Part shown: positions 1-64,000 of the stretch, piece by piece
How positions within the stretch are numbered: the first letter of the stretch is position 1
How the letters are laid out: each line of letters opens with the position of its first letter
IMG/VR virus record: IMGVR_UViG_2728369562_000003
Location: 21,712 to 85,711 of that record
Length of the DNA: 64,000 nucleotides
Strand: one strand, 5' to 3'
Origin: a virus
Taxonomy: Duplodnaviria > Caudoviricetes
The notes under the pieces: model-generated
Databases searched by the model: none
What the model was told of the DNA's origin: nothing
What the model saw: the letters and a program-made list of their open reading frames with translations, nothing else
Made by a program: the position numbers and the translations under genes

Positions 1-306
1 TACAATGTCTAAATTTTCGCTGAACGCCAACGGCTTGTAATCATCAACATCTAGCCAACGCTTAATTGCTCTTATTTTTTTCTCATCATAATTTTCACCA
101 ACATAAAAGTTTAAAGGGAATTGTTTTGATTCTCTTTTGACGCCTTCAGTGTACGGCTCTGATCTTCCTTTTACATAAGTTTCATTAACTGATCGTGAAC
201 CTAAAAAGGATTCCTCAACTAACCCAGACTCTGTATTAACGTTTTCCACACCGTAGTCGATCGACTTTACGTTATCAAACATGAAATATTGGCTCTGCCT
301 AATCAA
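1..306 (-). CDS. yomH: Distal tail protein YomH-like, 5' part (runs off window)
   Basis: Read by hand: GGGGGTG RBS, TTG start at 306, open frame MIRQSQYFMFDNVKSIDYGVENV...; directly follows tape measure gene. Confidence 0.75.
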   Translation of the reverse strand, partial: MIRQSQYFMFDNVKSIDYGVENVNTESGLVEESFLGSRSVNETYVKGRSEPYTEGVKRESKQFPLNFYVGENYDEKKIRAIKRWLDVDDYKPLAFSENLDIV

Positions 307-349
307 TTTTTCACCCCCAATATAAATAGAGCCGGCAATCTTAGCCGAC

Positions 350-3300
350 TCATGTGATGTTGAAATTTAGTCCAGTATTTTTAAGCCCATTTGCTAATTG
401 TTTGTATACTAAGCTTGCAGTCTCTTTAGCATTACTAGCTTCTGTTACATTAATTGTGAATGAGTTCTGATTGTTTGATGTATTCCCTTGAGGTGTAGAA
501 GGGGGTACAGTAGGGGGCGAGAAGTTCTTAAGAGTTGGAATTAAGCCTTTTGTTAGATTTGTTTGACTAGAAACTGCGGCATTTATAGCAGGTGTGACAA
601 GAGCAATACTCTTACTTAAAACATCAGAAATTTTACCAGGTTGACCCCATTTAGAGGCAGTCTTTACTGAGTTATCAGTGGACGTTTGACGAACTTGTTT
701 TACAGCTTCCAGCATGTTTTCAGTATCTGTCTTGTTTAAAATAAGTTCCTTGTCATGTAAGAATGCAAGCTTTCCTGCTCCAAGTCCTGTGCCTGTATAT
801 CCACCAGAAGCAAATGATGACACCTTTTTACCTGTTGTATTTCCAGTTGTAACGGTATTTAATGCACTGGCAGCGTCCTTAAGCTTATCAATTAAGTTAT
901 TGGAAATACTTTTCCCGATCGACTTCATATTCTCGTTTATGAACTTGGTGAATTCATTAAGCTGTTTAGCGATATCAGTGATTTTACCATCCATAAGCTT
1001 ATCTTCAAGCTTTTTGAATGCTCGTTCATCATTTACCAGGTCATCGTACTTGTTGTTGATTGACTCTTCATCTTTTTCAAGCTGATCCTGAAGGGCTTCT
1101 TTACGTTTTGTGTTGCTACGATCTTTAATATACTCGTCTAATGCTTCCTGTTGTTCTTGAAGTTGTTTCTCAAGGTCTTTGACTTGGGATTTAGCCTCAG
1201 AGGAGTCGTCCATTGAAAGCTTATTGATCTTATCCTTTGTTTCCTGAATTGCTTGGTTTTTCTCCTTCAATTCCTTTTGATACTTAGCTTCTTCGTCTTG
1301 TTTGTCGATCTCATCAATCTTGTCTTGTGTCGCTTTCTGATGGGCTTCTAACTCAATATCCCGCATTTTTTCGTACATCTCTTTGTAGATGGATACAACT
1401 TCATCAGCCAATGATTTATAGATTTCCTTGATCGACTTCTTGGTGTTATAAAGCTCAAGATTAAAGTCTTTCTGTTTATCTTTCCAGTTTTCGATTTCTT
1501 CAGTGATCTGTTCCTGGATGTCAGGGAAACCTTTCGCAGCTTTCTTTTGCTCTTCAAGCTGTTTGATATATTTTTTGGCTTCCTTTTGTTGTTGCTGAAT
1601 GAGCTTTATCTGTTTGCTATAGTACTTAACCTTGTCTTCATCTTCTTCAGTCATTGATATTTTATTATCAACGTCTTTAATTTTCCCTTGGGTTTTAGAA
1701 GATGACTTTTCAATTGATTTGAGTGTCTCATCAACTTTAGATTGGACAAGTTGTTTCTGTAGCTCACGAACCTGGTCTTGAACAGATATTAAATCTAGCT
1801 TGGCTTGTTTAAGCTCTTCTTGAAGCTGTGAACGTTGAGCGGAGTTCAATGCTTTATTTGTTTTAATTTCTTTTTGAATCCAATTAACTTTTTGTTGTTG
1901 GATTTTAGCTTGCTCTGCCACAGCTTTTTTCTGATCAGAGGTGTATTTTCGGAATTCCTTGCTGTCAGAAGTGTATCGATTAGCCATTGATTCATCTTTT
2001 GCTATCCGAACATCAAAATCTCCAATTCTTTTATCAAACTCATCGAGTTTAGATTGAACTAGTTCATACTGAAGTTCTTGAATCTGATCATTGACTGAAC
2101 TGATATCTCCTTGGAGAGAGAGAAGATCAGATTTAGCCTGAGCTATCCCTTGTTGCCGTTCTGCCTCAGCTTGTGACGCATCTGAAATAGAAGTTCCAAT
2201 ACCTTGCATGTACTTTTCAGGATCGATTGTTTTTCCATTTTGTTCGATCTGTAAATGAAGGTGGTTCCCAGTTGAGTTCCCTGTGCTACCAACTTTACCA
2301 ATGGTTTGACCAGCTTTAACTGATTGACCTGCTTTTACAGAAGGAGTGTTAAGCATGTGCATGTACTTGGCAACTGTTCCATCATCCTGTTTAATAACAA
2401 CCCAGTTACCTGCAGTTTTACTGTAGCCAGCAATTTGGACTTTACCACTTTGAAGAGATTTAATTGCTGTACCTGCTTTTGCAGCAAAATCAGTTCCTTT
2501 GTGTGGGGAGGAGCGGAGACCAGATTCCTGTTGTCCATATTTGGAGCTTACTCTAAAAGCGCTATTATTTGTATAATAGCTGGCGATTGAAGAAGTGGCA
2601 GATGAGAGCGATTTGCTATAGTTGGCCATGATCTTCTTGACGTAATTCTGTGTTTCTTTAAAAGGAGGGATACCACCATATTTAATTACGTTACCAGGCC
2701 CAGCATTATATGCAGCCAATGCTTTTTCAACATTACCGCCAAACTTTTCAAGCTGTTGGGCAAGATATTTGGTTCCACCCATAACATTTTGATAAGGATC
2801 GTAAGCGTTATTTACCCCTAAGCTTTTTGCTGTTGCTGGCATCAGTTGCATTAATCCCATAGCGCCTACGCCAGATCGTGCTTTAGCATTGAACCCTGAT
2901 TCTTGCTGAATTACAGCTGCAATAAGGGCGGGGTCAACATTGTATTTACTAGCTGCAGAATTTATGTAACTTGAATATTTGCCTGAATATGAGCCACCAG
3001 TTGAAGAAGAAGTTCCACCAGAAGAAGCTGTAGAGGTTACAATACCATATTGAGTAACATTACCGGATTTAATTTGATCTTTAAGCAATTTGGCTTGTTC
3101 CTGCATAAGCTTTTTCTTTTGTTGTAGAGCTTTTATCTCTTTTTTAATAGCGTCTCTATACTTTTGAGAATACTTCGGATAATCATTGACCTGTTTGTTG
3201 TATTTATCAATTTCAGCATTAACTTTTTCTAATGCTTCCTTGTATTTATCAGCAACATACATTGAAGTTTTTATTTCTTCAGAAGCTTTTTCTGCAGATG

Positions 3301-6300
3301 AAGACATGTCTTCCATTGATGTACCAGTCTCTGATAGGGAAGAAGAGGCTAAATCAGCTAATTTATCAAGTTCTTTAAGTTGATCTGTAATATCAGTAAC
3401 TTGATTTAAATCATCTTGAGTTTTAGGAAGGTATTGAATTGCTCCACCATTACCTTTTTTCATCTCATCAAGTATTTTTTGCTTTTGTTTTTCAAGATCT
3501 GACTTCATATTATAAGCATCTTGAACTGTCTTGATCGCTTTAACTTCAGATTTATACATATTAATCTTCTTGTTTAAAGCATTAGCTTGATTTATTAGAT
3601 CTTGCTTAACAGACTGTTGCATGTCATTGTACGCTTTTAGCTTTGTGTCACGGAGCTTAACAACTGCATCTCTGTTTATTTTCACAACGCCATTTTCAAT
3701 TGAAATAGCGTCTGCAAGATCGTTTTCCTTCTGTATGAGTTTCATAGCTTCTGTTGCTGATAAACTCTTACCTTCTGCCATTTTCTCAAGCAATTCATTT
3801 AAAGGGGAGATGTTATCCGCCATAGCATCATAAGCATCATTTTGCATTGCGGAAATGGCTAAATCATTTTGTTTGGAATCTACAAGGTCACTAATAATTG
3901 AGCTAATTGCTTCGAAGTCACCTTTGGCATCTTTAAGTTTGTCAGATAGAGTGCCAACAGCTTCACCTAAAGCATCTACGCCTTCTCCATTTTCATCCCA
4001 TGTTACTTTAGCTGATTCCGCTGAATTGTTCGTTGAGTCAATAGCATCCTTAAGATCCCCGTAAGAAAGTACAAGGCCATTTGCCTTATCAGAACCATTT
4101 ACATATTGACTTATGAGGTTTTCAAGACCTTGCGAGGCTTTTGAAAAGTCCGTCTGATTCCCTGATTGTAGAGCCTTTTGTATCTTATCCATATATTGAG
4201 AAACATTGATAGAAAAGGACTCTAACTGCGATGCATCCATTTTGCTGAAATCAATCTTATTAAATGCATCATTAACTTCCTTAGTGAGTTGAGGATTAAT
4301 TTTTATGGAGTTAAATGCTTCTACTGTTTTGGAAACTTGCTCACGAATTTTTGACTGTGAGCTAGATAGAGATTGTTCAACACGAAGTGCTTCTTGTTCA
4401 GCTTTAACACCTTGATTTTTAATTGAACTGTCATCCGCAAAAGGATTTTCAAAGAATGACCAGAAACCCTTTCCTTTTGAGTATGTGTCAGCCATCTTTT
4501 TATATTGATCAATTTCATCCTGAAGATTCTTAATTTCTTTCAAACTATCTGAAAAAGTGTCTTTAGCGCCTGTTTGAATATCTTTCTTATTAAGGTCGGC
4601 TAGTTCTTGTGTATATTTGATGGCATCTTGTAGAGCGTCATTATTTTTAATTATTGCTTGCCCTTGTGAGTCGTAACCAGCAACTAAATTAGGAAATGTT
4701 TGAGCTAATTGTTGCGTGACCTGAAGATATTCCTGTTCTTTTTCAGAACTTAAAGTACCTGATTCTTTTGCTTTTTGAAGCTCTTTATATTGAACAATTA
4801 ATTGATCAGTTGTGTCTTTATTAGTTGTAATTGCCTCAATACTTGTTATTTTGGCTTGTTCAAAATCTTCTCGTGCTTGTTTTAATTTAGAATATGAGGA
4901 TATTAGCTTTTCAATAACAACACCAAAAGCCATCATTGCTGCCATAGGAAGGAAGCTACCAGCTAAGAAAGCCCCTGTAGTCATTGCTGCCTTTTTTAAG
5001 TTCGTAATTGAAGTTGAAAAAGCAGTCGTGATTTTACTCCAAATTGCTGTTTTGGCTGAAGCTGCTGTCACTCCAACCGTAAAAGTATTAAAATTCAGGA
5101 TAAGATTTTTTAGAGCCGCACCCATTGCAGTGCCTGAAGTTAAAGCACTTGCACGAAGTGAAGAGTTAAATAATATAACTGCAGCTGTCGCTGCTCCAAA
5201 TACTTGCGGCAGTAATCCAACGGACTTGGTTACTTGGGCACTTAATTGCATCAGACTTTTCAATGCTTCAGCGAATACTACGATACTATCAGATATCAGT
5301 GCTTCACCAGATGCAACTGACATCTCTGTAAAAGCATTAGATAAACGATTAATTCTTGCTTGCAAACTATCGGCATATTTTTGCTGTTCTTTCCATGAGC
5401 TACCGACCGAATTAGCGGCTGTATTTGCTGCACTTTGGGCAATGGAGAAATTATTCATCATCGCGTTAAAACGTGACAATTGGTAAATGCCTGCAACGCC
5501 TATGGATGTGTTTTGTTTCTGGGCATCGCTCAATGTATCCCATTTCCCAGCAAGTTCCTCAATTAATTCACTTGAAGACTTAGCTTCACCACCAGCTGTT
5601 TTAACTGAGATACCGATCTGTTCTAATGCTTTGATTGAACTCTGGTTATTACCAATACGAGCAAAAATCGTCTTTAATGAGTTACCAACAATATTCCCAG
5701 ATTCACGAGTAGTACTAGCAATTGCTGTTGTATACCCAATTAAGTCGTTTAATTCAACACCAAAAGTTGAAGCAGTGGAGCCAGCTTTTCTAATACTGTT
5801 TGCAAGGTCTAATGTGCTAACAGCATAGTTGTTATCAACTTCATTAAGTTTATCAGCAATTGAGATTGAATCGCCGGCAGCTACATTAAAGTTAAGCATT
5901 GCAGCTGTTAAAGTATTAACAGTATCGGTAGGATTTAAATCCGAGATGTTCTGTAAGATCTGAGCGGTTTTAGTTACATCGCCAAGTTCAGATTCACTAT
6001 AACCCATTCGCCCAAATGCGCCAGTGATTTCAAGAATATCTGAAATTTTATTTGATAGTTGATCACCGAGATCAATTGAGGATTGAAGAAGTTCATTAAA
6101 CTTGTAATCAGGTAAATCCATTACACGTCTAATGTCTGTCATTAATGTATCGATTTGAATAACTTGTTCCACCATTGACTTTAATGCTTGAACACCAGAA
6201 TAGAACATTGTCCCACTTAAAAAATATGCGGGCATTCGACTGAATGATTGCGCTAATTGTTCTCCAAACCCTGACACATTAGAAGAAGCAGACGATGCAT

Positions 6301-7243
6301 TTGCAGATACCTCTCTGAATTGCATATTCAGATTCTGCATTTGTGTTCTTAAATTAGGGGTTCTTGCAGTAAGTTGGTTAACTGAGTTGAGATAATTCTG
6401 TAGAGCAGTGGAGTTAGCTGTACTAAGAGAGCTGCCGTAGCGAGCATTGAGGTTTTGGACATTTATTTGCGCTTGACGCTGATATAATTGAACTTGGTGT
6501 TCAAGTTCTTTTGTTTTTGCTTTAGCAGTAGATGAATCATCAAGACGCTTAATACGGTTAGCAATTTGATCAATTTGAGCTGCTGTTTGTGCACCTTTAA
6601 TTGAAGTCGAGAGACGAGTAAGCACTTGGGAGGACATTAATCCTTTTGCTCTCAACTTTTCAAGGCTTTGATTTAGTTGTTCAATTGCTTTCCGTTGTTG
6701 ATCGTAGTTAGTTGTAATTCTTGAAGAAGTTGCATTAGTTTTAGGGTCAGTCGTATAAACAATGTCTTCAAAACCATTACGGTTTTTCTGTACAACATTC
6801 GTGGTTTGGCCCTGTAGGTTCTTTTGTTCGGTCTTTTTTTGTACTTGACCTAATTTTTCAGTAGCTTGAACGAGCTTGTTAACTTCTTGAGTTTCTTGCC
6901 TTAGAGCAGCATTGCGATTATTAATTATTTTCGTTTCACGTTGAAGAATCTCACCGTTTTTCTTGTATTGCTGGGTGAGTTTTTCAACTGATCCGTCAGC
7001 ATTCTTAATTACAGTGGACGTTTCTTTTACTGTTTGATTATAGGATTTTAGATTTTTTTGATACGCATCTACAGCAGAAGAGAATTCTTGCAGAGCTTTT
7101 AAGGTTGTAGAATCAATATTTGTGTTGAGTTTGAGGGAGTTAAGCTTCTTTTCTAAAGATTTGATTTGCTGATTTAACTGTTCGACAGTTTTTGATGAGG
7201 TATCAGCTTGTGGGGTTAATATGATTTTGAGGTTTTGACTCAA
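350..7243 (-). CDS. cwlP: Tail tape measure protein with lytic transglycosylase (SLT) and M23 peptidase domains
   Basis: 2297 aa coiled-coil; TP901-type tape measure core; SLT motifs AVIQQESGF, GAMGLMQLMP, AAYNAGPG; M23 motifs HKGTDF and HLHLQ. Confidence 0.95.
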   Translation of the reverse strand: MSQNLKIILTPQADTSSKTVEQLNQQIKSLEKKLNSLKLNTNIDSTTLKALQEFSSAVDAYQKNLKSYNQTVKETSTVIKNADGSVEKLTQQYKKNGEILQRETKIINNRNAALRQETQEVNKLVQATEKLGQVQKKTEQKNLQGQTTNVVQKNRNGFEDIVYTTDPKTNATSSRITTNYDQQRKAIEQLNQSLEKLRAKGLMSSQVLTRLSTSIKGAQTAAQIDQIANRIKRLDDSSTAKAKTKELEHQVQLYQRQAQINVQNLNARYGSSLSTANSTALQNYLNSVNQLTARTPNLRTQMQNLNMQFREVSANASSASSNVSGFGEQLAQSFSRMPAYFLSGTMFYSGVQALKSMVEQVIQIDTLMTDIRRVMDLPDYKFNELLQSSIDLGDQLSNKISDILEITGAFGRMGYSESELGDVTKTAQILQNISDLNPTDTVNTLTAAMLNFNVAAGDSISIADKLNEVDNNYAVSTLDLANSIRKAGSTASTFGVELNDLIGYTTAIASTTRESGNIVGNSLKTIFARIGNNQSSIKALEQIGISVKTAGGEAKSSSELIEELAGKWDTLSDAQKQNTSIGVAGIYQLSRFNAMMNNFSIAQSAANTAANSVGSSWKEQQKYADSLQARINRLSNAFTEMSVASGEALISDSIVVFAEALKSLMQLSAQVTKSVGLLPQVFGAATAAVILFNSSLRASALTSGTAMGAALKNLILNFNTFTVGVTAASAKTAIWSKITTAFSTSITNLKKAAMTTGAFLAGSFLPMAAMMAFGVVIEKLISSYSKLKQAREDFEQAKITSIEAITTNKDTTDQLIVQYKELQKAKESGTLSSEKEQEYLQVTQQLAQTFPNLVAGYDSQGQAIIKNNDALQDAIKYTQELADLNKKDIQTGAKDTFSDSLKEIKNLQDEIDQYKKMADTYSKGKGFWSFFENPFADDSSIKNQGVKAEQEALRVEQSLSSSQSKIREQVSKTVEAFNSIKINPQLTKEVNDAFNKIDFSKMDASQLESFSINVSQYMDKIQKALQSGNQTDFSKASQGLENLISQYVNGSDKANGLVLSYGDLKDAIDSTNNSAESAKVTWDENGEGVDALGEAVGTLSDKLKDAKGDFEAISSIISDLVDSKQNDLAISAMQNDAYDAMADNISPLNELLEKMAEGKSLSATEAMKLIQKENDLADAISIENGVVKINRDAVVKLRDTKLKAYNDMQQSVKQDLINQANALNKKINMYKSEVKAIKTVQDAYNMKSDLEKQKQKILDEMKKGNGGAIQYLPKTQDDLNQVTDITDQLKELDKLADLASSSLSETGTSMEDMSSSAEKASEEIKTSMYVADKYKEALEKVNAEIDKYNKQVNDYPKYSQKYRDAIKKEIKALQQKKKLMQEQAKLLKDQIKSGNVTQYGIVTSTASSGGTSSSTGGSYSGKYSSYINSAASKYNVDPALIAAVIQQESGFNAKARSGVGAMGLMQLMPATAKSLGVNNAYDPYQNVMGGTKYLAQQLEKFGGNVEKALAAYNAGPGNVIKYGGIPPFKETQNYVKKIMANYSKSLSSATSSIASYYTNNSAFRVSSKYGQQESGLRSSPHKGTDFAAKAGTAIKSLQSGKVQIAGYSKTAGNWVVIKQDDGTVAKYMHMLNTPSVKAGQSVKAGQTIGKVGSTGNSTGNHLHLQIEQNGKTIDPEKYMQGIGTSISDASQAEAERQQGIAQAKSDLLSLQGDISSVNDQIQELQYELVQSKLDEFDKRIGDFDVRIAKDESMANRYTSDSKEFRKYTSDQKKAVAEQAKIQQQKVNWIQKEIKTNKALNSAQRSQLQEELKQAKLDLISVQDQVRELQKQLVQSKVDETLKSIEKSSSKTQGKIKDVDNKISMTEEDEDKVKYYSKQIKLIQQQQKEAKKYIKQLEEQKKAAKGFPDIQEQITEEIENWKDKQKDFNLELYNTKKSIKEIYKSLADEVVSIYKEMYEKMRDIELEAHQKATQDKIDEIDKQDEEAKYQKELKEKNQAIQETKDKINKLSMDDSSEAKSQVKDLEKQLQEQQEALDEYIKDRSNTKRKEALQDQLEKDEESINNKYDDLVNDERAFKKLEDKLMDGKITDIAKQLNEFTKFINENMKSIGKSISNNLIDKLKDAASALNTVTTGNTTGKKVSSFASGGYTGTGLGAGKLAFLHDKELILNKTDTENMLEAVKQVRQTSTDNSVKTASKWGQPGKISDVLSKSIALVTPAINAAVSSQTNLTKGLIPTLKNFSPPTVPPSTPQGNTSNNQNSFTINVTEASNAKETASLVYKQLANGLKNTGLNFNIT

Positions 7244-7296
7244 GTAAGAATCACTTCCTTTCAGTAGAGGAGGGGGAAAATAAAAAAGCCACTCAG

Positions 7297-7923
7297 CTAT
7301 TGAGCGACTTTACTACCTTTGCGTATTGCTATTTCCATAATCCCTTGCCAAATTTCAACATTAGATAAAGCTTCCTTAACTTTTTGATCATCTTGTTTAA
7401 ATCCTTTAGTGTTTTCTAAGCCAGTATCAGTTTTACTTGGTAAGAACTCTATTTTAGTTATGGGGTTAGAAAAATCATCAAGTTTTAACTTAAGATCAAT
7501 CTTTCTAAAATATTTGGACTCAGTTCTGTCTGAAGATAACCCTCCAACAAGAGCCCCAATACCTCCTGCAGCAAGTCCTCCGATAACGGCTCCTGCCATT
7601 TGACTACCTCTAGAAACTCTTGTTATGGATTGATCGTCAATGGCTATCTCAGCTTCGATTATCTTGCTAAATGGGATAGATTTTTCTTCAATAGCCAAAA
7701 TTTCATTGAAATGATGAATAACAAACTTATTTTCGGATTCAACCAAAGTCAGTTTTTTATTTTTATCTGGGGTTAGATATGACTTGCAGTCCTTTGGGTA
7801 ATTTCCTGCGGAAATTATTTTCTCTAAATTTTGTTTTTCGATTTCCTTTTGTTTATCTGCTCCAAAATCCCCTAATATAAAGAAAATAGCTATTATTAAC
7901 AAAACAATAATTGCCCATATCAT
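7297..7923 (-). CDS. yomJ: YomJ-like membrane-anchored protein (SPbeta superinfection immunity protein d family)
   Basis: N-terminal TM helix, GGLAAGGIGALVGG glycine zipper, C-terminal KVAQ; position upstream of cwlP as in SPbeta. Confidence 0.7.
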   Translation of the reverse strand: MIWAIIVLLIIAIFFILGDFGADKQKEIEKQNLEKIISAGNYPKDCKSYLTPDKNKKLTLVESENKFVIHHFNEILAIEEKSIPFSKIIEAEIAIDDQSITRVSRGSQMAGAVIGGLAAGGIGALVGGLSSDRTESKYFRKIDLKLKLDDFSNPITKIEFLPSKTDTGLENTKGFKQDDQKVKEALSNVEIWQGIMEIAIRKGSKVAQ

Positions 7924-8285
7924 ACAACCACCACCGGTATCATTTACCTACATTATATCACGGTTTCCAAAAGTATAGAACGGGAGTGAGAGGGATAGAG
8001 TGATCATTTCATCTACTATTTATAGTTGAATGATTTAAGTTACTATTCCCTATTAACATTTTCTCTTCATGCATAGCGTAATTAGGATACATACCCTATT
8101 GCGCTTTTGGTTGTTATTTGCTTATGAGTAAATGCTATTACCTTAAAATTACTCAAATGTATGGATTTGGACATAGGTTATATGTTATGGTTCTAATTGA
8201 AAGGAGGGACATATTATAAAAATGCCTACATCAGGTTCAATCAACATAGAAGGCTCTATTATCAATCAAAAAAGGAGCTGTTACT

Positions 8286-9119
8286 ATGGGAAAGTTTAAA
8301 AAATCACTTTTTTCTATTTTGGGTTTCGTGTTAATTTTGTCATCTTTCACATTTGTCACTGGAAGTAAAGCAGCAAGCGCAAGCGAAAAGAATGAAATCA
8401 ATTCAATTCAAGAATATCAAGATTTGCTTTTGGCTACACTAAAAATCTCTAATCCTCAAGATGAAGAACAATTAGAAAATGCTGTTGATCAGTTCAATTC
8501 TAAAAATGTATTCAACGATAAAGCACTAACCAAATATTATGTTGAGTCGAATAGCAAAACAATATTACCGAACGTTGACAATACAAAAAAGGAACTTGAT
8601 ATTGAAAAGTACATCCAATCAAACATTGATATAGGTCAATTCACCACGCACAAACTTAGCGAAAACATCTCCGTTACTTTCACAAATACTCCAGTTTATT
8701 TCATTGAGTCAACCACCGAAGAAGACACACCACAAACCTCATCTGATGTAGAAATCGCAGCGGCAAAATATAAAAACACAAAAACATACACACATAGCTA
8801 TACGGCCAAAAACTTTTTAAATATGAAGCTTTTCACTGTCAAGGCAAAGGGATATTTTCAATACAATGGTTCTGATGTTAAACCGAAGTTGAATGATGCC
8901 TGGTATACAAAAGGCTTCTTGTCCATCTGGCAAGTTTCCAACTGGCAAAAGAGCACATATAAAAAAGGATCTAATTACGCTGAGGTTTACGGAAGAGGAA
9001 ATTTCCACTTTGGTCTCGAAATTAATGGTTATGGCTTGGTAGTCCAAGATCAATATATCAAAGTTTATTTAACAGGCAATAAAAAAGGAACAGTTTATAA
9101 GAAAACAAGCGTAAAATAA
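8286..9119 (+). CDS. Secreted protein with signal peptide, acidic pro-like region and basic beta-rich C-terminal domain
   Basis: Sec signal ending ASA; AAGGAG RBS; Lys/Tyr/Gly-rich C-terminal ~115 aa. Confidence 0.85.
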   Translation: MGKFKKSLFSILGFVLILSSFTFVTGSKAASASEKNEINSIQEYQDLLLATLKISNPQDEEQLENAVDQFNSKNVFNDKALTKYYVESNSKTILPNVDNTKKELDIEKYIQSNIDIGQFTTHKLSENISVTFTNTPVYFIESTTEEDTPQTSSDVEIAAAKYKNTKTYTHSYTAKNFLNMKLFTVKAKGYFQYNGSDVKPKLNDAWYTKGFLSIWQVSNWQKSTYKKGSNYAEVYGRGNFHFGLEINGYGLVVQDQYIKVYLTGNKKGTVYKKTSVK

Positions 9120-9138
9120 ACAAAGGAGGTGATATTTT

Positions 9139-9333
9139 ATGAAGCAGTTTTTTCTTTCTAAATCCTTCACATTTTCTTTTCTGTTTTTCGCTTTGTTTTT
9201 CGGGTTTCAATTAAACACTGATGGATTACAAGCTATTTCGATTTTTAATTTGTTGTTGGTCAGCTTGATTTGTTCATCGGCGTTCACCTTTATCATACGA
9301 TTATTCAAAAGTAAAAGGCCCGTAGCGAATTAG
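9139..9333 (+). CDS. Small two-TM membrane protein (possible immunity partner)
   Basis: AAGGAGGTG RBS, 64 aa hydrophobic, 19 bp after upstream gene. Confidence 0.8.
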   Translation: MKQFFLSKSFTFSFLFFALFFGFQLNTDGLQAISIFNLLLVSLICSSAFTFIIRLFKSKRPVAN

Positions 9334-9352
9334 CAACAGAATTCTTTAAACA

Positions 9353-9392
9353 AAGAAAGAGGAATGCATTAAGCGTTCCTCTTTCTTATTTT
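9353..9392 (+). terminator. Rho-independent terminator
   Basis: AAGAAAGAGGAATGC...GCGTTCCTCTTTCTT stem followed by T-rich tract. Confidence 0.75.
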
Positions 9393-9479
9393 ATGTAATA
9401 GTTCTGTGTTTCTCTTTATTACGGATTGATGTCTTAGGGAATTTCCCATATAAAAGCTAATAAAAAGAATTGATAAAGA

Positions 9480-9902
9480 TCATTTGGTATTACCCTCTTT
9501 TTCTTTCTTTATCATTCCAAGCAAATCACTCAGGTAATTTACTGCCAATAACTTTTTTCTGTCTTTATAGTATGCCCACCAAAATGCAAGAGTTGCACCA
9601 CCTACGAGCAAAATATTAATAAGGGGAAAAGACTTAAATAATGTCTGGTAAAGCCCCATTGCAATATTCCAAACTGTTAAAATCCAAGGTAAATGTTTAG
9701 TGTGGTCAAATTGTTTTTGAAGATTCTCAAGTCTTGCTTCAATAAAAATCAAAGAGTCAGCGTCAATTTCTCTTAATGAATTTAGGGTTTTTCTTCTGCT
9801 TTCCTCAGTCGTATTCAAATATCCTAAATCATTTTTGATATATTAAAGAAATTGTTTAGTACCAAGTGAAAGAAGTTGGTGTGTTACTGTATTACTTTCC
9901 AT
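9480..9902 (-). pseudogene. Membrane protein gene (YomK position) with in-frame TAA at codon 20
   Basis: GAGGTG RBS and ATG at 9902 read MESNTVTHQLLSLGTKQFL*YIKNDLGYLNTTEESRR..., in frame with ORF 9480..9818; stop at 9845-9843. Confidence 0.7.
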
Positions 9903-9924
9903 TGCATAATCACCTCAATGTGAA

Positions 9925-9950
9925 TTATCGGATACAAATGGAAAATTTTA
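9925..9950 (-). promoter_or_regulatory. Putative sigma-D promoter
   Basis: TAAA-N14-TCCGATAA upstream of the RBS; resembles consensus TAAA-N14/16-GCCGATAT. Confidence 0.5.
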
Positions 9951-10022
9951 AAGGAGGAGGGAGGGGGGAACTCCCTAATTTATGGTACTATTAGATTGAT
10001 TACTAAACGAGGAGAGATTGTT

Positions 10023-10169
10023 ATGGAAAAAAGACCAGATAGCAGACCAACGGAAATTAGACCGGGTAGTAGACCAACTGAGAATGCAATGAACACACCA
10101 AGACACGAACAAAATTCAGCCGATAAACCATCACTAATATTAAATCCGCCAAAAATAAAGAAGAATTAA
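10023..10169 (+). CDS. Small disordered 48-aa peptide MEKRPDSRPTEIRPGSRPTE...
   Basis: GGAGGAG-like RBS, internal RPxSRPTE repeat, stop overlaps stop of convergent gene. Confidence 0.55.
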   Translation: MEKRPDSRPTEIRPGSRPTENAMNTPRHEQNSADKPSLILNPPKIKKN

Positions 10170-10891
10170 GTTTCACTGTTTTCGCTATCTTTAAGTGTTT
10201 CTAGGTATTGTCCATGGGCTTTCAGGGCATCTTCTGTATTATAAATAGATATGATAAACCCTGTCTTTGTATCAAGGAATACATATGATACCCCAACATC
10301 TTTATTATCTTTTAAAAGTTCTGTCCAGTATTCTGTATTAGAGAGTAAAAGATTTCTTTCTAATTCAACAGGTCTGGACACTTTTTGTATTTCTCCATAA
10401 ATTATTTCATCAGGATTATCGATTTTTCTAAATGAAATAAGCTGAGCGTCATTTTTAAGAAACGTCTCATTCCAAACGGTTGATGTTCCTGAAATTTCAG
10501 CAGTCCCACTTCCTCGTCTCACAACATTCACCAATCTAATCATCCATCTGTATGCGAATCTTGACACAAACCAAGAGAAAAGAAAACTGAAGATAACACT
10601 GCACAACACAAAGTAAACGAGGAAACCAAGATTATTCGATAATTCGAGAACGTCACTAAGCGTATGAACTGATAACCAAGGATTATTTACCGAATTTGCA
10701 TTTACAATCATCTGTGCTAACTTATAAATCCCAAGTACAACCATTCCAACAGGAAACCATAGAATTGCACTTATTGCTGCTATTTCAAAGTTTATATGTT
10801 TACTTGCTGGGTGTAATCCAAATAACTGTATCCAAAAGTAACTCAATAATCCTGGTAAAGTAAAAATTAAAATTGCTACAAAGTTTTCCAT
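10166..10891 (-). CDS. Three-TM membrane protein with soluble C-terminal domain (DUF6338-like)
   Basis: 241 aa, LPG motif in TM1, STVW motif; AAGGAG RBS. Confidence 0.75.
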   Translation of the reverse strand: MENFVAILIFTLPGLLSYFWIQLFGLHPASKHINFEIAAISAILWFPVGMVVLGIYKLAQMIVNANSVNNPWLSVHTLSDVLELSNNLGFLVYFVLCSVIFSFLFSWFVSRFAYRWMIRLVNVVRRGSGTAEISGTSTVWNETFLKNDAQLISFRKIDNPDEIIYGEIQKVSRPVELERNLLLSNTEYWTELLKDNKDVGVSYVFLDTKTGFIISIYNTEDALKAHGQYLETLKDSENSET

Positions 10892-10962
10892 ACTGACACT
10901 CCTTTATATCAATTTTACAGAAGAAGGGTGAAGGATTCACTATAAATAAAAAAAGACATCAG

Positions 10963-11430
10963 CTAAGATGCCTTTCCTTTAACTTTCTCATCTTTAACCT
11001 GTTCAAGCAGACTCTTTAAATAAACGGCGCTAATTCGTCTACGTGTTTCCCTAGCTATCATTTTCAACAATACTAATATTATTAGTGTTGTTACAGTGAA
11101 AGCCCACCAGAAGTTAACCTTTAAATAAAACTTTGCTGAAAGTGCAATTAAAGCAACAATTGCTGCTAAGTATTTTGAGTGATCAAATTGAGATTCGACT
11201 TTTGTTGCTTTAGCAATGCCATAAAATAAGCCATCATTGTCTAAACTTCTTAAAAGATCTAACATATCAATAGAATTCCCTTCGGACTTTATTGAAAAAT
11301 TAGATTCTATAAACTGGTGAAATTGCTCTTCAGATGAAGTTAAGAAAAAGTGCTTAGCGTCTTCTTTGGTCCATTCTTTAACATCTTTATACTTTATTTC
11401 GATTTTCTTCTTAAATGGCCACATTATCAT
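10963..11430 (-). CDS. Two-TM membrane protein, paralog of 9480-9902
   Basis: Shared motifs QFDHSKYL/QFDHTKHL and YLKSLLEQVKDEK/YLSDLLGMIKKEK. Confidence 0.8.
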   Translation of the reverse strand: MIMWPFKKKIEIKYKDVKEWTKEDAKHFFLTSSEEQFHQFIESNFSIKSEGNSIDMLDLLRSLDNDGLFYGIAKATKVESQFDHSKYLAAIVALIALSAKFYLKVNFWWAFTVTTLIILVLLKMIARETRRRISAVYLKSLLEQVKDEKVKGKAS

Positions 11431-11448
11431 TAGATCACCTCAAAGTGA

Positions 11449-11474
11449 TTATCGACTAAAATGAGGAAATTTTA
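11449..11474 (-). promoter_or_regulatory. Putative sigma-D promoter
   Basis: TAAA-N14-GTCGATAA, same spacing as the copy at 9925-9950. Confidence 0.5.
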
Positions 11475-11565
11475 ACGATCTTTTATACTGAAGCAAAATC
11501 CCTCAGATGAGGAATCTTGATTCTGCATAAAAGAGGGATTTTATTTGGAAGAAGGAGAGGAGGGA

Positions 11566-12573
11566 TTAAGAGAATATTTTATTCTTCTCTTCTTCAAATT
11601 CCCTGAGATCATAGTGGGCAATGGTAGTTGATACATCTTCGTGGTGTGCAACATATTTTGAAACGAGCTTTAAATCCACTCCACTTTCAAGAAGATATGT
11701 TACACAAGAGGCTTTAAATATATGAGGATTAACTCTTCGCTGGAGAATATCGCTTAAAACATTTGAACAAAAATAATCAGCCCATGACTTTGAAGCTTGT
11801 TTAACTTCGCCACCGTATTTAGTTGAAAATATGTATTCCGATTCATAGCCTCTTTTCTCAACCCATAAACGCATGTATTTTAATGCCTCAAGATTAATCA
11901 TATAAGGCTCTACCTTTCCATCATCACCTTGTCCCTTTAGTCGCACATTATGACTGTATACAAACGTCTTACCATCAGGTATTGGGTAATCAAGTATTTC
12001 TGTTTTGAATTGTATAATTTCACTTCTTCTAGCTCCAACATTAAAGGCAGTTGCAAGCCAGGCCATACCTAAATAATTCTCGTCCTTTTCAAGTACATCC
12101 ATCATATCTTTGTACTCATCAAAAGTAATTTTCACTTTGTCATATACTTTGTTCTTAGGGATAGGAGGGAGCCCTCGAGTTAAATTTCTAAAACTACGGT
12201 ACTCTTTGAAATCCTCGTCATCAGCAATAACATTCTCGATGTAGTTAAACATGGATGAAACACAAGCTTTTTTAAAGCTTTGTGCAGATGAGGAGAGTTT
12301 GCGGTTATCACGAAGGTAGCTTAAATAACGAAGAATGTCTCTTTTGGTAAGCTTATATAAAGGTTTGTTATTCATTGATTGATACACGTAATATCCAAAC
12401 TGTCTAAGTCCAGATTGATATTGTTTTTTTGTTGCTGGGCTAAAGTTTTGAACAGTAATGAACTCATCAACAATTGTTCTTAATTCATCGTTTACGTGTT
12501 GCCACATTTCGTCTGTGATTTCAGGGAGTTTTTTAGCTCTATCCCGTAACATGTTTTTCTTTATTTTGGCCAT
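11566..12573 (-). CDS. yomM: Tyrosine recombinase/integrase family protein YomM
   Basis: GARRSE, PHIFK, AHH...HY motifs; likely start MAKIKK at 12573. Confidence 0.85.
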   Translation of the reverse strand: MAKIKKNMLRDRAKKLPEITDEMWQHVNDELRTIVDEFITVQNFSPATKKQYQSGLRQFGYYVYQSMNNKPLYKLTKRDILRYLSYLRDNRKLSSSAQSFKKACVSSMFNYIENVIADDEDFKEYRSFRNLTRGLPPIPKNKVYDKVKITFDEYKDMMDVLEKDENYLGMAWLATAFNVGARRSEIIQFKTEILDYPIPDGKTFVYSHNVRLKGQGDDGKVEPYMINLEALKYMRLWVEKRGYESEYIFSTKYGGEVKQASKSWADYFCSNVLSDILQRRVNPHIFKASCVTYLLESGVDLKLVSKYVAHHEDVSTTIAHYDLREFEEEKNKIFS

Positions 12574-12586
12574 TAATTCACCGCCA

Positions 12587-13006
12587 TTAGTCTGTTTTAA
12601 TTCCATCTGCTTTTAAATCTTTTTTAAGTGCTGCAGTTAATCGTCCATCTTTTAGGGTCTCAGCGGTATTCTTCATAAAAGGACGAGGTTTACCATAGCC
12701 ATATCCATATGAATCAGGGTATGTATAACCCTGACCGGTTTCAATGACTGTAGCAACGTCTTTCCCGTCATCCTCTATAATATTGTCCAATGTCACCCCG
12801 TCACTTTCATTGGTGATTATAAAAGAACCTCTAATTTGTCCTGTGCGTTCATAAAGAAGGGGATTATATGCACCGTAAACATCTTCATCTACATGTTCCT
12901 GTCCTGTTTTCACCATAATTTGTTTTACATTACTGGAAGACTTATGTATAGATTGAATTGCAGCTTGTTCAACTATAGCTTTGATTTCTTTTATGTTTTT
13001 CGCCAT
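12587..13006 (-). CDS. yomN: YomN-like virion/tail protein
   Basis: 139 aa with RTG and PRPFM motifs typical of HK97 gp10-like tail components; synteny. Confidence 0.7.
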   Translation of the reverse strand: MAKNIKEIKAIVEQAAIQSIHKSSSNVKQIMVKTGQEHVDEDVYGAYNPLLYERTGQIRGSFIITNESDGVTLDNIIEDDGKDVATVIETGQGYTYPDSYGYGYGKPRPFMKNTAETLKDGRLTAALKKDLKADGIKTD

Positions 13007-13494
13007 TATTGTACGTCAGTGCTTTTCTCAATTTCTTCGACCTTCAGAAGGATAAGATTATTTGCTTCTTCCTGAGATTTTTTTGATAGCTCATCTATAT
13101 TTTGTTGCAGCATAACAGTAGCTTTACCCAGTTTTTCTAAGCTCTCTTTAGGGAAGCTATTGATAATCAATGGGAAGAACTCTGAGTCTACAAGTTTAAG
13201 ATACCATTTGACTTTATTTTTAATGTCGTTTGGAATACCCAGGTCTGTAAATTCTTTGATTAGTGAAAAGAATGCCCAATGGACTTGATTTATATCCTTG
13301 AAGGATTTGATACCTGCTTCTTTTGCTTCTTGTTGGTCAGAAATCAATCCTGATAACATTTTTGTTAACCGAGAAGGGGAGAAGTATGGATAGATGAATA
13401 CATGTACGTCATCAGTTAATTGGATTTTTTCTTTCTTATCATACTTATTGACCCTTTCCTCGATTAAACCTAAATTCAACTTTTTTGATGCCAT
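13006..13494 (-). CDS. yomO: YomO-like phage protein
   Basis: Synteny, AAGGAGG RBS. Confidence 0.7.
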   Translation of the reverse strand: MASKKLNLGLIEERVNKYDKKEKIQLTDDVHVFIYPYFSPSRLTKMLSGLISDQQEAKEAGIKSFKDINQVHWAFFSLIKEFTDLGIPNDIKNKVKWYLKLVDSEFFPLIINSFPKESLEKLGKATVMLQQNIDELSKKSQEEANNLILLKVEEIEKSTDVQ

Positions 13495-13583
13495 TTAATT
13501 TCCTCCTTTTATATCCTCCATATAGAAAAGACACCCATCAATCTTTGTGAGGTGTCACTTTTGTTAAAAGCAATGTTTAAATG

Positions 13584-14882
13584 TTATTCTAACGGTATTA
13601 CAGCGTCCATATAGTAACCCGTCACATTGCTGTCATCATTTGAGTGAATACCTGTCAGCTTCATATCTCCACTAGCGTTAATAAATAATTTACTATAGCC
13701 AGTAGTACCTGAAACAGGAACCATCTTGGCCGCCCCATTTGCCGGTAATCCGTCAGATGGAATTGTTCCACAAACGACCTCTCGTGTTGCTTTAATATGC
13801 CCTCGCAATAAAAGCAGGCTGCCCCATCTCGCGTACTGGAACGGTCTGTCACCAGTAGCTGCTCCATTTTTCAGAGTGACGCTTTGCCATGTAGCCTGGG
13901 TAGGAACGAATTCAATCCATTTAGACCATGTTACTGAATCGTACTTACGGATGCGATAGAGAGATTTTAGACCATTAGTAGCGTCATATGCAGTTTGAAC
14001 GAGCGTATTTCCATAACTCATAACTAGGAGAAAGCATTGAGTCAACCCAGGCCCATTTAACCCAGTATTGTATATTAAATACATACCAGTATCAGTGATT
14101 TCGTTATAATCTGTAGTTTCGCTGTTGTTTTTATAAAATACTTTGCCGTTGTCTTGTGTTAGTTTGGAAAGCTGAGCACCATTCCACTTGTCCTTATCTT
14201 CTTTCGTTACATGAATATCTGTTTTATTTGCATGAGCATTAACTTTCGCTTGGGCCCCTGCTGAATATTCTATCTCCATCCAAGGTGTCCAGTTTTCTGC
14301 TCCGCTAACCTTGTTGCGCATAAATTTTCTTCTAGTCTCCGGAATTGTTGTTGTTGCGCCACTATATGCTGTGAACTCTTGATATGGATATGTTCCGTAG
14401 TTATATACCAATAAATATCCATTGGAATTCACAGGGGCGTTCAGTGAAGTTGACACCGAAGTTATATAATAGAATCCCGACTCAATGACAGAATTGAAGT
14501 CTACCTCAGATAAGTATTTCGTCAAACCATTGTCTTGTGTTAATTTTGATAACTGAGCAGCATTCCACTTGGTACGCTCAGAGTCAGTAACATGAATTTT
14601 AGTGTCTTTAACATGTGTATCAAACTCTATTTTTGTTGCTTGTTTGTCATTTGTTAGATTGCTAAGTCCAACCTGTTGTTTTGTAACTTGGTGTGGATTG
14701 CCTATATCTTTCATGTGTTTTATTAGCTCATAATTTTGATACTCCATAAAATCATTAACCTTATCGGTCAATTCTTGTTCATGATCAGTCATGCGCTTCT
14801 CGTTTTGCGAGAGTAAAGCTTTTAGGTTGTTTATTTGTTCATTGTTTTGCTTTAATTGACCAACAAATTTACTGCTACTCAT
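13584..14882 (-). CDS. yomR: Tail fibre-like protein (YomR-like N-terminus, two pyocin-knob-like repeats)
   Basis: NPHQVTKQQVGL motif; duplicated HVT..KWN.AQLSKLTQDNG plus GFYYI/GMYLI knob repeats. Confidence 0.65.
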   Translation of the reverse strand: MSSSKFVGQLKQNNEQINNLKALLSQNEKRMTDHEQELTDKVNDFMEYQNYELIKHMKDIGNPHQVTKQQVGLSNLTNDKQATKIEFDTHVKDTKIHVTDSERTKWNAAQLSKLTQDNGLTKYLSEVDFNSVIESGFYYITSVSTSLNAPVNSNGYLLVYNYGTYPYQEFTAYSGATTTIPETRRKFMRNKVSGAENWTPWMEIEYSAGAQAKVNAHANKTDIHVTKEDKDKWNGAQLSKLTQDNGKVFYKNNSETTDYNEITDTGMYLIYNTGLNGPGLTQCFLLVMSYGNTLVQTAYDATNGLKSLYRIRKYDSVTWSKWIEFVPTQATWQSVTLKNGAATGDRPFQYARWGSLLLLRGHIKATREVVCGTIPSDGLPANGAAKMVPVSGTTGYSKLFINASGDMKLTGIHSNDDSNVTGYYMDAVIPLE

Positions 14883-15247
14883 TAGCTCACCGCAATCCCT
14901 TTAACAGATACATCACCATTAACTGAGGATACTTCAAACATAACTTTAAACACTCCAGCGACATCAAAATCCCAATATTCATTTGTATTCAACGTGCTTG
15001 ATGCAAGTTGAAAGTCTTTTTTGTTAGTACCACTTAAGACTGATTTTTCACCATTTTCGTCGATTGCATAAAACTTAACTTCCCGTGAAGTTGAGGAACC
15101 AGAGATCTTAACAGTAAGTTCCCGAAAATGATCCACTACAAATTCTTCACCTTCTGATGGGGCAGTTGTTGCTTCATGAAATGTAAATGAAGTTTTGTCT
15201 GGAATCGTGATGACGACACTTTCAGTCGTTTCTGTCAACAACTCCAC
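14882..15247 (-). CDS. yomS: YomS-like phage protein
   Basis: Synteny and recalled similarity. Confidence 0.7.
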   Translation of the reverse strand: MELLTETTESVVITIPDKTSFTFHEATTAPSEGEEFVVDHFRELTVKISGSSTSREVKFYAIDENGEKSVLSGTNKKDFQLASSTLNTNEYWDFDVAGVFKVMFEVSSVNGDVSVKGIAVS

Positions 15248-15301
15248 CTCCTTAATTTGAATAAAAACTGTCTTTTATCTAGAAAAACAAGAGGGGAGGA
15301 C

Positions 15302-15529
15302 TTATTCAAAAAGCCCATCCTCTTGTAACTTATTCCATATACCTTCCCAAGCTGGGGTAGAAGAAGGGGATGACTGAAGCGAACTTAAAGGTTCGTACTC
15401 ATTGAAGTCGCCTTCAAAGCGTTGCTTGAAATCATCAACACTGATATAGGATCCATCTGATAGCAATAGAAATTTTTGTTCCAAACCATCAAATTGTGTA
15501 AACAGACCACATACTTCATCAAATGTCAT
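15302..15529 (-). CDS. yomT: YomT-like small acidic protein
   Basis: ATG overlaps youA stop (TAATG coupling); MTFDEVCGLF... Confidence 0.7.
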   Translation of the reverse strand: MTFDEVCGLFTQFDGLEQKFLLLSDGSYISVDDFKQRFEGDFNEYEPLSSLQSSPSSTPAWEGIWNKLQEDGLFE

Positions 15530-16140
15530 TATTCCATCCCCCAAACAACGATTTTCAACCCAGTTATATCAACTGTACCGGCTGCTTTAACTGTCAGATG
15601 TATTTTTGGAGCAGTGAAAGTTAATTGTTTTTGCAAAGGATAGTTCTGAACAAAGGCAATGCTGTTGAATAGAACAGAATTATCGTTACCTGATGTAGTT
15701 GCAGAATAAAATGGAATGTTTTTCGGTACGGAATAAATACTTGCTAAAACTTTGCTGTTTGAGCTGTCTGTTTGAGTTGTGTACATAGCAACACCGTAAG
15801 TTCTGAAAACACCAAGTGAATCGATTAGATCAACTGTATAAGACTTAGTTGCACCTGTAGCTACGGTATCAGCATCAGTAACAACAAATTCAGAATAGGA
15901 TTTTTGAACTTGGGTTTTAATTGCTGCAGTGTTTTTAACCAAAACAGGAACAGAAGCCGTATTAGTTATATTTACATCAAGTGATGTGTTGGCCACATTA
16001 ACATTAAGAGGCTGGTCATTATTAAGACCAACCTCCAAAGGGACAGTGGAACGTTCAATTGATACAGCAGTTATGGGATTACCTGTCCCATCATCTTTTG
16101 CAGAGGTGTATTTATCACCGTCCTGGTTTAAAAAAGCAAT
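15529..16140 (-). CDS. youA: YouA-like virion protein, probable non-canonical ATT start
   Basis: AAGGAGG 8 nt upstream of in-frame ATT at 16140 (IAFLNQDGDKYTSAKDDGTG...), extending ORF 15529..16038. Confidence 0.7.
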   Translation of the reverse strand: MAFLNQDGDKYTSAKDDGTGNPITAVSIERSTVPLEVGLNNDQPLNVNVANTSLDVNITNTASVPVLVKNTAAIKTQVQKSYSEFVVTDADTVATGATKSYTVDLIDSLGVFRTYGVAMYTTQTDSSNSKVLASIYSVPKNIPFYSATTSGNDNSVLFNSIAFVQNYPLQKQLTFTAPKIHLTVKAAGTVDITGLKIVVWGME

Positions 16141-16157
16141 AATAAACGCCTCCTTAA

Positions 16158-16952
16158 TTATTCAGTTGTTCCACCAAGATCTGAGCTTTGAGTTGAACCT
16201 GTTGTATCCTCAACCGGAGCTGCAGTATTGTCATCTCTACTTGCTTCGATTACTACAGCCATTTCGTCTGTATCTGTATCTGCTAATGCTTCAAACTTAA
16301 TTTCAGGTGCTAGAGCATTTCCATTTTCTAATGACATTTCAAATTCCCCTGAAGGAGAAACGTTAGGGAACTGGATATAGATGTCACTGTAAACTTCTTC
16401 TGTATCAGGATTATAAGCAATAGTGCGATATTCAACTTCATATCGTTCTGAGAACTTGCTGGCTTTAATGGCTAAACGTCTACCGACTTTTTCAATTTGA
16501 TACACTGCTGTTAGTTTGTCTTTAGCAGCTGCAAATGCTGTTGGAATTGTATATGTACCATCAGTTGAAATAGCAATCTTATATGTTAAACCTTTTTTGT
16601 TATAGAAAGTTACATCGCTTACAGGTTTTCCTTTTAGAGTAACTTTGTTTGTATCATCTACAATCAGTCCATGTTCTCTATCGAAAACCTTTACTTTTGT
16701 TTCCTCTTGAATAGTTTCACCCTGTGTCATTGCAAGCCATTCTAAATCAAAGAAAGCATTTTTGACAGTTAGGTTAATTTCCTTCTCAGATTTAAGAATG
16801 TAAAGTGGTTTATTTCCGATTCCACCTCTGAGTTTTTCTTCGGAGATTGCTTGGGAGAATGATGCTGTTTGTGCCTCGGCTGTGAATACAAGCTTACCGT
16901 CAGATTTTCGTTTGAAATAAACGTCAGCTGTATCTTGAATAACTGTTTTCAT
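16158..16952 (-). CDS. yomU: Major tail (tube) protein YomU
   Basis: 264 aa beta-rich, RGGIGN motif, synteny. Confidence 0.8.
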   Translation of the reverse strand: MKTVIQDTADVYFKRKSDGKLVFTAEAQTASFSQAISEEKLRGGIGNKPLYILKSEKEINLTVKNAFFDLEWLAMTQGETIQEETKVKVFDREHGLIVDDTNKVTLKGKPVSDVTFYNKKGLTYKIAISTDGTYTIPTAFAAAKDKLTAVYQIEKVGRRLAIKASKFSERYEVEYRTIAYNPDTEEVYSDIYIQFPNVSPSGEFEMSLENGNALAPEIKFEALADTDTDEMAVVIEASRDDNTAAPVEDTTGSTQSSDLGGTTE

Positions 16953-16987
16953 CTAATTGTTGCCTCCTTAAATAATAAAAAAGACAG

Positions 16988-17716
16988 CTATGCGCTGCCT
17001 TTACCAAAACCTTTAGTTTGTTTCATGAAACTTTCTCTACTTATGTAGTGTTTTTCTTCTTCATATAAGTCGATATGTTTTCCCCAGCTTTCCATGTGTT
17101 TGGCAGCATCAGGTGAAACGGTCGCAAACAGGGTGGAGGTATCGTACTGTTTGAATTGACCTATTCTGTAGTAAGTCATGTATAACTGAAACAGAGTCAT
17201 TTCATTTATATCTTTGTACAAATATCCAGTGTGAGCAGCAACACTGCTCATGATGTCAGCCATATCAACCATATCTGAATCCTGACTTTTCACCCTTTTG
17301 CTGCGCTCGTTAGCTCGCTGTATCTCTGGGTTAGAGCTGATTTTTTCCTCTTTTAGACAAGACATTCTCAAGACCAATTCTCTTAGGGCTTCAAAGTTTT
17401 CCGGTGTAAGTTTCTCTAAAATTTCAACGCCATTAAAAACTGTACTAAATATTACTTCATACGCTTCTTTAAAATTCGGAAGGATACTTGTAATTTCAAA
17501 TAATGACAGTTTTTTAAGTTCGGCAATAAGACCGTCTAATTGGCCAAATTGATTATTTTCCTTTTTGCTGTAAGTATAAATAATCTCTTTCTTAGACATC
17601 TTAAACCAGCTGAGGTACGGAGTTAAAAAAGCATATTCCTTAACTTTTATAAACCGACAATCGCCAAATTCAGTAGGGATTGGTTCACCGGTTATAAAGA
17701 ATTCACTATCAATCAT
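16988..17716 (-). CDS. yomV: YomV-like protein (possible tail assembly chaperone)
   Basis: DINEMTLFQL motif, synteny. Confidence 0.7.
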   Translation of the reverse strand: MIDSEFFITGEPIPTEFGDCRFIKVKEYAFLTPYLSWFKMSKKEIIYTYSKKENNQFGQLDGLIAELKKLSLFEITSILPNFKEAYEVIFSTVFNGVEILEKLTPENFEALRELVLRMSCLKEEKISSNPEIQRANERSKRVKSQDSDMVDMADIMSSVAAHTGYLYKDINEMTLFQLYMTYYRIGQFKQYDTSTLFATVSPDAAKHMESWGKHIDLYEEEKHYISRESFMKQTKGFGKGSA

Positions 17717-18219
17717 TTCATTGCCCCAAAGGTATAAATTAATTTATATCCGAGGTAACCATCAGGAGGATTAGTGATTAGTAGTCTTTTATAAGAGTTT
17801 GTCTTACCAATACCAGCAAAATTCTGATTGAACAAGAGCTTATTAATTCTGTCATTAATCTTAAGATTTCTAAATTCGGTTTCTTCAAAGGTGTTAATAT
17901 GGGTGAAAACATCAATCATCAAGTCTTGATCAAGAAGCATCGCACTTTGGTCGGATGGTTTTGGTAATGCGTTCCCTAAATAAACACAAATCCTACATAA
18001 TGGTGAATCCGATAGATCATCTGTTTTAGGTGCTCGCTTGAATATGGTATTGATTATAGCGGGAGAGTCATTTGTGGAGTCATAATAATTTTTGAGTGAT
18101 TGAACATCTGGATGAGAAGGGGAGAGAGGATCAGTTTTGTAATACAAGAGCCGATTCAGTTCAACATCATCCATAACTAATCTGAAGACTTTTGTCATCT
18201 GTTCAACAGTCATGCTCAT
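17713..18219 (-). CDS. yomW: YomW-like neck/tail completion protein
   Basis: Synteny, ATGA-type coupling. Confidence 0.7.
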   Translation of the reverse strand: MSMTVEQMTKVFRLVMDDVELNRLLYYKTDPLSPSHPDVQSLKNYYDSTNDSPAIINTIFKRAPKTDDLSDSPLCRICVYLGNALPKPSDQSAMLLDQDLMIDVFTHINTFEETEFRNLKINDRINKLLFNQNFAGIGKTNSYKRLLITNPPDGYLGYKLIYTFGAMK

Positions 18220-18866
18220 GTCTTTTCACCAACTTTCTTTTTGGCAACCAATTTTATTGTTCCGTGGTCTCCATAAACTTTAGAATAGTCTATATCATCG
18301 ACTTGATAATCTTCGCCAAAGAAGGTGAGGGTAAGTCCGATTTTCAATTTTTCATGAACAAGATAAGGAATTGTAATGTTTGCTTGACCATCTGGAAGAT
18401 TTACCGCCAATTCAGTGCCTTTTATTGAAGTTGTCCTTTCGAATATGCAGGGGACTTCAGTTTTTTCACCAGGTACTTTTTCATAAATTGGCTTACCTGT
18501 GATTTCGTTAATTTTGCCAGTATCGATTAGCTTGTCTTCTGAAGTAAGAAAAAATGATGTTCCACATATTTTTATCTCAGCCTTTTTGTAAATCTTATTA
18601 CTGAGAGGGTGGGAGGTGATGAGCCATGTTTCATCATTAAACTTAACAACTCCGCCACGATAAATGTCAGCAATTTCACCTAATATATATCTTGTAGAAC
18701 CATCGCCACTAGAGTACTTAGAGGTGATCATTACTGTTTTTTCGATTCCATCAATTGTGACTTTTTCAGATTCAAACCCCTTAAGGCCTTGTTGGAAAAT
18801 AAGCTTACCATCATGAAGAAGTTTATTATTAATGTTAACCTTGTGGTAATTACTGTAGTCCTTCAT
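18216..18866 (-). CDS. yomX: YomX-like head-tail joining protein
   Basis: Synteny; start MKDYSNY. Confidence 0.7.
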   Translation of the reverse strand: MKDYSNYHKVNINNKLLHDGKLIFQQGLKGFESEKVTIDGIEKTVMITSKYSSGDGSTRYILGEIADIYRGGVVKFNDETWLITSHPLSNKIYKKAEIKICGTSFFLTSEDKLIDTGKINEITGKPIYEKVPGEKTEVPCIFERTTSIKGTELAVNLPDGQANITIPYLVHEKLKIGLTLTFFGEDYQVDDIDYSKVYGDHGTIKLVAKKKVGEKT

Positions 18867-19104
18867 TCGAATCACCGTCTGTTACTAAGTTATCCCTAAG
18901 TCTGCTTAATTCACCACTTACTGTTAAAATAATGTCCCTGATTTCTGTGAGTTCAGGATCACTTAGCAGTTTTTTATTAAGGTATTTCTCCAATTTGAAG
19001 AGGACTGAATTGTTTCTCTTACACAGTTTATTGCAAACAACATCTAAGTCCTCAAGCTTTATTTGTCCATCTTTATGTGCCGATTTAACTTTAATTGTAC
19101 TCAT
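18850..19104 (-). CDS. yomY: YomY-like protein
   Basis: Synteny, coupled to yomZ. Confidence 0.7.
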   Translation of the reverse strand: MSTIKVKSAHKDGQIKLEDLDVVCNKLCKRNNSVLFKLEKYLNKKLLSDPELTEIRDIILTVSGELSRLRDNLVTDGDSNEGLQ

Positions 19105-19496
19105 AGATAATCCACCGCAGCGTTCAATATCAAGCGCTCAATTTCGTTTTTCTGATCTATTACACTTTGTTTAAGGGAATTGAGTTGCGTACCAAAGTTC
19201 TTGATCCCCACGTCATTAGTGAAGGGCTGCCACATATTCTCAAACAAGGTCTTTTTATTTAACAAAAAGATGTATCTCAAGAAGTGTGCAAGAATAAGAA
19301 GATCATCCTCAGATAATTCCCGATTAACAGTTTCAGTTGAATTATCAGCTTTTAAATTGTCTCTAAGCCGGTTATTGAAATGAAGGATTGCATTTCGAAT
19401 TGATTTATAAATGTCCTCTTCTTCTTGAGGAACATCAAAATCGGACGTCTCGCAGTTGTTTAAAAAGGTTTCCCATATTTGATCATAAGATGTCAT
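19101..19496 (-). CDS. yomZ: YomZ-like head-tail connector
   Basis: Synteny, GAGGAGG RBS. Confidence 0.7.
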   Translation of the reverse strand: MTSYDQIWETFLNNCETSDFDVPQEEEDIYKSIRNAILHFNNRLRDNLKADNSTETVNRELSEDDLLILAHFLRYIFLLNKKTLFENMWQPFTNDVGIKNFGTQLNSLKQSVIDQKNEIERLILNAAVDYL

Positions 19497-19510
19497 AAAA
19501 ATCCCTCCTC

Positions 19511-19981
19511 TTAGTCAAAGAGAAGGGAAGGATCAGCGACTCCCATCCAATCAGCCAAAACTTTTAATTTGCCTGCAGCAATGTCATCGCTAAATTCTGA
19601 AGCAACGTCAATAATAAATTGTTTCTCAGAATCCACTGTGATTTTATCGAGCTTATTTTTTAGTTGAGCAATATTTCCTGATTTAATCATCTTTTCAATT
19701 TCTTCTTTGGTATGGATGTTATTTTCATAAGCCTCCGACTCAACAATAGAATCTTTAATTTCTTTGGTGGTATCATTATCTTCAACAATAACTAATTCAC
19801 CTTTATCGAAACAAACGCTATTCATTGTGAGCCATTCAACAACTTCTTTTGGAACTTCTTTAATATCAGCCTTCCCATTTTTACTTCCAGCCCAAGTGTA
19901 TTGTTTATGTCCGCCATCGCCGGTATACCCAACAAAATAAGATGTACTTCTGTATCGTGCTAACTTAATTTTTTCAGTCAA
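19511..19981 (-). CDS. yonA: YonA-like phage protein
   Basis: Synteny, AGGAGG RBS with TTG start. Confidence 0.75.
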
Positions 19982-20016
19982 ATTTATATCCTCCTAAAAA
20001 ATCCTCATATTTTGAT

Positions 20017-21033
20017 TTAGATAGATACTGCAGCTTGTTCTTCAATAATTCCGATTGCTTCTCCAAAAAGAAGGTTAACAGAAGCATCTTGAACAATTTT
20101 CATTTTGATTCTTTCATCTTCGATATCTTGTTCTGTCAATTGACGCAGTCCGCCATACTCAACAACAGAAAATGGTTTTTGAGAAACGCCGCCGGCAAAC
20201 ATATAACCTTTGTTGACAGGAAGTTCGACTTTACTATTTGTATCATCTGTAAATGGGTTAGTGAGGTTAACAGCAGTTGTTCTGCCGATAGTTGTTGGAT
20301 TTAGAGCAGTAAGGAGCTCGCCTTTTACTTCTTCTGTTAAGAAGTTCTTATACGTAGAGTCTGTTCCTTGTTGGAATGCGAAGTAGTCAATGAGAAGAGT
20401 GTCAGCGACGAAGATTGGTTTTCCACCATAACGTTGAAGCACGGAAGCTACTTTGTTGTATTGTTGAAGAGTAAGGTTTGAGCCTGTTTGAACATTTTTT
20501 GCAGGGATTTTACCAGCTGTAATTGCGCTTGCTGTTAATTGATGAATTTTATCGAGGTACAAACGTACTTTAGCATCTGCAATATCATTCACCAATTTAT
20601 TAAAATATACAATTGAATCTGTTACGAGATCTAGGGGTTCATAATAGAAACCTGTTGACATAGTTTTCGGAACAGCAGGAACTGACTCTTGCCCTTCAAC
20701 ACGAACTAAATCAACGCCAGAACCAGTAGCAGACCAAATGACTTTTGCCTTATTCTTTTTTGGAATTTTAATTTCTTTAATATTGCCTCTTTTTTCTTGT
20801 TGGACATTGGCCAAAAGGGAGAGAAGCTGAGTTACTTTTGGTTTCGCAATTTCATCAGCTTGTTCAACGACAAGGTTATTAAATTGATGGAGCATGGAAG
20901 GGTCAGGTGTAGTACCGCCATCACCAAACACTTTCTTAATGTAAGTTTGGATATCAGCTTGGTCTGTACCGTCCATTTTGTTATTTAATACACGGCTAAA
21001 CAAGCCTTTGATTTTCACAGTATCTAATTTCAT
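20017..21033 (-). CDS. yonB: Major capsid protein YonB
   Basis: 338 aa, position in head module. Confidence 0.8.
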   Translation of the reverse strand: MKLDTVKIKGLFSRVLNNKMDGTDQADIQTYIKKVFGDGGTTPDPSMLHQFNNLVVEQADEIAKPKVTQLLSLLANVQQEKRGNIKEIKIPKKNKAKVIWSATGSGVDLVRVEGQESVPAVPKTMSTGFYYEPLDLVTDSIVYFNKLVNDIADAKVRLYLDKIHQLTASAITAGKIPAKNVQTGSNLTLQQYNKVASVLQRYGGKPIFVADTLLIDYFAFQQGTDSTYKNFLTEEVKGELLTALNPTTIGRTTAVNLTNPFTDDTNSKVELPVNKGYMFAGGVSQKPFSVVEYGGLRQLTEQDIEDERIKMKIVQDASVNLLFGEAIGIIEEQAAVSI

Positions 21034-21071
21034 TTAAAATACTCCTTTTATTGAAATTTATTTATTATGTA

Positions 21072-21608
21072 TTAGGCCTCGATTACTTCAAGGCGAACAA
21101 GCTTTTGTCCCATTGTGTAAACAAGGTCATCTTCATTATTTACAACTAGGAACTTAGCAGAAGAATCAGCATAATCCTCATGAGGTGAAGCAGGATCACT
21201 AAGAATATATTTTTGAGTAGCGATATCAAAGTGAGCTACTTGACCTTGTTTAACCTCAGTCACTCCTGTATTAAATGAAAATGCAGAAACATCAAAACGG
21301 GTATAAGCTGGCTCAAGGATAACAATTCGAGCATGTTCTCCTACACCGTTATAAAAATCTCTCATTGATTCACCAAGGTAGCGTGCTTCAGGAGATGCAA
21401 TTAAATATGCTTTTTTTGTTTTATCTGATAACTTCGAAGCTGTACGGTTTCCCTCAGCATCAAATCCAAGTTCAACAAGCATGAAGTTGTCAATGTCTGA
21501 ACCAGTTACTTTTGCACCGTGAGCAACTGTTTTAATTTTTAAAGAATTCAAGTTTCCAGTAGTATGATTACCTACTTCAGTAAGGGCTTTTTGTAATCTT
21601 GTAGCCAT
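21072..21608 (-). CDS. yonC: YonC-like capsid-associated protein
   Basis: Synteny, GGAGG RBS. Confidence 0.75.
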   Translation of the reverse strand: MATRLQKALTEVGNHTTGNLNSLKIKTVAHGAKVTGSDIDNFMLVELGFDAEGNRTASKLSDKTKKAYLIASPEARYLGESMRDFYNGVGEHARIVILEPAYTRFDVSAFSFNTGVTEVKQGQVAHFDIATQKYILSDPASPHEDYADSSAKFLVVNNEDDLVYTMGQKLVRLEVIEA

Positions 21609-21632
21609 ATTTTATTCCTCCAAGTTTAAAGT

Positions 21633-23069
21633 TTATTGTGAAAAGCGGGATTCAAAAGAGTCATCGTTAGGGATTAAATTTTCCCGTTTACTTGAAAATT
21701 CTCTAATGGTTACATTTGTTTCAGCAGGAACACTAACTAAATCAACTAACATTGTGTTAAGTTGTAATACAGCTTTTTCTCCTTCTTCCCCTTGTTTAAT
21801 GGAAGCATGGATAAGGTTTTGTACTTCTTCTGTACTGAATTTATCCTCAGCATTTAAAGCTTCAAATTTCGCTTTATAGAATTCATTTTTCTCATTTAGT
21901 TTTTGCTCAAATAATGTTTTCTCGTGTTTTTCTTTATAAGGCTTCAATTGTTCCACTTCAGAATTTAATTGCACAAGCTTTTCACTGGCAGTGTTGAATT
22001 GCTGTTCAATATCTGCCTTATTCTTATTGATTTGATTTACTTGTTTCGTTAAATCTTTAATCTGTTCATCTTTTTGGTTAAGTTGTGTTTGAATAGGTTC
22101 AGGAACAACTTCCTCCCAGTTACGTGTCATGAATACCTCGGTTTTACTGTCAAAATCAATTGAAACAGTATCGCCTGTTCTTGTGTAATTGAACTTAAAG
22201 TATTTGTCATAGCTATTTTCATCTGACCAGCTATACACGTTTACGATGAAATATGTATCATATACATCTGCAATATAAGATGCTGACTCCTTGTCAAGGG
22301 TTGGATCTAATTGGTTATAAAGAAGTGTTCGAACGTCAGAATGAGACAATTCAAACACTTTTCTAAACTTGTTCATTTTTTCACCTTCCTCATTATTTTG
22401 TCTTGTAGCTGCTTGAGCCACTAATCTTTCAAATCGTTGAAGTTCATTAAAGCTTAGAAGTTTGGAAGAATCATAAGCGGGGAGGACAATGTCATGCTCT
22501 CCACGTTTCTCTGAATTTAAAATTGCATGGCCTTCGAAATAGATGGGAGACTGCAGGTGTTCAATACCATCTTGCATGGTGTAATTTGAATAAAGGATCT
22601 CACAACTTGTATTAATGTTGATGCCTCGACCATACCATTCGAGTAAAAGTTCACATGCATCTTTAAATCGAGAGTTCCAAAGGATTGCATCTGCTGCCAA
22701 TACTTCTTTTTTACCATCTGGGGTTTCAATTTCAGTTATGTATCCCTCGGATGTAAAGACACCAATTGGGGCAGTATCTCTTTTTACTTCAAGTTCTCCG
22801 TGCTTGTCTGTGTCTAGATAAGCTTCATGAGTTCCCAATGCATCTGTAGAAGTATTTAATTCATCAACCTCATAATATTTTGCAACAATTGGTTTATTAA
22901 TAATTGTTGAAGCAGCTTCAAGAGCAACATCCTTAGAAATTACTGCGTTATTGTGAGAGACATCGAAATCAAAAATGACAAAGCTACATGACAACTTTGT
23001 TGGGTCATCTGATGTTTTAATCTCATTCAATTGAAGTTGGCATAGTTTTTTCTTTTGCTTCTTTGTCAA
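21633..23069 (-). CDS. yonD: YonD-like prohead protease/scaffold
   Basis: N-terminal HK97-protease-like features (GTHE, NTSCEI), C-terminal coiled coil. Confidence 0.7.
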   Translation of the reverse strand: MTKKQKKKLCQLQLNEIKTSDDPTKLSCSFVIFDFDVSHNNAVISKDVALEAASTIINKPIVAKYYEVDELNTSTDALGTHEAYLDTDKHGELEVKRDTAPIGVFTSEGYITEIETPDGKKEVLAADAILWNSRFKDACELLLEWYGRGININTSCEILYSNYTMQDGIEHLQSPIYFEGHAILNSEKRGEHDIVLPAYDSSKLLSFNELQRFERLVAQAATRQNNEEGEKMNKFRKVFELSHSDVRTLLYNQLDPTLDKESASYIADVYDTYFIVNVYSWSDENSYDKYFKFNYTRTGDTVSIDFDSKTEVFMTRNWEEVVPEPIQTQLNQKDEQIKDLTKQVNQINKNKADIEQQFNTASEKLVQLNSEVEQLKPYKEKHEKTLFEQKLNEKNEFYKAKFEALNAEDKFSTEEVQNLIHASIKQGEEGEKAVLQLNTMLVDLVSVPAETNVTIREFSSKRENLIPNDDSFESRFSQ

Positions 23070-23099
23070 ATAATTTCACCTCCCTTCAAAAGTGAAGTT

Positions 23100-24620
23100 T
23101 TAAATAGGATTGTCATTACCGTTGGATGTAGCTGACTTCACTGTGTTGTCGTTGTTTTTATTTCCTTCATTTGGGCGACCTGCTTCATTCCCAGTGAAGG
23201 TATATGAAGTTTGATAAGGTCTAATTTTTTCTTGGAGTTTCAGCTCTTCAGTTTCATACAGAGTTTGTTCAAGGTAACTTTCCCAAGACACTCCTGCCAA
23301 ATTATCAACTACGTGCTTAATAGACCAGCCCTTATCGTTTAATTTAATTAAGATATCCATTTTTTCTTTTAGAGTGAGTGGCTTGTCCTTATCGTAATTC
23401 ATATAGTAGTTGTCTTTTTGGGCAACAGGTAAAACAAGGTTGAATAACTTTTGATAAACCTCTTGCTCAATATCCTCCATTAAAACTCCAATACGCTTAT
23501 AAAATGTATCCAAGTTTAACGACGAAGTTGCGTAGTTACCCCCATCACCATTTAAAAGGGAGCCGGATAAGCCGTAAGCAGATTGAATGTCGCTATTGAT
23601 ATGGTCAAATTTTGCTCCATCTAATCCATCTGCCTTAACATCAGGAAAGTTGATATCAGCAAAGTCAGGGATTGATACTACAGTTACTCCATCTTTTTGG
23701 TTCTTTTCTAAAGCTGCTTTAACTCCACCATGAATTTTTTGTTTTACTGCTTTAGGCAGCTTCATGTTTGTGTATTCGCCATCGCCTTTATCTGTTCCAA
23801 TCGTTAGAACTGCAACAGCGTTAATAATTTTATTTGCTATGGATCTTTCAACATCCTTAAGTTTCTTTTTATGGAGAACGTCATATAGACCTGGGGTAAC
23901 CCAAGATGTTCCTAATCCTTGATTTCTTTTTAGAGTTCCTGTGCGTAATGGAAAAGTTCTTTCTTGCGGCAGTTCCTTATATCGATATTTCTCTCGATCT
24001 TTCATGAAGTTTTCATAATCGCTCTGTTTAATATAAGGGGAGAGGCTTTTTAATAATTCATTTCTGCGATCATCTTCATATTTAGTGAACATCTCCATGT
24101 CAACTACACATACCCAGTCCCCATTTCTCCTAAAAGAGGGGAACACATATTTAATCTCATCAAAGATAAACGGATAGGGACTCTTAGCATCCCCAAGCCA
24201 TATACCAACAAGAGTACCAGCTGTAGCTACCTGTTTTAACAGATCCCTAGTAAGTCTTTTATGTTTAACCTTATGTAAGGATTTATTCAAAAGGGAAATA
24301 TGCTTATCTGAAGACTTAACTTTATTAAAGGAGTCAATTTTATAGTTGAGGGTAGGGAGGGCTTCAATCAATTCGAACAATTGGTGAATCTCTGCAGTTG
24401 AAATGTAAAAATACTCAGCAAGATCTTCAATTTCTTGTTGAAATTTATCAGGGTTAGAAAAATAATTCTTTAATTGTTCGGCCTCAATTTCCGTAACAAT
24501 GCCATTGGAAAACATATTTGATATAAAGCCGGAAGCAAATGTAGAAGTATAAGTTGAATAGTCATTCAGCATTTGCTTATACTCTTCAGACTCAATGTCA
24601 ACTTTATTTAAGGTTACCAT
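23100..24620 (-). CDS. yonE: Portal protein YonE
   Basis: 506 aa following terminase; C-terminal GRP motif. Confidence 0.8.
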   Translation of the reverse strand: MVTLNKVDIESEEYKQMLNDYSTYTSTFASGFISNMFSNGIVTEIEAEQLKNYFSNPDKFQQEIEDLAEYFYISTAEIHQLFELIEALPTLNYKIDSFNKVKSSDKHISLLNKSLHKVKHKRLTRDLLKQVATAGTLVGIWLGDAKSPYPFIFDEIKYVFPSFRRNGDWVCVVDMEMFTKYEDDRRNELLKSLSPYIKQSDYENFMKDREKYRYKELPQERTFPLRTGTLKRNQGLGTSWVTPGLYDVLHKKKLKDVERSIANKIINAVAVLTIGTDKGDGEYTNMKLPKAVKQKIHGGVKAALEKNQKDGVTVVSIPDFADINFPDVKADGLDGAKFDHINSDIQSAYGLSGSLLNGDGGNYATSSLNLDTFYKRIGVLMEDIEQEVYQKLFNLVLPVAQKDNYYMNYDKDKPLTLKEKMDILIKLNDKGWSIKHVVDNLAGVSWESYLEQTLYETEELKLQEKIRPYQTSYTFTGNEAGRPNEGNKNNDNTVKSATSNGNDNPI

Positions 24621-24637
24621 GTTTCACCTCATTTCTT

Positions 24638-26407
24638 TTAAAAATAGACTAGTTCATCTTCAACGTCATATTCAGTTTGTTTGTTTAACTGTCTTTCTAA
24701 TACAGTAGCAATATAGTTGCCATAAGCCACTGAGCTATATCTGTCTTTTCGTTTACTCTTTGGCTCTTTAAGCTTAACTTGTCCGTTATCGCTATATTCA
24801 GCTTCCAAGTTGATCATTTCATTTATCAGAAGGGTAATCTGAGCATAGCTTGAAAGAAATTTTCCTTTAACTTCAGGAGATAGCCCTTCATAGCCTTTAA
24901 ATCTTTTCAGATATTCTTTTCCTTCATTTTCGTTGATAGGAATTTTGATTTTCCCTCGTTTGAATCCATCTTTGAGTAATACAGCGATTTCACTGTTCAA
25001 TTGTGCATTACCTTTAATGCTATAAATCACTTTTTCGGCATTTTGATAAGTACAACGCTCAGCCATTCTTTCATCGTTAATACATGAAAATGGCTCATAT
25101 TCTTTTGCACGTTCTTTATCATATAGAGGCTGGCATAATGCATCATACACACCTAGTCCGATACTCTGAGTATCCAATACAATATAATCGCAATCATAAT
25201 CTTCGTATATTTGTCGAATTCTTGTTGCTTGAGTCCCTGTGTGACCGCCAACGATGCTCTCCATGTATACAATATGACGATCATACCCATTGGAGTTTGG
25301 AATCAGTCTGAATACAGTATAAACACTGGCGTCATTATCCTTACCGGCCATTCCAGCGATATCATTGCTCACAAGTCTAATTTCTCCTGGTTTCTTGCCT
25401 TCATACTTGAAGTTGGAATCCTTGATAAGACTGTAATAGTCAGGGGGGAAGAGGGGAGAAGCAAGCTTGCGGTTCTTTTCAATGTCTTCAAATTTAAAAT
25501 AAGCTTTTTCAGATTCACCAAACCAGAGAGCTTCCATTTCCATAGACCAACCAATAGGATCGAAGTCTTCTTCGGCCATTTCATCTCTAACCTGATCTTT
25601 ATCCAAAAGGCCTTCTTTAATTGCAATCTGATAAGGGAGACCGCACACAAAATATTTCGATCCTTTCATCATGGCATTGTAGTAAGTTATGAATCTGTTA
25701 AATGACCAATGAACCTTGTACCAGCAGGAAGACAAGTAAATTTCTTTGTTTCGTTCTTTTAAGTGAGCGTATTCTTCTTTTTCGAGATATTTAGGAGAAC
25801 GGGGAGCTGTCAGGAATTTTCGAAGTACTTTACTGATGATTTCAAAATCAACCATTCTGAATTCATCTACAATAAGGAGGTTTGCACGCTTGGAGCGGGC
25901 GCCATCATTTGAGGCTACGATTTTAATCCAGCTGCCATTATGAAACTCCACTTTAGCATCATTTGTTGAGGTTTTTAAATCTTCAATTTCTCGCCTTAAA
26001 TTAGGCGATTCTTTGCGCAAGTCATCAATTTTCTCTATGACTTCACGAGCTTGTCCCTTTGTGCCCGATGCGATAACTATTTTAGTACCTGGGAAGAGTA
26101 TGGCTTGCACACAGCAGTATACAGAGGTTAGCCAAGTTTTACCCTGCCCACGACTGGCCAAGTACATAAAGTAATGATTATGTACCATCATGTAAATTAA
26201 AATACACTGGAACAATTTAAGCGTAATACCTAAGTATTCTTTTACAAAGCGATGTGGGTTTGCTCTATAGAAAGAAGTCCATGCGCCGATACCATCCATT
26301 AATCGTTCAGATTTTGATTTCTTTTTAAAGTTGTTTCCCTTTTTAAAGATATTGATTCCTCGGCTGTGCTTGTTGCGATCTGTTGTAAAATTTTTATGTG
26401 AGGTCAT
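24638..26407 (-). CDS. yonF: Terminase large subunit YonF
   Basis: Walker A SRGQGKT, Walker B LIVDE, nuclease motifs NDIAG, DNDAS, KDRYSS. Confidence 0.92.
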
Positions 26408-27314
26408 TTTCTCGATCCTCTTCTTCTGCAACAGGTTCTTCAACAGTATGCTTATTCATTTCTTCCCAATATTCCTCTGAATATTGATTTTTCAAACCAA
26501 GCATTCGGGACAGATGCCCAAGGAAAAACACCTTAATGTATTTCCCGATTTTATCAGGATCTTTCCACCTCGGCTCCGGCTCAGGAATAGGTCTCTCATT
26601 CTCATATTTTTTGATCAGAGTGCCAAAAGACTCTTGTTCAACTCCACTTGCTCCAGTTTCTTGAACTGGTTTTAAATTACTTGATCCAAGTAAATCTTGA
26701 AGAGTTTTTTGCTGCTGATCGACTTTTTCACCATTTTCCCGCCGTTTGCGTATATCTAACCGAGTCAAACATATTTCATTTATAAGAAGTTCCATTCCCT
26801 TAGAGTCGCATTCATACCTATTCGTAAAGTCAATGTACTCATTCTGAAGCCAAATGTAATCTTCAACATCAAGACCACGACCCCAGAATTGCATTAATTC
26901 ATCTATGTCTTCCTTAGATATATCTTCTGTACTTTTAGCTAGTAATAGCTGTGTTGTATATTCTTGTTCTTCTTCAAAGTCAAACTCACTGTCTGCCCAA
27001 GTTTTTGACTTGTAATCTTTCATTCCGATATTTTTCATATACGTACCTAACACATTTCCAGCTGATTTTTTCTTGGACTCTGATTCATTAACAGCGGAAA
27101 CCCACAAGTCGTAAACAAAAGGACGGTCAATCATTCTTAAGATGTTTTGAACATTCTTTAAGTTATCTTTGTCTTTTTGGAATTCATTTTGGAGACAGCT
27201 CTTACATACTGACAGCTTGCCGGTTGCAGAATTGAAAGGAGATTCCGAGATATAATATTGATTGGCATTTTGCTCTTTGCCGCAGCATGAGCATTTGATT
27301 TTTTCTATAGCCAT
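26394..27314 (-). CDS. yonG: YonG, probable terminase small subunit with Zn ribbon
   Basis: CSCC and CKSC motifs, overlaps yonF. Confidence 0.7.
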
Positions 27315-27419
27315 TTTTCACCTCCATAAAGTTAGTTGATGTAAACACGTTTTATAAAACGCCCAGTAATAGAGCGGAAGGGGAGTACCGCAATCATCCT
27401 AGGCGTTCTAAAAAGGTGT

Positions 27420-27962
27420 TTAAACTAAAGAAGAGAGGACTTCATCGTGATGAAATCCTCCTTTGATCTCAATTCCTAATTTTTTAATTGTATTGAGTTG
27501 ATCTTTAGTAACAGTACAATCGATATAAACACCATTCGGAAAATGATTACCTTCTAAATAATTGGCTGAGATAATGGCACAACTAATTCCTTTTTCTTTG
27601 ACCAAGTCTTTGTAAACCTCTTTATGAGCTCCTACAAGTAAAGGAATATTATTCTCTTGTGATAGCCTAAGAAGAAGAGTTGTTTTACCTTTACCTCTCT
27701 GAGAATCATTTACCAGCAGCATTTTGGGTGCATTTTTATGAAACTTTTCTTGTAGTGATTTATCAACGTCATTAAATACAACTTTCATTCGCTTGAATGG
27801 AGGTTCGATTTTATCTCCAAAAATAGTTAAATGAATAGCTTCTAATACTCGCTTAATCTCAACATCACATTTGTATCCAGACTGTTTTAACTTTGAGAGA
27901 GTTTCTAAGTGCTTATTCAGATATTTAAAGTCTTCATTCGTCATTTTCTTCTTCATCCTCAA
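27420..27962 (-). CDS. yonH: YonH-like protein with P-loop
   Basis: QRGKGKTT Walker A-like motif; synteny. Confidence 0.65.
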
Positions 27963-28248
27963 TCGGTCGTTTTTTGTATTACTTTAATAAACCTTTTTGT
28001 AGTCAGCCATTAATGTGACTCCGATCTAAATAAAATTAAAGTTTTAAACAAAGTTTATAGGAGCCTACATCGAGGCTCCCTTAGTTGAAAAAATAATGTC
28101 CTAACACTTCGATTAGTCTCAGTTGTAGGAATTAACCAGCAATAATTATGGAAAGCTCCGTTTTAAACTCATCTGAGAAATTAACCCAATGACCACTTAA
28201 TTCGTTAATAAAACTTTTTGTCTTCATTTAGTTTTACTCCCTATTAAA

Positions 28249-29466
28249 TTAATTCAATATGTAATCATACTGAATTGTACGACCTTTACCAGACTCATAA
28301 ATTGATAGGTTTGCTCCAGCTTTGGCACCTGTCATTAAGCTGTCACTGTATTCATCGGAACCCATTACAGAAGGGAGTTGTATAACTTGGATATTATGAG
28401 TGGCTGCTTCACCTACAGTGAGCATGTTTCCGTGGTGGAAGTGGGAGATGTACATGTAATCGTAGAATTTTCGTTTCATCTGTGAGATGTCACGAATGGC
28501 ATTCTTCTTGTTTTTAATCTGGTGTCCGTGACATGCGACAATTTCAAATTCAAGTAATTTAAAATCCACAATTCCTTCGTCGTATAAAGGAACTTCAATT
28601 CGCTCATTGTCTTTGAGTACGTCATGGATATAAGTAGCTATAATACGCTCTACATCTTCCTTAGGCATTTCCGAGCGATTTGTATTATGTAATCTTAGTT
28701 CAGTATGATTTGCAGAAGGGATATGTATGTACTTAATTTTGACGTACTTAGAAAGTTCTAGCAGCCATTCAGCTTTGTACCTAGAATATTTAATTACCTG
28801 GTCAATAAAACCGTACTGAAGGGCAGTTAATTGCGATACGCGCAATGCCATACCTTCAACACTATCAGCACCATTTAATACGACCAGCTCATCTAAATTT
28901 TCTTTGTGAATGTACTCAACAGTTTCAGAAAGAATTTGATTCATACGCTGCAGATATATCTGTTCGTTGTATTCATTGTTGTTGCTTTTAAATTGCTTCC
29001 CGAAATGTTCATCTCCAAATCCTAGAACTGCAGCTCTTTTTCTTTCGCTTCTTTTCAATGGATAGAAGGAAGGGGGAGCGAGAGTGCCTATTTTCTCAAT
29101 TGCTTCAGTTACATTTTCATATAGAAGCTCTGTTCGTCCTTTGACACGTGTGCTTTTATGTATTTCATGCTTTACAGCTTGAAGCTTCTTTCTCTCTTCC
29201 ATGATTTCAACCTTTTTCATTTCCAGTTCAAGGAGAGAAGAGTTTGATTCAGCTGACTTTTCTTTTTGGTATTCAACCCCCTCAATGAAGTTGTTGAACC
29301 ATTTTCTATAAGCTGATTCACCTTTAGATTCGCCGGTTTCTTTGTTTATTAACTCTTTGATTTCTTCCCAGTTTAGATTATAAATGTCTTTATTAGAGCA
29401 GATTCTTATTTTCCATTCTTTAAGGTTTTCATCTGAGTGACGCTTAGTTTGAATAGGATCGATCAT
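28249..29466 (-). CDS. yonJ: YonJ metallophosphoesterase-fold protein
   Basis: GDEHFG, GADSVEG, SANH, CHGH, SHFHH motifs. Confidence 0.85.
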   Translation of the reverse strand: MIDPIQTKRHSDENLKEWKIRICSNKDIYNLNWEEIKELINKETGESKGESAYRKWFNNFIEGVEYQKEKSAESNSSLLELEMKKVEIMEERKKLQAVKHEIHKSTRVKGRTELLYENVTEAIEKIGTLAPPSFYPLKRSERKRAAVLGFGDEHFGKQFKSNNNEYNEQIYLQRMNQILSETVEYIHKENLDELVVLNGADSVEGMALRVSQLTALQYGFIDQVIKYSRYKAEWLLELSKYVKIKYIHIPSANHTELRLHNTNRSEMPKEDVERIIATYIHDVLKDNERIEVPLYDEGIVDFKLLEFEIVACHGHQIKNKKNAIRDISQMKRKFYDYMYISHFHHGNMLTVGEAATHNIQVIQLPSVMGSDEYSDSLMTGAKAGANLSIYESGKGRTIQYDYILN

Positions 29467-29482
29467 TCAGTCAATCATCTCC

Positions 29483-29674
29483 TTACTCAACGTCTTTAAC
29501 AGGAAGTTCATTTTCTTCTTTTACAGTAATTGAAACATTCTTTCCATTAAACTCTGAGAGAATTTCTTTGAAGTCATATGTGTATTCAGCTTCTTTAGTT
29601 TGTTCAGTAACTTCCATTACGTCCATATCGAAAAAGCCTTTAACATTAATTTGATGTACTTTTTTGCTTGCCAT
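29483..29674 (-). CDS. yonK: YonK protein
   Basis: 63 aa MASKKVHQINVKG..., synteny. Confidence 0.85.
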   Translation of the reverse strand: MASKKVHQINVKGFFDMDVMEVTEQTKEAEYTYDFKEILSEFNGKNVSITVKEENELPVKDVE

Positions 29675-29944
29675 TTAAATTCCTCCAATAGTTTTCTATT
29701 TACATACAATAAACTCCTTCGGAAGCCCGATGATCCGAAGCATCGGTAACGTCCGAGAAGGGGATATAAAGGAGATGAAGGATAAGTCGGATAGGCGTTG
29801 GGGAAACGCCCGAAGGAGATTATTGAAAACTTGCGTACATATGTATTACAGACCTATTTGAGTTATCAAGAACTGCTCCGTGTGGTAAAATAATCCACAG
29901 TAGGTATAATGAAGTGTAGATGAATTTGAAAAAGGAGTGTTTTT

Positions 29945-30118
29945 TTGATAGACAAAGTTTTGAATGCCTTTATTATAATAGGTGTTTTGTTGATAGTTGG
30001 AGCGGTTACTGTTTTTAAAGATTTTGAATATCACCAATATCTTCGTTTTGGTGGGGCAGCATTGATAGCTTTTGGCTATATGTTTGGTTATGACAAAGTA
30101 AAAGCTAAAAAAGAGTAA
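29945..30118 (+). CDS. Small two-TM membrane protein (57 aa, MIDKVLNAFIIIGVLL...)
   Basis: AAGGAG RBS with TTG start, TATAAT at 29905; opposite to late operon. Confidence 0.65.
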   Translation: MIDKVLNAFIIIGVLLIVGAVTVFKDFEYHQYLRFGGAALIAFGYMFGYDKVKAKKE

Positions 30119-30289
30119 ATGACTTTTAAATTCTATTGTTCCAGTTATTTTCTTCCCCCTCTCACCTACATCAGTAACTCACGTAGGAACGCAAGCCTTC
30201 GGATCGACAGGGAAATCTGAAAATAACAAAAGACGTCATAATGACGTCTTCAGGAACTCCTTGTACAGCTTGGCACATGAGTTAAATTA

Positions 30290-30556
30290 TTGGAACAACA
30301 GAGAACAGAGTATATTTTTGATTAAAATATCACTAATAAAGGTTTGCGTCCGTAAACTCGTAAATCTCGTAATTCGTAAGCTGTAAAACGTAATCCGTCT
30401 CCAACCTAGGAAATAAATGAGTTTTGGTATTACAGTTTAGATACGCTCTAAACTAAAGCGGCTTTCTACTTCTCTGTTGTCCAAGCTGGGCAGTTTTACA
30501 CCCAGCTATCAAGATAAAAGTGATTTTACCCTCATAGCTAAGTTAAAACCTTAGCT
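30290..30556 (-). ncRNA. Candidate structured RNA downstream of youB with UUACG repeats
   Basis: Long-range stem 30290-30305/30470-30484 enclosing CGTAA repeats; three further hairpins. Confidence 0.45.
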
Positions 30557-30557
30557 T

Positions 30558-31073
30558 TTATAGATACTTATCTGCAGCTTCAAACTCAATTTCATAATTA
30601 TGATTAGCTTTTTCAATAGAGTTTGAAAGACGATTAGCCATTCTTTCTAACTTTAATCCTTTAGTTTGCATCTTATCAGGATCAAACAAGGCTTCACGAT
30701 AACTAATAACATCAGAATAAGAATTTACTCGTTCAGTTTTCTGAGAACGACCGTAACTTTTGAGTTTATTCGCTTCACCTCTAAGTTGCTGTGCTAATTC
30801 AAGCGCTTCTGTGATCGATAATTCCTTTTCATCCCACAAAACTTTTGCATCCAGGTTGGCTTTAGCGATTAGTACTACCAATTCACGATAATCTTTTTTA
30901 GTCGATTCTAGCTCAGCTGTGATTTGGTCTACAGTTTTTGTTGGTTTTGTATATTTTTCATCCTTATCATGTTCAACATATGCAACACTATCTCGTTCCT
31001 GTAAAAGTTCCTGAATACGTTTTGAGATTGCATTTCTTAAAGGTAAAGCTTCAAATAAAGCGATTTTTGACAT
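30558..31073 (-). CDS. youB: YouB, DIP1984/DUF6847-like coiled-coil protein
   Basis: LFEALPLR..., SITEAL, IEKAN motifs characteristic of the DIP1984 family. Confidence 0.75.
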   Translation of the reverse strand: MSKIALFEALPLRNAISKRIQELLQERDSVAYVEHDKDEKYTKPTKTVDQITAELESTKKDYRELVVLIAKANLDAKVLWDEKELSITEALELAQQLRGEANKLKSYGRSQKTERVNSYSDVISYREALFDPDKMQTKGLKLERMANRLSNSIEKANHNYEIEFEAADKYL

Positions 31074-31179
31074 TTATTATCTTCTCCTTTAGACATACAT
31101 CTTTTATATTCTAATAGATTCTTAAATAAATTGCCAATAAAACAAATTTTATCCTTAGTTATAATCAAAACAATCGAAA

Positions 31180-31810
31180 AGGTAAGACCCATATAACCCT
31201 CTTCAGAGACATTCCTGTCTTCAGGTCACACACCTTATCTACATACAATGCGTGTAGATCGCCAGTCTCTTATTTTGCACAGTTTTCTCTGACCCGTGTA
31301 AGGAGGTATGTGCATGGGAAAGATAAGTCTCCATTCAGAATGAAGGAGAAGTAGTGAATAAATAGCGAATATGTTGCTAAGTGAAATTTAAGGTAAGGAA
31401 GACGCATCTGCCATACCTAAGTGTAAGCCGAAGCAGTACACCGCAATTAATATTCAGACTTCATGTCACCCATAGTAAGACTGTGATGGGATTCACCCTA
31501 CATAAACAGCTTGAGTAGCCTAGGTCTTACCGACATGTTTAGCCCGATAATAGTCATTTACCTGTCTCCTTTAGATACAGACATCCGAGTTAACCTCGCA
31601 CCCTCATAAATGACTATTATCCGACTAACTGCAATGACCAACCGCAGTTTGTGTCAGAATGATACAGAAAATAGGGGAGTAGATATTGTTTAATCAAGAA
31701 AAGCTAGTCCACACACAGGAGAGGAATCTCCACTAATGTTCATTCAAATTAGTCTGTGCCTCCATAAATGAACATTAGTGGAGAACTGATATCCCATATA
31801 TCAGTAATTA
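31180..31810 (-). ncRNA. Candidate large structured non-coding RNA between yonN and youB
   Basis: No credible ORF; GGTAAGACC/GGTCTTACC long-range pairing, 15-bp and 16-bp perfect stems, cUUCGg loop on minus strand. Confidence 0.45.
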
Positions 31811-31959
31811 ACAACTCTAATTAATTAACCCGGAGATGAAGATGAAAAGAGGGGAGGTCGACAATTCCCTCCATAATTTCTAACTCTGCCACTTTTAGGA
31901 GCATAAGCTCTTTGTGACGAAGCGTGCAGGTAGCCTTTCCTGTCGTCCTCATTAACTGA

Positions 31960-32238
31960 TTATTTAGCTTTGACTGCGTCTTTAAGTGCTTTTGCCGGCT
32001 TAAATGCAGGTGCTTTTGTAGCCGGAATATCAATTTCCTCTCCTGTCTGGGGATTTCTCCCTTTGCGAGCTGCACGTTCACGAACTTCAAATGTTCCGAA
32101 ACCAGGAATACTTACTTTTTCTCCACTTTTTAATGCCTCTGAAATAGTGTCAAAGACTTTTTCGACACTGGGAGCTCCTTCTTTTTTAGATACCCCTTGT
32201 TTTTCTGCCACTTTAGCGATTAGTTCTGTTTTATTCAT
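31960..32238 (-). CDS. yonN: HU-like DNA-binding protein YonN
   Basis: [27 protein letters not shown] motifs. Confidence 0.95.
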
Positions 32239-32489
32239 AATCAATTTCCTCCTAAGTAAATTTAAATTTATTCTAAATGAACAATAAAGATTGTCTTTTA
32301 TATAGACGGGGGGAAACGTACTAGCCCTTTTATGTGGAAATTAGCTTTCTGTCTCCCTTATGACGATTATCACCAAAAGTGCTCTCAACCCAGTAGCACC
32401 AAGGGATAAAGGCACTTTTTTGTTGAAGTTTTTCCGGTAAAATCGCTGTACCCCTTGGGGGAGTAAGGCTCAAGGCACTTTTATTACCG

Positions 32490-35012
32490 TTACACCTTTT
32501 GACTTCTAAACCTACTGACTCGTTCTTTTGTTTTTTGTTTATTCCTTTTAACTGTACATTTTCCACAGAAAAGTTTCTTACTTGTTTTAGCCCTAAATAG
32601 CGTTTTACAATCTCCACAAATTCTTAATGTTTTCAGGTTGTGTATTAGACTGTTCAATATACAAGTACCGAAACATTCCCACAAAGTCGATTTGAACTTA
32701 CTCTTCTTTTTATATAGATACTTAACTAAAACATCAGTAACATATTGCTCATCATTATGGATTTTCAACAATCTGTCTTTAATGATCTTATAGACATAAT
32801 GTTTTTGCCCCGGCTTAATGTCTTCATCATTCATAAGCCATTTCTTGTTCTGGTCTAATCGTTTGTATTCACTAATAATTGTCTCGTCCAACTTAATCTC
32901 CTTGTTCTTGAGCAGGAAACGATAATCGAACTTTCCTGCAACAGCTGCGAAATTAATTCGGTCAGAAGGGATAATGGAGTCTAACTTATTTACTGTGCTC
33001 TCATTAAGTAACTCAACGCTATGTTCTTCTTTATCCTTTGCATAGATGAAGAAGTGGGGGACTTTATTTTTTATGTAATCTTTGATTTTTTCATCAACAT
33101 GATCAGGACGGGTAGGCATGAATAAGGTTTTTGCAAAATCGATAGTAAAGTTATTTTCCATACATAGCCATTTGATCACGTCCAGATTTATATTGTCGCT
33201 GTTCCATATCTTAGTAATATTGTTACTGTACTCCCCGATATTGATCCCATAAGCAAGAGTTAGTGCTTCATAGATGTTTCTGCTATTAATCTCTTGTTTC
33301 TGGGCTACAGACATTTCATAATACAAAGGAACGATGTTCTCCATATTACGCTTGGCAATATTGACGATTAGCTCATCAGAAATAATTAAGGCCTTATCCC
33401 CGTCGTTATCAAACTGCAGCAGTTTCGATATCGGATCATGAATGCTGGTATAAACACCTGGCGTAATGAACCACTTTTCATATTCCTCATCTTTTTTGTT
33501 CCACCTAACACCATGCTCTCTAAATAGATGAGGGGAGCGGAGGATATCAATGTGTCCTTCATCATATAAAGAACAATAAACATTGCTGCCGGTAAGAAGT
33601 CCTTTTGGATTCTCAATTCCAAGAAACAGTCTTTCACAAAAAGCATATAGATCTGGGCACAAATACGTATAACGAGCGTCACTGACAAGTAATTTTCCTG
33701 ATTTGGCGTCCTTAATCATACTCCTCTTCTTATTCTTAATGATTTCTTTGGTGTGATCATCATTTAGCAGCTCAGGATATATTAGTAGAGCTTCTTGAAG
33801 GCTTGTCTTATTTTTATTTTTCTCGGTAGCCCCCAAAACTTTCATCATTGTTTCTTTATCAGTGCCTAATTGAGTAATCTCACTAACAGTCTTTGAGCTG
33901 ATTTGTTTCAATTCCTCATCTGTGATATCAGTGAGTGTTTGTAGCATCTGGTAAGTCAGTTTTCCCTCAACAGATGGATCTTCTTCATTTAATTTAGCTC
34001 CTAAACATTCATACTTTTTAAATTTAGAGCGATAATCATCCCAAGAATCATAGTACTTCCACATCTTAAACTGGCTTTTCGTAAAAATTATTTGGATATC
34101 ATCTTTAATAATGTCCCATTCTTTACCGTAGACGTCCTTAACTATAAATGAACTGTGTTTTTCAGCAAACTTTTTAAAATCAAATGGAACTAGGAGACCC
34201 TTAACCCAAGGTAATCTGACCATAAAGCTTTTCTGGCTCAAACTGGGAAGCATCATTCCGCAACCATCTGTATGTTCTATAGGAATATCCATAACTTTAC
34301 GAGTGATTTCATATGTATCACGGTCAATATAATCAACCAGGCTGGAAACGTTTGTTTCTAAGTCATTTACGACAATTGCTTTATCAATATCAATTTCCCA
34401 TGGACTGCTGGCACTATTCGATAAGGCCATGTAGCTATTCCATTTGTTTATGCTGCTTCCACCTTGAGCATTGATATGCTCCACACTAAGACCACAAGTT
34501 AAAGCATTTTGATACTTATCTAAGGTGCTTTGCTTGATAAAACAAGACTTTTTGGTTCGTATTTGACCGGCACTGCTAGTGAAATAAACGTATTTCTCAT
34601 TGTTATGTATGAATCCTTTATCTATAATGTCCCTTAAAATTTGAAAATGATAAGTTTGGACGACAATAATCTCTTCAGAGAGTGTGTTTTCTTTGATTCC
34701 CAATGTCCGTGTTAAGACTGAATCAAATAATGCAATCACATTATTATCTTTCAGGGAATCTGTTCTAAGGGTTCTTATTTGATTATGATTGTTAAAGGCG
34801 TTATAAAGATTTTCTTTTAAGGAAATAATCCTTTGCGTTATGTACTTCTTATGTTTTTTATCAATATTTTCGAGTTTTTTAAGATGATCTCTGTACCTAA
34901 TGGATTTTAAAATCTTGTTATGTAATTTGTTTTCTTGATCATTATAAAAAGCAGAAGTATCAATACTGTAAATATGTACTTGCTTATTTAGACCGTCTTT
35001 TTTTCCTTTCAA
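32490..35012 (-). CDS. yonO: Single-subunit double-psi-barrel RNA polymerase YonO
   Basis: Catalytic DNDGD, RSP and TDGCG motifs; 840 aa. Confidence 0.95.
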
Positions 35013-35056
35013 TAAATTCTCCCCTTGTAAATTAATAAACTATTTTATTTTTATCC

Positions 35057-35236
35057 TTAATAACTACTATTTAAATATTGAGACACTAAATTTCTGTATG
35101 TATGACTTTTTTTATTAACTGTTCCGTACCACAAATAGTCTTGATAAAGGTTTTCTTCTTCTGGTGTTGCTGTTTCATTAATAACTTTAGTTTCAAGAAA
35201 ACCAATTAAGTTACTAAACAAATACTGTTTTTTCAT
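35057..35236 (-). CDS. yonP: YonP-like small protein (59 aa)
   Basis: GGAGGTG RBS; MKKQYLFSNLIGFLETKV...; upstream of yonO. Confidence 0.7.
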   Translation of the reverse strand: MKKQYLFSNLIGFLETKVINETATPEEENLYQDYLWYGTVNKKSHTYRNLVSQYLNSSY

Positions 35237-35313
35237 TTAATCACCTCCATAAGTAATATTATTTTTATCCTAAATAAAACTAATAAAAATCCCTGTGTTT
35301 AGCAGGTGACTTG

Positions 35314-35342
35314 ATTATATATTTTATTTTTATTCTTGTAAA
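35314..35342 (-). promoter_or_regulatory. Sigma-A promoter of yonP-yonO with SPbeta repeated element in its spacer
   Basis: TTTACA-17-TATAAT, spacer AGAATAAAAATAAAATA. Confidence 0.75.
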
Positions 35343-35438
35343 CATTAATTTCAAAAATTTTTAATTTCGAGATGTATTATCGAAACTAATAGGCGATATA
35401 AGCGTATTAAGTTTATTAATAAAAAGGGGAAGAAGATT

Positions 35439-35606
35439 ATGAAAAATAGAAAGAAATACTACATGATTATGTTGCCGTCACTAGTCTTAGCTATTTTAAT
35501 ATCTTACATGCTTCCAACTGAGCAAAAGTATTGGGGGCTGTCTGTCATCATAATTGGATGGGTGGTTTACTACTTTATTAAGCAAACAAATAAGAAAAAG
35601 GGGTAA
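35439..35606 (+). CDS. Small two-TM membrane protein (55 aa)
   Basis: AAGGGGA RBS; MKNRKKYYMIMLPSLVLAIL... Confidence 0.65.
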   Translation: MKNRKKYYMIMLPSLVLAILISYMLPTEQKYWGLSVIIIGWVVYYFIKQTNKKKG

Positions 35607-35610
35607 TTAA

Positions 35611-36111
35611 ATGTTCTCACTGGAAGACTATATCAAAACAGTTAAGCAAAATCTCGGCCAACACTCAGCTTTATTAACAAGGGAAATCAAAAAAACAATC
35701 AACTACAATTTTTATATTGATATTGATTTAGTGGACTACATGGCCTTTATTGATCCAACAAGATTTGAGATATCAATAAGAATGTTTTCAATGGATAAAG
35801 AGGCAAGTGAAGTGTTTTATGAAGGAGAAGACAAAACAATTTTTTCAGGGAGCACTCAAGTTATACCTGATATTAAATATTTTCAACTATCTAGGGAGAA
35901 TAAAAAGGAATTTGATGAGTTTTATGAAAACAACGATATTGAAATAGAAAGGGAAGAACATAAAGCATTCACAGAGTGGTTTTATGAGTGTTGGAAAGCA
36001 GCTCGAGGTCATAAAATGAACTTGCCTTCATACTTTGTTATTCATGATCATTATAAATCATTGGATTTACGGGCAAATAAATGGATATCAGATGATGAAA
36101 AGTGGGAATAG
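35611..36111 (+). CDS. Acidic hypothetical protein
   Basis: 166 aa ORF with RBS, followed by hairpin terminator near 36120-36157. Confidence 0.8.
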   Translation: MFSLEDYIKTVKQNLGQHSALLTREIKKTINYNFYIDIDLVDYMAFIDPTRFEISIRMFSMDKEASEVFYEGEDKTIFSGSTQVIPDIKYFQLSRENKKEFDEFYENNDIEIEREEHKAFTEWFYECWKAARGHKMNLPSYFVIHDHYKSLDLRANKWISDDEKWE

Positions 36112-37065
36112 ACACAAGAAAAGGTGGTGATCGAATTAAGATCACCTTTTTTATTTTGGATTTGGTTTGCATATCGTAATGTTATTTGCACGAAAAACAT
36201 GCTTATCGTAAAAATTTATAAAGGGCTAAAAAAGACAGTAAACATAAGGATATTTGATACTTTAATTAGTGAATAGGGGGCAAACGATCGTAAAACGTAA
36301 GTGAGAGTAGGGGAAAGAAGTCGTTTTAAGGAGAAATTGATGAAAAAGGAGAAATTTGAAGAGTGAAAAACATTGATAATATAGATTTTTACGATAGCGA
36401 TTACGATGTGAAAAAGGACGATTTAATGTGGAATTGGGAAAATGTAAATTTGGATAGGGTGTGGAAATGGAAGTGCTATGGGCACATTCGTTCCCTTATT
36501 TTTACCATTAGATGTAAATATACCCCCATATACTGGCAGTGGAAACCCCATATAATATACCTTATGTAGGGAATTCTTTAATCCTGTTTATTCAACACAT
36601 CTCTAACATAATTCCAGGCCAAACACAAGAATAAAATTAAAAAAAATAAATTGGTTAGCGATATAAAAATGAATAACCATTCATTAAAGATAATCGTATT
36701 TATAACGAATCCGAGGGAATCGAAGACATATTTATTTTATACTCATCACTATACATAACCATACCTTATATAATCATATATCCTTCGCTTATCACTCTTC
36801 ACACACGCTGAACTCATATACACAACACTCATAATTCAAATTCCACCTAATGACACTCACACGCTCTCAGAATCAATATAACGCCTTTCTAATCCATCCG
36901 ATATTCATCCCAATATCATTTGCTATCCTAACAGCTAAACCATCATACAGACCAATTAAAGCATCATTATAATCATCAACAAAATATAATTAATTAGAAT
37001 AAAAATAAAATGACTTTATAGATGAACTGTGTTATAATAGAGTCATAGGAAAGGAGGTGTACATA

Positions 37066-37242
37066 GTGCTTGAGAAAGTGGGTATCATTGTTGCTTTCCT
37101 CATATCTATAACGGTTCTTACAATCAACAGTCTAACAATAGTTGAGAAGATAAGAAACCTAAAGAATTGGACAAGCAAAAAGAAAAAGCGTATACGCAAG
37201 CGGCTCCGACCAAAGAGACAACGCCAACGTATACGCCGATGA
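37066..37242 (+). CDS. yonT: Type I toxin YonT
   Basis: MLEKVGIIVAFLIS... TM helix plus extremely basic tail; AGGAGGT RBS. Confidence 0.9.
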   Translation: MLEKVGIIVAFLISITVLTINSLTIVEKIRNLKNWTSKKKKRIRKRLRPKRQRQRIRR

Positions 37243-37283
37243 GAGCTAAGCTAAAGGGGAATGAACTTCTCCTTTAGTTCCTA
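37180..37283 (-). ncRNA. SR6-like antisense antitoxin RNA (ends approximate)
   Basis: Known for SPbeta yonT/yoyJ; minus-strand TTTACA and TATAAT boxes at ~37316 and ~37294. Confidence 0.55.
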
Positions 37284-37512
37284 TCCATATTATAACATGA
37301 TCAAGCACATTGTAAACATGAAACGATTCTCATTATGGTTTACCCATATCACATTCATTGGCTTATTTTTGATGTTTCAACTCATTAAGGATTACTTCAG
37401 CAGCGAAGCACAAACACTAATCAATACAATATTTGTAGTCACATGTATCATTGCCATACTGTTATGGATCATCTATTTTGTATTCCTTAAACTAAGAAAC
37501 AAGTCACACTAA
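37261..37512 (+). CDS. yoyJ: YoyJ membrane peptide
   Basis: Two TM helices, follows yonT. Confidence 0.75.
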   Translation: MNFSFSSYPYYNMIKHIVNMKRFSLWFTHITFIGLFLMFQLIKDYFSSEAQTLINTIFVVTCIIAILLWIIYFVFLKLRNKSH

Positions 37513-37556
37513 TCATATAGGCCTCATGGTATAATTAAATCATTGAGGTGAGATGA

Positions 37557-37715
37557 GTGGAGAATAAATTCCTGGATGCTATTCGGCAGCTTGCTAAGGA
37601 ATTAGAAATGCTCAAGAAAGATATTGACTCCATCAAGAATACAACTGACAGAATTAATTCAGACCTTTTAGAGTACAGAGAAGAGATAAGCAAAGTTAAA
37701 CAACATGAACCTTGA
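37557..37715 (+). CDS. yonU: YonU-like coiled-coil protein (52 aa)
   Basis: GAGGTG RBS with GTG start; MENKFLDAIRQLAKELEMLKKDID... Confidence 0.65.
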   Translation: MENKFLDAIRQLAKELEMLKKDIDSIKNTTDRINSDLLEYREEISKVKQHEP

Positions 37716-37803
37716 ACACACCAGTTAAATATCAAACTGTAAATAAAGGAGCGGTAAACATTTATCGTTCCTTTATTTAAATTTAATGAAAAGGAGATGC
37801 TGA

Positions 37804-39021
37804 ATGAATATAGTTAAAGTAGTTGATTCCATAATGGGATCAGGTAAAACAACTGCAGCCATTAACCACATGAACAACGCTAACCCAGAAGATAACTTTA
37901 TATTTGTCACACCTTATCTTAATGAGGTTGAGCGGATAAAGAAAAGTGTAACCAACAGACAAATGTATGAACCTAAAGTAAGAACAAAAGGAGATAAGAC
38001 TCAATATAAATTTGAATCACTTCATGAACTCTTATCACAGAATAAAAACATTGTTGCAACACATAACTTATTTAAGAACGCAAACGATGAAACAAAAGAG
38101 CTGATCCTTTCAGGTAACTACACTTTAATATTAGACGAGGTTATGGAAGTAGTTGAGCAGCTACAAGTGAAGACACATGATCTTACAACACTATTTGATT
38201 CTAATCTTATCTATGTTGAAGATGGTATTGTTAAATGGAATGAAGATAAAAGGGATTATGAGACACGTTACAATGACATTAGAGACATGGCATTGAACAA
38301 TAATCTTGTTTATTTTAAAGACAGTATATTGATTTGGAACTTTCCAGCTGAGGTATTCAAATTGTTTAAAGAGGTTTACATATTAACTTACATGTTTGAT
38401 GCTCAGATACAAAGATATTATTATGATGTAAATGATATTGCTTATGAAAAGTATGTCTCATCCTATGTAGATGGGGAATACCGGTTTACTCAATACAATA
38501 AAGACTTTGAGAACAACGTTAAGGAAATGATCCGTAATAAGATTAAAATATATGAAGGTAACTTGAATGCTGTAGGCCAGTTAGATTATTCATTATCATC
38601 AACCTGGTACAAAGATAAGTCACCTTATACAATCAAAAAGGTAAAGAACAATGTATTCAATTACTTTAACAACATTGTTAAGTCATCAAGCGAAGAAGCT
38701 ATGTGGACGACTTATTCAGAACATAAGAATAAAATAAAAGGTAATGGATATACAAAAGGTTTTGTTTCCTGTAATGCACGTGCTACAAATGAGTTTAAGC
38801 ATAAGAAACATTTAGCTTATACAATAAATAGATACGTTAATACAATCCTTTATAGTTACTTTAAGAATAAATATAATATTACAATTGATCAGGATTTGTT
38901 TGCTTTATCTGAATTAGTGCAATGGATATGGAGGTCAGGTATAAGAGATGGTAAAGAAATTACATTATTCATTCCATCTTTAAGGATGAGGAAGTTGCTA
39001 TTAGAATGGTTAAATGAGTAG
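37804..39021 (+). CDS. yonV: YonV, SF2 helicase-like P-loop NTPase
   Basis: MGSGKT, LILDE, QWIWRS motifs. Confidence 0.85.
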   Translation: MNIVKVVDSIMGSGKTTAAINHMNNANPEDNFIFVTPYLNEVERIKKSVTNRQMYEPKVRTKGDKTQYKFESLHELLSQNKNIVATHNLFKNANDETKELILSGNYTLILDEVMEVVEQLQVKTHDLTTLFDSNLIYVEDGIVKWNEDKRDYETRYNDIRDMALNNNLVYFKDSILIWNFPAEVFKLFKEVYILTYMFDAQIQRYYYDVNDIAYEKYVSSYVDGEYRFTQYNKDFENNVKEMIRNKIKIYEGNLNAVGQLDYSLSSTWYKDKSPYTIKKVKNNVFNYFNNIVKSSSEEAMWTTYSEHKNKIKGNGYTKGFVSCNARATNEFKHKKHLAYTINRYVNTILYSYFKNKYNITIDQDLFALSELVQWIWRSGIRDGKEITLFIPSLRMRKLLLEWLNE

Positions 39022-39217
39022 GTTAATAGAACAAACCTCTTAAACTTTGAAAAAAAGTCAGTCATACCAAGGGTTTCAGAGCCTAAGTCTTTAGGGAAAG
39101 GGTATAAAAATAAATTTTAAAAAAGGGAGAACATTTTAAGTACATACGTCCGTAAAGAAGGGCGCTTTACGTCCGGTTTTGTTCAGCAAGCTGAACGAAA
39201 ACTTATATATATTTATT

Positions 39218-39267
39218 AGAATAAAAATAAAATAACAATTGATAATTTATAATGATCATGTTATACT
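39218..39267 (+). promoter_or_regulatory. SPbeta repeated element plus sigma-A promoter of yonX
   Basis: AGAATAAAAATAAAATA then TTGATA-17-TATACT with TG extension; second element at ~39308. Confidence 0.7.
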
Positions 39268-39348
39268 TAAAACAAGTTAAGGGGATAAGAATATATTACA
39301 TAAAATTAGAATAAAAATAATATCACTTTATGAATGGAGAGGTTAAAG

Positions 39349-39801
39349 ATGATGTTAATTAAACAAAAAGGAAACAGATACTATAGATATAGCTGGGCTC
39401 AAATGAGAAGTTTCCCAATTAAAAAAGTTGAAGCATTAGAACTAATTGAAAATGGTGAAGCTGAGTTAGTTGAAAGCTTTATTACAGATCCTACACCTCA
39501 GCCAATCACAGAAGAAACAAAGCAAGTATATGAAGAACAAGAAGAAGTTAAATCAACAAAAGTAGTAAGCATAAAATCAATTAGAGAGACAAACAAAGAA
39601 AAAGAAAACTTTGCAAAAGCAAAAGATCATTTTGTGAAAAGAGTACTACCAAAACTTAATCTTACTGATATGAAAAAGTTAACGGAACTTTCATTTAAAA
39701 AAGACAGTGAAGGGTTCCAAGAAGAGATTATGAGGATCATTCTGAGACTGAATATTGAAGAAGCAACATTGGGATGCTTACAAGGAGGCCAAAATACATG
39801 A
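39349..39801 (+). CDS. yonX: YonX-like protein
   Basis: MMLIKQKGNRYYRYSWAQMRSFP..., synteny. Confidence 0.7.
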   Translation: MMLIKQKGNRYYRYSWAQMRSFPIKKVEALELIENGEAELVESFITDPTPQPITEETKQVYEEQEEVKSTKVVSIKSIRETNKEKENFAKAKDHFVKRVLPKLNLTDMKKLTELSFKKDSEGFQEEIMRIILRLNIEEATLGCLQGGQNT

Positions 39802-40019
39802 GTATAGCTCCTCCTTATGATGAGTGCCAGATTAGGTTCAGATTCTATATGCTATCTCAAGGAATAAAGCCAGGTGATGAATATAAAATTTATGAATACA
39901 TGATATGGATCAATAGAATGGTTATAAAGTATAAGAAGTTAAAAAACGAGAAAATTACCACACCGATTAAACAAGATGATTTTACTAGCTTTATAGAAGA
40001 GCAGCTCGGAGTTGTTTAA
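39798..40019 (+). CDS. Hypothetical phage protein
   Basis: AGGAGG RBS, ATGA overlap with yonX. Confidence 0.65.
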   Translation: MSIAPPYDECQIRFRFYMLSQGIKPGDEYKIYEYMIWINRMVIKYKKLKNEKITTPIKQDDFTSFIEEQLGVV

Positions 40020-40056
40020 ATAAAATGCATATTTTAAACAGAATGGAGACAATAAA

Positions 40057-40719
40057 ATGAGTACATATCAAGTAGATTTCAATCAATTCAGAGGAAGTAT
40101 GGAAACAACATGCGACCTATATAATTTAGATAACAATACAACGCTTCAAACCAGCCTTTACCGTAATACTAATAGCCTTTGCATTGAATATAAGGTAATT
40201 CAGCGTGATGATAATTCAAATAGTTTTGCGGAGTACGATACACTTGCCCGTGGTTACATTGAAGTACCTTTGACTTACAATCAATTTAAGAAGCCTGTAA
40301 AAAAAGTTTATCTAAATAAAATAATTAACGCACTAGATTCTATTATTAATCAATATCTTATTATAGAAGATACTTCTCAAGAAATTAACGAACGAGTTCA
40401 AATGAAAGTGAGTGCAACTAAAATAAATGAGGAAGATCAATCTGACTTTACGAATGAAACCTCTAATTCACCAATTGATCAAATTAGGATGGAAAGATGG
40501 GACAGGGAATATGACGAGGGAGTTAAATATTTCTTTGATAAATACGGGAATAAACGTATAGGGGATATTATTTATATTGATACACAGCAAGAGCTTGAGC
40601 ATTTAGAACACATAGACTGTGATAATGTGATAAGGATTTTTGTAGACAAAGAGCATGAAAATAAAATTAAAGCTATTGTACTTAAAGATATAAACAAACA
40701 TTATCAAAGAAGTGGATAA
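40057..40719 (+). CDS. Hypothetical protein
   Basis: 220 aa ORF bounded by two ATAAAA-N6-TTTTAW sites. Confidence 0.75.
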   Translation: MSTYQVDFNQFRGSMETTCDLYNLDNNTTLQTSLYRNTNSLCIEYKVIQRDDNSNSFAEYDTLARGYIEVPLTYNQFKKPVKKVYLNKIINALDSIINQYLIIEDTSQEINERVQMKVSATKINEEDQSDFTNETSNSPIDQIRMERWDREYDEGVKYFFDKYGNKRIGDIIYIDTQQELEHLEHIDCDNVIRIFVDKEHENKIKAIVLKDINKHYQRSG

Positions 40720-40750
40720 AACAACAATTTTATACAGATGGGAGGTCTTT

Positions 40751-40945
40751 ATGAGAGGAAAAGCAATTTATCTAACCAGAGAAGAAATGAGACTGATTGA
40801 ATTATGTTTGGATAATGTGGAGCCAAATGATTTAATTGAACCCTACAAGTGGGAAACCGACTTTAAACCTGATCCCGAAGCACATAAAGCATGGCATTCA
40901 GTATCAGATAAGATTTCCAAAGCATTAAGGGAGGGTGCGGAGTAA
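40751..40945 (+). CDS. Hypothetical protein
   Basis: GGGAGG RBS with ATG at 40751 (MRGKAIYL...). Confidence 0.65.
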   Translation: MRGKAIYLTREEMRLIELCLDNVEPNDLIEPYKWETDFKPDPEAHKAWHSVSDKISKALREGAE

Positions 40946-41181
40946 TGCATGTCCCTGACAATATAAAGAAAGCCATTATAAATAGTTCTTATAATTACAA
41001 ACAGGCAATAGAGGATGCGAATAAAATTCGTGATTGGTTGGAATCAAATGAAATAAACAGTGATTTCATGAAAGAATATTTTAGTGAGTGTATAGAAAAT
41101 GGGACAGATAACTGGCGAGACTTTCTGGAACATCTTGAAACTCATGACAAAAATCAAATGTATGATGGTACGGATGATTAA
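40945..41181 (+). CDS. Hypothetical protein
   Basis: 78 aa, coupled to upstream gene. Confidence 0.7.
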   Translation: MHVPDNIKKAIINSSYNYKQAIEDANKIRDWLESNEINSDFMKEYFSECIENGTDNWRDFLEHLETHDKNQMYDGTDD

Positions 41182-41195
41182 GGAGGCGTTAAACA

Positions 41196-41450
41196 ATGGC
41201 TAAATGTAATGACTGTGGTAACGAACGTTTTTTCTACCTAGAGGTATCGGTAACGGCGAAACAGCTTATTGACACAACAGGTGGAGCAAGAAACGGAAAG
41301 ATTTATGATGTAGATTATTCAGATTCGGGGTTAGACAATATTTTCAATGAAGGCAGTTATATTTGTAAGGAATGTGAATCAAGGGACGTTGAACACGAGG
41401 ACGGCGAGGGAGATTACAAACTCTACAATCGAGATCGTGAGGATGATTAG
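41196..41450 (+). CDS. Zn-ribbon protein
   Basis: CNDC...CKEC; AAGGAGG RBS. Confidence 0.75.
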   Translation: MAKCNDCGNERFFYLEVSVTAKQLIDTTGGARNGKIYDVDYSDSGLDNIFNEGSYICKECESRDVEHEDGEGDYKLYNRDREDD

Positions 41451-41714
41451 ATGGGGTTGTTAAAAAATAAAAGCTGGCAAGCACAGGATTTATATAACGA
41501 ATATTTAGAGTTGAAGGTTGATATATCCGAAAAAATAATAAATCTAGAGTTTGTTAAAAGTATGGGGAAAGTAACAGCAGAAGAAGTAACCACAAGAGAG
41601 AATAGCATCAATGAAAAGGTTATGCGGTTAAGAACTGTTCTAAATCAATTAAGAGTAGAACATAATGTACAGCTTGAAGATTTAATTATATTGAGTCTCT
41701 GTGTTGATGTCTGA
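41451..41714 (+). CDS. Hypothetical protein
   Basis: 87 aa ORF. Confidence 0.65.
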   Translation: MGLLKNKSWQAQDLYNEYLELKVDISEKIINLEFVKSMGKVTAEEVTTRENSINEKVMRLRTVLNQLRVEHNVQLEDLIILSLCVDV

Positions 41715-41750
41715 ATAAAACAGCAGTTTTAATGAAAGGGGAAATAAATT

Positions 41751-42074
41751 TTGCTTACATTAAATCAAAACACCTTGAACTTTTTACTGGATAATGGCTT
41801 TGAACTAAAGCAGTATGAGGAGCAGGGATTATCATTTTATACAAAAGAAATAAAGGACAGCCACTCTTTGAAAAAATTAATTACACATCATTATGAATTT
41901 CAGGAAGATGAAGAGATCAACACAAAAGGATCAAGTTTTATCATGGAGATACAGACAAATGGGGAAAACCCTCAATGGCTTTTTACCGGTGAATATGAAA
42001 AGCTTGGTATTCTTCAAGACCAAAATCAGTTTATTGAATTTGTAAAGAAGGTTGAAAAGTTGGTTACATGCTGA
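41751..42074 (+). CDS. Hypothetical protein
   Basis: AAAGGGG RBS with TTG start. Confidence 0.7.
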   Translation: MLTLNQNTLNFLLDNGFELKQYEEQGLSFYTKEIKDSHSLKKLITHHYEFQEDEEINTKGSSFIMEIQTNGENPQWLFTGEYEKLGILQDQNQFIEFVKKVEKLVTC

Positions 42075-42161
42075 CTCCATACACAAAAAGCGACAATGAT
42101 ATATTGATTGAGCTTTGGTCTTAATATGTGATAATTAGATATAATATAAAATCTAGAAAAG

Positions 42162-42593
42162 GTGGATATTATGTCTAAAGAAATTGATATTTTCATCAGA
42201 GTGCTACAAACTGCGCCTGCAAAAACTGGTTTAGCTACCGTGATATTTAGATACAAAGGAATTGTGAAAGAAACATATTTTAGTTGTTTAGAGCGGACAC
42301 AAAACAGATCAATAATCCTTGCTGCTAAAATTGCAATTGCAAGTCTTTCATCCAGTTGCATAGTCAATTTACATACACAAAACAATTTTGGTTTTTCATA
42401 CATAGGAGAAAGAAGGCATAAAAAATGGGTTAACCGTGATGTAGGTGATCAATTATTGTCTACTGTTGAAAAAGGAGGCCACACGCTTAACCTAATTGAT
42501 TGTTCAGCAACTATTGAAGGGAAAAAGTATCAACAGGCATTGTCTCAGAGGCTAAGAAATATACAGAGAAATTCTGGAGAAAGGAGAGATTAA
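42162..42593 (+). CDS. RNase HI-like fold protein, probably catalytically inactive
   Basis: Aligns by eye to RNase HI (RYKG..KE, TQNR, CIVNLHTQ, VNRD) without the acidic triad. Confidence 0.55.
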   Translation: MDIMSKEIDIFIRVLQTAPAKTGLATVIFRYKGIVKETYFSCLERTQNRSIILAAKIAIASLSSSCIVNLHTQNNFGFSYIGERRHKKWVNRDVGDQLLSTVEKGGHTLNLIDCSATIEGKKYQQALSQRLRNIQRNSGERRD

Positions 42594-42596
42594 TTA

Positions 42597-42767
42597 ATGT
42601 CTATGAACGTAAAGCAGCTAATAAATTCATTACAAACCATGCTAGAGAGAGGTCAAATAAAAGAGGATACAACTGTCCTTCTTAATACTTATGACGACTG
42701 TATGTACGAAGTAACATGTATTGAACCATTAGGAGAATTTTTGCAAATTGAAGCTGAGATCAAATAA
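42597..42767 (+). CDS. Hypothetical 56-aa protein (MSMNVKQLINSLQ...)
   Basis: AAGGAG RBS; stop lies within the palindromic site at 42764. Confidence 0.6.
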   Translation: MSMNVKQLINSLQTMLERGQIKEDTTVLLNTYDDCMYEVTCIEPLGEFLQIEAEIK

Positions 42768-42901
42768 AACATGGATTTTATTAAATCTTTGTTCTTTTTA
42801 AGATTCATATAGCGGCACTAAAGAATCATTTATAGGTGAGTATCTTGATCGAGAACTGAATTTCCAATATATTGAATTAAAAGGTATTGGGAGGAGTTTA
42901 T

Positions 42902-43336
42902 TTGAAAAAAATTCTAGTGTTAGCCTTCATATTGCTTTTGGTTTTAACTTATAATGTAGGGAAAGCTTCAGCGGTTATTGTAAAAGATGAGGAAAAAGTA
43001 AGCTTTACTATGACAAAAAATGAAAAGTGGTTTGAGAAATCTGATGATCTTAATCCAAATAATTGGCGTTCTCATTTTGGATACAGATTCACCATATTTG
43101 AGACAGAAGGTTGCACTGTTAACGCTAAGATTATGCGTATGTCTTTATCAGGTTATGAAATAACAGTTAGCGAGAAAAGTTTTTCTGGTGATCATTTCGA
43201 TTTTAGTGCGACTGATCAAGTTGAAACCATGCCTTGGAAGAGACATTATTTAATTTTAACTAAAGATCCAAGCTGTGGAGAAGTCAAAATCAAAGGATTA
43301 TATGGTTTTCAGTTTTATGACCCAGAAGCGTCGTAA
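42902..43336 (+). CDS. Secreted hypothetical protein
   Basis: GGGAGG RBS with TTG start; signal peptide ending ASA. Confidence 0.75.
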   Translation: MKKILVLAFILLLVLTYNVGKASAVIVKDEEKVSFTMTKNEKWFEKSDDLNPNNWRSHFGYRFTIFETEGCTVNAKIMRMSLSGYEITVSEKSFSGDHFDFSATDQVETMPWKRHYLILTKDPSCGEVKIKGLYGFQFYDPEAS

Positions 43337-43539
43337 AAAGAACTAAATTTTTTATGCAATTTATGGCCAAGCTTAGCCTTGGTCATTTTTATAAATTAAA
43401 TGATTGATTACTATAAGTTATCAAAAAAGAGGTGAGGACGATTGATTAAATCAAATTTAAAGCCCATATTAGGAAAGAAAGATCAGCATCAGGCAGCTAT
43501 CCAGAGAAATTGATCATGAGTATCCGACATGTTATTGAT

Positions 43540-44145
43540 GGTGAACACTTGATAAAGAATTAAAAGCCATGTCTCAGGTTTCAATCGATTAGTGAAATAT
43601 AAAAAAGTAAAACAAAACTTAGTAGGATTTATGAGAGCAACAGAGGTAACAGTAAATCAAAAAGATGGTTCATACAATCAGCATATGCACGTACTATTGG
43701 CAGTGGAAAGTACTTATTTTCGAGAGATAATCAAAATTATTATATTTCACAAGAAGAATGGACAAGTCTTTGGAAAAAAGCAATGAAATTAGATTATACT
43801 CCTGTTGTGAACATCAAGGCGATTAAGCTGAAGAACAAGGAAAAATCAGATATTAAATCTGCCATTAATGAAACGGCTAAGTATCCAGTTAAAGATCGGA
43901 TTATCTGACAGATAATCAAGAGCGAAATTTAGAAATAGTGGCTGATTTAGAACATGGTTTTTATCGGAAATGATTACTGTCCTATGGTGGTTTATTAAAG
44001 GAGCTCCATAAGCAAATGAGTTTAGATGATCCATAGGATGGAGATTTAATACATACAGATGAAGATGAGAAAGAACCTGAAGAAACAGCGTATAGTGTAA
44101 TAGCTTATTGGAATTGGGAGAAACAAAATTATTATAATCAATAAC
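43540..44145 (+). pseudogene. Frameshifted pC194/pUB110-family (Rep_1) rolling-circle replication initiator, C-terminal part
   Basis: GFMRATEVT, HUH motif NQHMHVLL, W..AMKLDYTP, ETAKYPVKD, YGGLLKE spread over several frames. Confidence 0.85.
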
Positions 44146-44278
44146 AAGAAGAGTACCTATCATTATTGAATAATTTGTTAAAATTGTAATAAACGTGTAA
44201 ATTTTTGAAGAAAGAAGGATGTGTACTTTCTTTGTAGAATTATGGGAGGGAGATAAAAATATTATTGGAGGTATTGGA

Positions 44279-45130
44279 ATGAAAAAAGGTGTAATCGGAT
44301 TTGTTTTTGTGATGTTGTTTTTTGTTTTATTAGGTAGTACTAGTGTATCTGCTAAGGAGGATGATTCAGTACCATCAGAAAATGAAACAGCTAACGATGT
44401 ACTTGAAAATTCATTAGAAGCATTAGTGAATTATGATATTGAGACATATGTAGAAAATGCAGAAATAAAGTGGAGCGATTCTAAAAGTGAAACTATAAAA
44501 GAGCTACGTTCATTACAAGAATCTCTTCCTCTTGTAAATTATGAAATTTTAGAGGAAGAAAAAATAAGTGATCATCATTATACCTTTCAAGTTCGTACTT
44601 ATTATGGAGAAGATAGAGAAACTGATATTTTTGAAGAACCGTTTCAAGTAATGGATATTGATGGTAAATGGAAAATATTAATGAGTGAGGAAGGTTTGAG
44701 TTTAGATGAATATGAATTAGTTGAAACAAAGCATGAAGAAGTTGAAACAAAGCATGAACTTGAGGAAAATGAAAATGATTTGATTGGTGAAATTCAATTT
44801 GGAGCGTTGTGTAGAAGTTTTAATGGTGAATTTAAATATAACCTTAGTACTTCTTGGTTTTCTGCATGTAAGTCAACAGGATTGATATTAAATATTACTA
44901 GTCAATCTGTTTCTTCAGGTGGAGCGGTAAGATATGATTTACAAGGAAAATATTCTAATGGTAGTATTAAAACTTTAAATACTAAAACTATTAAAGGAAA
45001 CGTGAAAAATACGCTTTATTCTTTAGGTTATTCGGGAAATAAACCTTCGCAACTACGACTACGTTTTACACATGTACAAGGATTTAATGCGAGTTATCCG
45101 GCAACTGTTAAAGGTCAACTTTATTTTTAA
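44279..45130 (+). CDS. Secreted protein with acidic NTF2-like N-domain and basic C-domain
   Basis: GGAGG RBS, signal peptide ending VSA, DGKWKI motif, VETKHE duplication. Confidence 0.8.
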   Translation: MKKGVIGFVFVMLFFVLLGSTSVSAKEDDSVPSENETANDVLENSLEALVNYDIETYVENAEIKWSDSKSETIKELRSLQESLPLVNYEILEEEKISDHHYTFQVRTYYGEDRETDIFEEPFQVMDIDGKWKILMSEEGLSLDEYELVETKHEEVETKHELEENENDLIGEIQFGALCRSFNGEFKYNLSTSWFSACKSTGLILNITSQSVSSGGAVRYDLQGKYSNGSIKTLNTKTIKGNVKNTLYSLGYSGNKPSQLRLRFTHVQGFNASYPATVKGQLYF

Positions 45131-45202
45131 AATGTACAAAACGCATCCATGAAGTGTATATACATTGATATATTAGAAGTATCAAATAAAGAGGTGATAC
45201 TT

Positions 45203-45378
45203 ATGAGTAAACCAAAATCAATGTGCGGTTAGATGATATTCATGTTGCAGTAATGGATGTAGCAGTTGAAAAATTAAAGGAAAATGGTGCGAAAACTAAC
45301 AAAACAGATGTGATTCAAAAAGCACTTCATAATTTTGGTGATGAGGTTTTAAGTAATGATGAAATGAAAGCTATTTGA
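45203..45378 (+). pseudogene. Frameshifted ribbon-helix-helix (CopG-like) regulator
   Basis: GAGGTG RBS; MSKPK / INVRLDD...NKTDVIQKAL in shifted frames. Confidence 0.5.
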
Positions 45379-45438
45379 TATTGACTGGATAGATTAACGA
45401 TATTTCAAAAAGTAGAGCCACACTCAAGGAGTGTGGCT

Positions 45439-45537
45439 CTATTCTGTCATGTTCCGGTTGTGTTTTGCCCAAAGCGTTAAGGTGAATAGGCTGATGGTGA
45501 TGAATACAAGAGAAGTCAATTTAGTAGCTGTGACCAT
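45439..45537 (-). CDS. 32-aa hydrophobic peptide (type I toxin-like)
   Basis: GAGGTG RBS; MVTATKLTSLVFITISLFTLTLWAKHNRNMTE; ends in perfect hairpin 45413-45441. Confidence 0.5.
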   Translation of the reverse strand: MVTATKLTSLVFITISLFTLTLWAKHNRNMTE

Positions 45538-45973
45538 ATTTACACCTCACTTTTGTGTGATCGATAGTATAACCCTTTTTTATTTGGAGAAAAAAAGATT
45601 CCATCCATTTTGGGTGTTAGTCCGTTTATGGTTTATAGGAAGTATTTGCGTATTTGTCAATGTCTTGTAGTGGTAGCGGAACGAAGTGAGCATAAGGAAC
45701 GGAAAGGCGTTGACAAATTGCACTAGCCCCGAACCCTCTTGGTCAGAAGGCTATACAGAGATGAAATGGAGCGGTATCCAAGAGAGCTGTTAGATAAAGT
45801 CTGTACATATCTAAACATCGAGCTGCATGATTTATTGATTTTCCAAAAAAATCATAATCATATCGATCACTCAGGATGAAAATGGTATACTAAAGTTATA
45901 AGGTTAGGAAAGAATTACAAGTTTTCTAGGTCTACATAAAATCGTACTTTTATAGGGAATAGGAGAGGTTATA

Positions 45974-46210
45974 ATGCAAAATACAGTAAAAGTAACTTTC
46001 AATGTAAACGGTGTAGAAATCAAAACAGATGCGGGTGTACCACAAATGCCTAATGGCATTAATGCAGATAATATGATTGTTTTACATGCTAAAAGCAATT
46101 TGAAGAAAAATCTTGGAATTGATATTTATGAGGTTATGAATGCAGAACACTATGATGACATTGAACATCTCGTAACTATTGACAAATCAGGCTATACTCA
46201 AGGTGTTTAA
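45974..46210 (+). CDS. Hypothetical protein
   Basis: 78 aa, flanked exactly by palindromic sites at 45936 and 46211. Confidence 0.75.
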   Translation: MQNTVKVTFNVNGVEIKTDAGVPQMPNGINADNMIVLHAKSNLKKNLGIDIYEVMNAEHYDDIEHLVTIDKSGYTQGV

Positions 46211-46247
46211 ATAAAATCATTCTTTTATTCAGAAATGAGGATTAACG

Positions 46248-47297
46248 TTGTTGAATATATTTTTAGATACACAAGTATATCATTCAAAGAATTTTAACTT
46301 CCAAGATAAAGATTTTTTAAGAATGGAAAAATTTATAGATGATGAAATGATTAAATTATACACCACGCCTATAACTAAAAATGAAATTGAGAATCACATA
46401 AAACAAAAGATTGAAGATTCGAGAGAATATATAAACACCTTTAAGGAAAATGCGAAAATCTTATTAAATTATGACCTGTATAGACCTATTTGGGATCGCA
46501 AAACAATAAAACAAGCAGAAATCAAACTTTTGGAAGATTTTCATAACTTTTTAATAGAAAACAATGTGGAAGAGATACCTATAAGCGGTGATGCAACAAA
46601 ACAAATTTTTCAAAATTATTTTGAAGGTGAGGCACCTTTCAGCTCTAAAAAGAAAGACGAGTTTCCTGACGCATTCGCGCTATACTCTTTACTAAATTGG
46701 GCTGAAAATAATGAAGAAATAATACATGTAGTAAGCGGGGATAATGACTTAAAAAATTTTTGTGAAAGCAAAGAGAATATATTACATATAGAATCATTAG
46801 AAAATGCTCTTGATATTATTAATCAACATGACGAAGTGAGATATCGATTTGCTCAAAGACTTTATGATGATCAGCTAGCCGAATTTGTAGAATATATTAA
46901 CGATTCAATTAGGGATGGAAGTGCAGAATTAAACATAGACGCTTACGATGTTTTAGATGTTGAACTTAAGGAGTTTTTTGTCGAAGGAGAAGACGATCTT
47001 TCTGCAGATCCTTTATTTCTTGATTTAGAAGAAAACAGACTTACAATTGCTCTTAATGTTGTGTTTAATATTCATATAATAACTAGTGTGATTGATCCTA
47101 CTAGGTCACCATACGATTCGGAGGAAGGTAAGTACTTATATGTTGAGTATGAAGAAAATGAGTATATGGATGTGATACGAATACCTGTAGAACTAGAATT
47201 AGACGTTGAGGACTATGAAAATCAATATTATACAATTGAGTCGATCACAATAAATAATGGACAGGTTTATTATTATACCATCCTTGAGGACTGTTAA
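46248..47297 (+). CDS. PIN-domain protein (DUF4935/PIN_12-like)
   Basis: IFLDTQ, E, KKDEFPDAF, VSGDND acidic active-site pattern. Confidence 0.85.
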   Translation: MLNIFLDTQVYHSKNFNFQDKDFLRMEKFIDDEMIKLYTTPITKNEIENHIKQKIEDSREYINTFKENAKILLNYDLYRPIWDRKTIKQAEIKLLEDFHNFLIENNVEEIPISGDATKQIFQNYFEGEAPFSSKKKDEFPDAFALYSLLNWAENNEEIIHVVSGDNDLKNFCESKENILHIESLENALDIINQHDEVRYRFAQRLYDDQLAEFVEYINDSIRDGSAELNIDAYDVLDVELKEFFVEGEDDLSADPLFLDLEENRLTIALNVVFNIHIITSVIDPTRSPYDSEEGKYLYVEYEENEYMDVIRIPVELELDVEDYENQYYTIESITINNGQVYYYTILEDC

Positions 47298-47345
47298 TAA
47301 AACTACGATTTTAAAGGGAAATGTGAAACAAGCGGAGGTGCTGAT

Positions 47346-47741
47346 TTGAGCCTCAATCAAAAAGCGTTAAACAGTTATGTTTATACTCTAGCGTTTTCAA
47401 GTTTGTCATTTGGTCTAATCTTTGGTCTGTATCTGTTTGTTTACTCTGGTTTTATGGCAATAGCATTAGTCACAATTGCCATCATTGCATTTTACGCTTT
47501 AATCACTTACTTGGTGTTTGCCGTCCCTTTGCAAGTGTTGTTAAGAAGAAGGGTCAGAAAGTTTAATTTTCTTAATCTTATTATTTACATCGTAATAGCT
47601 TTTGTAGCTGCGTTATCGTTCTTTGTTGTGACTAATCCAACAAGTGCTCTTGCTGTGCTAAAAAGCTTAAATTATTACATTATGAGCATTGTTGCAGCTT
47701 TCATTTATTGGTTCTGGGATTCTATATTTTTACGGAATTGA
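47346..47741 (+). CDS. yopD: YopD, UPF0715 membrane protein
   Basis: Four TM helices, C-terminal YWFWDS. Confidence 0.8.
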   Translation: MSLNQKALNSYVYTLAFSSLSFGLIFGLYLFVYSGFMAIALVTIAIIAFYALITYLVFAVPLQVLLRRRVRKFNFLNLIIYIVIAFVAALSFFVVTNPTSALAVLKSLNYYIMSIVAAFIYWFWDSIFLRN

Positions 47742-47796
47742 GAGCATAAAGAATCAAGATAAAAGAAGTGTTTTATTCGAAAGGCGGCGAAAGTCT

Positions 47797-48021
47797 ATGA
47801 TAAAGGCTTATACAATCGGACATGAAATCCCCGATAAGGTTAAATCCTGTATTGATGATTGGAACTATTGGACTTGGATTACTGTTGCAAACAATTCAAT
47901 TGCAAACAAAGATGCAAAACGTTTAATTGAATTGATTGAGCCGGAAACAGATAAAATTGCTGTATACAAAGCTGAAAATGATATTAATGTATTTGTGAGT
48001 TATATGATTCCTGTAAGGTAG
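47797..48021 (+). CDS. Hypothetical protein
   Basis: AAGGCGG RBS, MIKAYTIG... Confidence 0.6.
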   Translation: MIKAYTIGHEIPDKVKSCIDDWNYWTWITVANNSIANKDAKRLIELIEPETDKIAVYKAENDINVFVSYMIPVR

Positions 48022-48048
48022 TAGTTCACAAAATAAAAGAGCATTAAT

Positions 48049-48228
48049 CTAAATGCTCTTTTTCATACCGCAACGCCGGCATTCACGTAAGAATATTCCA
48101 CTCTTCACAGAGCTTTTGAACAAAGTGTAATCGCAATTGTCGCAGCGACCGTATTTTACATCAGGATACTCTTTATAATCATAAACGATTGAAGTATCAT
48201 ATCCGTTTGTTTCGTATTTCTCTTCCAC
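48049..48228 (-). CDS. yoyH: YoyH-like Zn-ribbon protein (59 aa)
   Basis: AGGTG RBS with GTG start; CDNC...CRRC. Confidence 0.7.
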   Translation of the reverse strand: MEEKYETNGYDTSIVYDYKEYPDVKYGRCDNCDYTLFKSSVKSGIFLRECRRCGMKKSI

Positions 48229-48298
48229 AAGATCACCTACATAATTTATTCAACATACTCAAGAATACCAAATTTCGTTCGATATAGGGAGGGAACAA

Positions 48299-48550
48299 AT
48301 GATTGGTTTAGCTTATTTTTTAATTATCTGGCTTGGAGTTGGATTATTTACCGGCATTAAGTTTATTTTTGTTGATCAGGTCTATGATGAAGAGTTTAAA
48401 GAACTCATGGATAAAGAAACAACAGCAGGCATGGAAAGAAATTTGGCCAGCCTCTTTTTCAAAAATAAGCTTAATGTGATTACTTTTTTCATGTTAATTG
48501 GTTTACTGCCATTAGCAATGAGGATTACAAAATTATTTAAAAGAGGTTGA
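48299..48550 (+). CDS. yopE: YopE membrane protein
   Basis: Recalled similarity, synteny. Confidence 0.8.
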   Translation: MIGLAYFLIIWLGVGLFTGIKFIFVDQVYDEEFKELMDKETTAGMERNLASLFFKNKLNVITFFMLIGLLPLAMRITKLFKRG

Positions 48551-48553
48551 TTT

Positions 48554-48769
48554 ATGCCTTTGCTTGATTATTTTTATGTACTGCAGTTAGAAAACAAGGA
48601 ATACTTCAAATCATTTAAGTTAGATGAGGACGGTTATTTGACATCTAGCGACCTCCACGGGGCTTCTAAATTGCAAACAATGTATGAAGTCATTGAGGTA
48701 GCTAGTGAGCTCAAAACAAAGTGTAATGTCCAGTGTGAGGTAAGAGAAATTCAAGTCGTAAAGCGTTAG
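48554..48769 (+). CDS. yopF: YopF
   Basis: Recalled similarity, synteny. Confidence 0.8.
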   Translation: MPLLDYFYVLQLENKEYFKSFKLDEDGYLTSSDLHGASKLQTMYEVIEVASELKTKCNVQCEVREIQVVKR

Positions 48770-48779
48770 GAGTGTTCAA

Positions 48780-48911
48780 GTGTATTGGATTGAGTGGATT
48801 GAGGATGGAGAAATGAAAAGCATTGTTGCAGAAGGTTGGATTGAATGGACTGCCATACTTGAAGACTTGTATCAGAAGCGATTTGAATATGTTGAGTGGA
48901 AGCGGCTTTGA
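48780..48911 (+). CDS. yopG: YopG (43 aa, MYWIEWIEDG...)
   Basis: AGGAG RBS with GTG start; synteny. Confidence 0.75.
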   Translation: MYWIEWIEDGEMKSIVAEGWIEWTAILEDLYQKRFEYVEWKRL

Positions 48912-48927
48912 AAAGGGGTGAAATGCC

Positions 48928-49224
48928 ATTAAAAATTTAGTTTTATTGTCCAGCTTTTTAGGGATTGTGCTATCAATTATAGGGCAATTATTTGGAGTCC
49001 TAACAGATTTCTTTATTCCAGGTATTGCTCGTCTTATGGGGGTTTTAGCTGGACTCCTAGTATTACTTTGCTTGAAGTCAAGAAACACAGAAATGCAGAC
49101 ATTTATTGTGAGCTCAAGTACTGCATTAGGAATAATAGGTGCAGGAATTTTATATCTTCCAGCAGCTATTGTCAATGTCTTAATTGGCTTCAAACTAAAC
49201 AAAAAGATGAGAGAGGAACACTAA
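48928..49224 (+). CDS. Small multi-TM membrane protein, probable ATT start
   Basis: AGGGGTG 7 nt upstream of in-frame ATT at 48928. Confidence 0.65.
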   Translation: MKNLVLLSSFLGIVLSIIGQLFGVLTDFFIPGIARLMGVLAGLLVLLCLKSRNTEMQTFIVSSSTALGIIGAGILYLPAAIVNVLIGFKLNKKMREEH

Positions 49225-49252
49225 TAGAGCGGATCTGAGAGGAACATGTAAA

Positions 49253-50047
49253 ATGAAAGTAAATCAAACTTCAACTTCTTATCAAAAAGATACTGATTCA
49301 TTTAGAGAATTTATTAATTATAATATAAACTCGATTAAGAGGACATTAATTGAAACAGAGCAATTATTAAACAAAGTAGGTTTTTTGAAGCTTCTTATGC
49401 TTTTTTCTGTATCATTATTATGGATCACCTATGTAATTTATTTTGAGCATGTTGGCAATTTTATACTGAGAATATCTCAAGGGAATATCTTAATAGCAAA
49501 TTTGGTGTTGCCTGTATTTCAAACGTTTCCCTTGCTTCTAGGTTTTATCTATGTTTTTAAAGGCAATTACCGCGCATTGTTCTTTAAAGTGAAATTTTCA
49601 AGAATATTGATTTATATTATTTTGGGAGTATTAACGGAGATTATATTTTCGGTTAACATTGGCCTCTTACTAAAAGGAATAAAGCCTAGTGCAAATCCTG
49701 CAGTAGAGGATCCAATCGGTATTACTATTTATAGTTTATCGATTAGTCTTATAGCAGAGCAAATTCTGTTCTTTTCTGTGTATTACTTTTTCTTATTATT
49801 GTTTTTAAAACTGAAACTTAGCAATAAAATTGTCGTATTTATATCTTTAATTCCAGCCATTTTAATTTTTGGTCTAGCGCATTTGTCAGTATATAACGGT
49901 AATATTCTTCAGTGCGTTTTCTTAATTGGCTTACCTTTTACATTAATGCAAGTTTTTTTGTTTTTCCGGTCAGGGAACTTTTTTATTGGATACATAGTCC
50001 ATTTGTCGTTTGATATTACTATACTATTAATCGCTAAATTAACGTAG
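49253..50047 (+). CDS. CPBP/CAAX (Abi) family intramembrane protease-like protein
   Basis: AEQILF (degenerate EE motif), FGLAH, H...D motifs; multi-TM. Confidence 0.75.
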   Translation: MKVNQTSTSYQKDTDSFREFINYNINSIKRTLIETEQLLNKVGFLKLLMLFSVSLLWITYVIYFEHVGNFILRISQGNILIANLVLPVFQTFPLLLGFIYVFKGNYRALFFKVKFSRILIYIILGVLTEIIFSVNIGLLLKGIKPSANPAVEDPIGITIYSLSISLIAEQILFFSVYYFFLLLFLKLKLSNKIVVFISLIPAILIFGLAHLSVYNGNILQCVFLIGLPFTLMQVFLFFRSGNFFIGYIVHLSFDITILLIAKLT

Positions 50048-50115
50048 TTGTCATAATGGTAAGCTATAGTGTTTATTGTACTACGTTTTAAAAATTAAAA
50101 ATGAAGGTGAAAAGA

Positions 50116-50658
50116 ATGAGCAATAACAAAGATAGAGCTATTGAAAAAATTCTTTCTTTTATTGAATCAGATGAAAAAGTTGCTTTAATGACTGGAACAA
50201 ACATGTTTAAAAAACATGAACTCGTGTTTAAAACAATAACTGAAAATTTTGTTGGATCAAGAATTTTACTTAGAACTAGCAGTTTAGATAATGCTAAGGT
50301 GTTTATGAAGGCAACTGGAACCTTAAAAACAGGAGTCCCTTATAATTTAAACGGAAGTACAGTTTATATTGACACTGTTACTAGAAGCACATGGGATAGG
50401 ACTCCAAATGATTTGGATTTTGCAATTATTTACCCTCTTATGCCTCTGACAAAACAGAAGCTTAGAGAAGAGTTATTAAAGGATATTACTTTCTTCAAAA
50501 ATATTAAAAAAATTTTATTAGTGAGTTCGCAAGATACATTTGATATGTCTTGGGCAGAGGATTTCATCAAAACAAAGATCATTTATGATGTGTTGGAAGA
50601 AGATCCTGATTATCATTATAGAGTCTTAGAAGATTTAAAAAGGTATAATTTAAAATAG
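50116..50658 (+). CDS. Hypothetical protein, degenerate P-loop-like fold
   Basis: ORF with LMTGT..KK; operon with downstream gene. Confidence 0.7.
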   Translation: MSNNKDRAIEKILSFIESDEKVALMTGTNMFKKHELVFKTITENFVGSRILLRTSSLDNAKVFMKATGTLKTGVPYNLNGSTVYIDTVTRSTWDRTPNDLDFAIIYPLMPLTKQKLREELLKDITFFKNIKKILLVSSQDTFDMSWAEDFIKTKIIYDVLEEDPDYHYRVLEDLKRYNLK

Positions 50659-50674
50659 CAGAAGAGGTTAAAAA

Positions 50675-51337
50675 ATGATTGAAAAAATGTTGCATGATAA
50701 TTTACGTATTTGTTTTCCAAACAAAAGAATTTTTATTTCAAGAGACCATAATTTCGCTTTTGCAGCTTGGGAAATAGGAAGATTAAGGGGATACATACAA
50801 CCTGGGGCATCCCTAATTCATATTGATTCGCATTTAGATTACTGTGACAACCCAATAGATGTTTCGAATATAAAAGAGGAAAGCCAGGCAGTTGAAATCG
50901 CTAACCAATTAGATATTGTAGAATTTATAATACCAGCACAAAAAAATGGCACATTAAAAGGTTGTTTTACAATTAGCGATGATACCGTATATATTGAACA
51001 ATCTGAAATTTTTCGACGAGCATATACATACAATCATTATGAACAAGTTTTGAGAGAAAATTGGTACCAGGAAACAGAAGGTACAAGTTTGATTCTTGAT
51101 TTGGACTTAGATTATTTTAATAAAAACTACTCAGATTATAACTCAAATGCTTTGTTATTACCTGAAGAAACCATAAGGACTCAATTATTAAACATGAAAG
51201 AGAAAATGTGGAATTGGGACATGATAACTGTAGCTTTATCACCAGAATTTTGCGGTGGTGAAAAGGAGTGTGAATATTTATTAAACCTCTTTTTAGACGT
51301 GTTCGATTTACAACTTGAAAATGGAGAGCTATGGTGA
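50675..51337 (+). CDS. UPF0489 family (arginase/deacetylase-like metal-binding) protein
   Basis: DHN, HIDSHLD, LDLDLDYF, ITVALSPEFC motifs. Confidence 0.8.
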   Translation: MIEKMLHDNLRICFPNKRIFISRDHNFAFAAWEIGRLRGYIQPGASLIHIDSHLDYCDNPIDVSNIKEESQAVEIANQLDIVEFIIPAQKNGTLKGCFTISDDTVYIEQSEIFRRAYTYNHYEQVLRENWYQETEGTSLILDLDLDYFNKNYSDYNSNALLLPEETIRTQLLNMKEKMWNWDMITVALSPEFCGGEKECEYLLNLFLDVFDLQLENGELW

Positions 51338-51688
51338 AAATCAAATAAAAATTGTTTTATTCTGATAGTGTAAGTGGAAAGGGTGTTCTCTTTGGATCTC
51401 ATGTGGATAGGAATTGGCTTGGCTGCCTTAGCTATTTTATTAACGATGGTTTGAAAAACTTCAAAAATCCAAAAGGAAGTTATTTAGACTATCCAACTTT
51501 AATTAAGGAGTCTGATTTGCATTATCACCTTGGTTTAAGTAAAGCGAAGGTTAAAGAGTTGCTAGAAATTCCCTGGTGCTCCAAAGGGAGAATTAAAAGG
51601 AACAGTCTATTATCCTTATCAGCAATTTATACAGTGGATATCATCGCTTGATTATACTAATAGTTGAATATTTAAGGAGAATTATAAT

Positions 51689-51970
51689 ATGACTACAGAT
51701 CATTTAACAAAAGAGCGCCTTAAGAATCTGGAAAAAGAAAACGAGGCATTTAAGACTCTTTTGCTTGAATTTATTGGGTACGAAGACGAATGGTTGCTGA
51801 CTAAACCAGGGTTAAAAAAGAATTATAAAAAAGACTATTTAATTGAACATATTCAATACCAAAGAAAGCTTATAATGGAGCTTTACAACAAGTTAGATGA
51901 TAAAGCGCAAGAAGAACTTAAAATAAAGGTAGAGAGCTGTATTTGGCCAATTATGCACAATGAGGATTAA
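51689..51970 (+). CDS. Hypothetical protein
   Basis: 93 aa ORF with RBS. Confidence 0.65.
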   Translation: MTTDHLTKERLKNLEKENEAFKTLLLEFIGYEDEWLLTKPGLKKNYKKDYLIEHIQYQRKLIMELYNKLDDKAQEELKIKVESCIWPIMHNED

Positions 51971-52021
51971 CCCTCATTGTGTCTCGATAAAATAAGAAGT
52001 TCATTGATTTAACAACAAATA

Positions 52022-52073
52022 AAGAATAAAAATAAAATATATACTTGAAATTCTGACAACTATGAGGTATATT
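52022..52073 (+). promoter_or_regulatory. SPbeta repeated element plus aimR sigma-A promoter
   Basis: AAGAATAAAAATAAAATA, TTGAAA-17-TATATT. Confidence 0.7.
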
Positions 52074-52115
52074 ATTAACAAGGGAAGTGATAAGTGAATA
52101 AAGGGGGGAGACAAG

Positions 52116-53267
52116 TTGAAATTAAAGCAGATGATTAAGAACGAATGTGAAAAAGATAATCAGCTTGCAGCTCGACTTGCTAAATTGGCTGGTTATGAAA
52201 AAGTAAATGGTTTTTATAAGTTTGTGAACACCCCAGAAAAAGAAATGGAAAACTTGGGTGGATTAATTACGATTGTAAAAAACTTGTTTCCTGATAATGA
52301 AGAGCAACTTTTAAGTGAATACTTCTTAGAATTAGACCCCAATAAAAAATGTGCAAGGCAATCAGTTGAATACTCAGATATAAACCAATGGGACACACTT
52401 ACTGATAAGATTATCATTAATTTATGCAACTCTAAAAATTCCACTAGTCAAGAGTGGGGGAAAGTCTACAGCTTACATAGAAAACTAAACAAAAGTGAAA
52501 TCAGTTTAAATGATGCAATTAGGGAAACTGGCAAATGTAGAATAAAATCTGCTGAAATGCTCTTCTTTTCAAATGCAATGCTTATGTATGAGTATTTAAG
52601 CATTGGTGAATTTGGATTAATGAAAAGTACTTCAAAATTGTTAGATTTTGATGATTTACCCGAAGGGTTCATTAAAGAGTCATTCAAAAGCAGAGTGTAT
52701 ATGCTCAAAGCGAACATAAGTTTGAATGAAAATAGTTTACTAGAAGCGAGACAACATTCTAACCAGGCAATTGAAAAATCTAACGTGAACCGTATTTGTT
52801 TTTTTGCATATTTAACAATTGGCAACACTTTAATTTTTGAGGATTATGATAAGGCTAAAAAGGCGTACATTAGAGGTTTAGAATATGCTAAAAATTCAGT
52901 GTACCAAGAAATGCTTGATGGTGCGTTGTGCTTTTTGTCAAATGTTTGGAAGCAAGAAAATAATTGGGTAAATTATAGCTCTGATAACATTAAATATTTG
53001 CAATTAAGAGCTTTCTATTACATAAATCAAGGTAACATTGAGGAAGCCACGGAAATTTTAGATGAGTTGTCATCAAGAGAGCAAGATGAAAATGAATTAG
53101 GATTCTACTTTTACTACAAAGGATTAATATCTCAGGATAAGACAGACTATTATAAATCAATACGATACTTCAAAAAATCAGATGATAAATATTTTATACA
53201 ATTGCCATTACTTCAACTCGAACAAATGGGAGCTGATCTTGAACTATTAAATCTTATCTCAATTTAG
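52116..53267 (+). CDS. aimR: Arbitrium receptor AimR (phi3T type)
   Basis: HTH plus TPR RRNPP protein, 383 aa, upstream of aimP. Confidence 0.95.
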   Translation: MKLKQMIKNECEKDNQLAARLAKLAGYEKVNGFYKFVNTPEKEMENLGGLITIVKNLFPDNEEQLLSEYFLELDPNKKCARQSVEYSDINQWDTLTDKIIINLCNSKNSTSQEWGKVYSLHRKLNKSEISLNDAIRETGKCRIKSAEMLFFSNAMLMYEYLSIGEFGLMKSTSKLLDFDDLPEGFIKESFKSRVYMLKANISLNENSLLEARQHSNQAIEKSNVNRICFFAYLTIGNTLIFEDYDKAKKAYIRGLEYAKNSVYQEMLDGALCFLSNVWKQENNWVNYSSDNIKYLQLRAFYYINQGNIEEATEILDELSSREQDENELGFYFYYKGLISQDKTDYYKSIRYFKKSDDKYFIQLPLLQLEQMGADLELLNLISI

Positions 53268-53297
53268 GTTTGACAAATTTGAAAGGAGGTGAGAATA

Positions 53298-53429
53298 TTG
53301 AAAAAAGTATTTTTTGGTTTAGTAATTCTTACGGCCTTAGCAATTTCATTTGTTGCTGGACAACAGTCAGTAAGCACAGCATCTGCTTCTGATGTAGTAA
53401 CTGTTGCAAGTGCAATCCGTGGTGCTTAA
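53298..53429 (+). CDS. aimP: Arbitrium peptide precursor AimP, mature peptide SAIRGA
   Basis: AAAGGAGGT RBS with TTG; MKKVFFGLVILTALAISFVAGQQSVSTASASDVVTVASAIRGA. Confidence 0.95.
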   Translation: MKKVFFGLVILTALAISFVAGQQSVSTASASDVVTVASAIRGA

Positions 53430-53465
53430 TTTAATAATTTAATAGCTAATACATAATACTGTCAT

Positions 53466-53498
53466 AGACGTTTGATCCATTGGATCAGGCGTCTTTTC
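53466..53498 (+). terminator. aimP terminator
   Basis: AGACGTTTGATCCA/TGGATCAGGCGTCT stem plus TTTT. Confidence 0.8.
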
Positions 53499-53511
53499 TA
53501 ATTTTAAGGAA

Positions 53512-53548
53512 AAGTTCCAGAACTTCTAAAACTGAAAAATGAGAACAT
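53512..53548 (+). promoter_or_regulatory. AimR operator
   Basis: AAGTTC-N25-GAACAT imperfect 6-bp inverted repeat with 25-bp spacer between aimP and aimX. Confidence 0.7.
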
Positions 53549-53560
53549 GGGGGAATTAGA

Positions 53561-53716
53561 ATGAAAAAACAATTAGGACAAACATTTTCTTATGAAGAAA
53601 TGGCAAAAGGGTACGAGGAAATGGCAGCAATCAATTCAATAATTGCACAAGAGGATAGTCACCTTGAGAATGAAGCGGAAATGGCTAGATCACGACATAA
53701 AACCTTGGCTTCCTAA
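53561..53716 (+). CDS. aimX: AimX (MazE C-terminus mimic)
   Basis: 51 aa with EEMAKGYEEMAAINSIIAQE motif like MazE/NdoAI. Confidence 0.9.
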   Translation: MKKQLGQTFSYEEMAKGYEEMAAINSIIAQEDSHLENEAEMARSRHKTLAS

Positions 53717-53866
53717 ACAGAATGAAACTAAATAAAATGGACATTTTAAACACATCGAGCACATGTGTTTATTTGTCTAGAATAAAAATAAAATTAATTA
53801 TTGCATAATCTGTTGGCAACGGATATAATGAAGATACATAAGATAACGTTGTTGGGAGATGGGACT

Positions 53867-54073
53867 ATGGAAGAATCAAATAAAAACGAAGAGTATAAGG
53901 TTACTTCATTAAGACAGTATCAATACATAAAACAACTTAAGAGCTTTACTCGTGTTAATCTTCATATGGAAGATCCAGATGTGTTTACACCTAATAATGT
54001 TACTACAATGAGAAGAAATCATAAAGAGCATATGCTTATTAAGGATCAAAATAATACAATTAAATGCATATAA
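53867..54073 (+). CDS. sroA: SroA (YopM-position protein)
   Basis: First gene after aimX; MEESNKNEEY... Confidence 0.6.
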   Translation: MEESNKNEEYKVTSLRQYQYIKQLKSFTRVNLHMEDPDVFTPNNVTTMRRNHKEHMLIKDQNNTIKCI

Positions 54074-54089
54074 GGAGAATAAAAATAAA

Positions 54090-54335
54090 ATGACTAACAA
54101 TAAATATTATACTGAGGAAAATAAAAAGAAAGTCTGGAAAAAGCATATGATTGTTTTGAAATTCTTAGAGCAACCAGGAATATCAGAAGCATATCTTAAT
54201 TACTTGCAGGAAGAAATTCATAATGATGAATGGATAGGGTTTGAAAATGAGTTTTTTGAGGAACTGACTGGTAAACCTGTGATAAATGTAGGGGACAAGA
54301 TTAAGGCGACAAAACAATACTCAGCTGTTCATTGA
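54090..54335 (+). CDS. sroB: SroB, phi3T_93-like MazE-binding protein
   Basis: MTNNKYYTEENKKKVWKKH..., recalled similarity and position. Confidence 0.75.
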   Translation: MTNNKYYTEENKKKVWKKHMIVLKFLEQPGISEAYLNYLQEEIHNDEWIGFENEFFEELTGKPVINVGDKIKATKQYSAVH

Positions 54336-54529
54336 GCAAGTATATACTTAAAGTAGGTGTTTTATTGAATTTATCTATTTTGATTAAGTTGCTAGACGGT
54401 TATGACTTAATGAAGCAAATAGAAATCTGCAATGCAAATATTATGCTGCTAAGAAGCTTTAAGCAAGATACTGATTGGTTAAAATTGTGGTATGAGTTAG
54501 ATAATTATTTAATGGATAAAATTAAATGA
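54332..54529 (+). CDS. sroC: SroC-position protein
   Basis: Coupled ORF between sroB and sroD. Confidence 0.55.
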   Translation: MSKYILKVGVLLNLSILIKLLDGYDLMKQIEICNANIMLLRSFKQDTDWLKLWYELDNYLMDKIK

Positions 54530-54530
54530 G

Positions 54531-55601
54531 GTGGAAACCTTGGAAGTGAAAAAGCAAACACCATCTGTTAGGGATTACTCCATTTTTAATGACATAAATA
54601 GATGGTTTGATGAATTAGATTTGAGAAATAGGGATGACAAATCAGCATTTATTGAAAAGTCTAATACTAGAACCACCTATGAAAGGCATATTAGAGAATT
54701 CTTTAATTATCAAGTTGGTAAGGATATTGAATATTTAACTGAAGAAGATGTAATAATTAAAAAGAATGATTTAATGGATTATAGGACTTATTTGGCTAAA
54801 AATAAAAATAATACAAATGCTACGATTAATAATAAAATCGCAGCACTGAAAAGTTTAATTAAATCCTTGGAGTCAGAACACGACTGTGAATCAAGCGTTT
54901 TTAATTTTAGACCATTGCCGACAGAGAAGAATCCAGCTGGTTCATTTGAGGGGATTCCTGAAGCTGAAGAGTTTGCAGAAGCTGCATTTATCCATGAGAG
55001 ACAGAACAGGTTAATGAAAAAGCTCTTTATTTTATTTAGTGTACGCACAGGAGCAAGAAAATCAGAAGTCTTACGAGTAAAATGGGAAGACATAACGTAT
55101 TCATCGAAGCACGATTGTTACTTAGTCAATTTCAAGAAGACTAAACAGAAGAAAGCGAGACCAGTAGGTATTTCTAGCTCCTTTTATGAGGAGTTGTTAA
55201 CACTCAAGAATGAGTATGGTGAGCATGAGCTGATCTTTCATAAATTAACTGTAGACTCAATTAATGATATGTGGCACAGAGTTTGCAGAGTGTTAAATAT
55301 TCCACAGGAAAGAAATCTTAGGCCACACAGTTTACGTAATACAGCCACTAATTTTTCTTATAATGTAAGCGGAGACATTAAAAAGGTGGCAGCATTTTCA
55401 GGACATAAAAACATCAATGTGCTAAATGATCATTATCTAAATAAGGAAAGAGATTATTCTCAAGATCCTGGTGTTATAATTGATCAAGATATAGATATTG
55501 ATTTCCTGGATACTGTTACATTAGACCAGTTTAGACAGTTCTTTTTAGATTGTGATGTTTCCACTCTAAAAAAGCTCAAAAAATTTTTAGAATTAAAATA
55601 A
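54531..55601 (+). CDS. yopP: SroD/YopP tyrosine recombinase family protein
   Basis: TGARKSE, PHSLR, SGH...HY: catalytic R-H-R-H-Y residues appear present. Confidence 0.85.
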   Translation: METLEVKKQTPSVRDYSIFNDINRWFDELDLRNRDDKSAFIEKSNTRTTYERHIREFFNYQVGKDIEYLTEEDVIIKKNDLMDYRTYLAKNKNNTNATINNKIAALKSLIKSLESEHDCESSVFNFRPLPTEKNPAGSFEGIPEAEEFAEAAFIHERQNRLMKKLFILFSVRTGARKSEVLRVKWEDITYSSKHDCYLVNFKKTKQKKARPVGISSSFYEELLTLKNEYGEHELIFHKLTVDSINDMWHRVCRVLNIPQERNLRPHSLRNTATNFSYNVSGDIKKVAAFSGHKNINVLNDHYLNKERDYSQDPGVIIDQDIDIDFLDTVTLDQFRQFFLDCDVSTLKKLKKFLELK

Positions 55602-55685
55602 AAGTGATATAAATAATCATATAAATGCTTTACTTGTATGTTAATGTAATGATAAATTTAATATGATTATGTGTGAGGTGATACT

Positions 55686-57032
55686 GTGGTTCAGGATCTG
55701 TTGACAACAGATAAGCTTTTAAAGCTTAAAAATAAAATAGAAGAAGTTGCATCTGATATTAAACATGATTCCAGAAAAGTAAAGGAATTAAAAGCAATCA
55801 TGGGAGCGCAGTATAAAACGCTGCCTGGTTATGTACAAGAAATTTTGAATAACAATGATAATAACATTCAACGCTTGAATGAAAAGGAAGTTTATATTTT
55901 CTCTAAAGAACTACACAAACTTACTGGCGTAGCCGCTTTAGACCCTTTGAGTTATTTTCCACCAAGGTTGGCTAAGGAGTTAGAGGGCGGAAGAATTTTT
56001 GCCGGTGAAGAGGTTCTAACACTTCCTTATACATTTAAAAACGTAATAAAAATAAATGAAGATAATTATGTGACTTCAATTACTGCGAAAGAATTAAGTG
56101 AACTATATAATAGCTCAATACTACAATACAACTATAATACTCAACGGGAAGGCAGATTCATTAAGGGAAGCTTAATACCTGTGCCAAAGACTAATCCTAA
56201 ATCAGTTGAAGAGATTAAAGAACTTTTTAAAAAGGGCGACTTAATCGTGTCTATGTTTACATTTAATGCACGGTTTGGCACATCAGATGAGGATGAAGAA
56301 ATTGAGTACAATCCAAGCGACCTAAGCTTAACTGTTACTAAGGGTACATTAGTTGATGTTCTAGATGGTTACCATAGAATATCTGGAGTTGTTAAAGCTA
56401 TTACTGAAGCTCCTGAATTAGATCAAACCTTTATTTTGAATATCTTAAATTATACTGAAGAAAAAGCAAAACGTCATTTTGCCCAAATGAATACAATAAA
56501 TCCTGTTGAGAAATCAAGGATTGAAGAACTTGGTCAAAAACGCTATTCTTCCACTATTGTTGAGCAACTTAAATATAATAGTGAACTCAAAGACAAAATT
56601 AGTGTACAAAGTGAAATTGGTATGAGTAGTCCATTCTTGGTTACTTATTATACACTTTCTGAAGCAATTGACGATGCTTTTGAGATCAATTCACGGAGAG
56701 ACGCTATTCAATTGTCCAAGTATTTAAGGGACTTCTTTGCTGAGCTTTTTTATGCTTTTCCAGATGATTTCCTTGAAGATGATCTTAGCGAGTCAAGAAA
56801 CAGATCGTACATTAACTATAATGCTGTATTTTATGGATACATTTATTTGGCCAAAAAAATGCAAGAGAATGGCACACCACTAGCTAAACTAGCAACGATA
56901 CTACAGCAGGTTGATTTTGATAAAGGTAAGACATTCAAGGAGTTAAGCAGCAGAAATTATGAAGAACAATTAAATGCTGCTATGAAGAAAAAACTGAAAA
57001 AAGTTTTCTATGATGAAATTGATGTTCGTTAG
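55686..57032 (+). CDS. yopQ: SroE/YopQ, ParB/DndB-like protein
   Basis: YNYNTQR, LDGYHR, FAQMN motifs. Confidence 0.85.
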   Translation: MVQDLLTTDKLLKLKNKIEEVASDIKHDSRKVKELKAIMGAQYKTLPGYVQEILNNNDNNIQRLNEKEVYIFSKELHKLTGVAALDPLSYFPPRLAKELEGGRIFAGEEVLTLPYTFKNVIKINEDNYVTSITAKELSELYNSSILQYNYNTQREGRFIKGSLIPVPKTNPKSVEEIKELFKKGDLIVSMFTFNARFGTSDEDEEIEYNPSDLSLTVTKGTLVDVLDGYHRISGVVKAITEAPELDQTFILNILNYTEEKAKRHFAQMNTINPVEKSRIEELGQKRYSSTIVEQLKYNSELKDKISVQSEIGMSSPFLVTYYTLSEAIDDAFEINSRRDAIQLSKYLRDFFAELFYAFPDDFLEDDLSESRNRSYINYNAVFYGYIYLAKKMQENGTPLAKLATILQQVDFDKGKTFKELSSRNYEEQLNAAMKKKLKKVFYDEIDVR

Positions 57033-58022
<990 letters not shown>

Positions 58023-58441
58023 ATCCCTATTCAGGGATTAATCTTACATAATAAAAAGAATAAAAATAAAATATTAAACTTCAGTGTGAGCTAAATCGTG
58101 GCATTTATAAATTAGATGGTAGGATTTTGTTTATATTTTTCAGAATTCGACAAAAGTAGACAAGGACATGCAAGAGGTTATATGGTAAAATAATACTACG
58201 CATAAATTGTATTTTATAATGGTCGTCAGGGACAAAATACCCATTTTCTTTTCTTGACTTTTTGATTTTGTACATAAAGGTAATCGTATGAACAATTAAG
58301 GGAAGGTACTTTATTTAATTTATACACTCAAAATTACTAATATAAAAAAGAATTGCAGATAAATAGGCAAAACGTTATAATGAGTTTAATTAAAAAAGGG
58401 AACGTGTGTTTGGATAATTATCACCAGAGAGAGGGAAACTA

Positions 58442-58741
58442 ATGAAGGAGTTCTTTATTCAAGGGGATTTATGTATTTCTTATAATGGACGAATTAAAGC
58501 AGAAAATGAAGAACAGGCTATAATTTTGACTATTGCTGCTTTAACAAAAAAATTGAAAAATAAAAGTGGAAAGTTTGGTTTTCTTGAGAATGGAAAGACA
58601 AAATATAATCATTTATTTGATGTTGATATAAACTCAACTGAAGATGCTGAAATTAGTGCTTCTTATGTCGAAGAGATTGATGAAATGTTTGACGACACAC
58701 TTGAAGAGTACAGAAACTCAGAACTGTTAACAACGAAGTAA
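58442..58741 (+). CDS. Hypothetical protein
   Basis: 99 aa ORF with RBS. Confidence 0.65.
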
Positions 58742-58815
58742 GAATAGTACATCTCGTCAGTCATCATGAGAAATAAAAAAATTGATGACCTTATAGTCAG
58801 ACTGGAGTTTTTTCA

Positions 58816-59055
58816 ATGAAACTGGATACCGTAATGGACATGAGAGAAAGTCTAGCAGCAATTATCTTTAGCGTTGGATCAGAGAACATATTAAGTGGAG
58901 AATATTACATAGAAATTGATTTTCAGAACAAAGACAATAAGTTAACGCTGAAGATTGACAGGGCTGCTTTGTTGGATCTTAGAGACAAGATAAATGAAAC
59001 TCTGTGGAAAATAGATGATGCAAAATCATTAGTTAAAAGTGGCTTTACTCTGTAA
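58816..59055 (+). CDS. Hypothetical protein
   Basis: 79 aa ORF with GGAG RBS. Confidence 0.65.
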   Translation: MKLDTVMDMRESLAAIIFSVGSENILSGEYYIEIDFQNKDNKLTLKIDRAALLDLRDKINETLWKIDDAKSLVKSGFTL

Positions 59056-59080
59056 GTAAAGCTTGTTTTTTAAAAATATA

Positions 59081-59131
59081 AAGAATAAAAATAAAATTAC
59101 TGTTTACAACTCGAATCTGTAATTGTATAAT
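59081..59131 (+). promoter_or_regulatory. SPbeta repeated element plus early sigma-A promoter
   Basis: AAGAATAAAAATAAAAT, TTTACA-17-TATAAT. Confidence 0.75.
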
Positions 59132-59172
59132 TCAAAATATAAGACAGGCATTGAAAGGAGTTGAGGCTGTTA

Positions 59173-59414
59173 GTTGTTTAATGAGCCACAAAATAAAGAA
59201 ATAAAAACCTGGTCATGATGAAATTTCTCAAGGGGTCTTCTCTTCATGTAACAAAGCTCTTCAAAACTTAAATGAGGACGAAATTAGGATGGCCATTGGT
59301 GATTTAGACTTTGTTAAAGACAACCTGGAAGAGATTCAGTTTATATTAAGAGATATTGTTTTTACATACGATGAGGAAAAGAGTAGTCTTATTAAAAGTC
59401 AAAATAAAATGTAA
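59173..59414 (+). pseudogene. Frameshifted small phage gene
   Basis: MFNEPQNKEIK then KPGHDEISQG...NKM* in shifted frame at an A-run near 59203. Confidence 0.4.
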
Positions 59415-59662
59415 GATTTATCGTGATTTAGATTAGGGTGATATATGTTGAAAGAAATCAATATGATTGAACATTATTATTGATGTGATGAAACAATAAT
59501 TACAAAGCGTGATTATACAAGGCACGTGAGGTGATGGTTCTGGTTTTATTCTAAGCAATTACAGTCAGGGGTGTGAAAGCATTTAAAATAACTCTAGTGA
59601 TCTTTCAGCTGGCAAAAGAATTTTTTAAAAAAAGAAAGGGGCCAGTAGGAGCCCCATATACT

Positions 59663-59920
59663 CTAAATTTTTTGGTAAACTCCATAGTACATCTTACCTT
59701 TTTTATAAGTTCCTATAAGTTTCCATGTAGCGCCGTTTAAACGAATAAACGCAGTGAATTTGTTGGAGTGTTGTACTATTGTCTTTAATTCCTGGATTGT
59801 GGTTGAATCAGTATTTTTTTCTTGGACTGAGTTTGAAGGGGTCATAGCAAAAGCAGGAGAGGCAGAAACAAGTAAAGCAAGGGACAATGCAGAACCAGTT
59901 AAGACTTTTTTCAAATTCAC
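59663..59920 (-). CDS. LCI-family antimicrobial peptide precursor (YoqM-like)
   Basis: KKVLTGSALSLALLVSASPAFA signal as in LCI; mature part ...NGATWKL...YYGVY. Confidence 0.75.
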   Translation of the reverse strand: MNLKKVLTGSALSLALLVSASPAFAMTPSNSVQEKNTDSTTIQELKTIVQHSNKFTAFIRLNGATWKLIGTYKKGKMYYGVYQKI

Positions 59921-60069
59921 CTTAAACACTCCCTCTGTTTTTTATATACACCTCTATTATCGCACGGTATACAAAAAAATTCCAAGGGTAATTTTGTTAA
60001 TTTTAACGAACATGGTTGAAATATTGAAATTCGCCCAGTTGCCTGTTGTTCGAAATGTGGCTGCAACAT

Positions 60070-60444
60070 ACAGAGTTTGGGACGGCGGCAGATGTATTAT
60101 GTGGATGTAGTATGGTTAAGCCTTGAAATCATAGGTGATGAGTGGATTTTATGGCGTAATAATAAGTATGGATATGGCTTCAAAAGGATTGCATTACAGG
60201 AAGTTACGAAGAAGGAACAGTTCTCATGAGGAGCAAAAGGTTTAAGGATAAGAACGTCAAAGATATCGATTATAAAGATATTGATATGACGACCAAAGAA
60301 TCGATAATCATTATTTACAAAGATGGTAATTACGAAATTAAATTCCCTAGTGAAATAGGTTATATGGTTACTTGTATATATTGGAAGGGAGCGACACTCA
60401 AGGAAGTTTTTAAGAAAAACCTGAGTTCTGACGGCACGGAGTGA
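60070..60444 (+). pseudogene. Decayed YopX-family gene
   Basis: YRVWDG and FKDKNVKDIDYKDI (cf. LKDKNGKEIYEGDI) in different frames. Confidence 0.5.
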
Positions 60445-60501
60445 TTTGAGATTACAGTTTAAATAAAAGATGCATTTTAACGGAAAAAGGAGGAACAGAA
60501 C

Positions 60502-60780
60502 ATGGTTAATTTAATTAAAATTGAAAAATTAGAGGAAATGGTTAAGTATGAAGATCCAAAAACATCAGATGTACACCATGAAAGGAAACGCTGGACTACA
60601 GGAGTACCAATCATTTTAGTTGATAAAGACGGTCAAATGACTACAACAGATCAATGGGTATACATAAACAAACATGGTGAACTAGTTTATAAAAAGAAAG
60701 AGAACCTATGGTGTCAAGGATGGGACTGGTACGACAAGGGCAAATCACATATTAAAGAAGTTTTTGTCGTCACTAATTAA
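60502..60780 (+). CDS. Hypothetical protein
   Basis: AAGGAGG RBS; flanked by palindromic sites. Confidence 0.75.
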   Translation: MVNLIKIEKLEEMVKYEDPKTSDVHHERKRWTTGVPIILVDKDGQMTTTDQWVYINKHGELVYKKKENLWCQGWDWYDKGKSHIKEVFVVTN

Positions 60781-60828
60781 GCAGCTTTGGATAAAAGTAA
60801 AATTTTAAAGAGAAGAGGAGGATTAAAA

Positions 60829-61077
60829 ATGAACTTGCTAAAAGAAATAACAGTATTTGATTTAACTAAAATCAAACCTAGCACAAAGGTTAAAGTAACT
60901 TGGTACAAGGGATCAGAGATGGAGTACATACATCATGGCGAAGTCATCATCAATAATGGGGAAAAGTTCTTCTATAATTACGTTGATAAAGAAGGAAATG
61001 TAGGTCACTGTCATGTGAACGCACTTGATTTAAAAAACTATCCAGACAGTTTAATAGTTGAAATTAAATCAAAATAA
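60829..61077 (+). CDS. Hypothetical protein
   Basis: GAGGAGG RBS, MNLLKEITV...; flanked by palindromic sites. Confidence 0.75.
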   Translation: MNLLKEITVFDLTKIKPSTKVKVTWYKGSEMEYIHHGEVIINNGEKFFYNYVDKEGNVGHCHVNALDLKNYPDSLIVEIKSK

Positions 61078-61113
61078 AAATTGAAGTTTTAAAGAAAAAG
61101 GAGCTGTTTTAAA

Positions 61114-61350
61114 GTGCAAGATATCCGTGTGATATATGACAGAAACAAAACTTTGGAAGCGGTCGTTGTCCAGTTTGGAGATTATATGTGTGAGCTAACA
61201 GATTCACAAGTAATTAATGAAGAAAATAAAGAATTTGATGTACTTAATGATGAATATCAAGGAGCTTGGAAATATGAAAATGGACAACACTGCGAAGTCG
61301 AAATTTACGATGGTGTAGACAAGTGGGTCTGTCAAGCATTCTTACACTGA
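61114..61350 (+). CDS. Hypothetical protein
   Basis: AAGGAG RBS; flanked by palindromic sites. Confidence 0.7.
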   Translation: MQDIRVIYDRNKTLEAVVVQFGDYMCELTDSQVINEENKEFDVLNDEYQGAWKYENGQHCEVEIYDGVDKWVCQAFLH

Positions 61351-61386
61351 ATAAAAAGACTGTTTTAAAGAGAAAGGAGCTGAACC

Positions 61387-62061
61387 ATGGCAATTGATTT
61401 TTCAAAGTTAAATGATCCAGAAAGGAAAAAGCAGTGGGTTGATGAAAGAAAAGAACGGGAGCGGCTTTTAGAAGAACAAGAAACACTGAGAAAGAAGACA
61501 GTTTGCTTTACCGGCCACAGACCAAATAAATTGGGTGGCTATGATATGAAAAATCCCACAATGCTCAAACTCAAAGATAAGCTACTTGAAGTGATTGAGG
61601 AGTTAATCATAAAAGAAGAGAAGTCCAGGTTTATAACTGGTGGAGCATTAGGAACTGACCAGGCTGCTTGCTGGTGTGTACATATTCTAAAGAAGAAACA
61701 CCCTCATATCAAAAACATAATTGCCACACCTTTCAAAGAACAAGATAAAGTTTGGTCTGCAGACCAAAAAATGTGGTACAAACGTATGCTTAATGTGGCA
61801 GATGAGATTGTTAATGTTGAAGAATTAGATAAATATAAAGTTAGTGGAGAGAAACCAGGAGAGTTTTCGCCAGCTAAGATGCAAAAGCGAAATGAATACA
61901 TGATTGATCACAGTGAGGCCATAGTAGCTGTTTATGATGGAAGTAAAAGTGGTACAAGAAACTGCTTAAATTACGCCAAGAAAACTTACTTAGGACATCA
62001 ACTATGGAGACTTCATCCTGATTTTAATTTTGAATTAGATATTACGTATTTTGTTGGATGA
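61387..62061 (+). CDS. yoqJ: YoqJ-like YspA/SLOG (DUF1273) nucleotide-binding protein
   Basis: FTGHRP, GGALGTD, RNEYMID, SGT motifs. Confidence 0.8.
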   Translation: MAIDFSKLNDPERKKQWVDERKERERLLEEQETLRKKTVCFTGHRPNKLGGYDMKNPTMLKLKDKLLEVIEELIIKEEKSRFITGGALGTDQAACWCVHILKKKHPHIKNIIATPFKEQDKVWSADQKMWYKRMLNVADEIVNVEELDKYKVSGEKPGEFSPAKMQKRNEYMIDHSEAIVAVYDGSKSGTRNCLNYAKKTYLGHQLWRLHPDFNFELDITYFVG

Positions 62062-62080
62062 TAAGGAGAGGTGAACTTTT

Positions 62081-62263
62081 CTGAAACTAATAGAAGAAAG
62101 AATATATGAAGAACGATTGTACATATATTCTGATGATATTGAAGCCAGAAAGCATTTCGTAAGTGAATTAAAATCAAAAGGGTGGATGGTGGACAATTGC
62201 TGGGTTGGGATTGATCTAAATCAAATAAAACAGTTTTATCGATTCAAGAGGGAATTAAAATAA
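62081..62263 (+). CDS. 60-aa hypothetical protein, probable CTG start
   Basis: GAGGTG RBS before CTG AAA CTA ATA GAA; open to TAA within palindromic site. Confidence 0.5.
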   Translation: MKLIEERIYEERLYIYSDDIEARKHFVSELKSKGWMVDNCWVGIDLNQIKQFYRFKRELK

Positions 62264-62337
62264 AAGGATTACTTTAACCAGATAGGGCTGGGCAAACTAT
62301 GAATTTAAAAAGGGAGCTAGAAGCCCCCATTGCGATC

Positions 62338-62613
62338 TTATATTCGTACACCTTCATAGTGCCCAATCCAATTTCCATCTGAAACTTTCGTAATACCTTT
62401 TAAATACCAGCGATAACCGCCGTCTTCAAATGAGTTGGCAAAAATACCTGTACTGCTAGGTAAATCCCATTTGATAGCTTGAGCTTTAAAATCATCATTT
62501 GCAACATTTGCTATTTCGTGATTCGGAATTGTACTTGCAGCGAACGCTGGAGATGCTGAAACAAGTAAACCAACTGATAATGCAACACCTGTTAAAACTT
62601 TTTTGTAACTCAT
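62338..62613 (-). CDS. LCI-family antimicrobial peptide precursor (YoqM-like)
   Basis: Same signal peptide; mature AIKWDLPSSTGIFANSF...WIGHYE resembles LCI AIKLVQSPNGNFAASF...WVGIYE. Confidence 0.8.
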   Translation of the reverse strand: MSYKKVLTGVALSVGLLVSASPAFAASTIPNHEIANVANDDFKAQAIKWDLPSSTGIFANSFEDGGYRWYLKGITKVSDGNWIGHYEGVRI

Positions 62614-62817
62614 TAAAATCCCCCATTCTTATAATTTTTTCTTGCAATTCCATTATATGGTTTTGTTAATTAGGGGAATAGTGAAATTATTCCTATATAT
62701 ATGGAAATATTGTATCGGTTAATGTCGTGAAGGATGAGAAGGAAAATGGAGAGATGGATTATAGGATGGTTTATAAACGATTAAAGAGTGAAAATAAAAT
62801 AAGTAGAGGTTATAAAA

Positions 62818-63033
62818 ATGATAAAGAGGAATCTGCTTAGCAACCACGTTGATGAGATTATTGGAGAATATTACGCTGCTAAAGGATATTCAGTTCAGAG
62901 TATTGATCGCCAAGAAAATGGTCAACTAATTGTTGTTACGCAGCGAGTAACAGAGGAAAGGGAACCGGAGAAAGTTGATTTAGCATTTGATTTCATACAT
63001 AAAAGACCGCATAGAAAGAAATATCTTGCTTAA
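62818..63033 (+). CDS. Conserved SPbeta protein (YoqN-like)
   Basis: 71 aa, recalled similarity and position after yoqM-like gene. Confidence 0.7.
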   Translation: MIKRNLLSNHVDEIIGEYYAAKGYSVQSIDRQENGQLIVVTQRVTEEREPEKVDLAFDFIHKRPHRKKYLA

Positions 63034-63047
63034 AGGGGGATTAGAAA

Positions 63048-63203
63048 TTGGACAGAATGAAAGAGCTTATTAGAAAAAATCTGAGTCTGAAGAAGATGTT
63101 AGAAGCCAACGAAAGAGAGATACTTGAGGAGAAACGCAAAATAAGAGTTCAAAAATTTTCTCGAAAGTTGATCGAAAGACAGCAAGAAAAAGCATTAGTC
63201 TAA
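63048..63203 (+). CDS. 51-aa coiled-coil hypothetical protein
   Basis: AAGGGGG RBS with TTG start. Confidence 0.55.
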   Translation: MDRMKELIRKNLSLKKMLEANEREILEEKRKIRVQKFSRKLIERQQEKALV

Positions 63204-63255
63204 ATGAAGCTGATAAGAGTAAGTTATGAAATTGTTGAAAGAAAGGGATTAATAA

Positions 63256-63434
63256 TGATTAAAACAAGGCTATTTGAAGATGAGTATTGTAATGGAGAAT
63301 GTGTTGAAATTGATAGGTTAATAAATGGTTTCATAAGATCAGAGTCAATTGAAGTTGTTGATATAAAATACAATTCCTTTAATACTGGTCGTACTCATAA
63401 TACAGCGCTGCTTATCTATAGAAAAGAAATTTAA
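63256..63434 (+). CDS. Cse60/DUF2758-like protein
   Basis: INGFI...EVVDIKY...ALLIY pattern; start uncertain. Confidence 0.6.
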
Positions 63435-63460
63435 GATCATCAGATAGTGATGATGAAACC

Positions 63461-64000
63461 GTGATTAGGGGGAAACGAATGAACAAGGATATTCAATTTT
63501 TAAAAGAGCTTCAAAATGAATTGAAAACACAGGATCATGACTCTCAAGCTGAACCTCGATTTTGGACAGTCGGTGATTATGAATGGGTTGAAGCTCGGGA
63601 GGAAAACGCAGAGCGTTATTCTGTATACCTGCCATATATTGCAGAAGCCTATGTTTTTGCTGCTTATCTAGAAGAAATAAAAGAGGATAGTGAGCTGTCT
63701 AAGGAAGCCCTAACAGAGTTGCAAGAAATTGAGGACGACTATGACGATGCTATTGAGTGGATTCAAAAATACATTGATGAAGAAGCAGAACTAATTCCAG
63801 AAAGAAAGGTTCACATTATACAACCAAATACAATGTTTTTGACCAAAGCAGAAGCAAAGAGACACATCAGATTGAATAAGCACCATTACACTTCAGAAGC
63901 TCATACTTACGCAATGACAGCTTGGAGAGCACCGAAAGTTGAGCGGCTGTTTAAGATACTTGAAACGTTTGACTGGAAATCAATAGAGACTTCTAAATAA
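63461..64000 (+). CDS. Hypothetical phage protein
   Basis: 179 aa ORF; TQDHDSQAEPRFW and HYT..HTY..TAWR motifs. Confidence 0.75.
   Translation: MIRGKRMNKDIQFLKELQNELKTQDHDSQAEPRFWTVGDYEWVEAREENAERYSVYLPYIAEAYVFAAYLEEIKEDSELSKEALTELQEIEDDYDDAIEWIQKYIDEEAELIPERKVHIIQPNTMFLTKAEAKRHIRLNKHHYTSEAHTYAMTAWRAPKVERLFKILETFDWKSIETSK

Follow-up and report, generated by a model that had tools for sequence, protein, structure and literature searches.

Directly behind a small gene of an SPbeta-type provirus lies a previously undescribed structured RNA, which we read as the 3′ portion of this DIP1984-like gene's transcript; gene and RNA would form an obligate cassette, and the encoded protein would bind the RNA. 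To this reading we give a probability of about 0.5. The RNA is conserved and structured, with compensatory changes in three helices, and belongs to the strand of the gene (minus), and gene and RNA move as one cassette among unrelated Bacillus-group phages. The window, by which we mean the whole 64,000-nt stretch of DNA analysed, is part of an SPbeta-type provirus record, and the cassette sits there between yonK and yonN (Table 1). The initial annotation gave the gene the name youB, which we do not retain, as SPBc2 lacks this ORF in its yonK-yonN interval and a tblastn search of 50,697 phage records with the protein matched 9 records only, all of them from Agatevirus. The Agatevirus myophages Bp8p-C, Bp8p-T, Bobb, phiAGATE and SDFMU_Pbc encode a 49%-identical protein.

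Table 1 Features in and around the gene-RNA cassette, in order of window position.
Feature	Position	Strand	Basis or remark
yonJ-like ORF	28249-29466	-	named via annotated relatives Goe14 and SPBc2
YonK	29483-29674	-	Pfam YonK, E 1.5e-30
DUF3800-VIII RNA (RF03075)	30151-30216	-	53.6 bits, gathering score 40.2
Intrinsic terminator	30222-30251	-	10-bp stem and U-rich tail; phage backbone
Cassette	30282-31175		absent from Goe14 and SPBc2
RNA region	30289-30557	-	about 270 nt
P4 closing stem, 3′ strand	30290-30309	-	inner 30306-30309, outer 30290-30305; RNA end
Eight ACG/ACA triplets	30347-30398	-	at 30398, 30391, 30384 (ACA), 30377, 30370, 30361, 30353, 30349; spacings 7, 7, 7, 7, 9, 8, 4 nt
P5	30435-30453	-	fold mapping; conserved loop GCGUA at 30442-30446
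P4 closing stem, 5′ strand	30465-30484	-	outer 30470-30484, bulged G 30469, inner 30465-30468
5′ hairpin domain	30485-30555	-	begins 2 nt past the stop codon; P1, P2 and P3, or one long hairpin
P3	30485-30506	-	fold mapping
P2	30504-30539	-	14 pairs; fold mapping and covariation
P1	30537-30555	-	fold mapping
171-aa ORF	30558-31073	-	remotely DIP1984/DUF6847-like, phrog_25222; profile and fold matches
Shine-Dalgarno AAGGAG	31084-31089	-	10 nt ahead of the ATG; read from sequence
Promoter-like site (putative)	31108-31137	-	TTGGCA-18 nt-TAGAAT, 10/12, consensus scan; inside the cassette
yonN, HU-like	31960-32244	-	named via annotated relatives Goe14 and SPBc2
yonO	32490-35012	-	named via annotated relatives Goe14 and SPBc2

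The minus strand of 30222-30560 is predicted to fold at -103 kcal/mol (z -6.97; none of 100 shuffled sequences did as well), and the plus-strand fold reaches a z of -4.08. The closing stem P4 encloses both P5 and an array of ACG triplets; its outer part comprises 15 pairs with one bulged U and extends inwards by four further pairs (30465-30468 with 30306-30309). The long-range stem, the three hairpins and the five CGTAA and one TGTAA copies described in the initial annotation were all found in place when sequence and fold were read again. The hairpins map to P1, P3 and P5, with the amendment that the first and second may instead merge with the intervening hairpin into one long hairpin. In 10 of 11 lineages this alternative of about 70 nt is the fold of lowest energy, and in all 11 its base is found 0-5 nt past the stop codon, so a terminating ribosome would need to open it; cognate pairing scored -5.1 against -3.3 kcal/mol for non-cognate pairing, a weak test. 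The long duplex of the 5′ domain could be an RNase III site. In the window, four AGCU-type strands within 30485-30557 (minus strand) permit either three hairpins or the one of about 70 nt.

Covariation was examined in 19 sequences with RNAalifold, which found P2 as well as parts of P4 and P5 and placed compensatory changes in 17 of 24 predicted pairs. Furthermore, on structures that we specified ourselves, the 15 pairs of inner P4 and P5 were paired in 88.0% of 283 cells, against 70.3 ± 1.6 after shuffling (0 of 500 as high) and 43-52% when the partners were slid, and 13 of the 15 had changed on both sides. For the 14 pairs of P2, specified in the same way, 92.0% of 264 cells were paired (74.0 ± 1.7 shuffled, 0 of 500 as high; 37-51% slid), with 10 pairs changed on both sides. 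These counts are lowered by the MAFFT alignments, which mis-register three loci (L011, L012 and L033) in places. The two strands of P4 paired with a mean of -20.1 kcal/mol when cognate vs -11.0 (sd 4.5) when non-cognate, and the cognate partner was the best in its row in 8 of 12 lineages, L033 and L034 being weak. Among 547 cells, 43 were G-U and 11 were A-C. This bias, a terminator-like hairpin on the gene strand 29-63 nt past P4 in 10 of 18 sequences, and the position of the first helix 0-5 nt past the stop codon together place the RNA on the gene strand. Sequence itself, beyond pairing, is conserved in inner P4 (bulged GUG/G, then UGG with CCG), in the P5 loop GCGUA and in the ACG triplets, and these places look like protein- or RNA-contact sites. 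The P5 loop is also complementary to the UACG(C/U) of the repeat units, and at L011 and L012 the loops read CAAAA and CCAAA, with UUUUG and UUUGG just 3′ of the array; a covarying pseudoknot, as judged by eye in the sequences, is possible.

The array lies within P4, 160-210 nt past the stop codon. On the plus strand of the window it reads as CGTAA at 30351, 30359, 30368, 30375 and 30389 and TGTAA at 30382. Window-wide, CGTAA occurs 86 times on both strands (64.5 ± 8.1 in shuffles), a rate from which about 0.03 copies would be expected per 43 nt of one strand; five were observed. Tandem Repeats Finder reported only a weak period-8 array at 30351-30387 (4.8 copies, 71% matches, score 37). The spaced motif had at first been taken as UUACG. 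A periodic array at about 7 nt is indeed conserved, with a core that is ACG rather than UUACG: relatives have 5-8 ACG, ACA or ACC triplets, ACG being the usual form, joined by variable linkers and spaced mostly by 7 nt or multiples of 7. In 32 of 36 loci a chain of at least five AC[GAC] triplets, 7-9 nt apart, was present where expected. It was missing at L019, at L035, which is truncated, and at L037 and L038, both GC-rich; the array is thus irregular in three full-length loci (L019, L037 and L038). No chain of at least six was found at 24 canonical DUF6847 loci, three of which had a chain of five elsewhere. The predicted unpaired probability of the triplets is hardly higher than that of the remaining RNA (0.41 vs 0.35).

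Direct and inverted repeats occur together at origins as well, and the region might be an element that works as DNA, such as an origin, iterons, or a recombination or packaging site, the structure being read in DNA. A look-alike search by language model brought up a cluster called Siphovirus Gp157, a replication-module family, which is a lead only and found no support in Pfam. Nevertheless, this reading is contradicted by compensatory changes with a one-strand G-U bias (43 vs 11) and by a 7-nt period that mismatches the helical repeat of duplex DNA, and the element is always placed between stop codon and terminator; we consider it highly improbable.

Given an RNA on the gene strand, we turn to its association with the gene. 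Searches with an alignment of 19 proteins turned up 7 loci in species genomes, 16 in viral contigs and 10 in metagenomes. Sixty-six loci were scanned with an nhmmer profile of the RNA that had been built from the window and 18 loci, and the RNA was found directly downstream of the gene in 36 of 36 loci with an intact copy (L003-L038); three duplicate entries of these loci matched as well. The 36 proteins are 35-99% identical to that of the window and come from SPbeta-like prophages, Agatevirus myophages and metagenomes; many of the loci are closely related, and they amount to about 9-10 independent lineages. Eighteen were outside the training set of the profile, many of them near-identical to training rows. 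By nhmmer, the RNA was detected at 0 of 24 canonical DUF6847 loci taken from 401 Bacillota genomes and at neither of the two SPbeta reference loci (Goe14 and SPBc2). The suggestion that a discrete folded RNA is tied to this gene was therefore borne out by covariation and by both counts. Its extension to DIP1984/DUF6847 genes in general failed for the canonical family and applies only to the phage-borne subfamily phrog_25222.

The DNA just past the Agatevirus stop codon aligns to window positions 30433-30548 at 73-74% identity, and the Agatevirus RNA, searched against the 50,697 phage records, matched exactly the 9 that carry the protein. A sequence-only covariance model found four places in three of 91 Bacillaceae genomes, all already known via the gene, and one copy in the window's own record. 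Across these 91 genomes and the 50,697 phage records, no copy of the RNA was found without the gene. Conversely, a decayed gene at L039 (976-1474), with pieces in two frames, a missing N-terminus and a replaced C-terminus, is not followed by the RNA, which suggests that gene and RNA are lost jointly. The best reading of this pattern is an obligate two-part phage accessory module; the co-occurrence could also merely reflect the dependence of the RNA on the promoter of the gene.

Homology of the window to Goe14 and SPBc2 reaches 30281 and starts again at 31176, which identifies the cassette between these points as an insertion. It contains the promoter-like site, the ORF and the RNA, the latter down to the final base (30290) of the closing stem. 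The terminator and the DUF3800-VIII RNA lie outside it in the phage backbone, and the segment 30221-30281, which includes the terminator, is common to SPBc2 at 88.5% identity. The neighbouring genes vary by lineage (HNH endonucleases, a ligase, a transposase fragment, a tail lysin, tRNAs), and the RNA is the sole constant partner of the gene across lineages.

Several flanks carry features of their own. At L008 (2900-3419), a group II intron domain match (52.5 bits) and an HNH-like ORF adjoin the cassette, while at L032 (2402-3193) an HNH endonuclease ORF lies immediately 3′ of the RNA; such mobile-element neighbours may help the cassette spread. The Agatevirus cassettes (L003-L006) are located within a tRNA cluster, with a tRNA-Met about 170 nt past the RNA, and at L011 a tRNA-Arg(CCG) precedes the gene by about 630 nt; in the remaining lineages no tRNA lies within 1.5 kb. 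One genome of Bacillus glycinifermentans holds two cassette copies on separate contigs (L007 and L010), of which the L010 copy shares the backbone terminator and DUF3800-VIII context of the window.

A consensus scan found no internal promoter, and the structure abuts the stop codon, from which we infer co-transcription of the RNA as a 3′ UTR. The transcript would start at the promoter-like site of the cassette, continue through ORF and RNA and probably end at the backbone terminator (30251-30222). RNA-seq contigs from three studies contain a variant of the cassette at 95-99% identity. In X1 a single contig covers 30345-31350 at a depth of 321. In X2 the depth is 11,667 for a 60-nt unitig over 30436-30488 and 40 for the 4.7-kb contig over the ORF, which fits a stable RNA species outlasting the mRNA, with the reservation that contig depth is a rough and poor measure of expression, that DNA carry-over is possible, and that strand and ends are invisible in such contigs. 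The raw reads of a Ribo-seq run (X24) gave 0 on the stretch.

An RNA that acts in cis alone would be organised in much the same way. As a 3′ UTR it would determine how stable its own mRNA is, or how that mRNA is processed or translated, perhaps in an autoregulatory manner, and do nothing in trans, which suits a structure that starts 0-5 nt past the stop codon in 11 of 11 lineages, the failure to find an internal promoter, and a 5′ domain with two alternative pairings. However, a closed multi-domain RNA of about 270 nt with conserved triplets far exceeds the needs of known 3′ stabilisers, and the P4-P5 fragment is much deeper than the ORF in X2. We regard a purely cis-acting role as quite unlikely.

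The 171-aa protein matches phrog_25222 (E 7e-50), a phrog of unknown function. It scores 26.3 bits against Pfam DUF6847 and 35.9 bits against NCBIfam DIP1984_fam, below the respective curated cut-offs of 27 and 70. At E up to 1, a DUF6847 match was obtained for 16 of 19 subfamily members, and hhalign indicated remote profile similarity to the DIP1984/DUF6847 proteins (66%, E 5.6e-5). An AlphaFold2 model built with 19 relatives (pLDDT 92.3) has four long helices and small beta-hairpins. Foldseek gave 3kdq as its best fold match (E 1.3e-5, TM 0.63/0.68), and VIA aligned 152 residues of the two (Z 12.9, rmsd 4.3), the next chain reaching Z 8.6. Judged from this predicted model, the protein shares the fold of the solved DIP1984/DUF6847 member 3kdq, a C. 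diphtheriae protein of unknown function and its only clear structural relative. In fold searches, the DIP1984/DUF6847 fold also turned up in uncharacterised proteins from many phages and giant viruses. The subfamily thus agrees with the canonical family in fold and remote profile similarity and departs from it in scoring under both cut-offs and in having the RNA, which canonical members lack (0 of 24). The 19 subfamily members are near neutral rather than basic (median pI 6.0), and Pfam at E up to 1 recognised no known RNA-binding domain in them. Weak matches to Ku_C and RRM_3 (E of about 0.01 in 5-6 of the 19) were treated as noise, and 6un9 came up in a sequence search of solved structures as a weak partial match only (E 0.0066).

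The initial annotation had invoked type III toxin-antitoxin logic, in which a repeat RNA neutralises a toxic protein. In ToxIN, CptIN and TenpIN, tandem RNA repeats of about 34-36 nt stand upstream of the toxin gene with a terminator in between, and the toxin is a ToxN/AbiQ-type endoribonuclease. The element described here likewise combines a repeat-bearing RNA with a small phage protein gene in one transcription unit, and it is mobile and cassette-like, as type III systems lie on mobile elements. It differs in repeat length, gene order and protein fold: its units are 7-9 nt with variable linkers and are not pseudoknot-forming repeats, its RNA follows the gene and no terminator separates the two, and its protein has an all-helical DIP1984-type fold. 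No ToxN/AbiQ-type toxin was found, Pfam yielding DUF6847 only and 3kdq being the best fold match, and PADLOC returned nothing meaningful for the protein (sole match Cmr1 at E 0.027). Repeat size, gene order and fold contradict the toxin-antitoxin idea, which we drop as having very little chance of being right.

The RNA might also act alone as a decoy or sponge, its array or its GCGUA loop titrating a host RNA-binding protein, RNase or RNA, with the gene only supplying transcription or acting separately. In CsrB and RsmZ, GGA motifs in hairpin loops titrate a global regulator encoded elsewhere, and periodic short motifs are typical of such sponge RNAs. The RNA here is similarly a noncoding RNA with many copies of a short motif; further, in X2 a fragment of it greatly exceeds the ORF part in abundance, and the protein has no RNA-binding signature. 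Unlike CsrB and RsmZ, it is tied to one phage gene, and strictly so, to a single gene subfamily across about 9-10 lineages with differing other neighbours. An independent RNA would be expected behind other genes sometimes, and none was found there in the 91 Bacillaceae genomes and 50,697 phage records, which makes a sponge acting without the gene product unlikely.

We therefore return to a protein and an RNA that work together, for which three kinds of known systems offer comparison. In Bacillus, the trp leader and hut mRNA carry identical triplets with short variable spacers that are read by an oligomeric protein, TRAP and HutP, respectively, and in HutP sites a triplet and a 4-nt spacer make a 7-nt period. 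The ACG array also consists of several triplets with short spacers and has the period of HutP. Its triplet is ACG, whereas theirs is (G/U)AG; it is located 3′, inside a closed stem, whereas theirs are in 5′ leaders that control a terminator; and the adjacent protein has no TRAP or HutP domain (no Pfam match in the 19 members at E up to 1). A second comparison is with omega-RNA (TnpB/IscB) and Y RNA (Rsr), structured RNAs encoded next to, or at the 3′ end or just beyond, the gene whose protein they bind. Y RNAs have a long closing stem with a conserved bulged protein-binding site, and the RNA described here, at the 3′ end of its gene, has a long bulged closing stem as well. It differs from both in the absence of a nuclease or Ro/TROVE domain, of transposon ends and of any Rfam match. 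As for a Y RNA/Rsr module, the neighbours are YonK and the HU-like gene, with no Ro60 (TROVE) among them, and a YrlA-type match in Rfam is absent. A retron ncRNA, which has closing inverted repeats, was considered too and set aside, no reverse transcriptase being present among the genes that flank the element. The third comprises gene-associated phage RNA motifs such as the adjacent DUF3800-VIII RNA (RF03075), again conserved and structured, of unknown function, and named after the gene family linked to them. The DUF3800-VIII RNA is 64 nt long and unrelated in sequence and structure, whereas the ACG-array RNA has about 270 nt and belongs to no Rfam family.

Rfam 15 gave no match to 30289-30557 at E up to 10, nor to the RNA of eight other lineages at E up to 0.1, and a full-text search of part of the literature for DUF6847/DIP1984 and for ACG/UACG repeats found nothing relevant. 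The RNA is thus a new RNA family and, with its gene, a new gene-RNA module, present in about 9-10 lineages and absent from Rfam 15 and from the portion of the literature that was searched.

As for how the module might work, the gene-plus-RNA pair may act as a protein-RNA particle. The encoded protein would bind the RNA at the ACG array, at the bulged stem or at both, giving a ribonucleoprotein in which several protein copies would sit about 7 nt apart. The near-neutral charge of the protein and the failure of Pfam to recognise an RNA-binding domain in it speak against such binding. By analogy, the 7-nt period would suit one protomer per triplet, and the working logic probably resembles that of the known periodic-motif RNA-protein systems. 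Such a particle might, one step further, serve the phage in host takeover or counter-defence. Taken in full, the proposal would be a new phage ribonucleoprotein class, with DIP1984-fold copies at 7-nt intervals on an ACG array inside a closed 3′ UTR scaffold, used for host takeover or counter-defence; we put it forward tentatively, as a rather unlikely reading in this complete form. If true, it would give the DIP1984/DUF6847 fold its first function.

The surroundings of the cassette in the window are themselves rich in RNA motifs. The DUF3800-VIII RNA follows directly past the backbone terminator, about 70 nt downstream of the ACG-array RNA, and the motif is annotated in Goe14 as well. Skipping-rope matches weakly at 31845-31954 (minus strand; E 0.012), its 23.8 bits falling short of the 36.7 required by the gathering score. 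The place is equivalent to that of the skipping-rope annotated next to hup in Goe14, and 31100-31960 is a non-coding stretch of about 850 nt. In SPbeta-like phages, the spacer between yonK and yonN seems to be an island that harbours several noncoding RNAs. On the plus strand (29945-30118), a 57-aa ORF with two hydrophobic stretches lies between yonK and the DUF3800-VIII RNA, and Goe14 has a hypothetical CDS annotated at the equivalent place.

The finding adds a new RNA family tied to a protein family with a solved structure, and the strict linkage of gene and RNA leads to the testable claim that the function of the protein involves this RNA. The conserved ACG array with its 7-nt period offers a direct entry point for mutagenesis, EMSA and cryo-EM. 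Both temperate SPbeta-like and lytic Agatevirus phages of laboratory Bacillus hosts carry the cassette, which makes genetics easy. A positive outcome would establish a new kind of phage ribonucleoprotein and would help to annotate the ncRNA-rich yonK-yonN spacer of SPbeta-like phages.

Follow-up and report, generated by a model that had tools for sequence, protein, structure and literature searches.

What are the short palindromes that punctuate the variable genes of this SPbeta-like phage? In the 64,000-nt window analysed here, the initial annotation had noticed ATAAAA-N6-TTTTAW palindromes at gene boundaries and read them as an integron-like cassette array, with an operator for a dimeric phage protein or an RNA-processing hairpin as alternatives. 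We tentatively propose, at somewhat less than even confidence and from sequence comparison, that the dyads are bound, as double-stranded DNA, by a conserved phage-encoded protein (a dimer or two paralogues) and double as anchors for module exchange. The operator alternative is fully alive.

Architecture of the element

Strand-matches to the pattern ATAAAANNNNNNTTTTAW number 24 in the window and fall at 17 distinct places, whereas 100 dinucleotide-preserving shuffles average 0.44 and never exceed 5; the earlier estimate had been fewer than one site per 64 kb by chance. All 15 coordinates and spacers listed earlier were recovered, and the earlier description of the N7 copy (61074) and of the two near-matches (59404 and 62260) holds; exact copies at 21034 and 48929, both minus-strand matches only, had been overlooked. 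The motif first drawn is real but too short. The full element is a 28-bp dyad, in which two 11-bp arms (TYTRRATAAAA) are inverted around a strict N6 spacer of no fixed sequence, and the symmetry of the extended consensus holds at positions ±4 to ±6. The candidate binder would recognise the two half-sites, each with the consensus T-Y-T-R-R-A-TAAAA, independently. With spacings from 0 to 12 allowed, TAAAA-Nn-TTTTA occurs 20 times at n=6 in the 85.7-kb contig that holds the window (0-3 times at any other n), 34 times in SPBc2 (0-4) and 30 times in phi3T (1-4); across genomes there are 20-40 N6 matches per genome against 0-5 for all other spacings, and a backwards-letter control motif has 0-2. When all 5-mer dyads with N0-N12 were ranked without bias, TAAAA-N6-TTTTA came first in SPBc2, the window contig, E3, phi36, Tsamsa and PJN02. 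Spacers avoid A at position 1 and T at position 6, so the arm ends are sharply defined. In SPbeta-like phages the asymmetric TTTTAA form mostly runs in the direction of transcription, and a fully symmetric TTTTAT form is used by other phage groups.

That orientation, together with a tight distance to the Shine-Dalgarno sequence in every phage group, would suit an element acting in polycistronic early mRNAs as a processing hairpin or translation signal. Such an RNA-level role is very improbable, since dyad symmetry is meaningless for single-stranded RNA, other groups use the symmetric form and some sites lie between terminators and promoters. The RNA minimum free energy is -0.79 kcal/mol for the 13 window sites and -0.78 for shuffled sequence, and pairing of the mirrored outer arms equals the independent-arm expectation (194 unique 28-mers, p = 0.48-0.89); with no arm covariation and a folding energy as in shuffles, the hairpin of the initial annotation is rejected. 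Integron attC sites act as folded single strands. The dyads differ in that their arms carry no pairing signal.

Placement relative to genes

In annotated SPBc2, 30/34 cores fall within gene-boundary zones that make up about 15% of the genome, which bears out the strongly non-random placement at gene boundaries described before. Within the plus-strand gene region of the window (36-64 kb), the stop of an ORF with 40 codons or more lies inside the left arm or core at 8 of 13 sites, and a start codon with a Shine-Dalgarno-like word follows 18-32 nt past the core at 10 of 13, nine of them at 18-22 nt. Sites are enriched in early and accessory gene regions, directly ahead of ribosome-binding sites (RBSs), and several were found between annotated terminators and promoters. 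The site-to-RBS distance is near-fixed in every phage group; this may point to a function in gene expression, for which we have no explanation here, and may equally reflect mere crowding within short intergenic gaps. Some 35 sites per genome fall in these short non-coding gaps, overlapping the upstream stop and abutting the next RBS.

The leftmost site (11527..11544, plus, GAGGGA) lies 21 bp past the stop of a YomM-like recombinase gene, and its spacer is found in 7/8 genomes. Site 15261..15278 (ACTGTC) separates two late minus-strand genes, homologues of yomT and yomS, with a minus-strand start codon 20 nt further, and both of its flanks are kept in 28/28 genome pairs. The minus-strand match at 21034..21051, at the yonC/yonB homologue junction, has GGAG within its spacer and ATG 1 nt after; 28030..28047 (TTAAAG) marks the junction of the yonH and yonI homologues. 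The core of 40716..40733 (CAACAA) holds a stop TAA, with a start codon 18 nt on, while 41715..41732 (CAGCAG) has a stop TGA within its left arm and is the end point of homology to the unrelated phage PJN02. A stop also lies in the core of 42764..42781 (CATGGA), which has no nearby start codon downstream. The run of three consecutive site-ORF units reported earlier is indeed present: it opens at 45936..45953 (TCGTAC; start codon 21 nt on) and continues with 46211..46228 (TCATTC), ahead of a PIN_12-domain ORF (46248-47297), and 47297..47314 (CTACGA), ahead of a UPF0715 ORF (47346-47741). Further right, 60791..60808 (GTAAAA) has a start codon 21 nt on, and 61351..61368 (AGACTG) precedes a YpsA/SLOG-family ORF (61387-62061).

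Distribution among phages and in the host chromosome

Each SPbeta-like Bacillus phage genome has some 35 copies of the 28-base dyad between its genes, and conservation extends across genera: it is the top over-represented dyad in eight SPbeta-like phages and four distant large siphoviruses. Lactococcus phage 949 shows no enrichment (N6 7, other spacings 1-4). All motif-bearing phages infect Bacillales, and the inner ATAAAA-N6-TTTTAT is kept even though shared phage proteins are just 22-45% identical, as might be expected if the phages had recruited a Bacillales DNA-binding protein. We consider this host-protein reading improbable. In a 4.5-Mb Bacillus genome, 20/31 symmetric sites lie within an SPbeta-like prophage and 3 more have SPbeta-type spacers, whereas the 4.4 Mb of chromosome outside prophage DNA hold about 8, which is background level, the backwards control giving 5. 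In other B. subtilis phages the count of sites is 0-1. The outer arms follow the phage group (SPbeta TYTRRA, PJN02 AATGGA) and not the host, although SPbeta-like phages and PJN02 both grow on B. subtilis. The prophage concentration and the group-specific outer arms favour a putative phage factor over a host factor.

Fixed addresses and exchange at the sites

Every spacer is particular to its site and inherited by descent, and the sites keep fixed, collinear addresses; the order of shared spacers is perfectly collinear in 7/7 genome comparisons, and spacers drift at the neutral rate (118/1158 positions changed, 137.8 expected). The genes flanking a given site vary among phages, and crossovers fall inside the 16-bp core. 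Among 567 same-spacer pairs between genomes, neither 40-bp flank is alike in 226 and only one in 203; the island of identity comprises the core and some 10-15 bp rightward. Site 40020..40037 (TGCATA), found in 8/8 genomes with seven left and seven right flank types, lies in a 33-bp island of 100% identity with phi3T. Site 60463..60480 (GATGCA) is likewise present in 8/8 genomes, with six left and six right flank types, and its L8 combination places a crossover within the core; at 47759..47776 (GAAGTG) the left flank is kept relative to SPBc2 and the right flank replaced. Three-gamete reassortment across the core is seen at 12/42 sites, and 13/28 'orphan' conserved 16-mer islands found motif-blind are dyad sites. 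The initial annotation had suggested looking for breakpoints between related phages at the sites, and homology breaks do coincide with them: 28/30 SPBc2 gene boundaries with a site carry one, compared with 58/153 without. The core would be the sole sequence common to otherwise unrelated neighbouring modules and therefore the crossover point for allelic exchange.

These data leave part of the integron-like reading standing. The dyads resemble attC in being boundary sites that adjoin stop codons and delimit promoter-less ORF units, and the recombinase-like geometry, the core crossovers and two or three indels that span site to site with heterologous spacers agree with it. The proposal that cassettes are inserted, excised and shuffled is not supported: besides the collinearity, all 33 clean insertions beside a site (33/33) have an exact site at one end only, the second junction being RBS-region microhomology or a lone half-site, and no cassette was seen at a second address among the compared genomes. 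Whereas attC moves with its cassette and cassettes relocate, the dyads are fixed and the genes between them are replaced; the arrays also differ from integrons in having no attI/intI-type platform.

A further parallel is offered by the T4-type phage cassettes known as PeSL (promoter-early stem-loop) and by the 'linker' or 'boundary' sequences of lambdoid phages; in both, variable genes are flanked by short, conserved intergenic stretches at which related phages cross over to exchange modules. The dyads too are short conserved intergenic crossover points beside variable genes, but they form a 28-bp dyad with strict N6 and have neither a promoter nor a stable stem-loop. Unlike PeSL and the lambdoid linkers, dyad copies are not interchangeable mobile units, because their spacers are address-specific and the series is collinear.

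Most mosaic junctions are away from sites. Only about one sixth of replacement edges are at sites; among 749 replacement events, 8 are bounded on each side by a site in both genomes, and in 622 neither edge coincides with a site in both genomes. We propose that most exchanges arise through short-homology recombination, with a functionally conserved site supplying the homology, and frequent conservative site-specific recombination is not favoured.

Candidate recombinases

Conservative recombination would have candidate enzymes in two Xer-like paralogues. A YopP/SroD-like Xer-type tyrosine recombinase (54531..55601, plus; 356 aa, 100% identical to phi3T_95) has a complete R, K, H-x-x-R, H, Y set, and a YomM-like tyrosine recombinase paralogue is encoded at 11566..12606 (minus; 346 aa; R, K, H-x-x-K, H, Y). 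Both are candidate binders. The residues R, K, H, (R/K), H, Y are retained in 7/7 aligned recombinase proteins, the second catalytic Arg being replaced by Lys in the YomM-like proteins of SPbeta-like phages, which counts against YomM as the binder. The reading in which YopP/SroD and/or YomM cuts at the arm/spacer boundaries is an unlikely one. It draws on the 11-6-11 geometry, which is that of Xer-type core sites, and on two paralogues with an intact nucleophile in phages where SPbeta integration instead uses the serine recombinase SprA. The sharp arm ends set by spacer positions 1 and 6, the crossovers within the core, some junctions exactly at the arm/spacer boundary (two indel events) and the unique, strictly collinear spacers without intragenomic rearrangement also fit. 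Exchange points inside continuous homology fall at sites in 4/66 cases against 0.6 expected, but 62/66 are elsewhere. The replacement-edge counts weigh against it too, as do the neutral spacer drift and the non-site second junctions of the insertions, which are not what conservative recombination leaves. In laboratory phi3Ts x SPbeta hybrids, moreover, the crossovers lie in long identical blocks or in site-free 29-87-bp shared intervals.

Xer/Cre-type core sites share with the dyads a pair of inverted arms, about 11 bp each, on either side of a 6-bp spacer that varies by site, and every motif-bearing phage group encodes Xer-like recombinases. Xer and Cre have one or two sites, in contrast to about 35 dyads per genome known from sequence alone, and the recent-indel junctions at dyads do not look conservative. 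Cassettes have been exchanged by engineering between heterospecific lox sites. If site-specific recombination did operate here, only allelic sites of co-resident related phages would recombine, since the 6-bp spacer is particular to each address; this would be a natural heterospecific-site cassette exchange, in which modules swap and the phage's own genome stays unscrambled.

For the preferred binding-site reading, the first suspects are probably the same YomM-like and YopP/SroD-like paralogues. Genes for both are in 5/5 distant genomes tested, and the yomM-like homologue immediately precedes the tape-measure gene in the distant relatives where its position was checked; YopQ, YonO and YonN are not shared by all five. 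Phage 949 has both paralogues despite its absent motif enrichment. Two YopP alleles, the SPbeta type and the phi3T/window type, are only 33% identical, and the adjacent SroF operator shifts between them, from 13-15 boxes with one allele to 1-4 with the other, while the palindrome consensus is unchanged, which weakens YopP both as the binder and as the site-specific enzyme. The only DNA-binding-type proteins detected in every motif-bearing group are YomM-like, YopP-like and a YopR-like repressor, by tblastn comparisons that would miss small HTH proteins and may therefore have passed over a regulator.

Repressors and the operator reading

The third of these, the MrpR (YopR/SroF)-like master repressor (57051..58022, plus), binds a motif other than the dyad. 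Its operator SPBRE was considered as the identity of the dyad and rejected because the sequences differ: SPBRE consists of AAAAAATATGTATAT-like boxes, derived here from ten reported peak regions. Both are repeated intergenic elements of the same phages, and the SPBRE binder has a recombinase fold; SPBRE is non-palindromic and varies with the sro allele, whereas the dyad is palindromic and allele-invariant. SPBRE is reported to be bound by a monomer at about ten promoters (PMC10516654; bioRxiv 10.1101/2025.11.27.690993).

The sites might instead form an operator or roadblock array for a non-recombinase regulator (a small HTH dimer or a lysogeny-linked silencer) that would damp early and accessory gene expression in the prophage, recombination being incidental. 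We regard this as possible though doubtful. A 5-6-5 inner geometry, such as that of the dyad, is also typical of HTH dimers, and the sites crowd early and accessory regions ahead of RBSs. The motif occurs in five temperate-type groups with a YopR-like repressor and virulent 949 lacks both, but this lifestyle correlation hangs on one negative genome. SroE is reported to be a second repressor with an unknown mode of action (bioRxiv 10.1101/2025.11.27.690993), but no YopQ/SroE homologue was detectable in motif-bearing PJN02 and Tsamsa. No common small regulator was detected across groups, short proteins being easily missed, and the ten prominent peaks reported from MrpR ChAP-seq are all at SPBRE promoters (PMC10516654).

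Variant and isolated sites

Site 53732..53749 (TGGACA) precedes the promoter-like region of the sro (yopM-R-like) operon and is therefore not beside an RBS. The weak copy at 48929..48946, with TTAAAA on the left, adjoins neither a stop nor a start; both of its flanks are conserved with SPR and it may be an incidental match. The N7 variant at 61074..61092 is the positional homologue of an SPBc2 N6 site (spacer TTGAAG) and, given this 1-bp insertion, a decaying site. The near-matches at 62260..62277 and 59404..59421 each have one mismatch in the right arm, and the TGTAAG spacer of the latter is that of an intact site in five other genomes.

A palindrome at gene boundaries

The window (bases 21712-85711 of an 85.7-kb virus record) belongs to an SPbeta-like Bacillus phage and contains 24 strand-matches to the palindrome ATAAAA-N6-TTTTAW at 17 distinct places; dinucleotide-preserving shuffles of the window give a mean of 0.44 matches and a maximum of 5. 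The 15 copies listed in the initial annotation are all present with the spacers assigned to them, its N7 copy (61074) and near-matches (59404 and 62260) are as it described, and two further exact copies, at 21034 and 48929, were found as minus-strand matches only. The 16-bp core TAAAA-N6-TTTTA occurs 34 times in SPBc2 and 30 times in phi3T, both SPbeta-like Bacillus phages, and 20 times in the window's contig, that is, the whole record, and any other spacer length from 0 to 12 gives 0-4 occurrences; a control with the core letters reversed gives 0-2 matches per genome. The consensus of 84 sites oriented by gene direction shows that the palindrome reaches 11-bp arms, T-Y-T-R-R-A-TAAAA / TTTTA-W-W-Y-A-R-A, 28 bp in total, around a spacer that avoids A at position 1 and T at position 6. 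The element is real, specific and widespread. Just 2 of the 34 cores are annotated in the GenBank record of SPBc2, as generic stem-loops; no description of the motif was found in the literature searched, and the original SPbeta genome paper (Lazarevic et al. 1999) may mention it.

The upstream gene usually has its stop codon within the left arm or the core TAA, and the next start codon typically lies 18-22 nt past the core; among the 13 sites of the window's plus-strand region, such a start is found at 10 and such a stop at 8. The placement at gene boundaries proposed initially also holds in the annotated genome of SPBc2, where gene-boundary zones hold 30 of the 34 cores. Several of the SPBc2 cores are not intra-operonic, and adjoin annotated terminators or precede promoters.

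Fixed addresses and ends of homology

There is a long-standing debate on whether the module boundaries of mosaic phage genomes are due to special linker sequences or only to selection after random recombination. In eight SPbeta-like genomes, including the window's contig, 263 cores carry 67 distinct spacers, 50 of which are found in at least two genomes, and the order of the common spacers is perfectly collinear in 7/7 comparisons. The sequences around a given spacer are often unrelated: among 567 pairs of same-spacer sites from different genomes, both 40-bp flanks are at least 70% identical in 138, one flank is alike in 203 and neither in 226. What is shared is the 16-bp core; identity stops abruptly at its left edge and fades over about 10-15 bp on the right, and the outer arms move with the flanks, not with the core. 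At the GATGCA site (window 60463), SPbetaL8 has an SPBc2-type left flank and a Goe12-type right flank, so the crossover lies inside the core. Three-gamete reassortment with junctions inside the 16-bp core is seen at 12 of the 42 sites present in at least three genomes; at 34 of these 42 there is more than one left-flank type, and at 31 more than one right-flank type. A motif-blind search for 16-mers conserved in at least five genomes, with both flanks unrelated in most pairs, returned 28 islands, 13 of which are palindromic sites.

Of 532 homology ends located with SPBc2 as the reference, 79 are no more than 10 bp from a core, where chance alone would give 4.7. The initial annotation had asked whether breakpoints between relatives coincide with the sites, and they do so at gene boundaries: homology ends at 28 of 30 site-bearing SPBc2 boundaries versus 58 of 153 site-less ones (Fisher p = 8e-9), and, for short co-directional early gaps, at 13 of 13 with a site versus 26 of 74 without. 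The element thus resembles the linker or boundary sequences of other phages, in that it is a short conserved intergenic sequence where homology between related phages begins or ends. It differs from PeSLs proper, which combine an early promoter with a stable stem-loop: the palindrome has no stable stem, and a downstream -35/-10 pair is presumably missing, because a start codon 18-22 nt after the core leaves no room for one. Allelic replacement at fixed addresses is supported by these genome comparisons.

At two addresses, contig position 3383 (upstream of the window) and phi3T 89340, the spacer is the exact reverse complement of that in other genomes (TTCCCA/TGGGAA; TGATAA/TTATCA); at the first of them the right flank is alike and its orientation unchanged. 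The centre of the palindrome can therefore flip, which is known behaviour of long perfect inverted repeats. As a separate observation, phi3T and SPBc2 share perfect-identity blocks of 1.4 kb, 4.9 kb and 18 kb with edges exactly at palindromic cores.

Proposed cassettes and site-specific recombination

The sites had initially been taken to punctuate an integron-like array whose mobile cassettes are inserted, excised and shuffled. This picture is not supported: positions and order are fixed, with collinear spacers in 7/7 comparisons, and the sole cases of one flank with a different spacer are about two or three indels that span from one site to the next (the yoqY unit lost in SPbetaL1, for example) and one flipped site. 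Nor are the units bounded by sites on both sides. All 33 of 33 clean insertions, a set of combinations in which the two flanks of a site map to two places in another genome and which amounts to about ten events, have exactly one end at an exact core; the opposite end shows a duplicated microhomology of the RBS region or an isolated left half-site, not a site. Integron cassette arrays consist of mobile, reordered, site-bounded units, whereas here the addresses are fixed and the insertions one-ended.

The symmetric inverted 11-bp arms around a strict N6 share the geometry of Xer/Cre-type core sites, which have a spacer of 6-8 bp, and by this analogy the phages might possess a dedicated system of about 35 heterospecific sites, with common arms and an address-specific 6-bp spacer, served by the orphan Xer-like recombinases YopP/SroD and/or YomM in SPbeta-like phages and, more broadly, a supergroup of large Bacillales siphoviruses. 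We consider such a system unlikely; the junctions inside the core at 12/42 sites are what it would predict, but genome-wide most recombinant junctions fall outside the sites, and the second junctions of the insertions are not sites. Alignment chaining gave 904 indel and replacement events, which are counted over genome pairs and are not independent: the 155 indels have a core at no edge in 126 cases, at one edge in 29 and at both in 0, and 622 of the 749 replacements are without any edge at a core in both genomes. Within continuous homology, identical sequence gives way to diverged sequence at 66 points, of which only 4 are no more than 10 bp from a core versus 0.6 expected, an enrichment that concerns a small minority. 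No selection on the spacers was found when sites were paired by flank homology and not by spacer (118 of 1158 positions differ versus 137.8 expected from flank divergence), and many sites are decayed in one genome or another. Three records of laboratory phi3Ts x SPbeta hybrids are uninformative, with crossovers in identical 1.4-18-kb blocks or in site-less shared intervals of 29-87 bp.

Distribution and nature of the site

A total of 16 genomes were examined. The eight SPbeta-like genomes have 20-40 cores each, and TAAAA-N6-TTTTA is the top-ranked of all 5-mer dyads (N0-N12) in four distant large siphoviruses: PJN02 (31 copies at N6, 2 in the reversed-letter control), Geobacillus virus E3 (30 and 7), Mammaliicoccus phage phi36 (28 and 1) and Tsamsa (23 and 3). 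PJN02 has 21 of the 182 SPBc2 proteins in common, mostly at 22-45% identity, and its sites retain the inner ATAAAA/TTTTAT with different outer arms (AATGGA...TCCATT). There is no enrichment in Lactococcus phage 949, a further relative (7 versus 3 in the control, which is background), and the motif is at background, with 0 and 1 copies, in two other B. subtilis phages. The top dyad of phage 949, ATTAT-N3-ATAAT, was considered as an analogue and rejected, being the extended -10 of ordinary promoters; PJN02 has a second dyad, CGTTG-N1-CAACG, with 11 copies versus a mean of 0 at other spacings. A 4.5-Mb Bacillus genome has 31 fully symmetric sites, 20 of them inside an SPbeta-like prophage and 3 more with SPbeta-type spacers; outside SPbeta-type DNA there are about 8 symmetric sites versus 5 in the control. 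The host factors ComK and CodY, which bind A/T-rich dyads, presumably recognize a spacing or tract order unlike that of the palindrome.

An RNA hairpin, either an intrinsic terminator or the processing element suggested initially as an alternative, was rejected, with neither compensatory arm changes nor a stable stem. Mirrored positions of the outer arms are Watson-Crick-paired at the frequency expected of independent arms (194 unique 28-mers, p = 0.48-0.89), and the window's sites fold as RNA with an energy of -0.79 versus -0.78 kcal/mol for shuffles; the same absence of covariation and of excess stability speaks against an integron-style single-stranded hairpin with paired arms. The site is also not SPBRE, the operator of the master repressor MrpR (YopR/SroF). 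The comparison motif for SPBRE was the 15-mer common to ten promoter regions named as MrpR ChAP-seq peaks in PMC10516654; it is AAAAAATATGTATAT-like, non-palindromic and a different sequence, and the palindrome is missing from 5 of these 10 regions. SPBRE boxes number 13-15 in genomes with an SPbeta-type sro operon (yopM-R-like), and 4 in phi3T and 1 in the window's contig, both with a phi3T-type sro operon; the palindrome consensus is identical between the two groups. A promoter for YonO was rejected, as there is no YonO homologue in the motif-bearing PJN02, E3, phi36 and Tsamsa; PMC5467207 reports one YonO start site for the late operon, upstream of yonK.

Half-sites constrained independently of each other, outer arms particular to the phage group and the lack of enrichment in the host together point to a phage-encoded dimeric DNA-binding protein. 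Our best reading, to which we give slightly less than an even chance, is that the palindrome is a predicted dsDNA binding site for a conserved phage protein at module boundaries, combined with short-homology exchange. The protein would bind a site placed at these boundaries, and the site would double as an anchor for swapping alternative modules, because it is the only sequence common to them. A non-recombinase operator, a host factor and an RNA role share the probability left beyond this reading and the dedicated recombinase system.

Candidate binding proteins

Three tyrosine-recombinase-fold proteins are detectably common to SPbeta, E3, phi36, Tsamsa and PJN02, namely YomM-like, YopP/SroD-like and YopR/MrpR-like proteins, and the Xer-like recombinases and the YopR-like repressor are the sole DNA-binding-type proteins detected in all motif-bearing groups; YopQ/SroE, YonO and YonN are not common to these five. 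YopQ/SroE (ParB/DndB-like) is an unlikely binder because it has no homologue in the motif-bearing PJN02 and Tsamsa. An alignment of seven proteins, YopP-like and YomM-like, keeps R, K, H, H and Y throughout, with R or K at the position of the second Arg. Aligned to XerD, the window's YopP-like protein (54531..55601, plus strand) has the complete R-K-H-R-H/W-Y catalytic set; in SPbeta YopP and the YomM-like proteins, Lys replaces the second catalytic Arg. YopP is described in the accessible part of PMC8612738 with a XerC-type integrase domain and without an assigned function; a search for yomM found no relevant paper, and no function of a YomM-like protein was found in the literature searched.

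YopP has two alleles that are 33% identical, yet their sites are alike, which counts against YopP as the binder; phage 949 carries both recombinase paralogues without the motif, which counts against both candidates. A site lies 0-1.2 kb from the YomM-like gene in SPbeta, the window, E3, phi36, Tsamsa and PJN02, a hint only, because the thresholds were chosen after the data had been seen. The YomM-like gene is directly upstream of the tape-measure gene in 4 of 5 relatives (E3, a Staphylococcus SPbeta-like phage, phi36, 949 and Tsamsa), the exception being E3, where small hypothetical genes follow it in the stretch inspected. A gene of this type (window 11566-12606, minus strand) lies among the tail genes of large siphoviruses infecting Bacillus, Geobacillus, Staphylococcus, Mammaliicoccus and Lactococcus; its adjacency to the tape-measure gene extends to the virulent 949 group, and tblastn detects homologues in Enterococcus phages as well.

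The window's YopP homologue is 100% identical to phi3T_95, and its YopP, YopQ and YopR homologues (region 54531-58022) are only 30-38% identical to those of SPbeta, as in phi3T; the window's sro operon is thus of the phi3T type. The window's YomM (64% identical to SPBc2), YonN (100% identical to SPBc2) and the integrase are of other allele types, and this mixture reads as a clear case of module reassortment.

Implications for phage mosaicism

One well-defined 28-bp element, simple to mutate, stands at a large fraction of the module boundaries in the genetically tractable B. subtilis phages SPbeta and phi3T, and is found again in distant relatives whose hosts are Geobacillus, Mammaliicoccus and the B. 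cereus group. Since the only DNA-binding-type proteins detected in all of these groups are the Xer-like recombinases and the YopR-like repressor, the question is directly testable. If the sites are recombinase substrates, they would represent a new viral mode of organising gene exchange and would supply many orthogonal recombination sites: co-resident related phages or prophages would swap allelic modules at gene boundaries with their own DNA neither deleted nor inverted. Such a system would be recombinase-mediated cassette exchange in natural form, and would drive phage mosaicism in a programmed way. As operators, the sites would be a missing layer of SPbeta gene control.

Other elements and loci

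A second element, AGAAT-AAAAATAAAATW, is over-represented in the window, with 8 copies versus 0.49 expected: two on the minus strand (35041 and 35320) and the others on the plus strand (39223, 52028, 53784, 55728, 58062 and 59087). Those at 39223, 52028, 53784 and 59087 are followed within a few bases by -35/-10-like hexamers, for instance in front of aimR and the sro operon, and phi3T has 22 copies. By position, AGAAT-AAAAATAAAATW is probably the phi3T-type counterpart of the SPBRE/SroF operator.

In SPBc2, the annotated start of yorM (110881) precedes an SPBRE box at 110908 and also a palindromic site at 111028, the latter with a good RBS after it (region 110881-111100); the true start is probably downstream of 111045.

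The window is extremely mosaic between 40000 and 48000, where the best phage record covers 12% at the megablast level. Its ORFs include one with a PIN_12 domain (46248-47297) and one of the UPF0715 family (47346-47741), which look like accessory or defence-type cargo.
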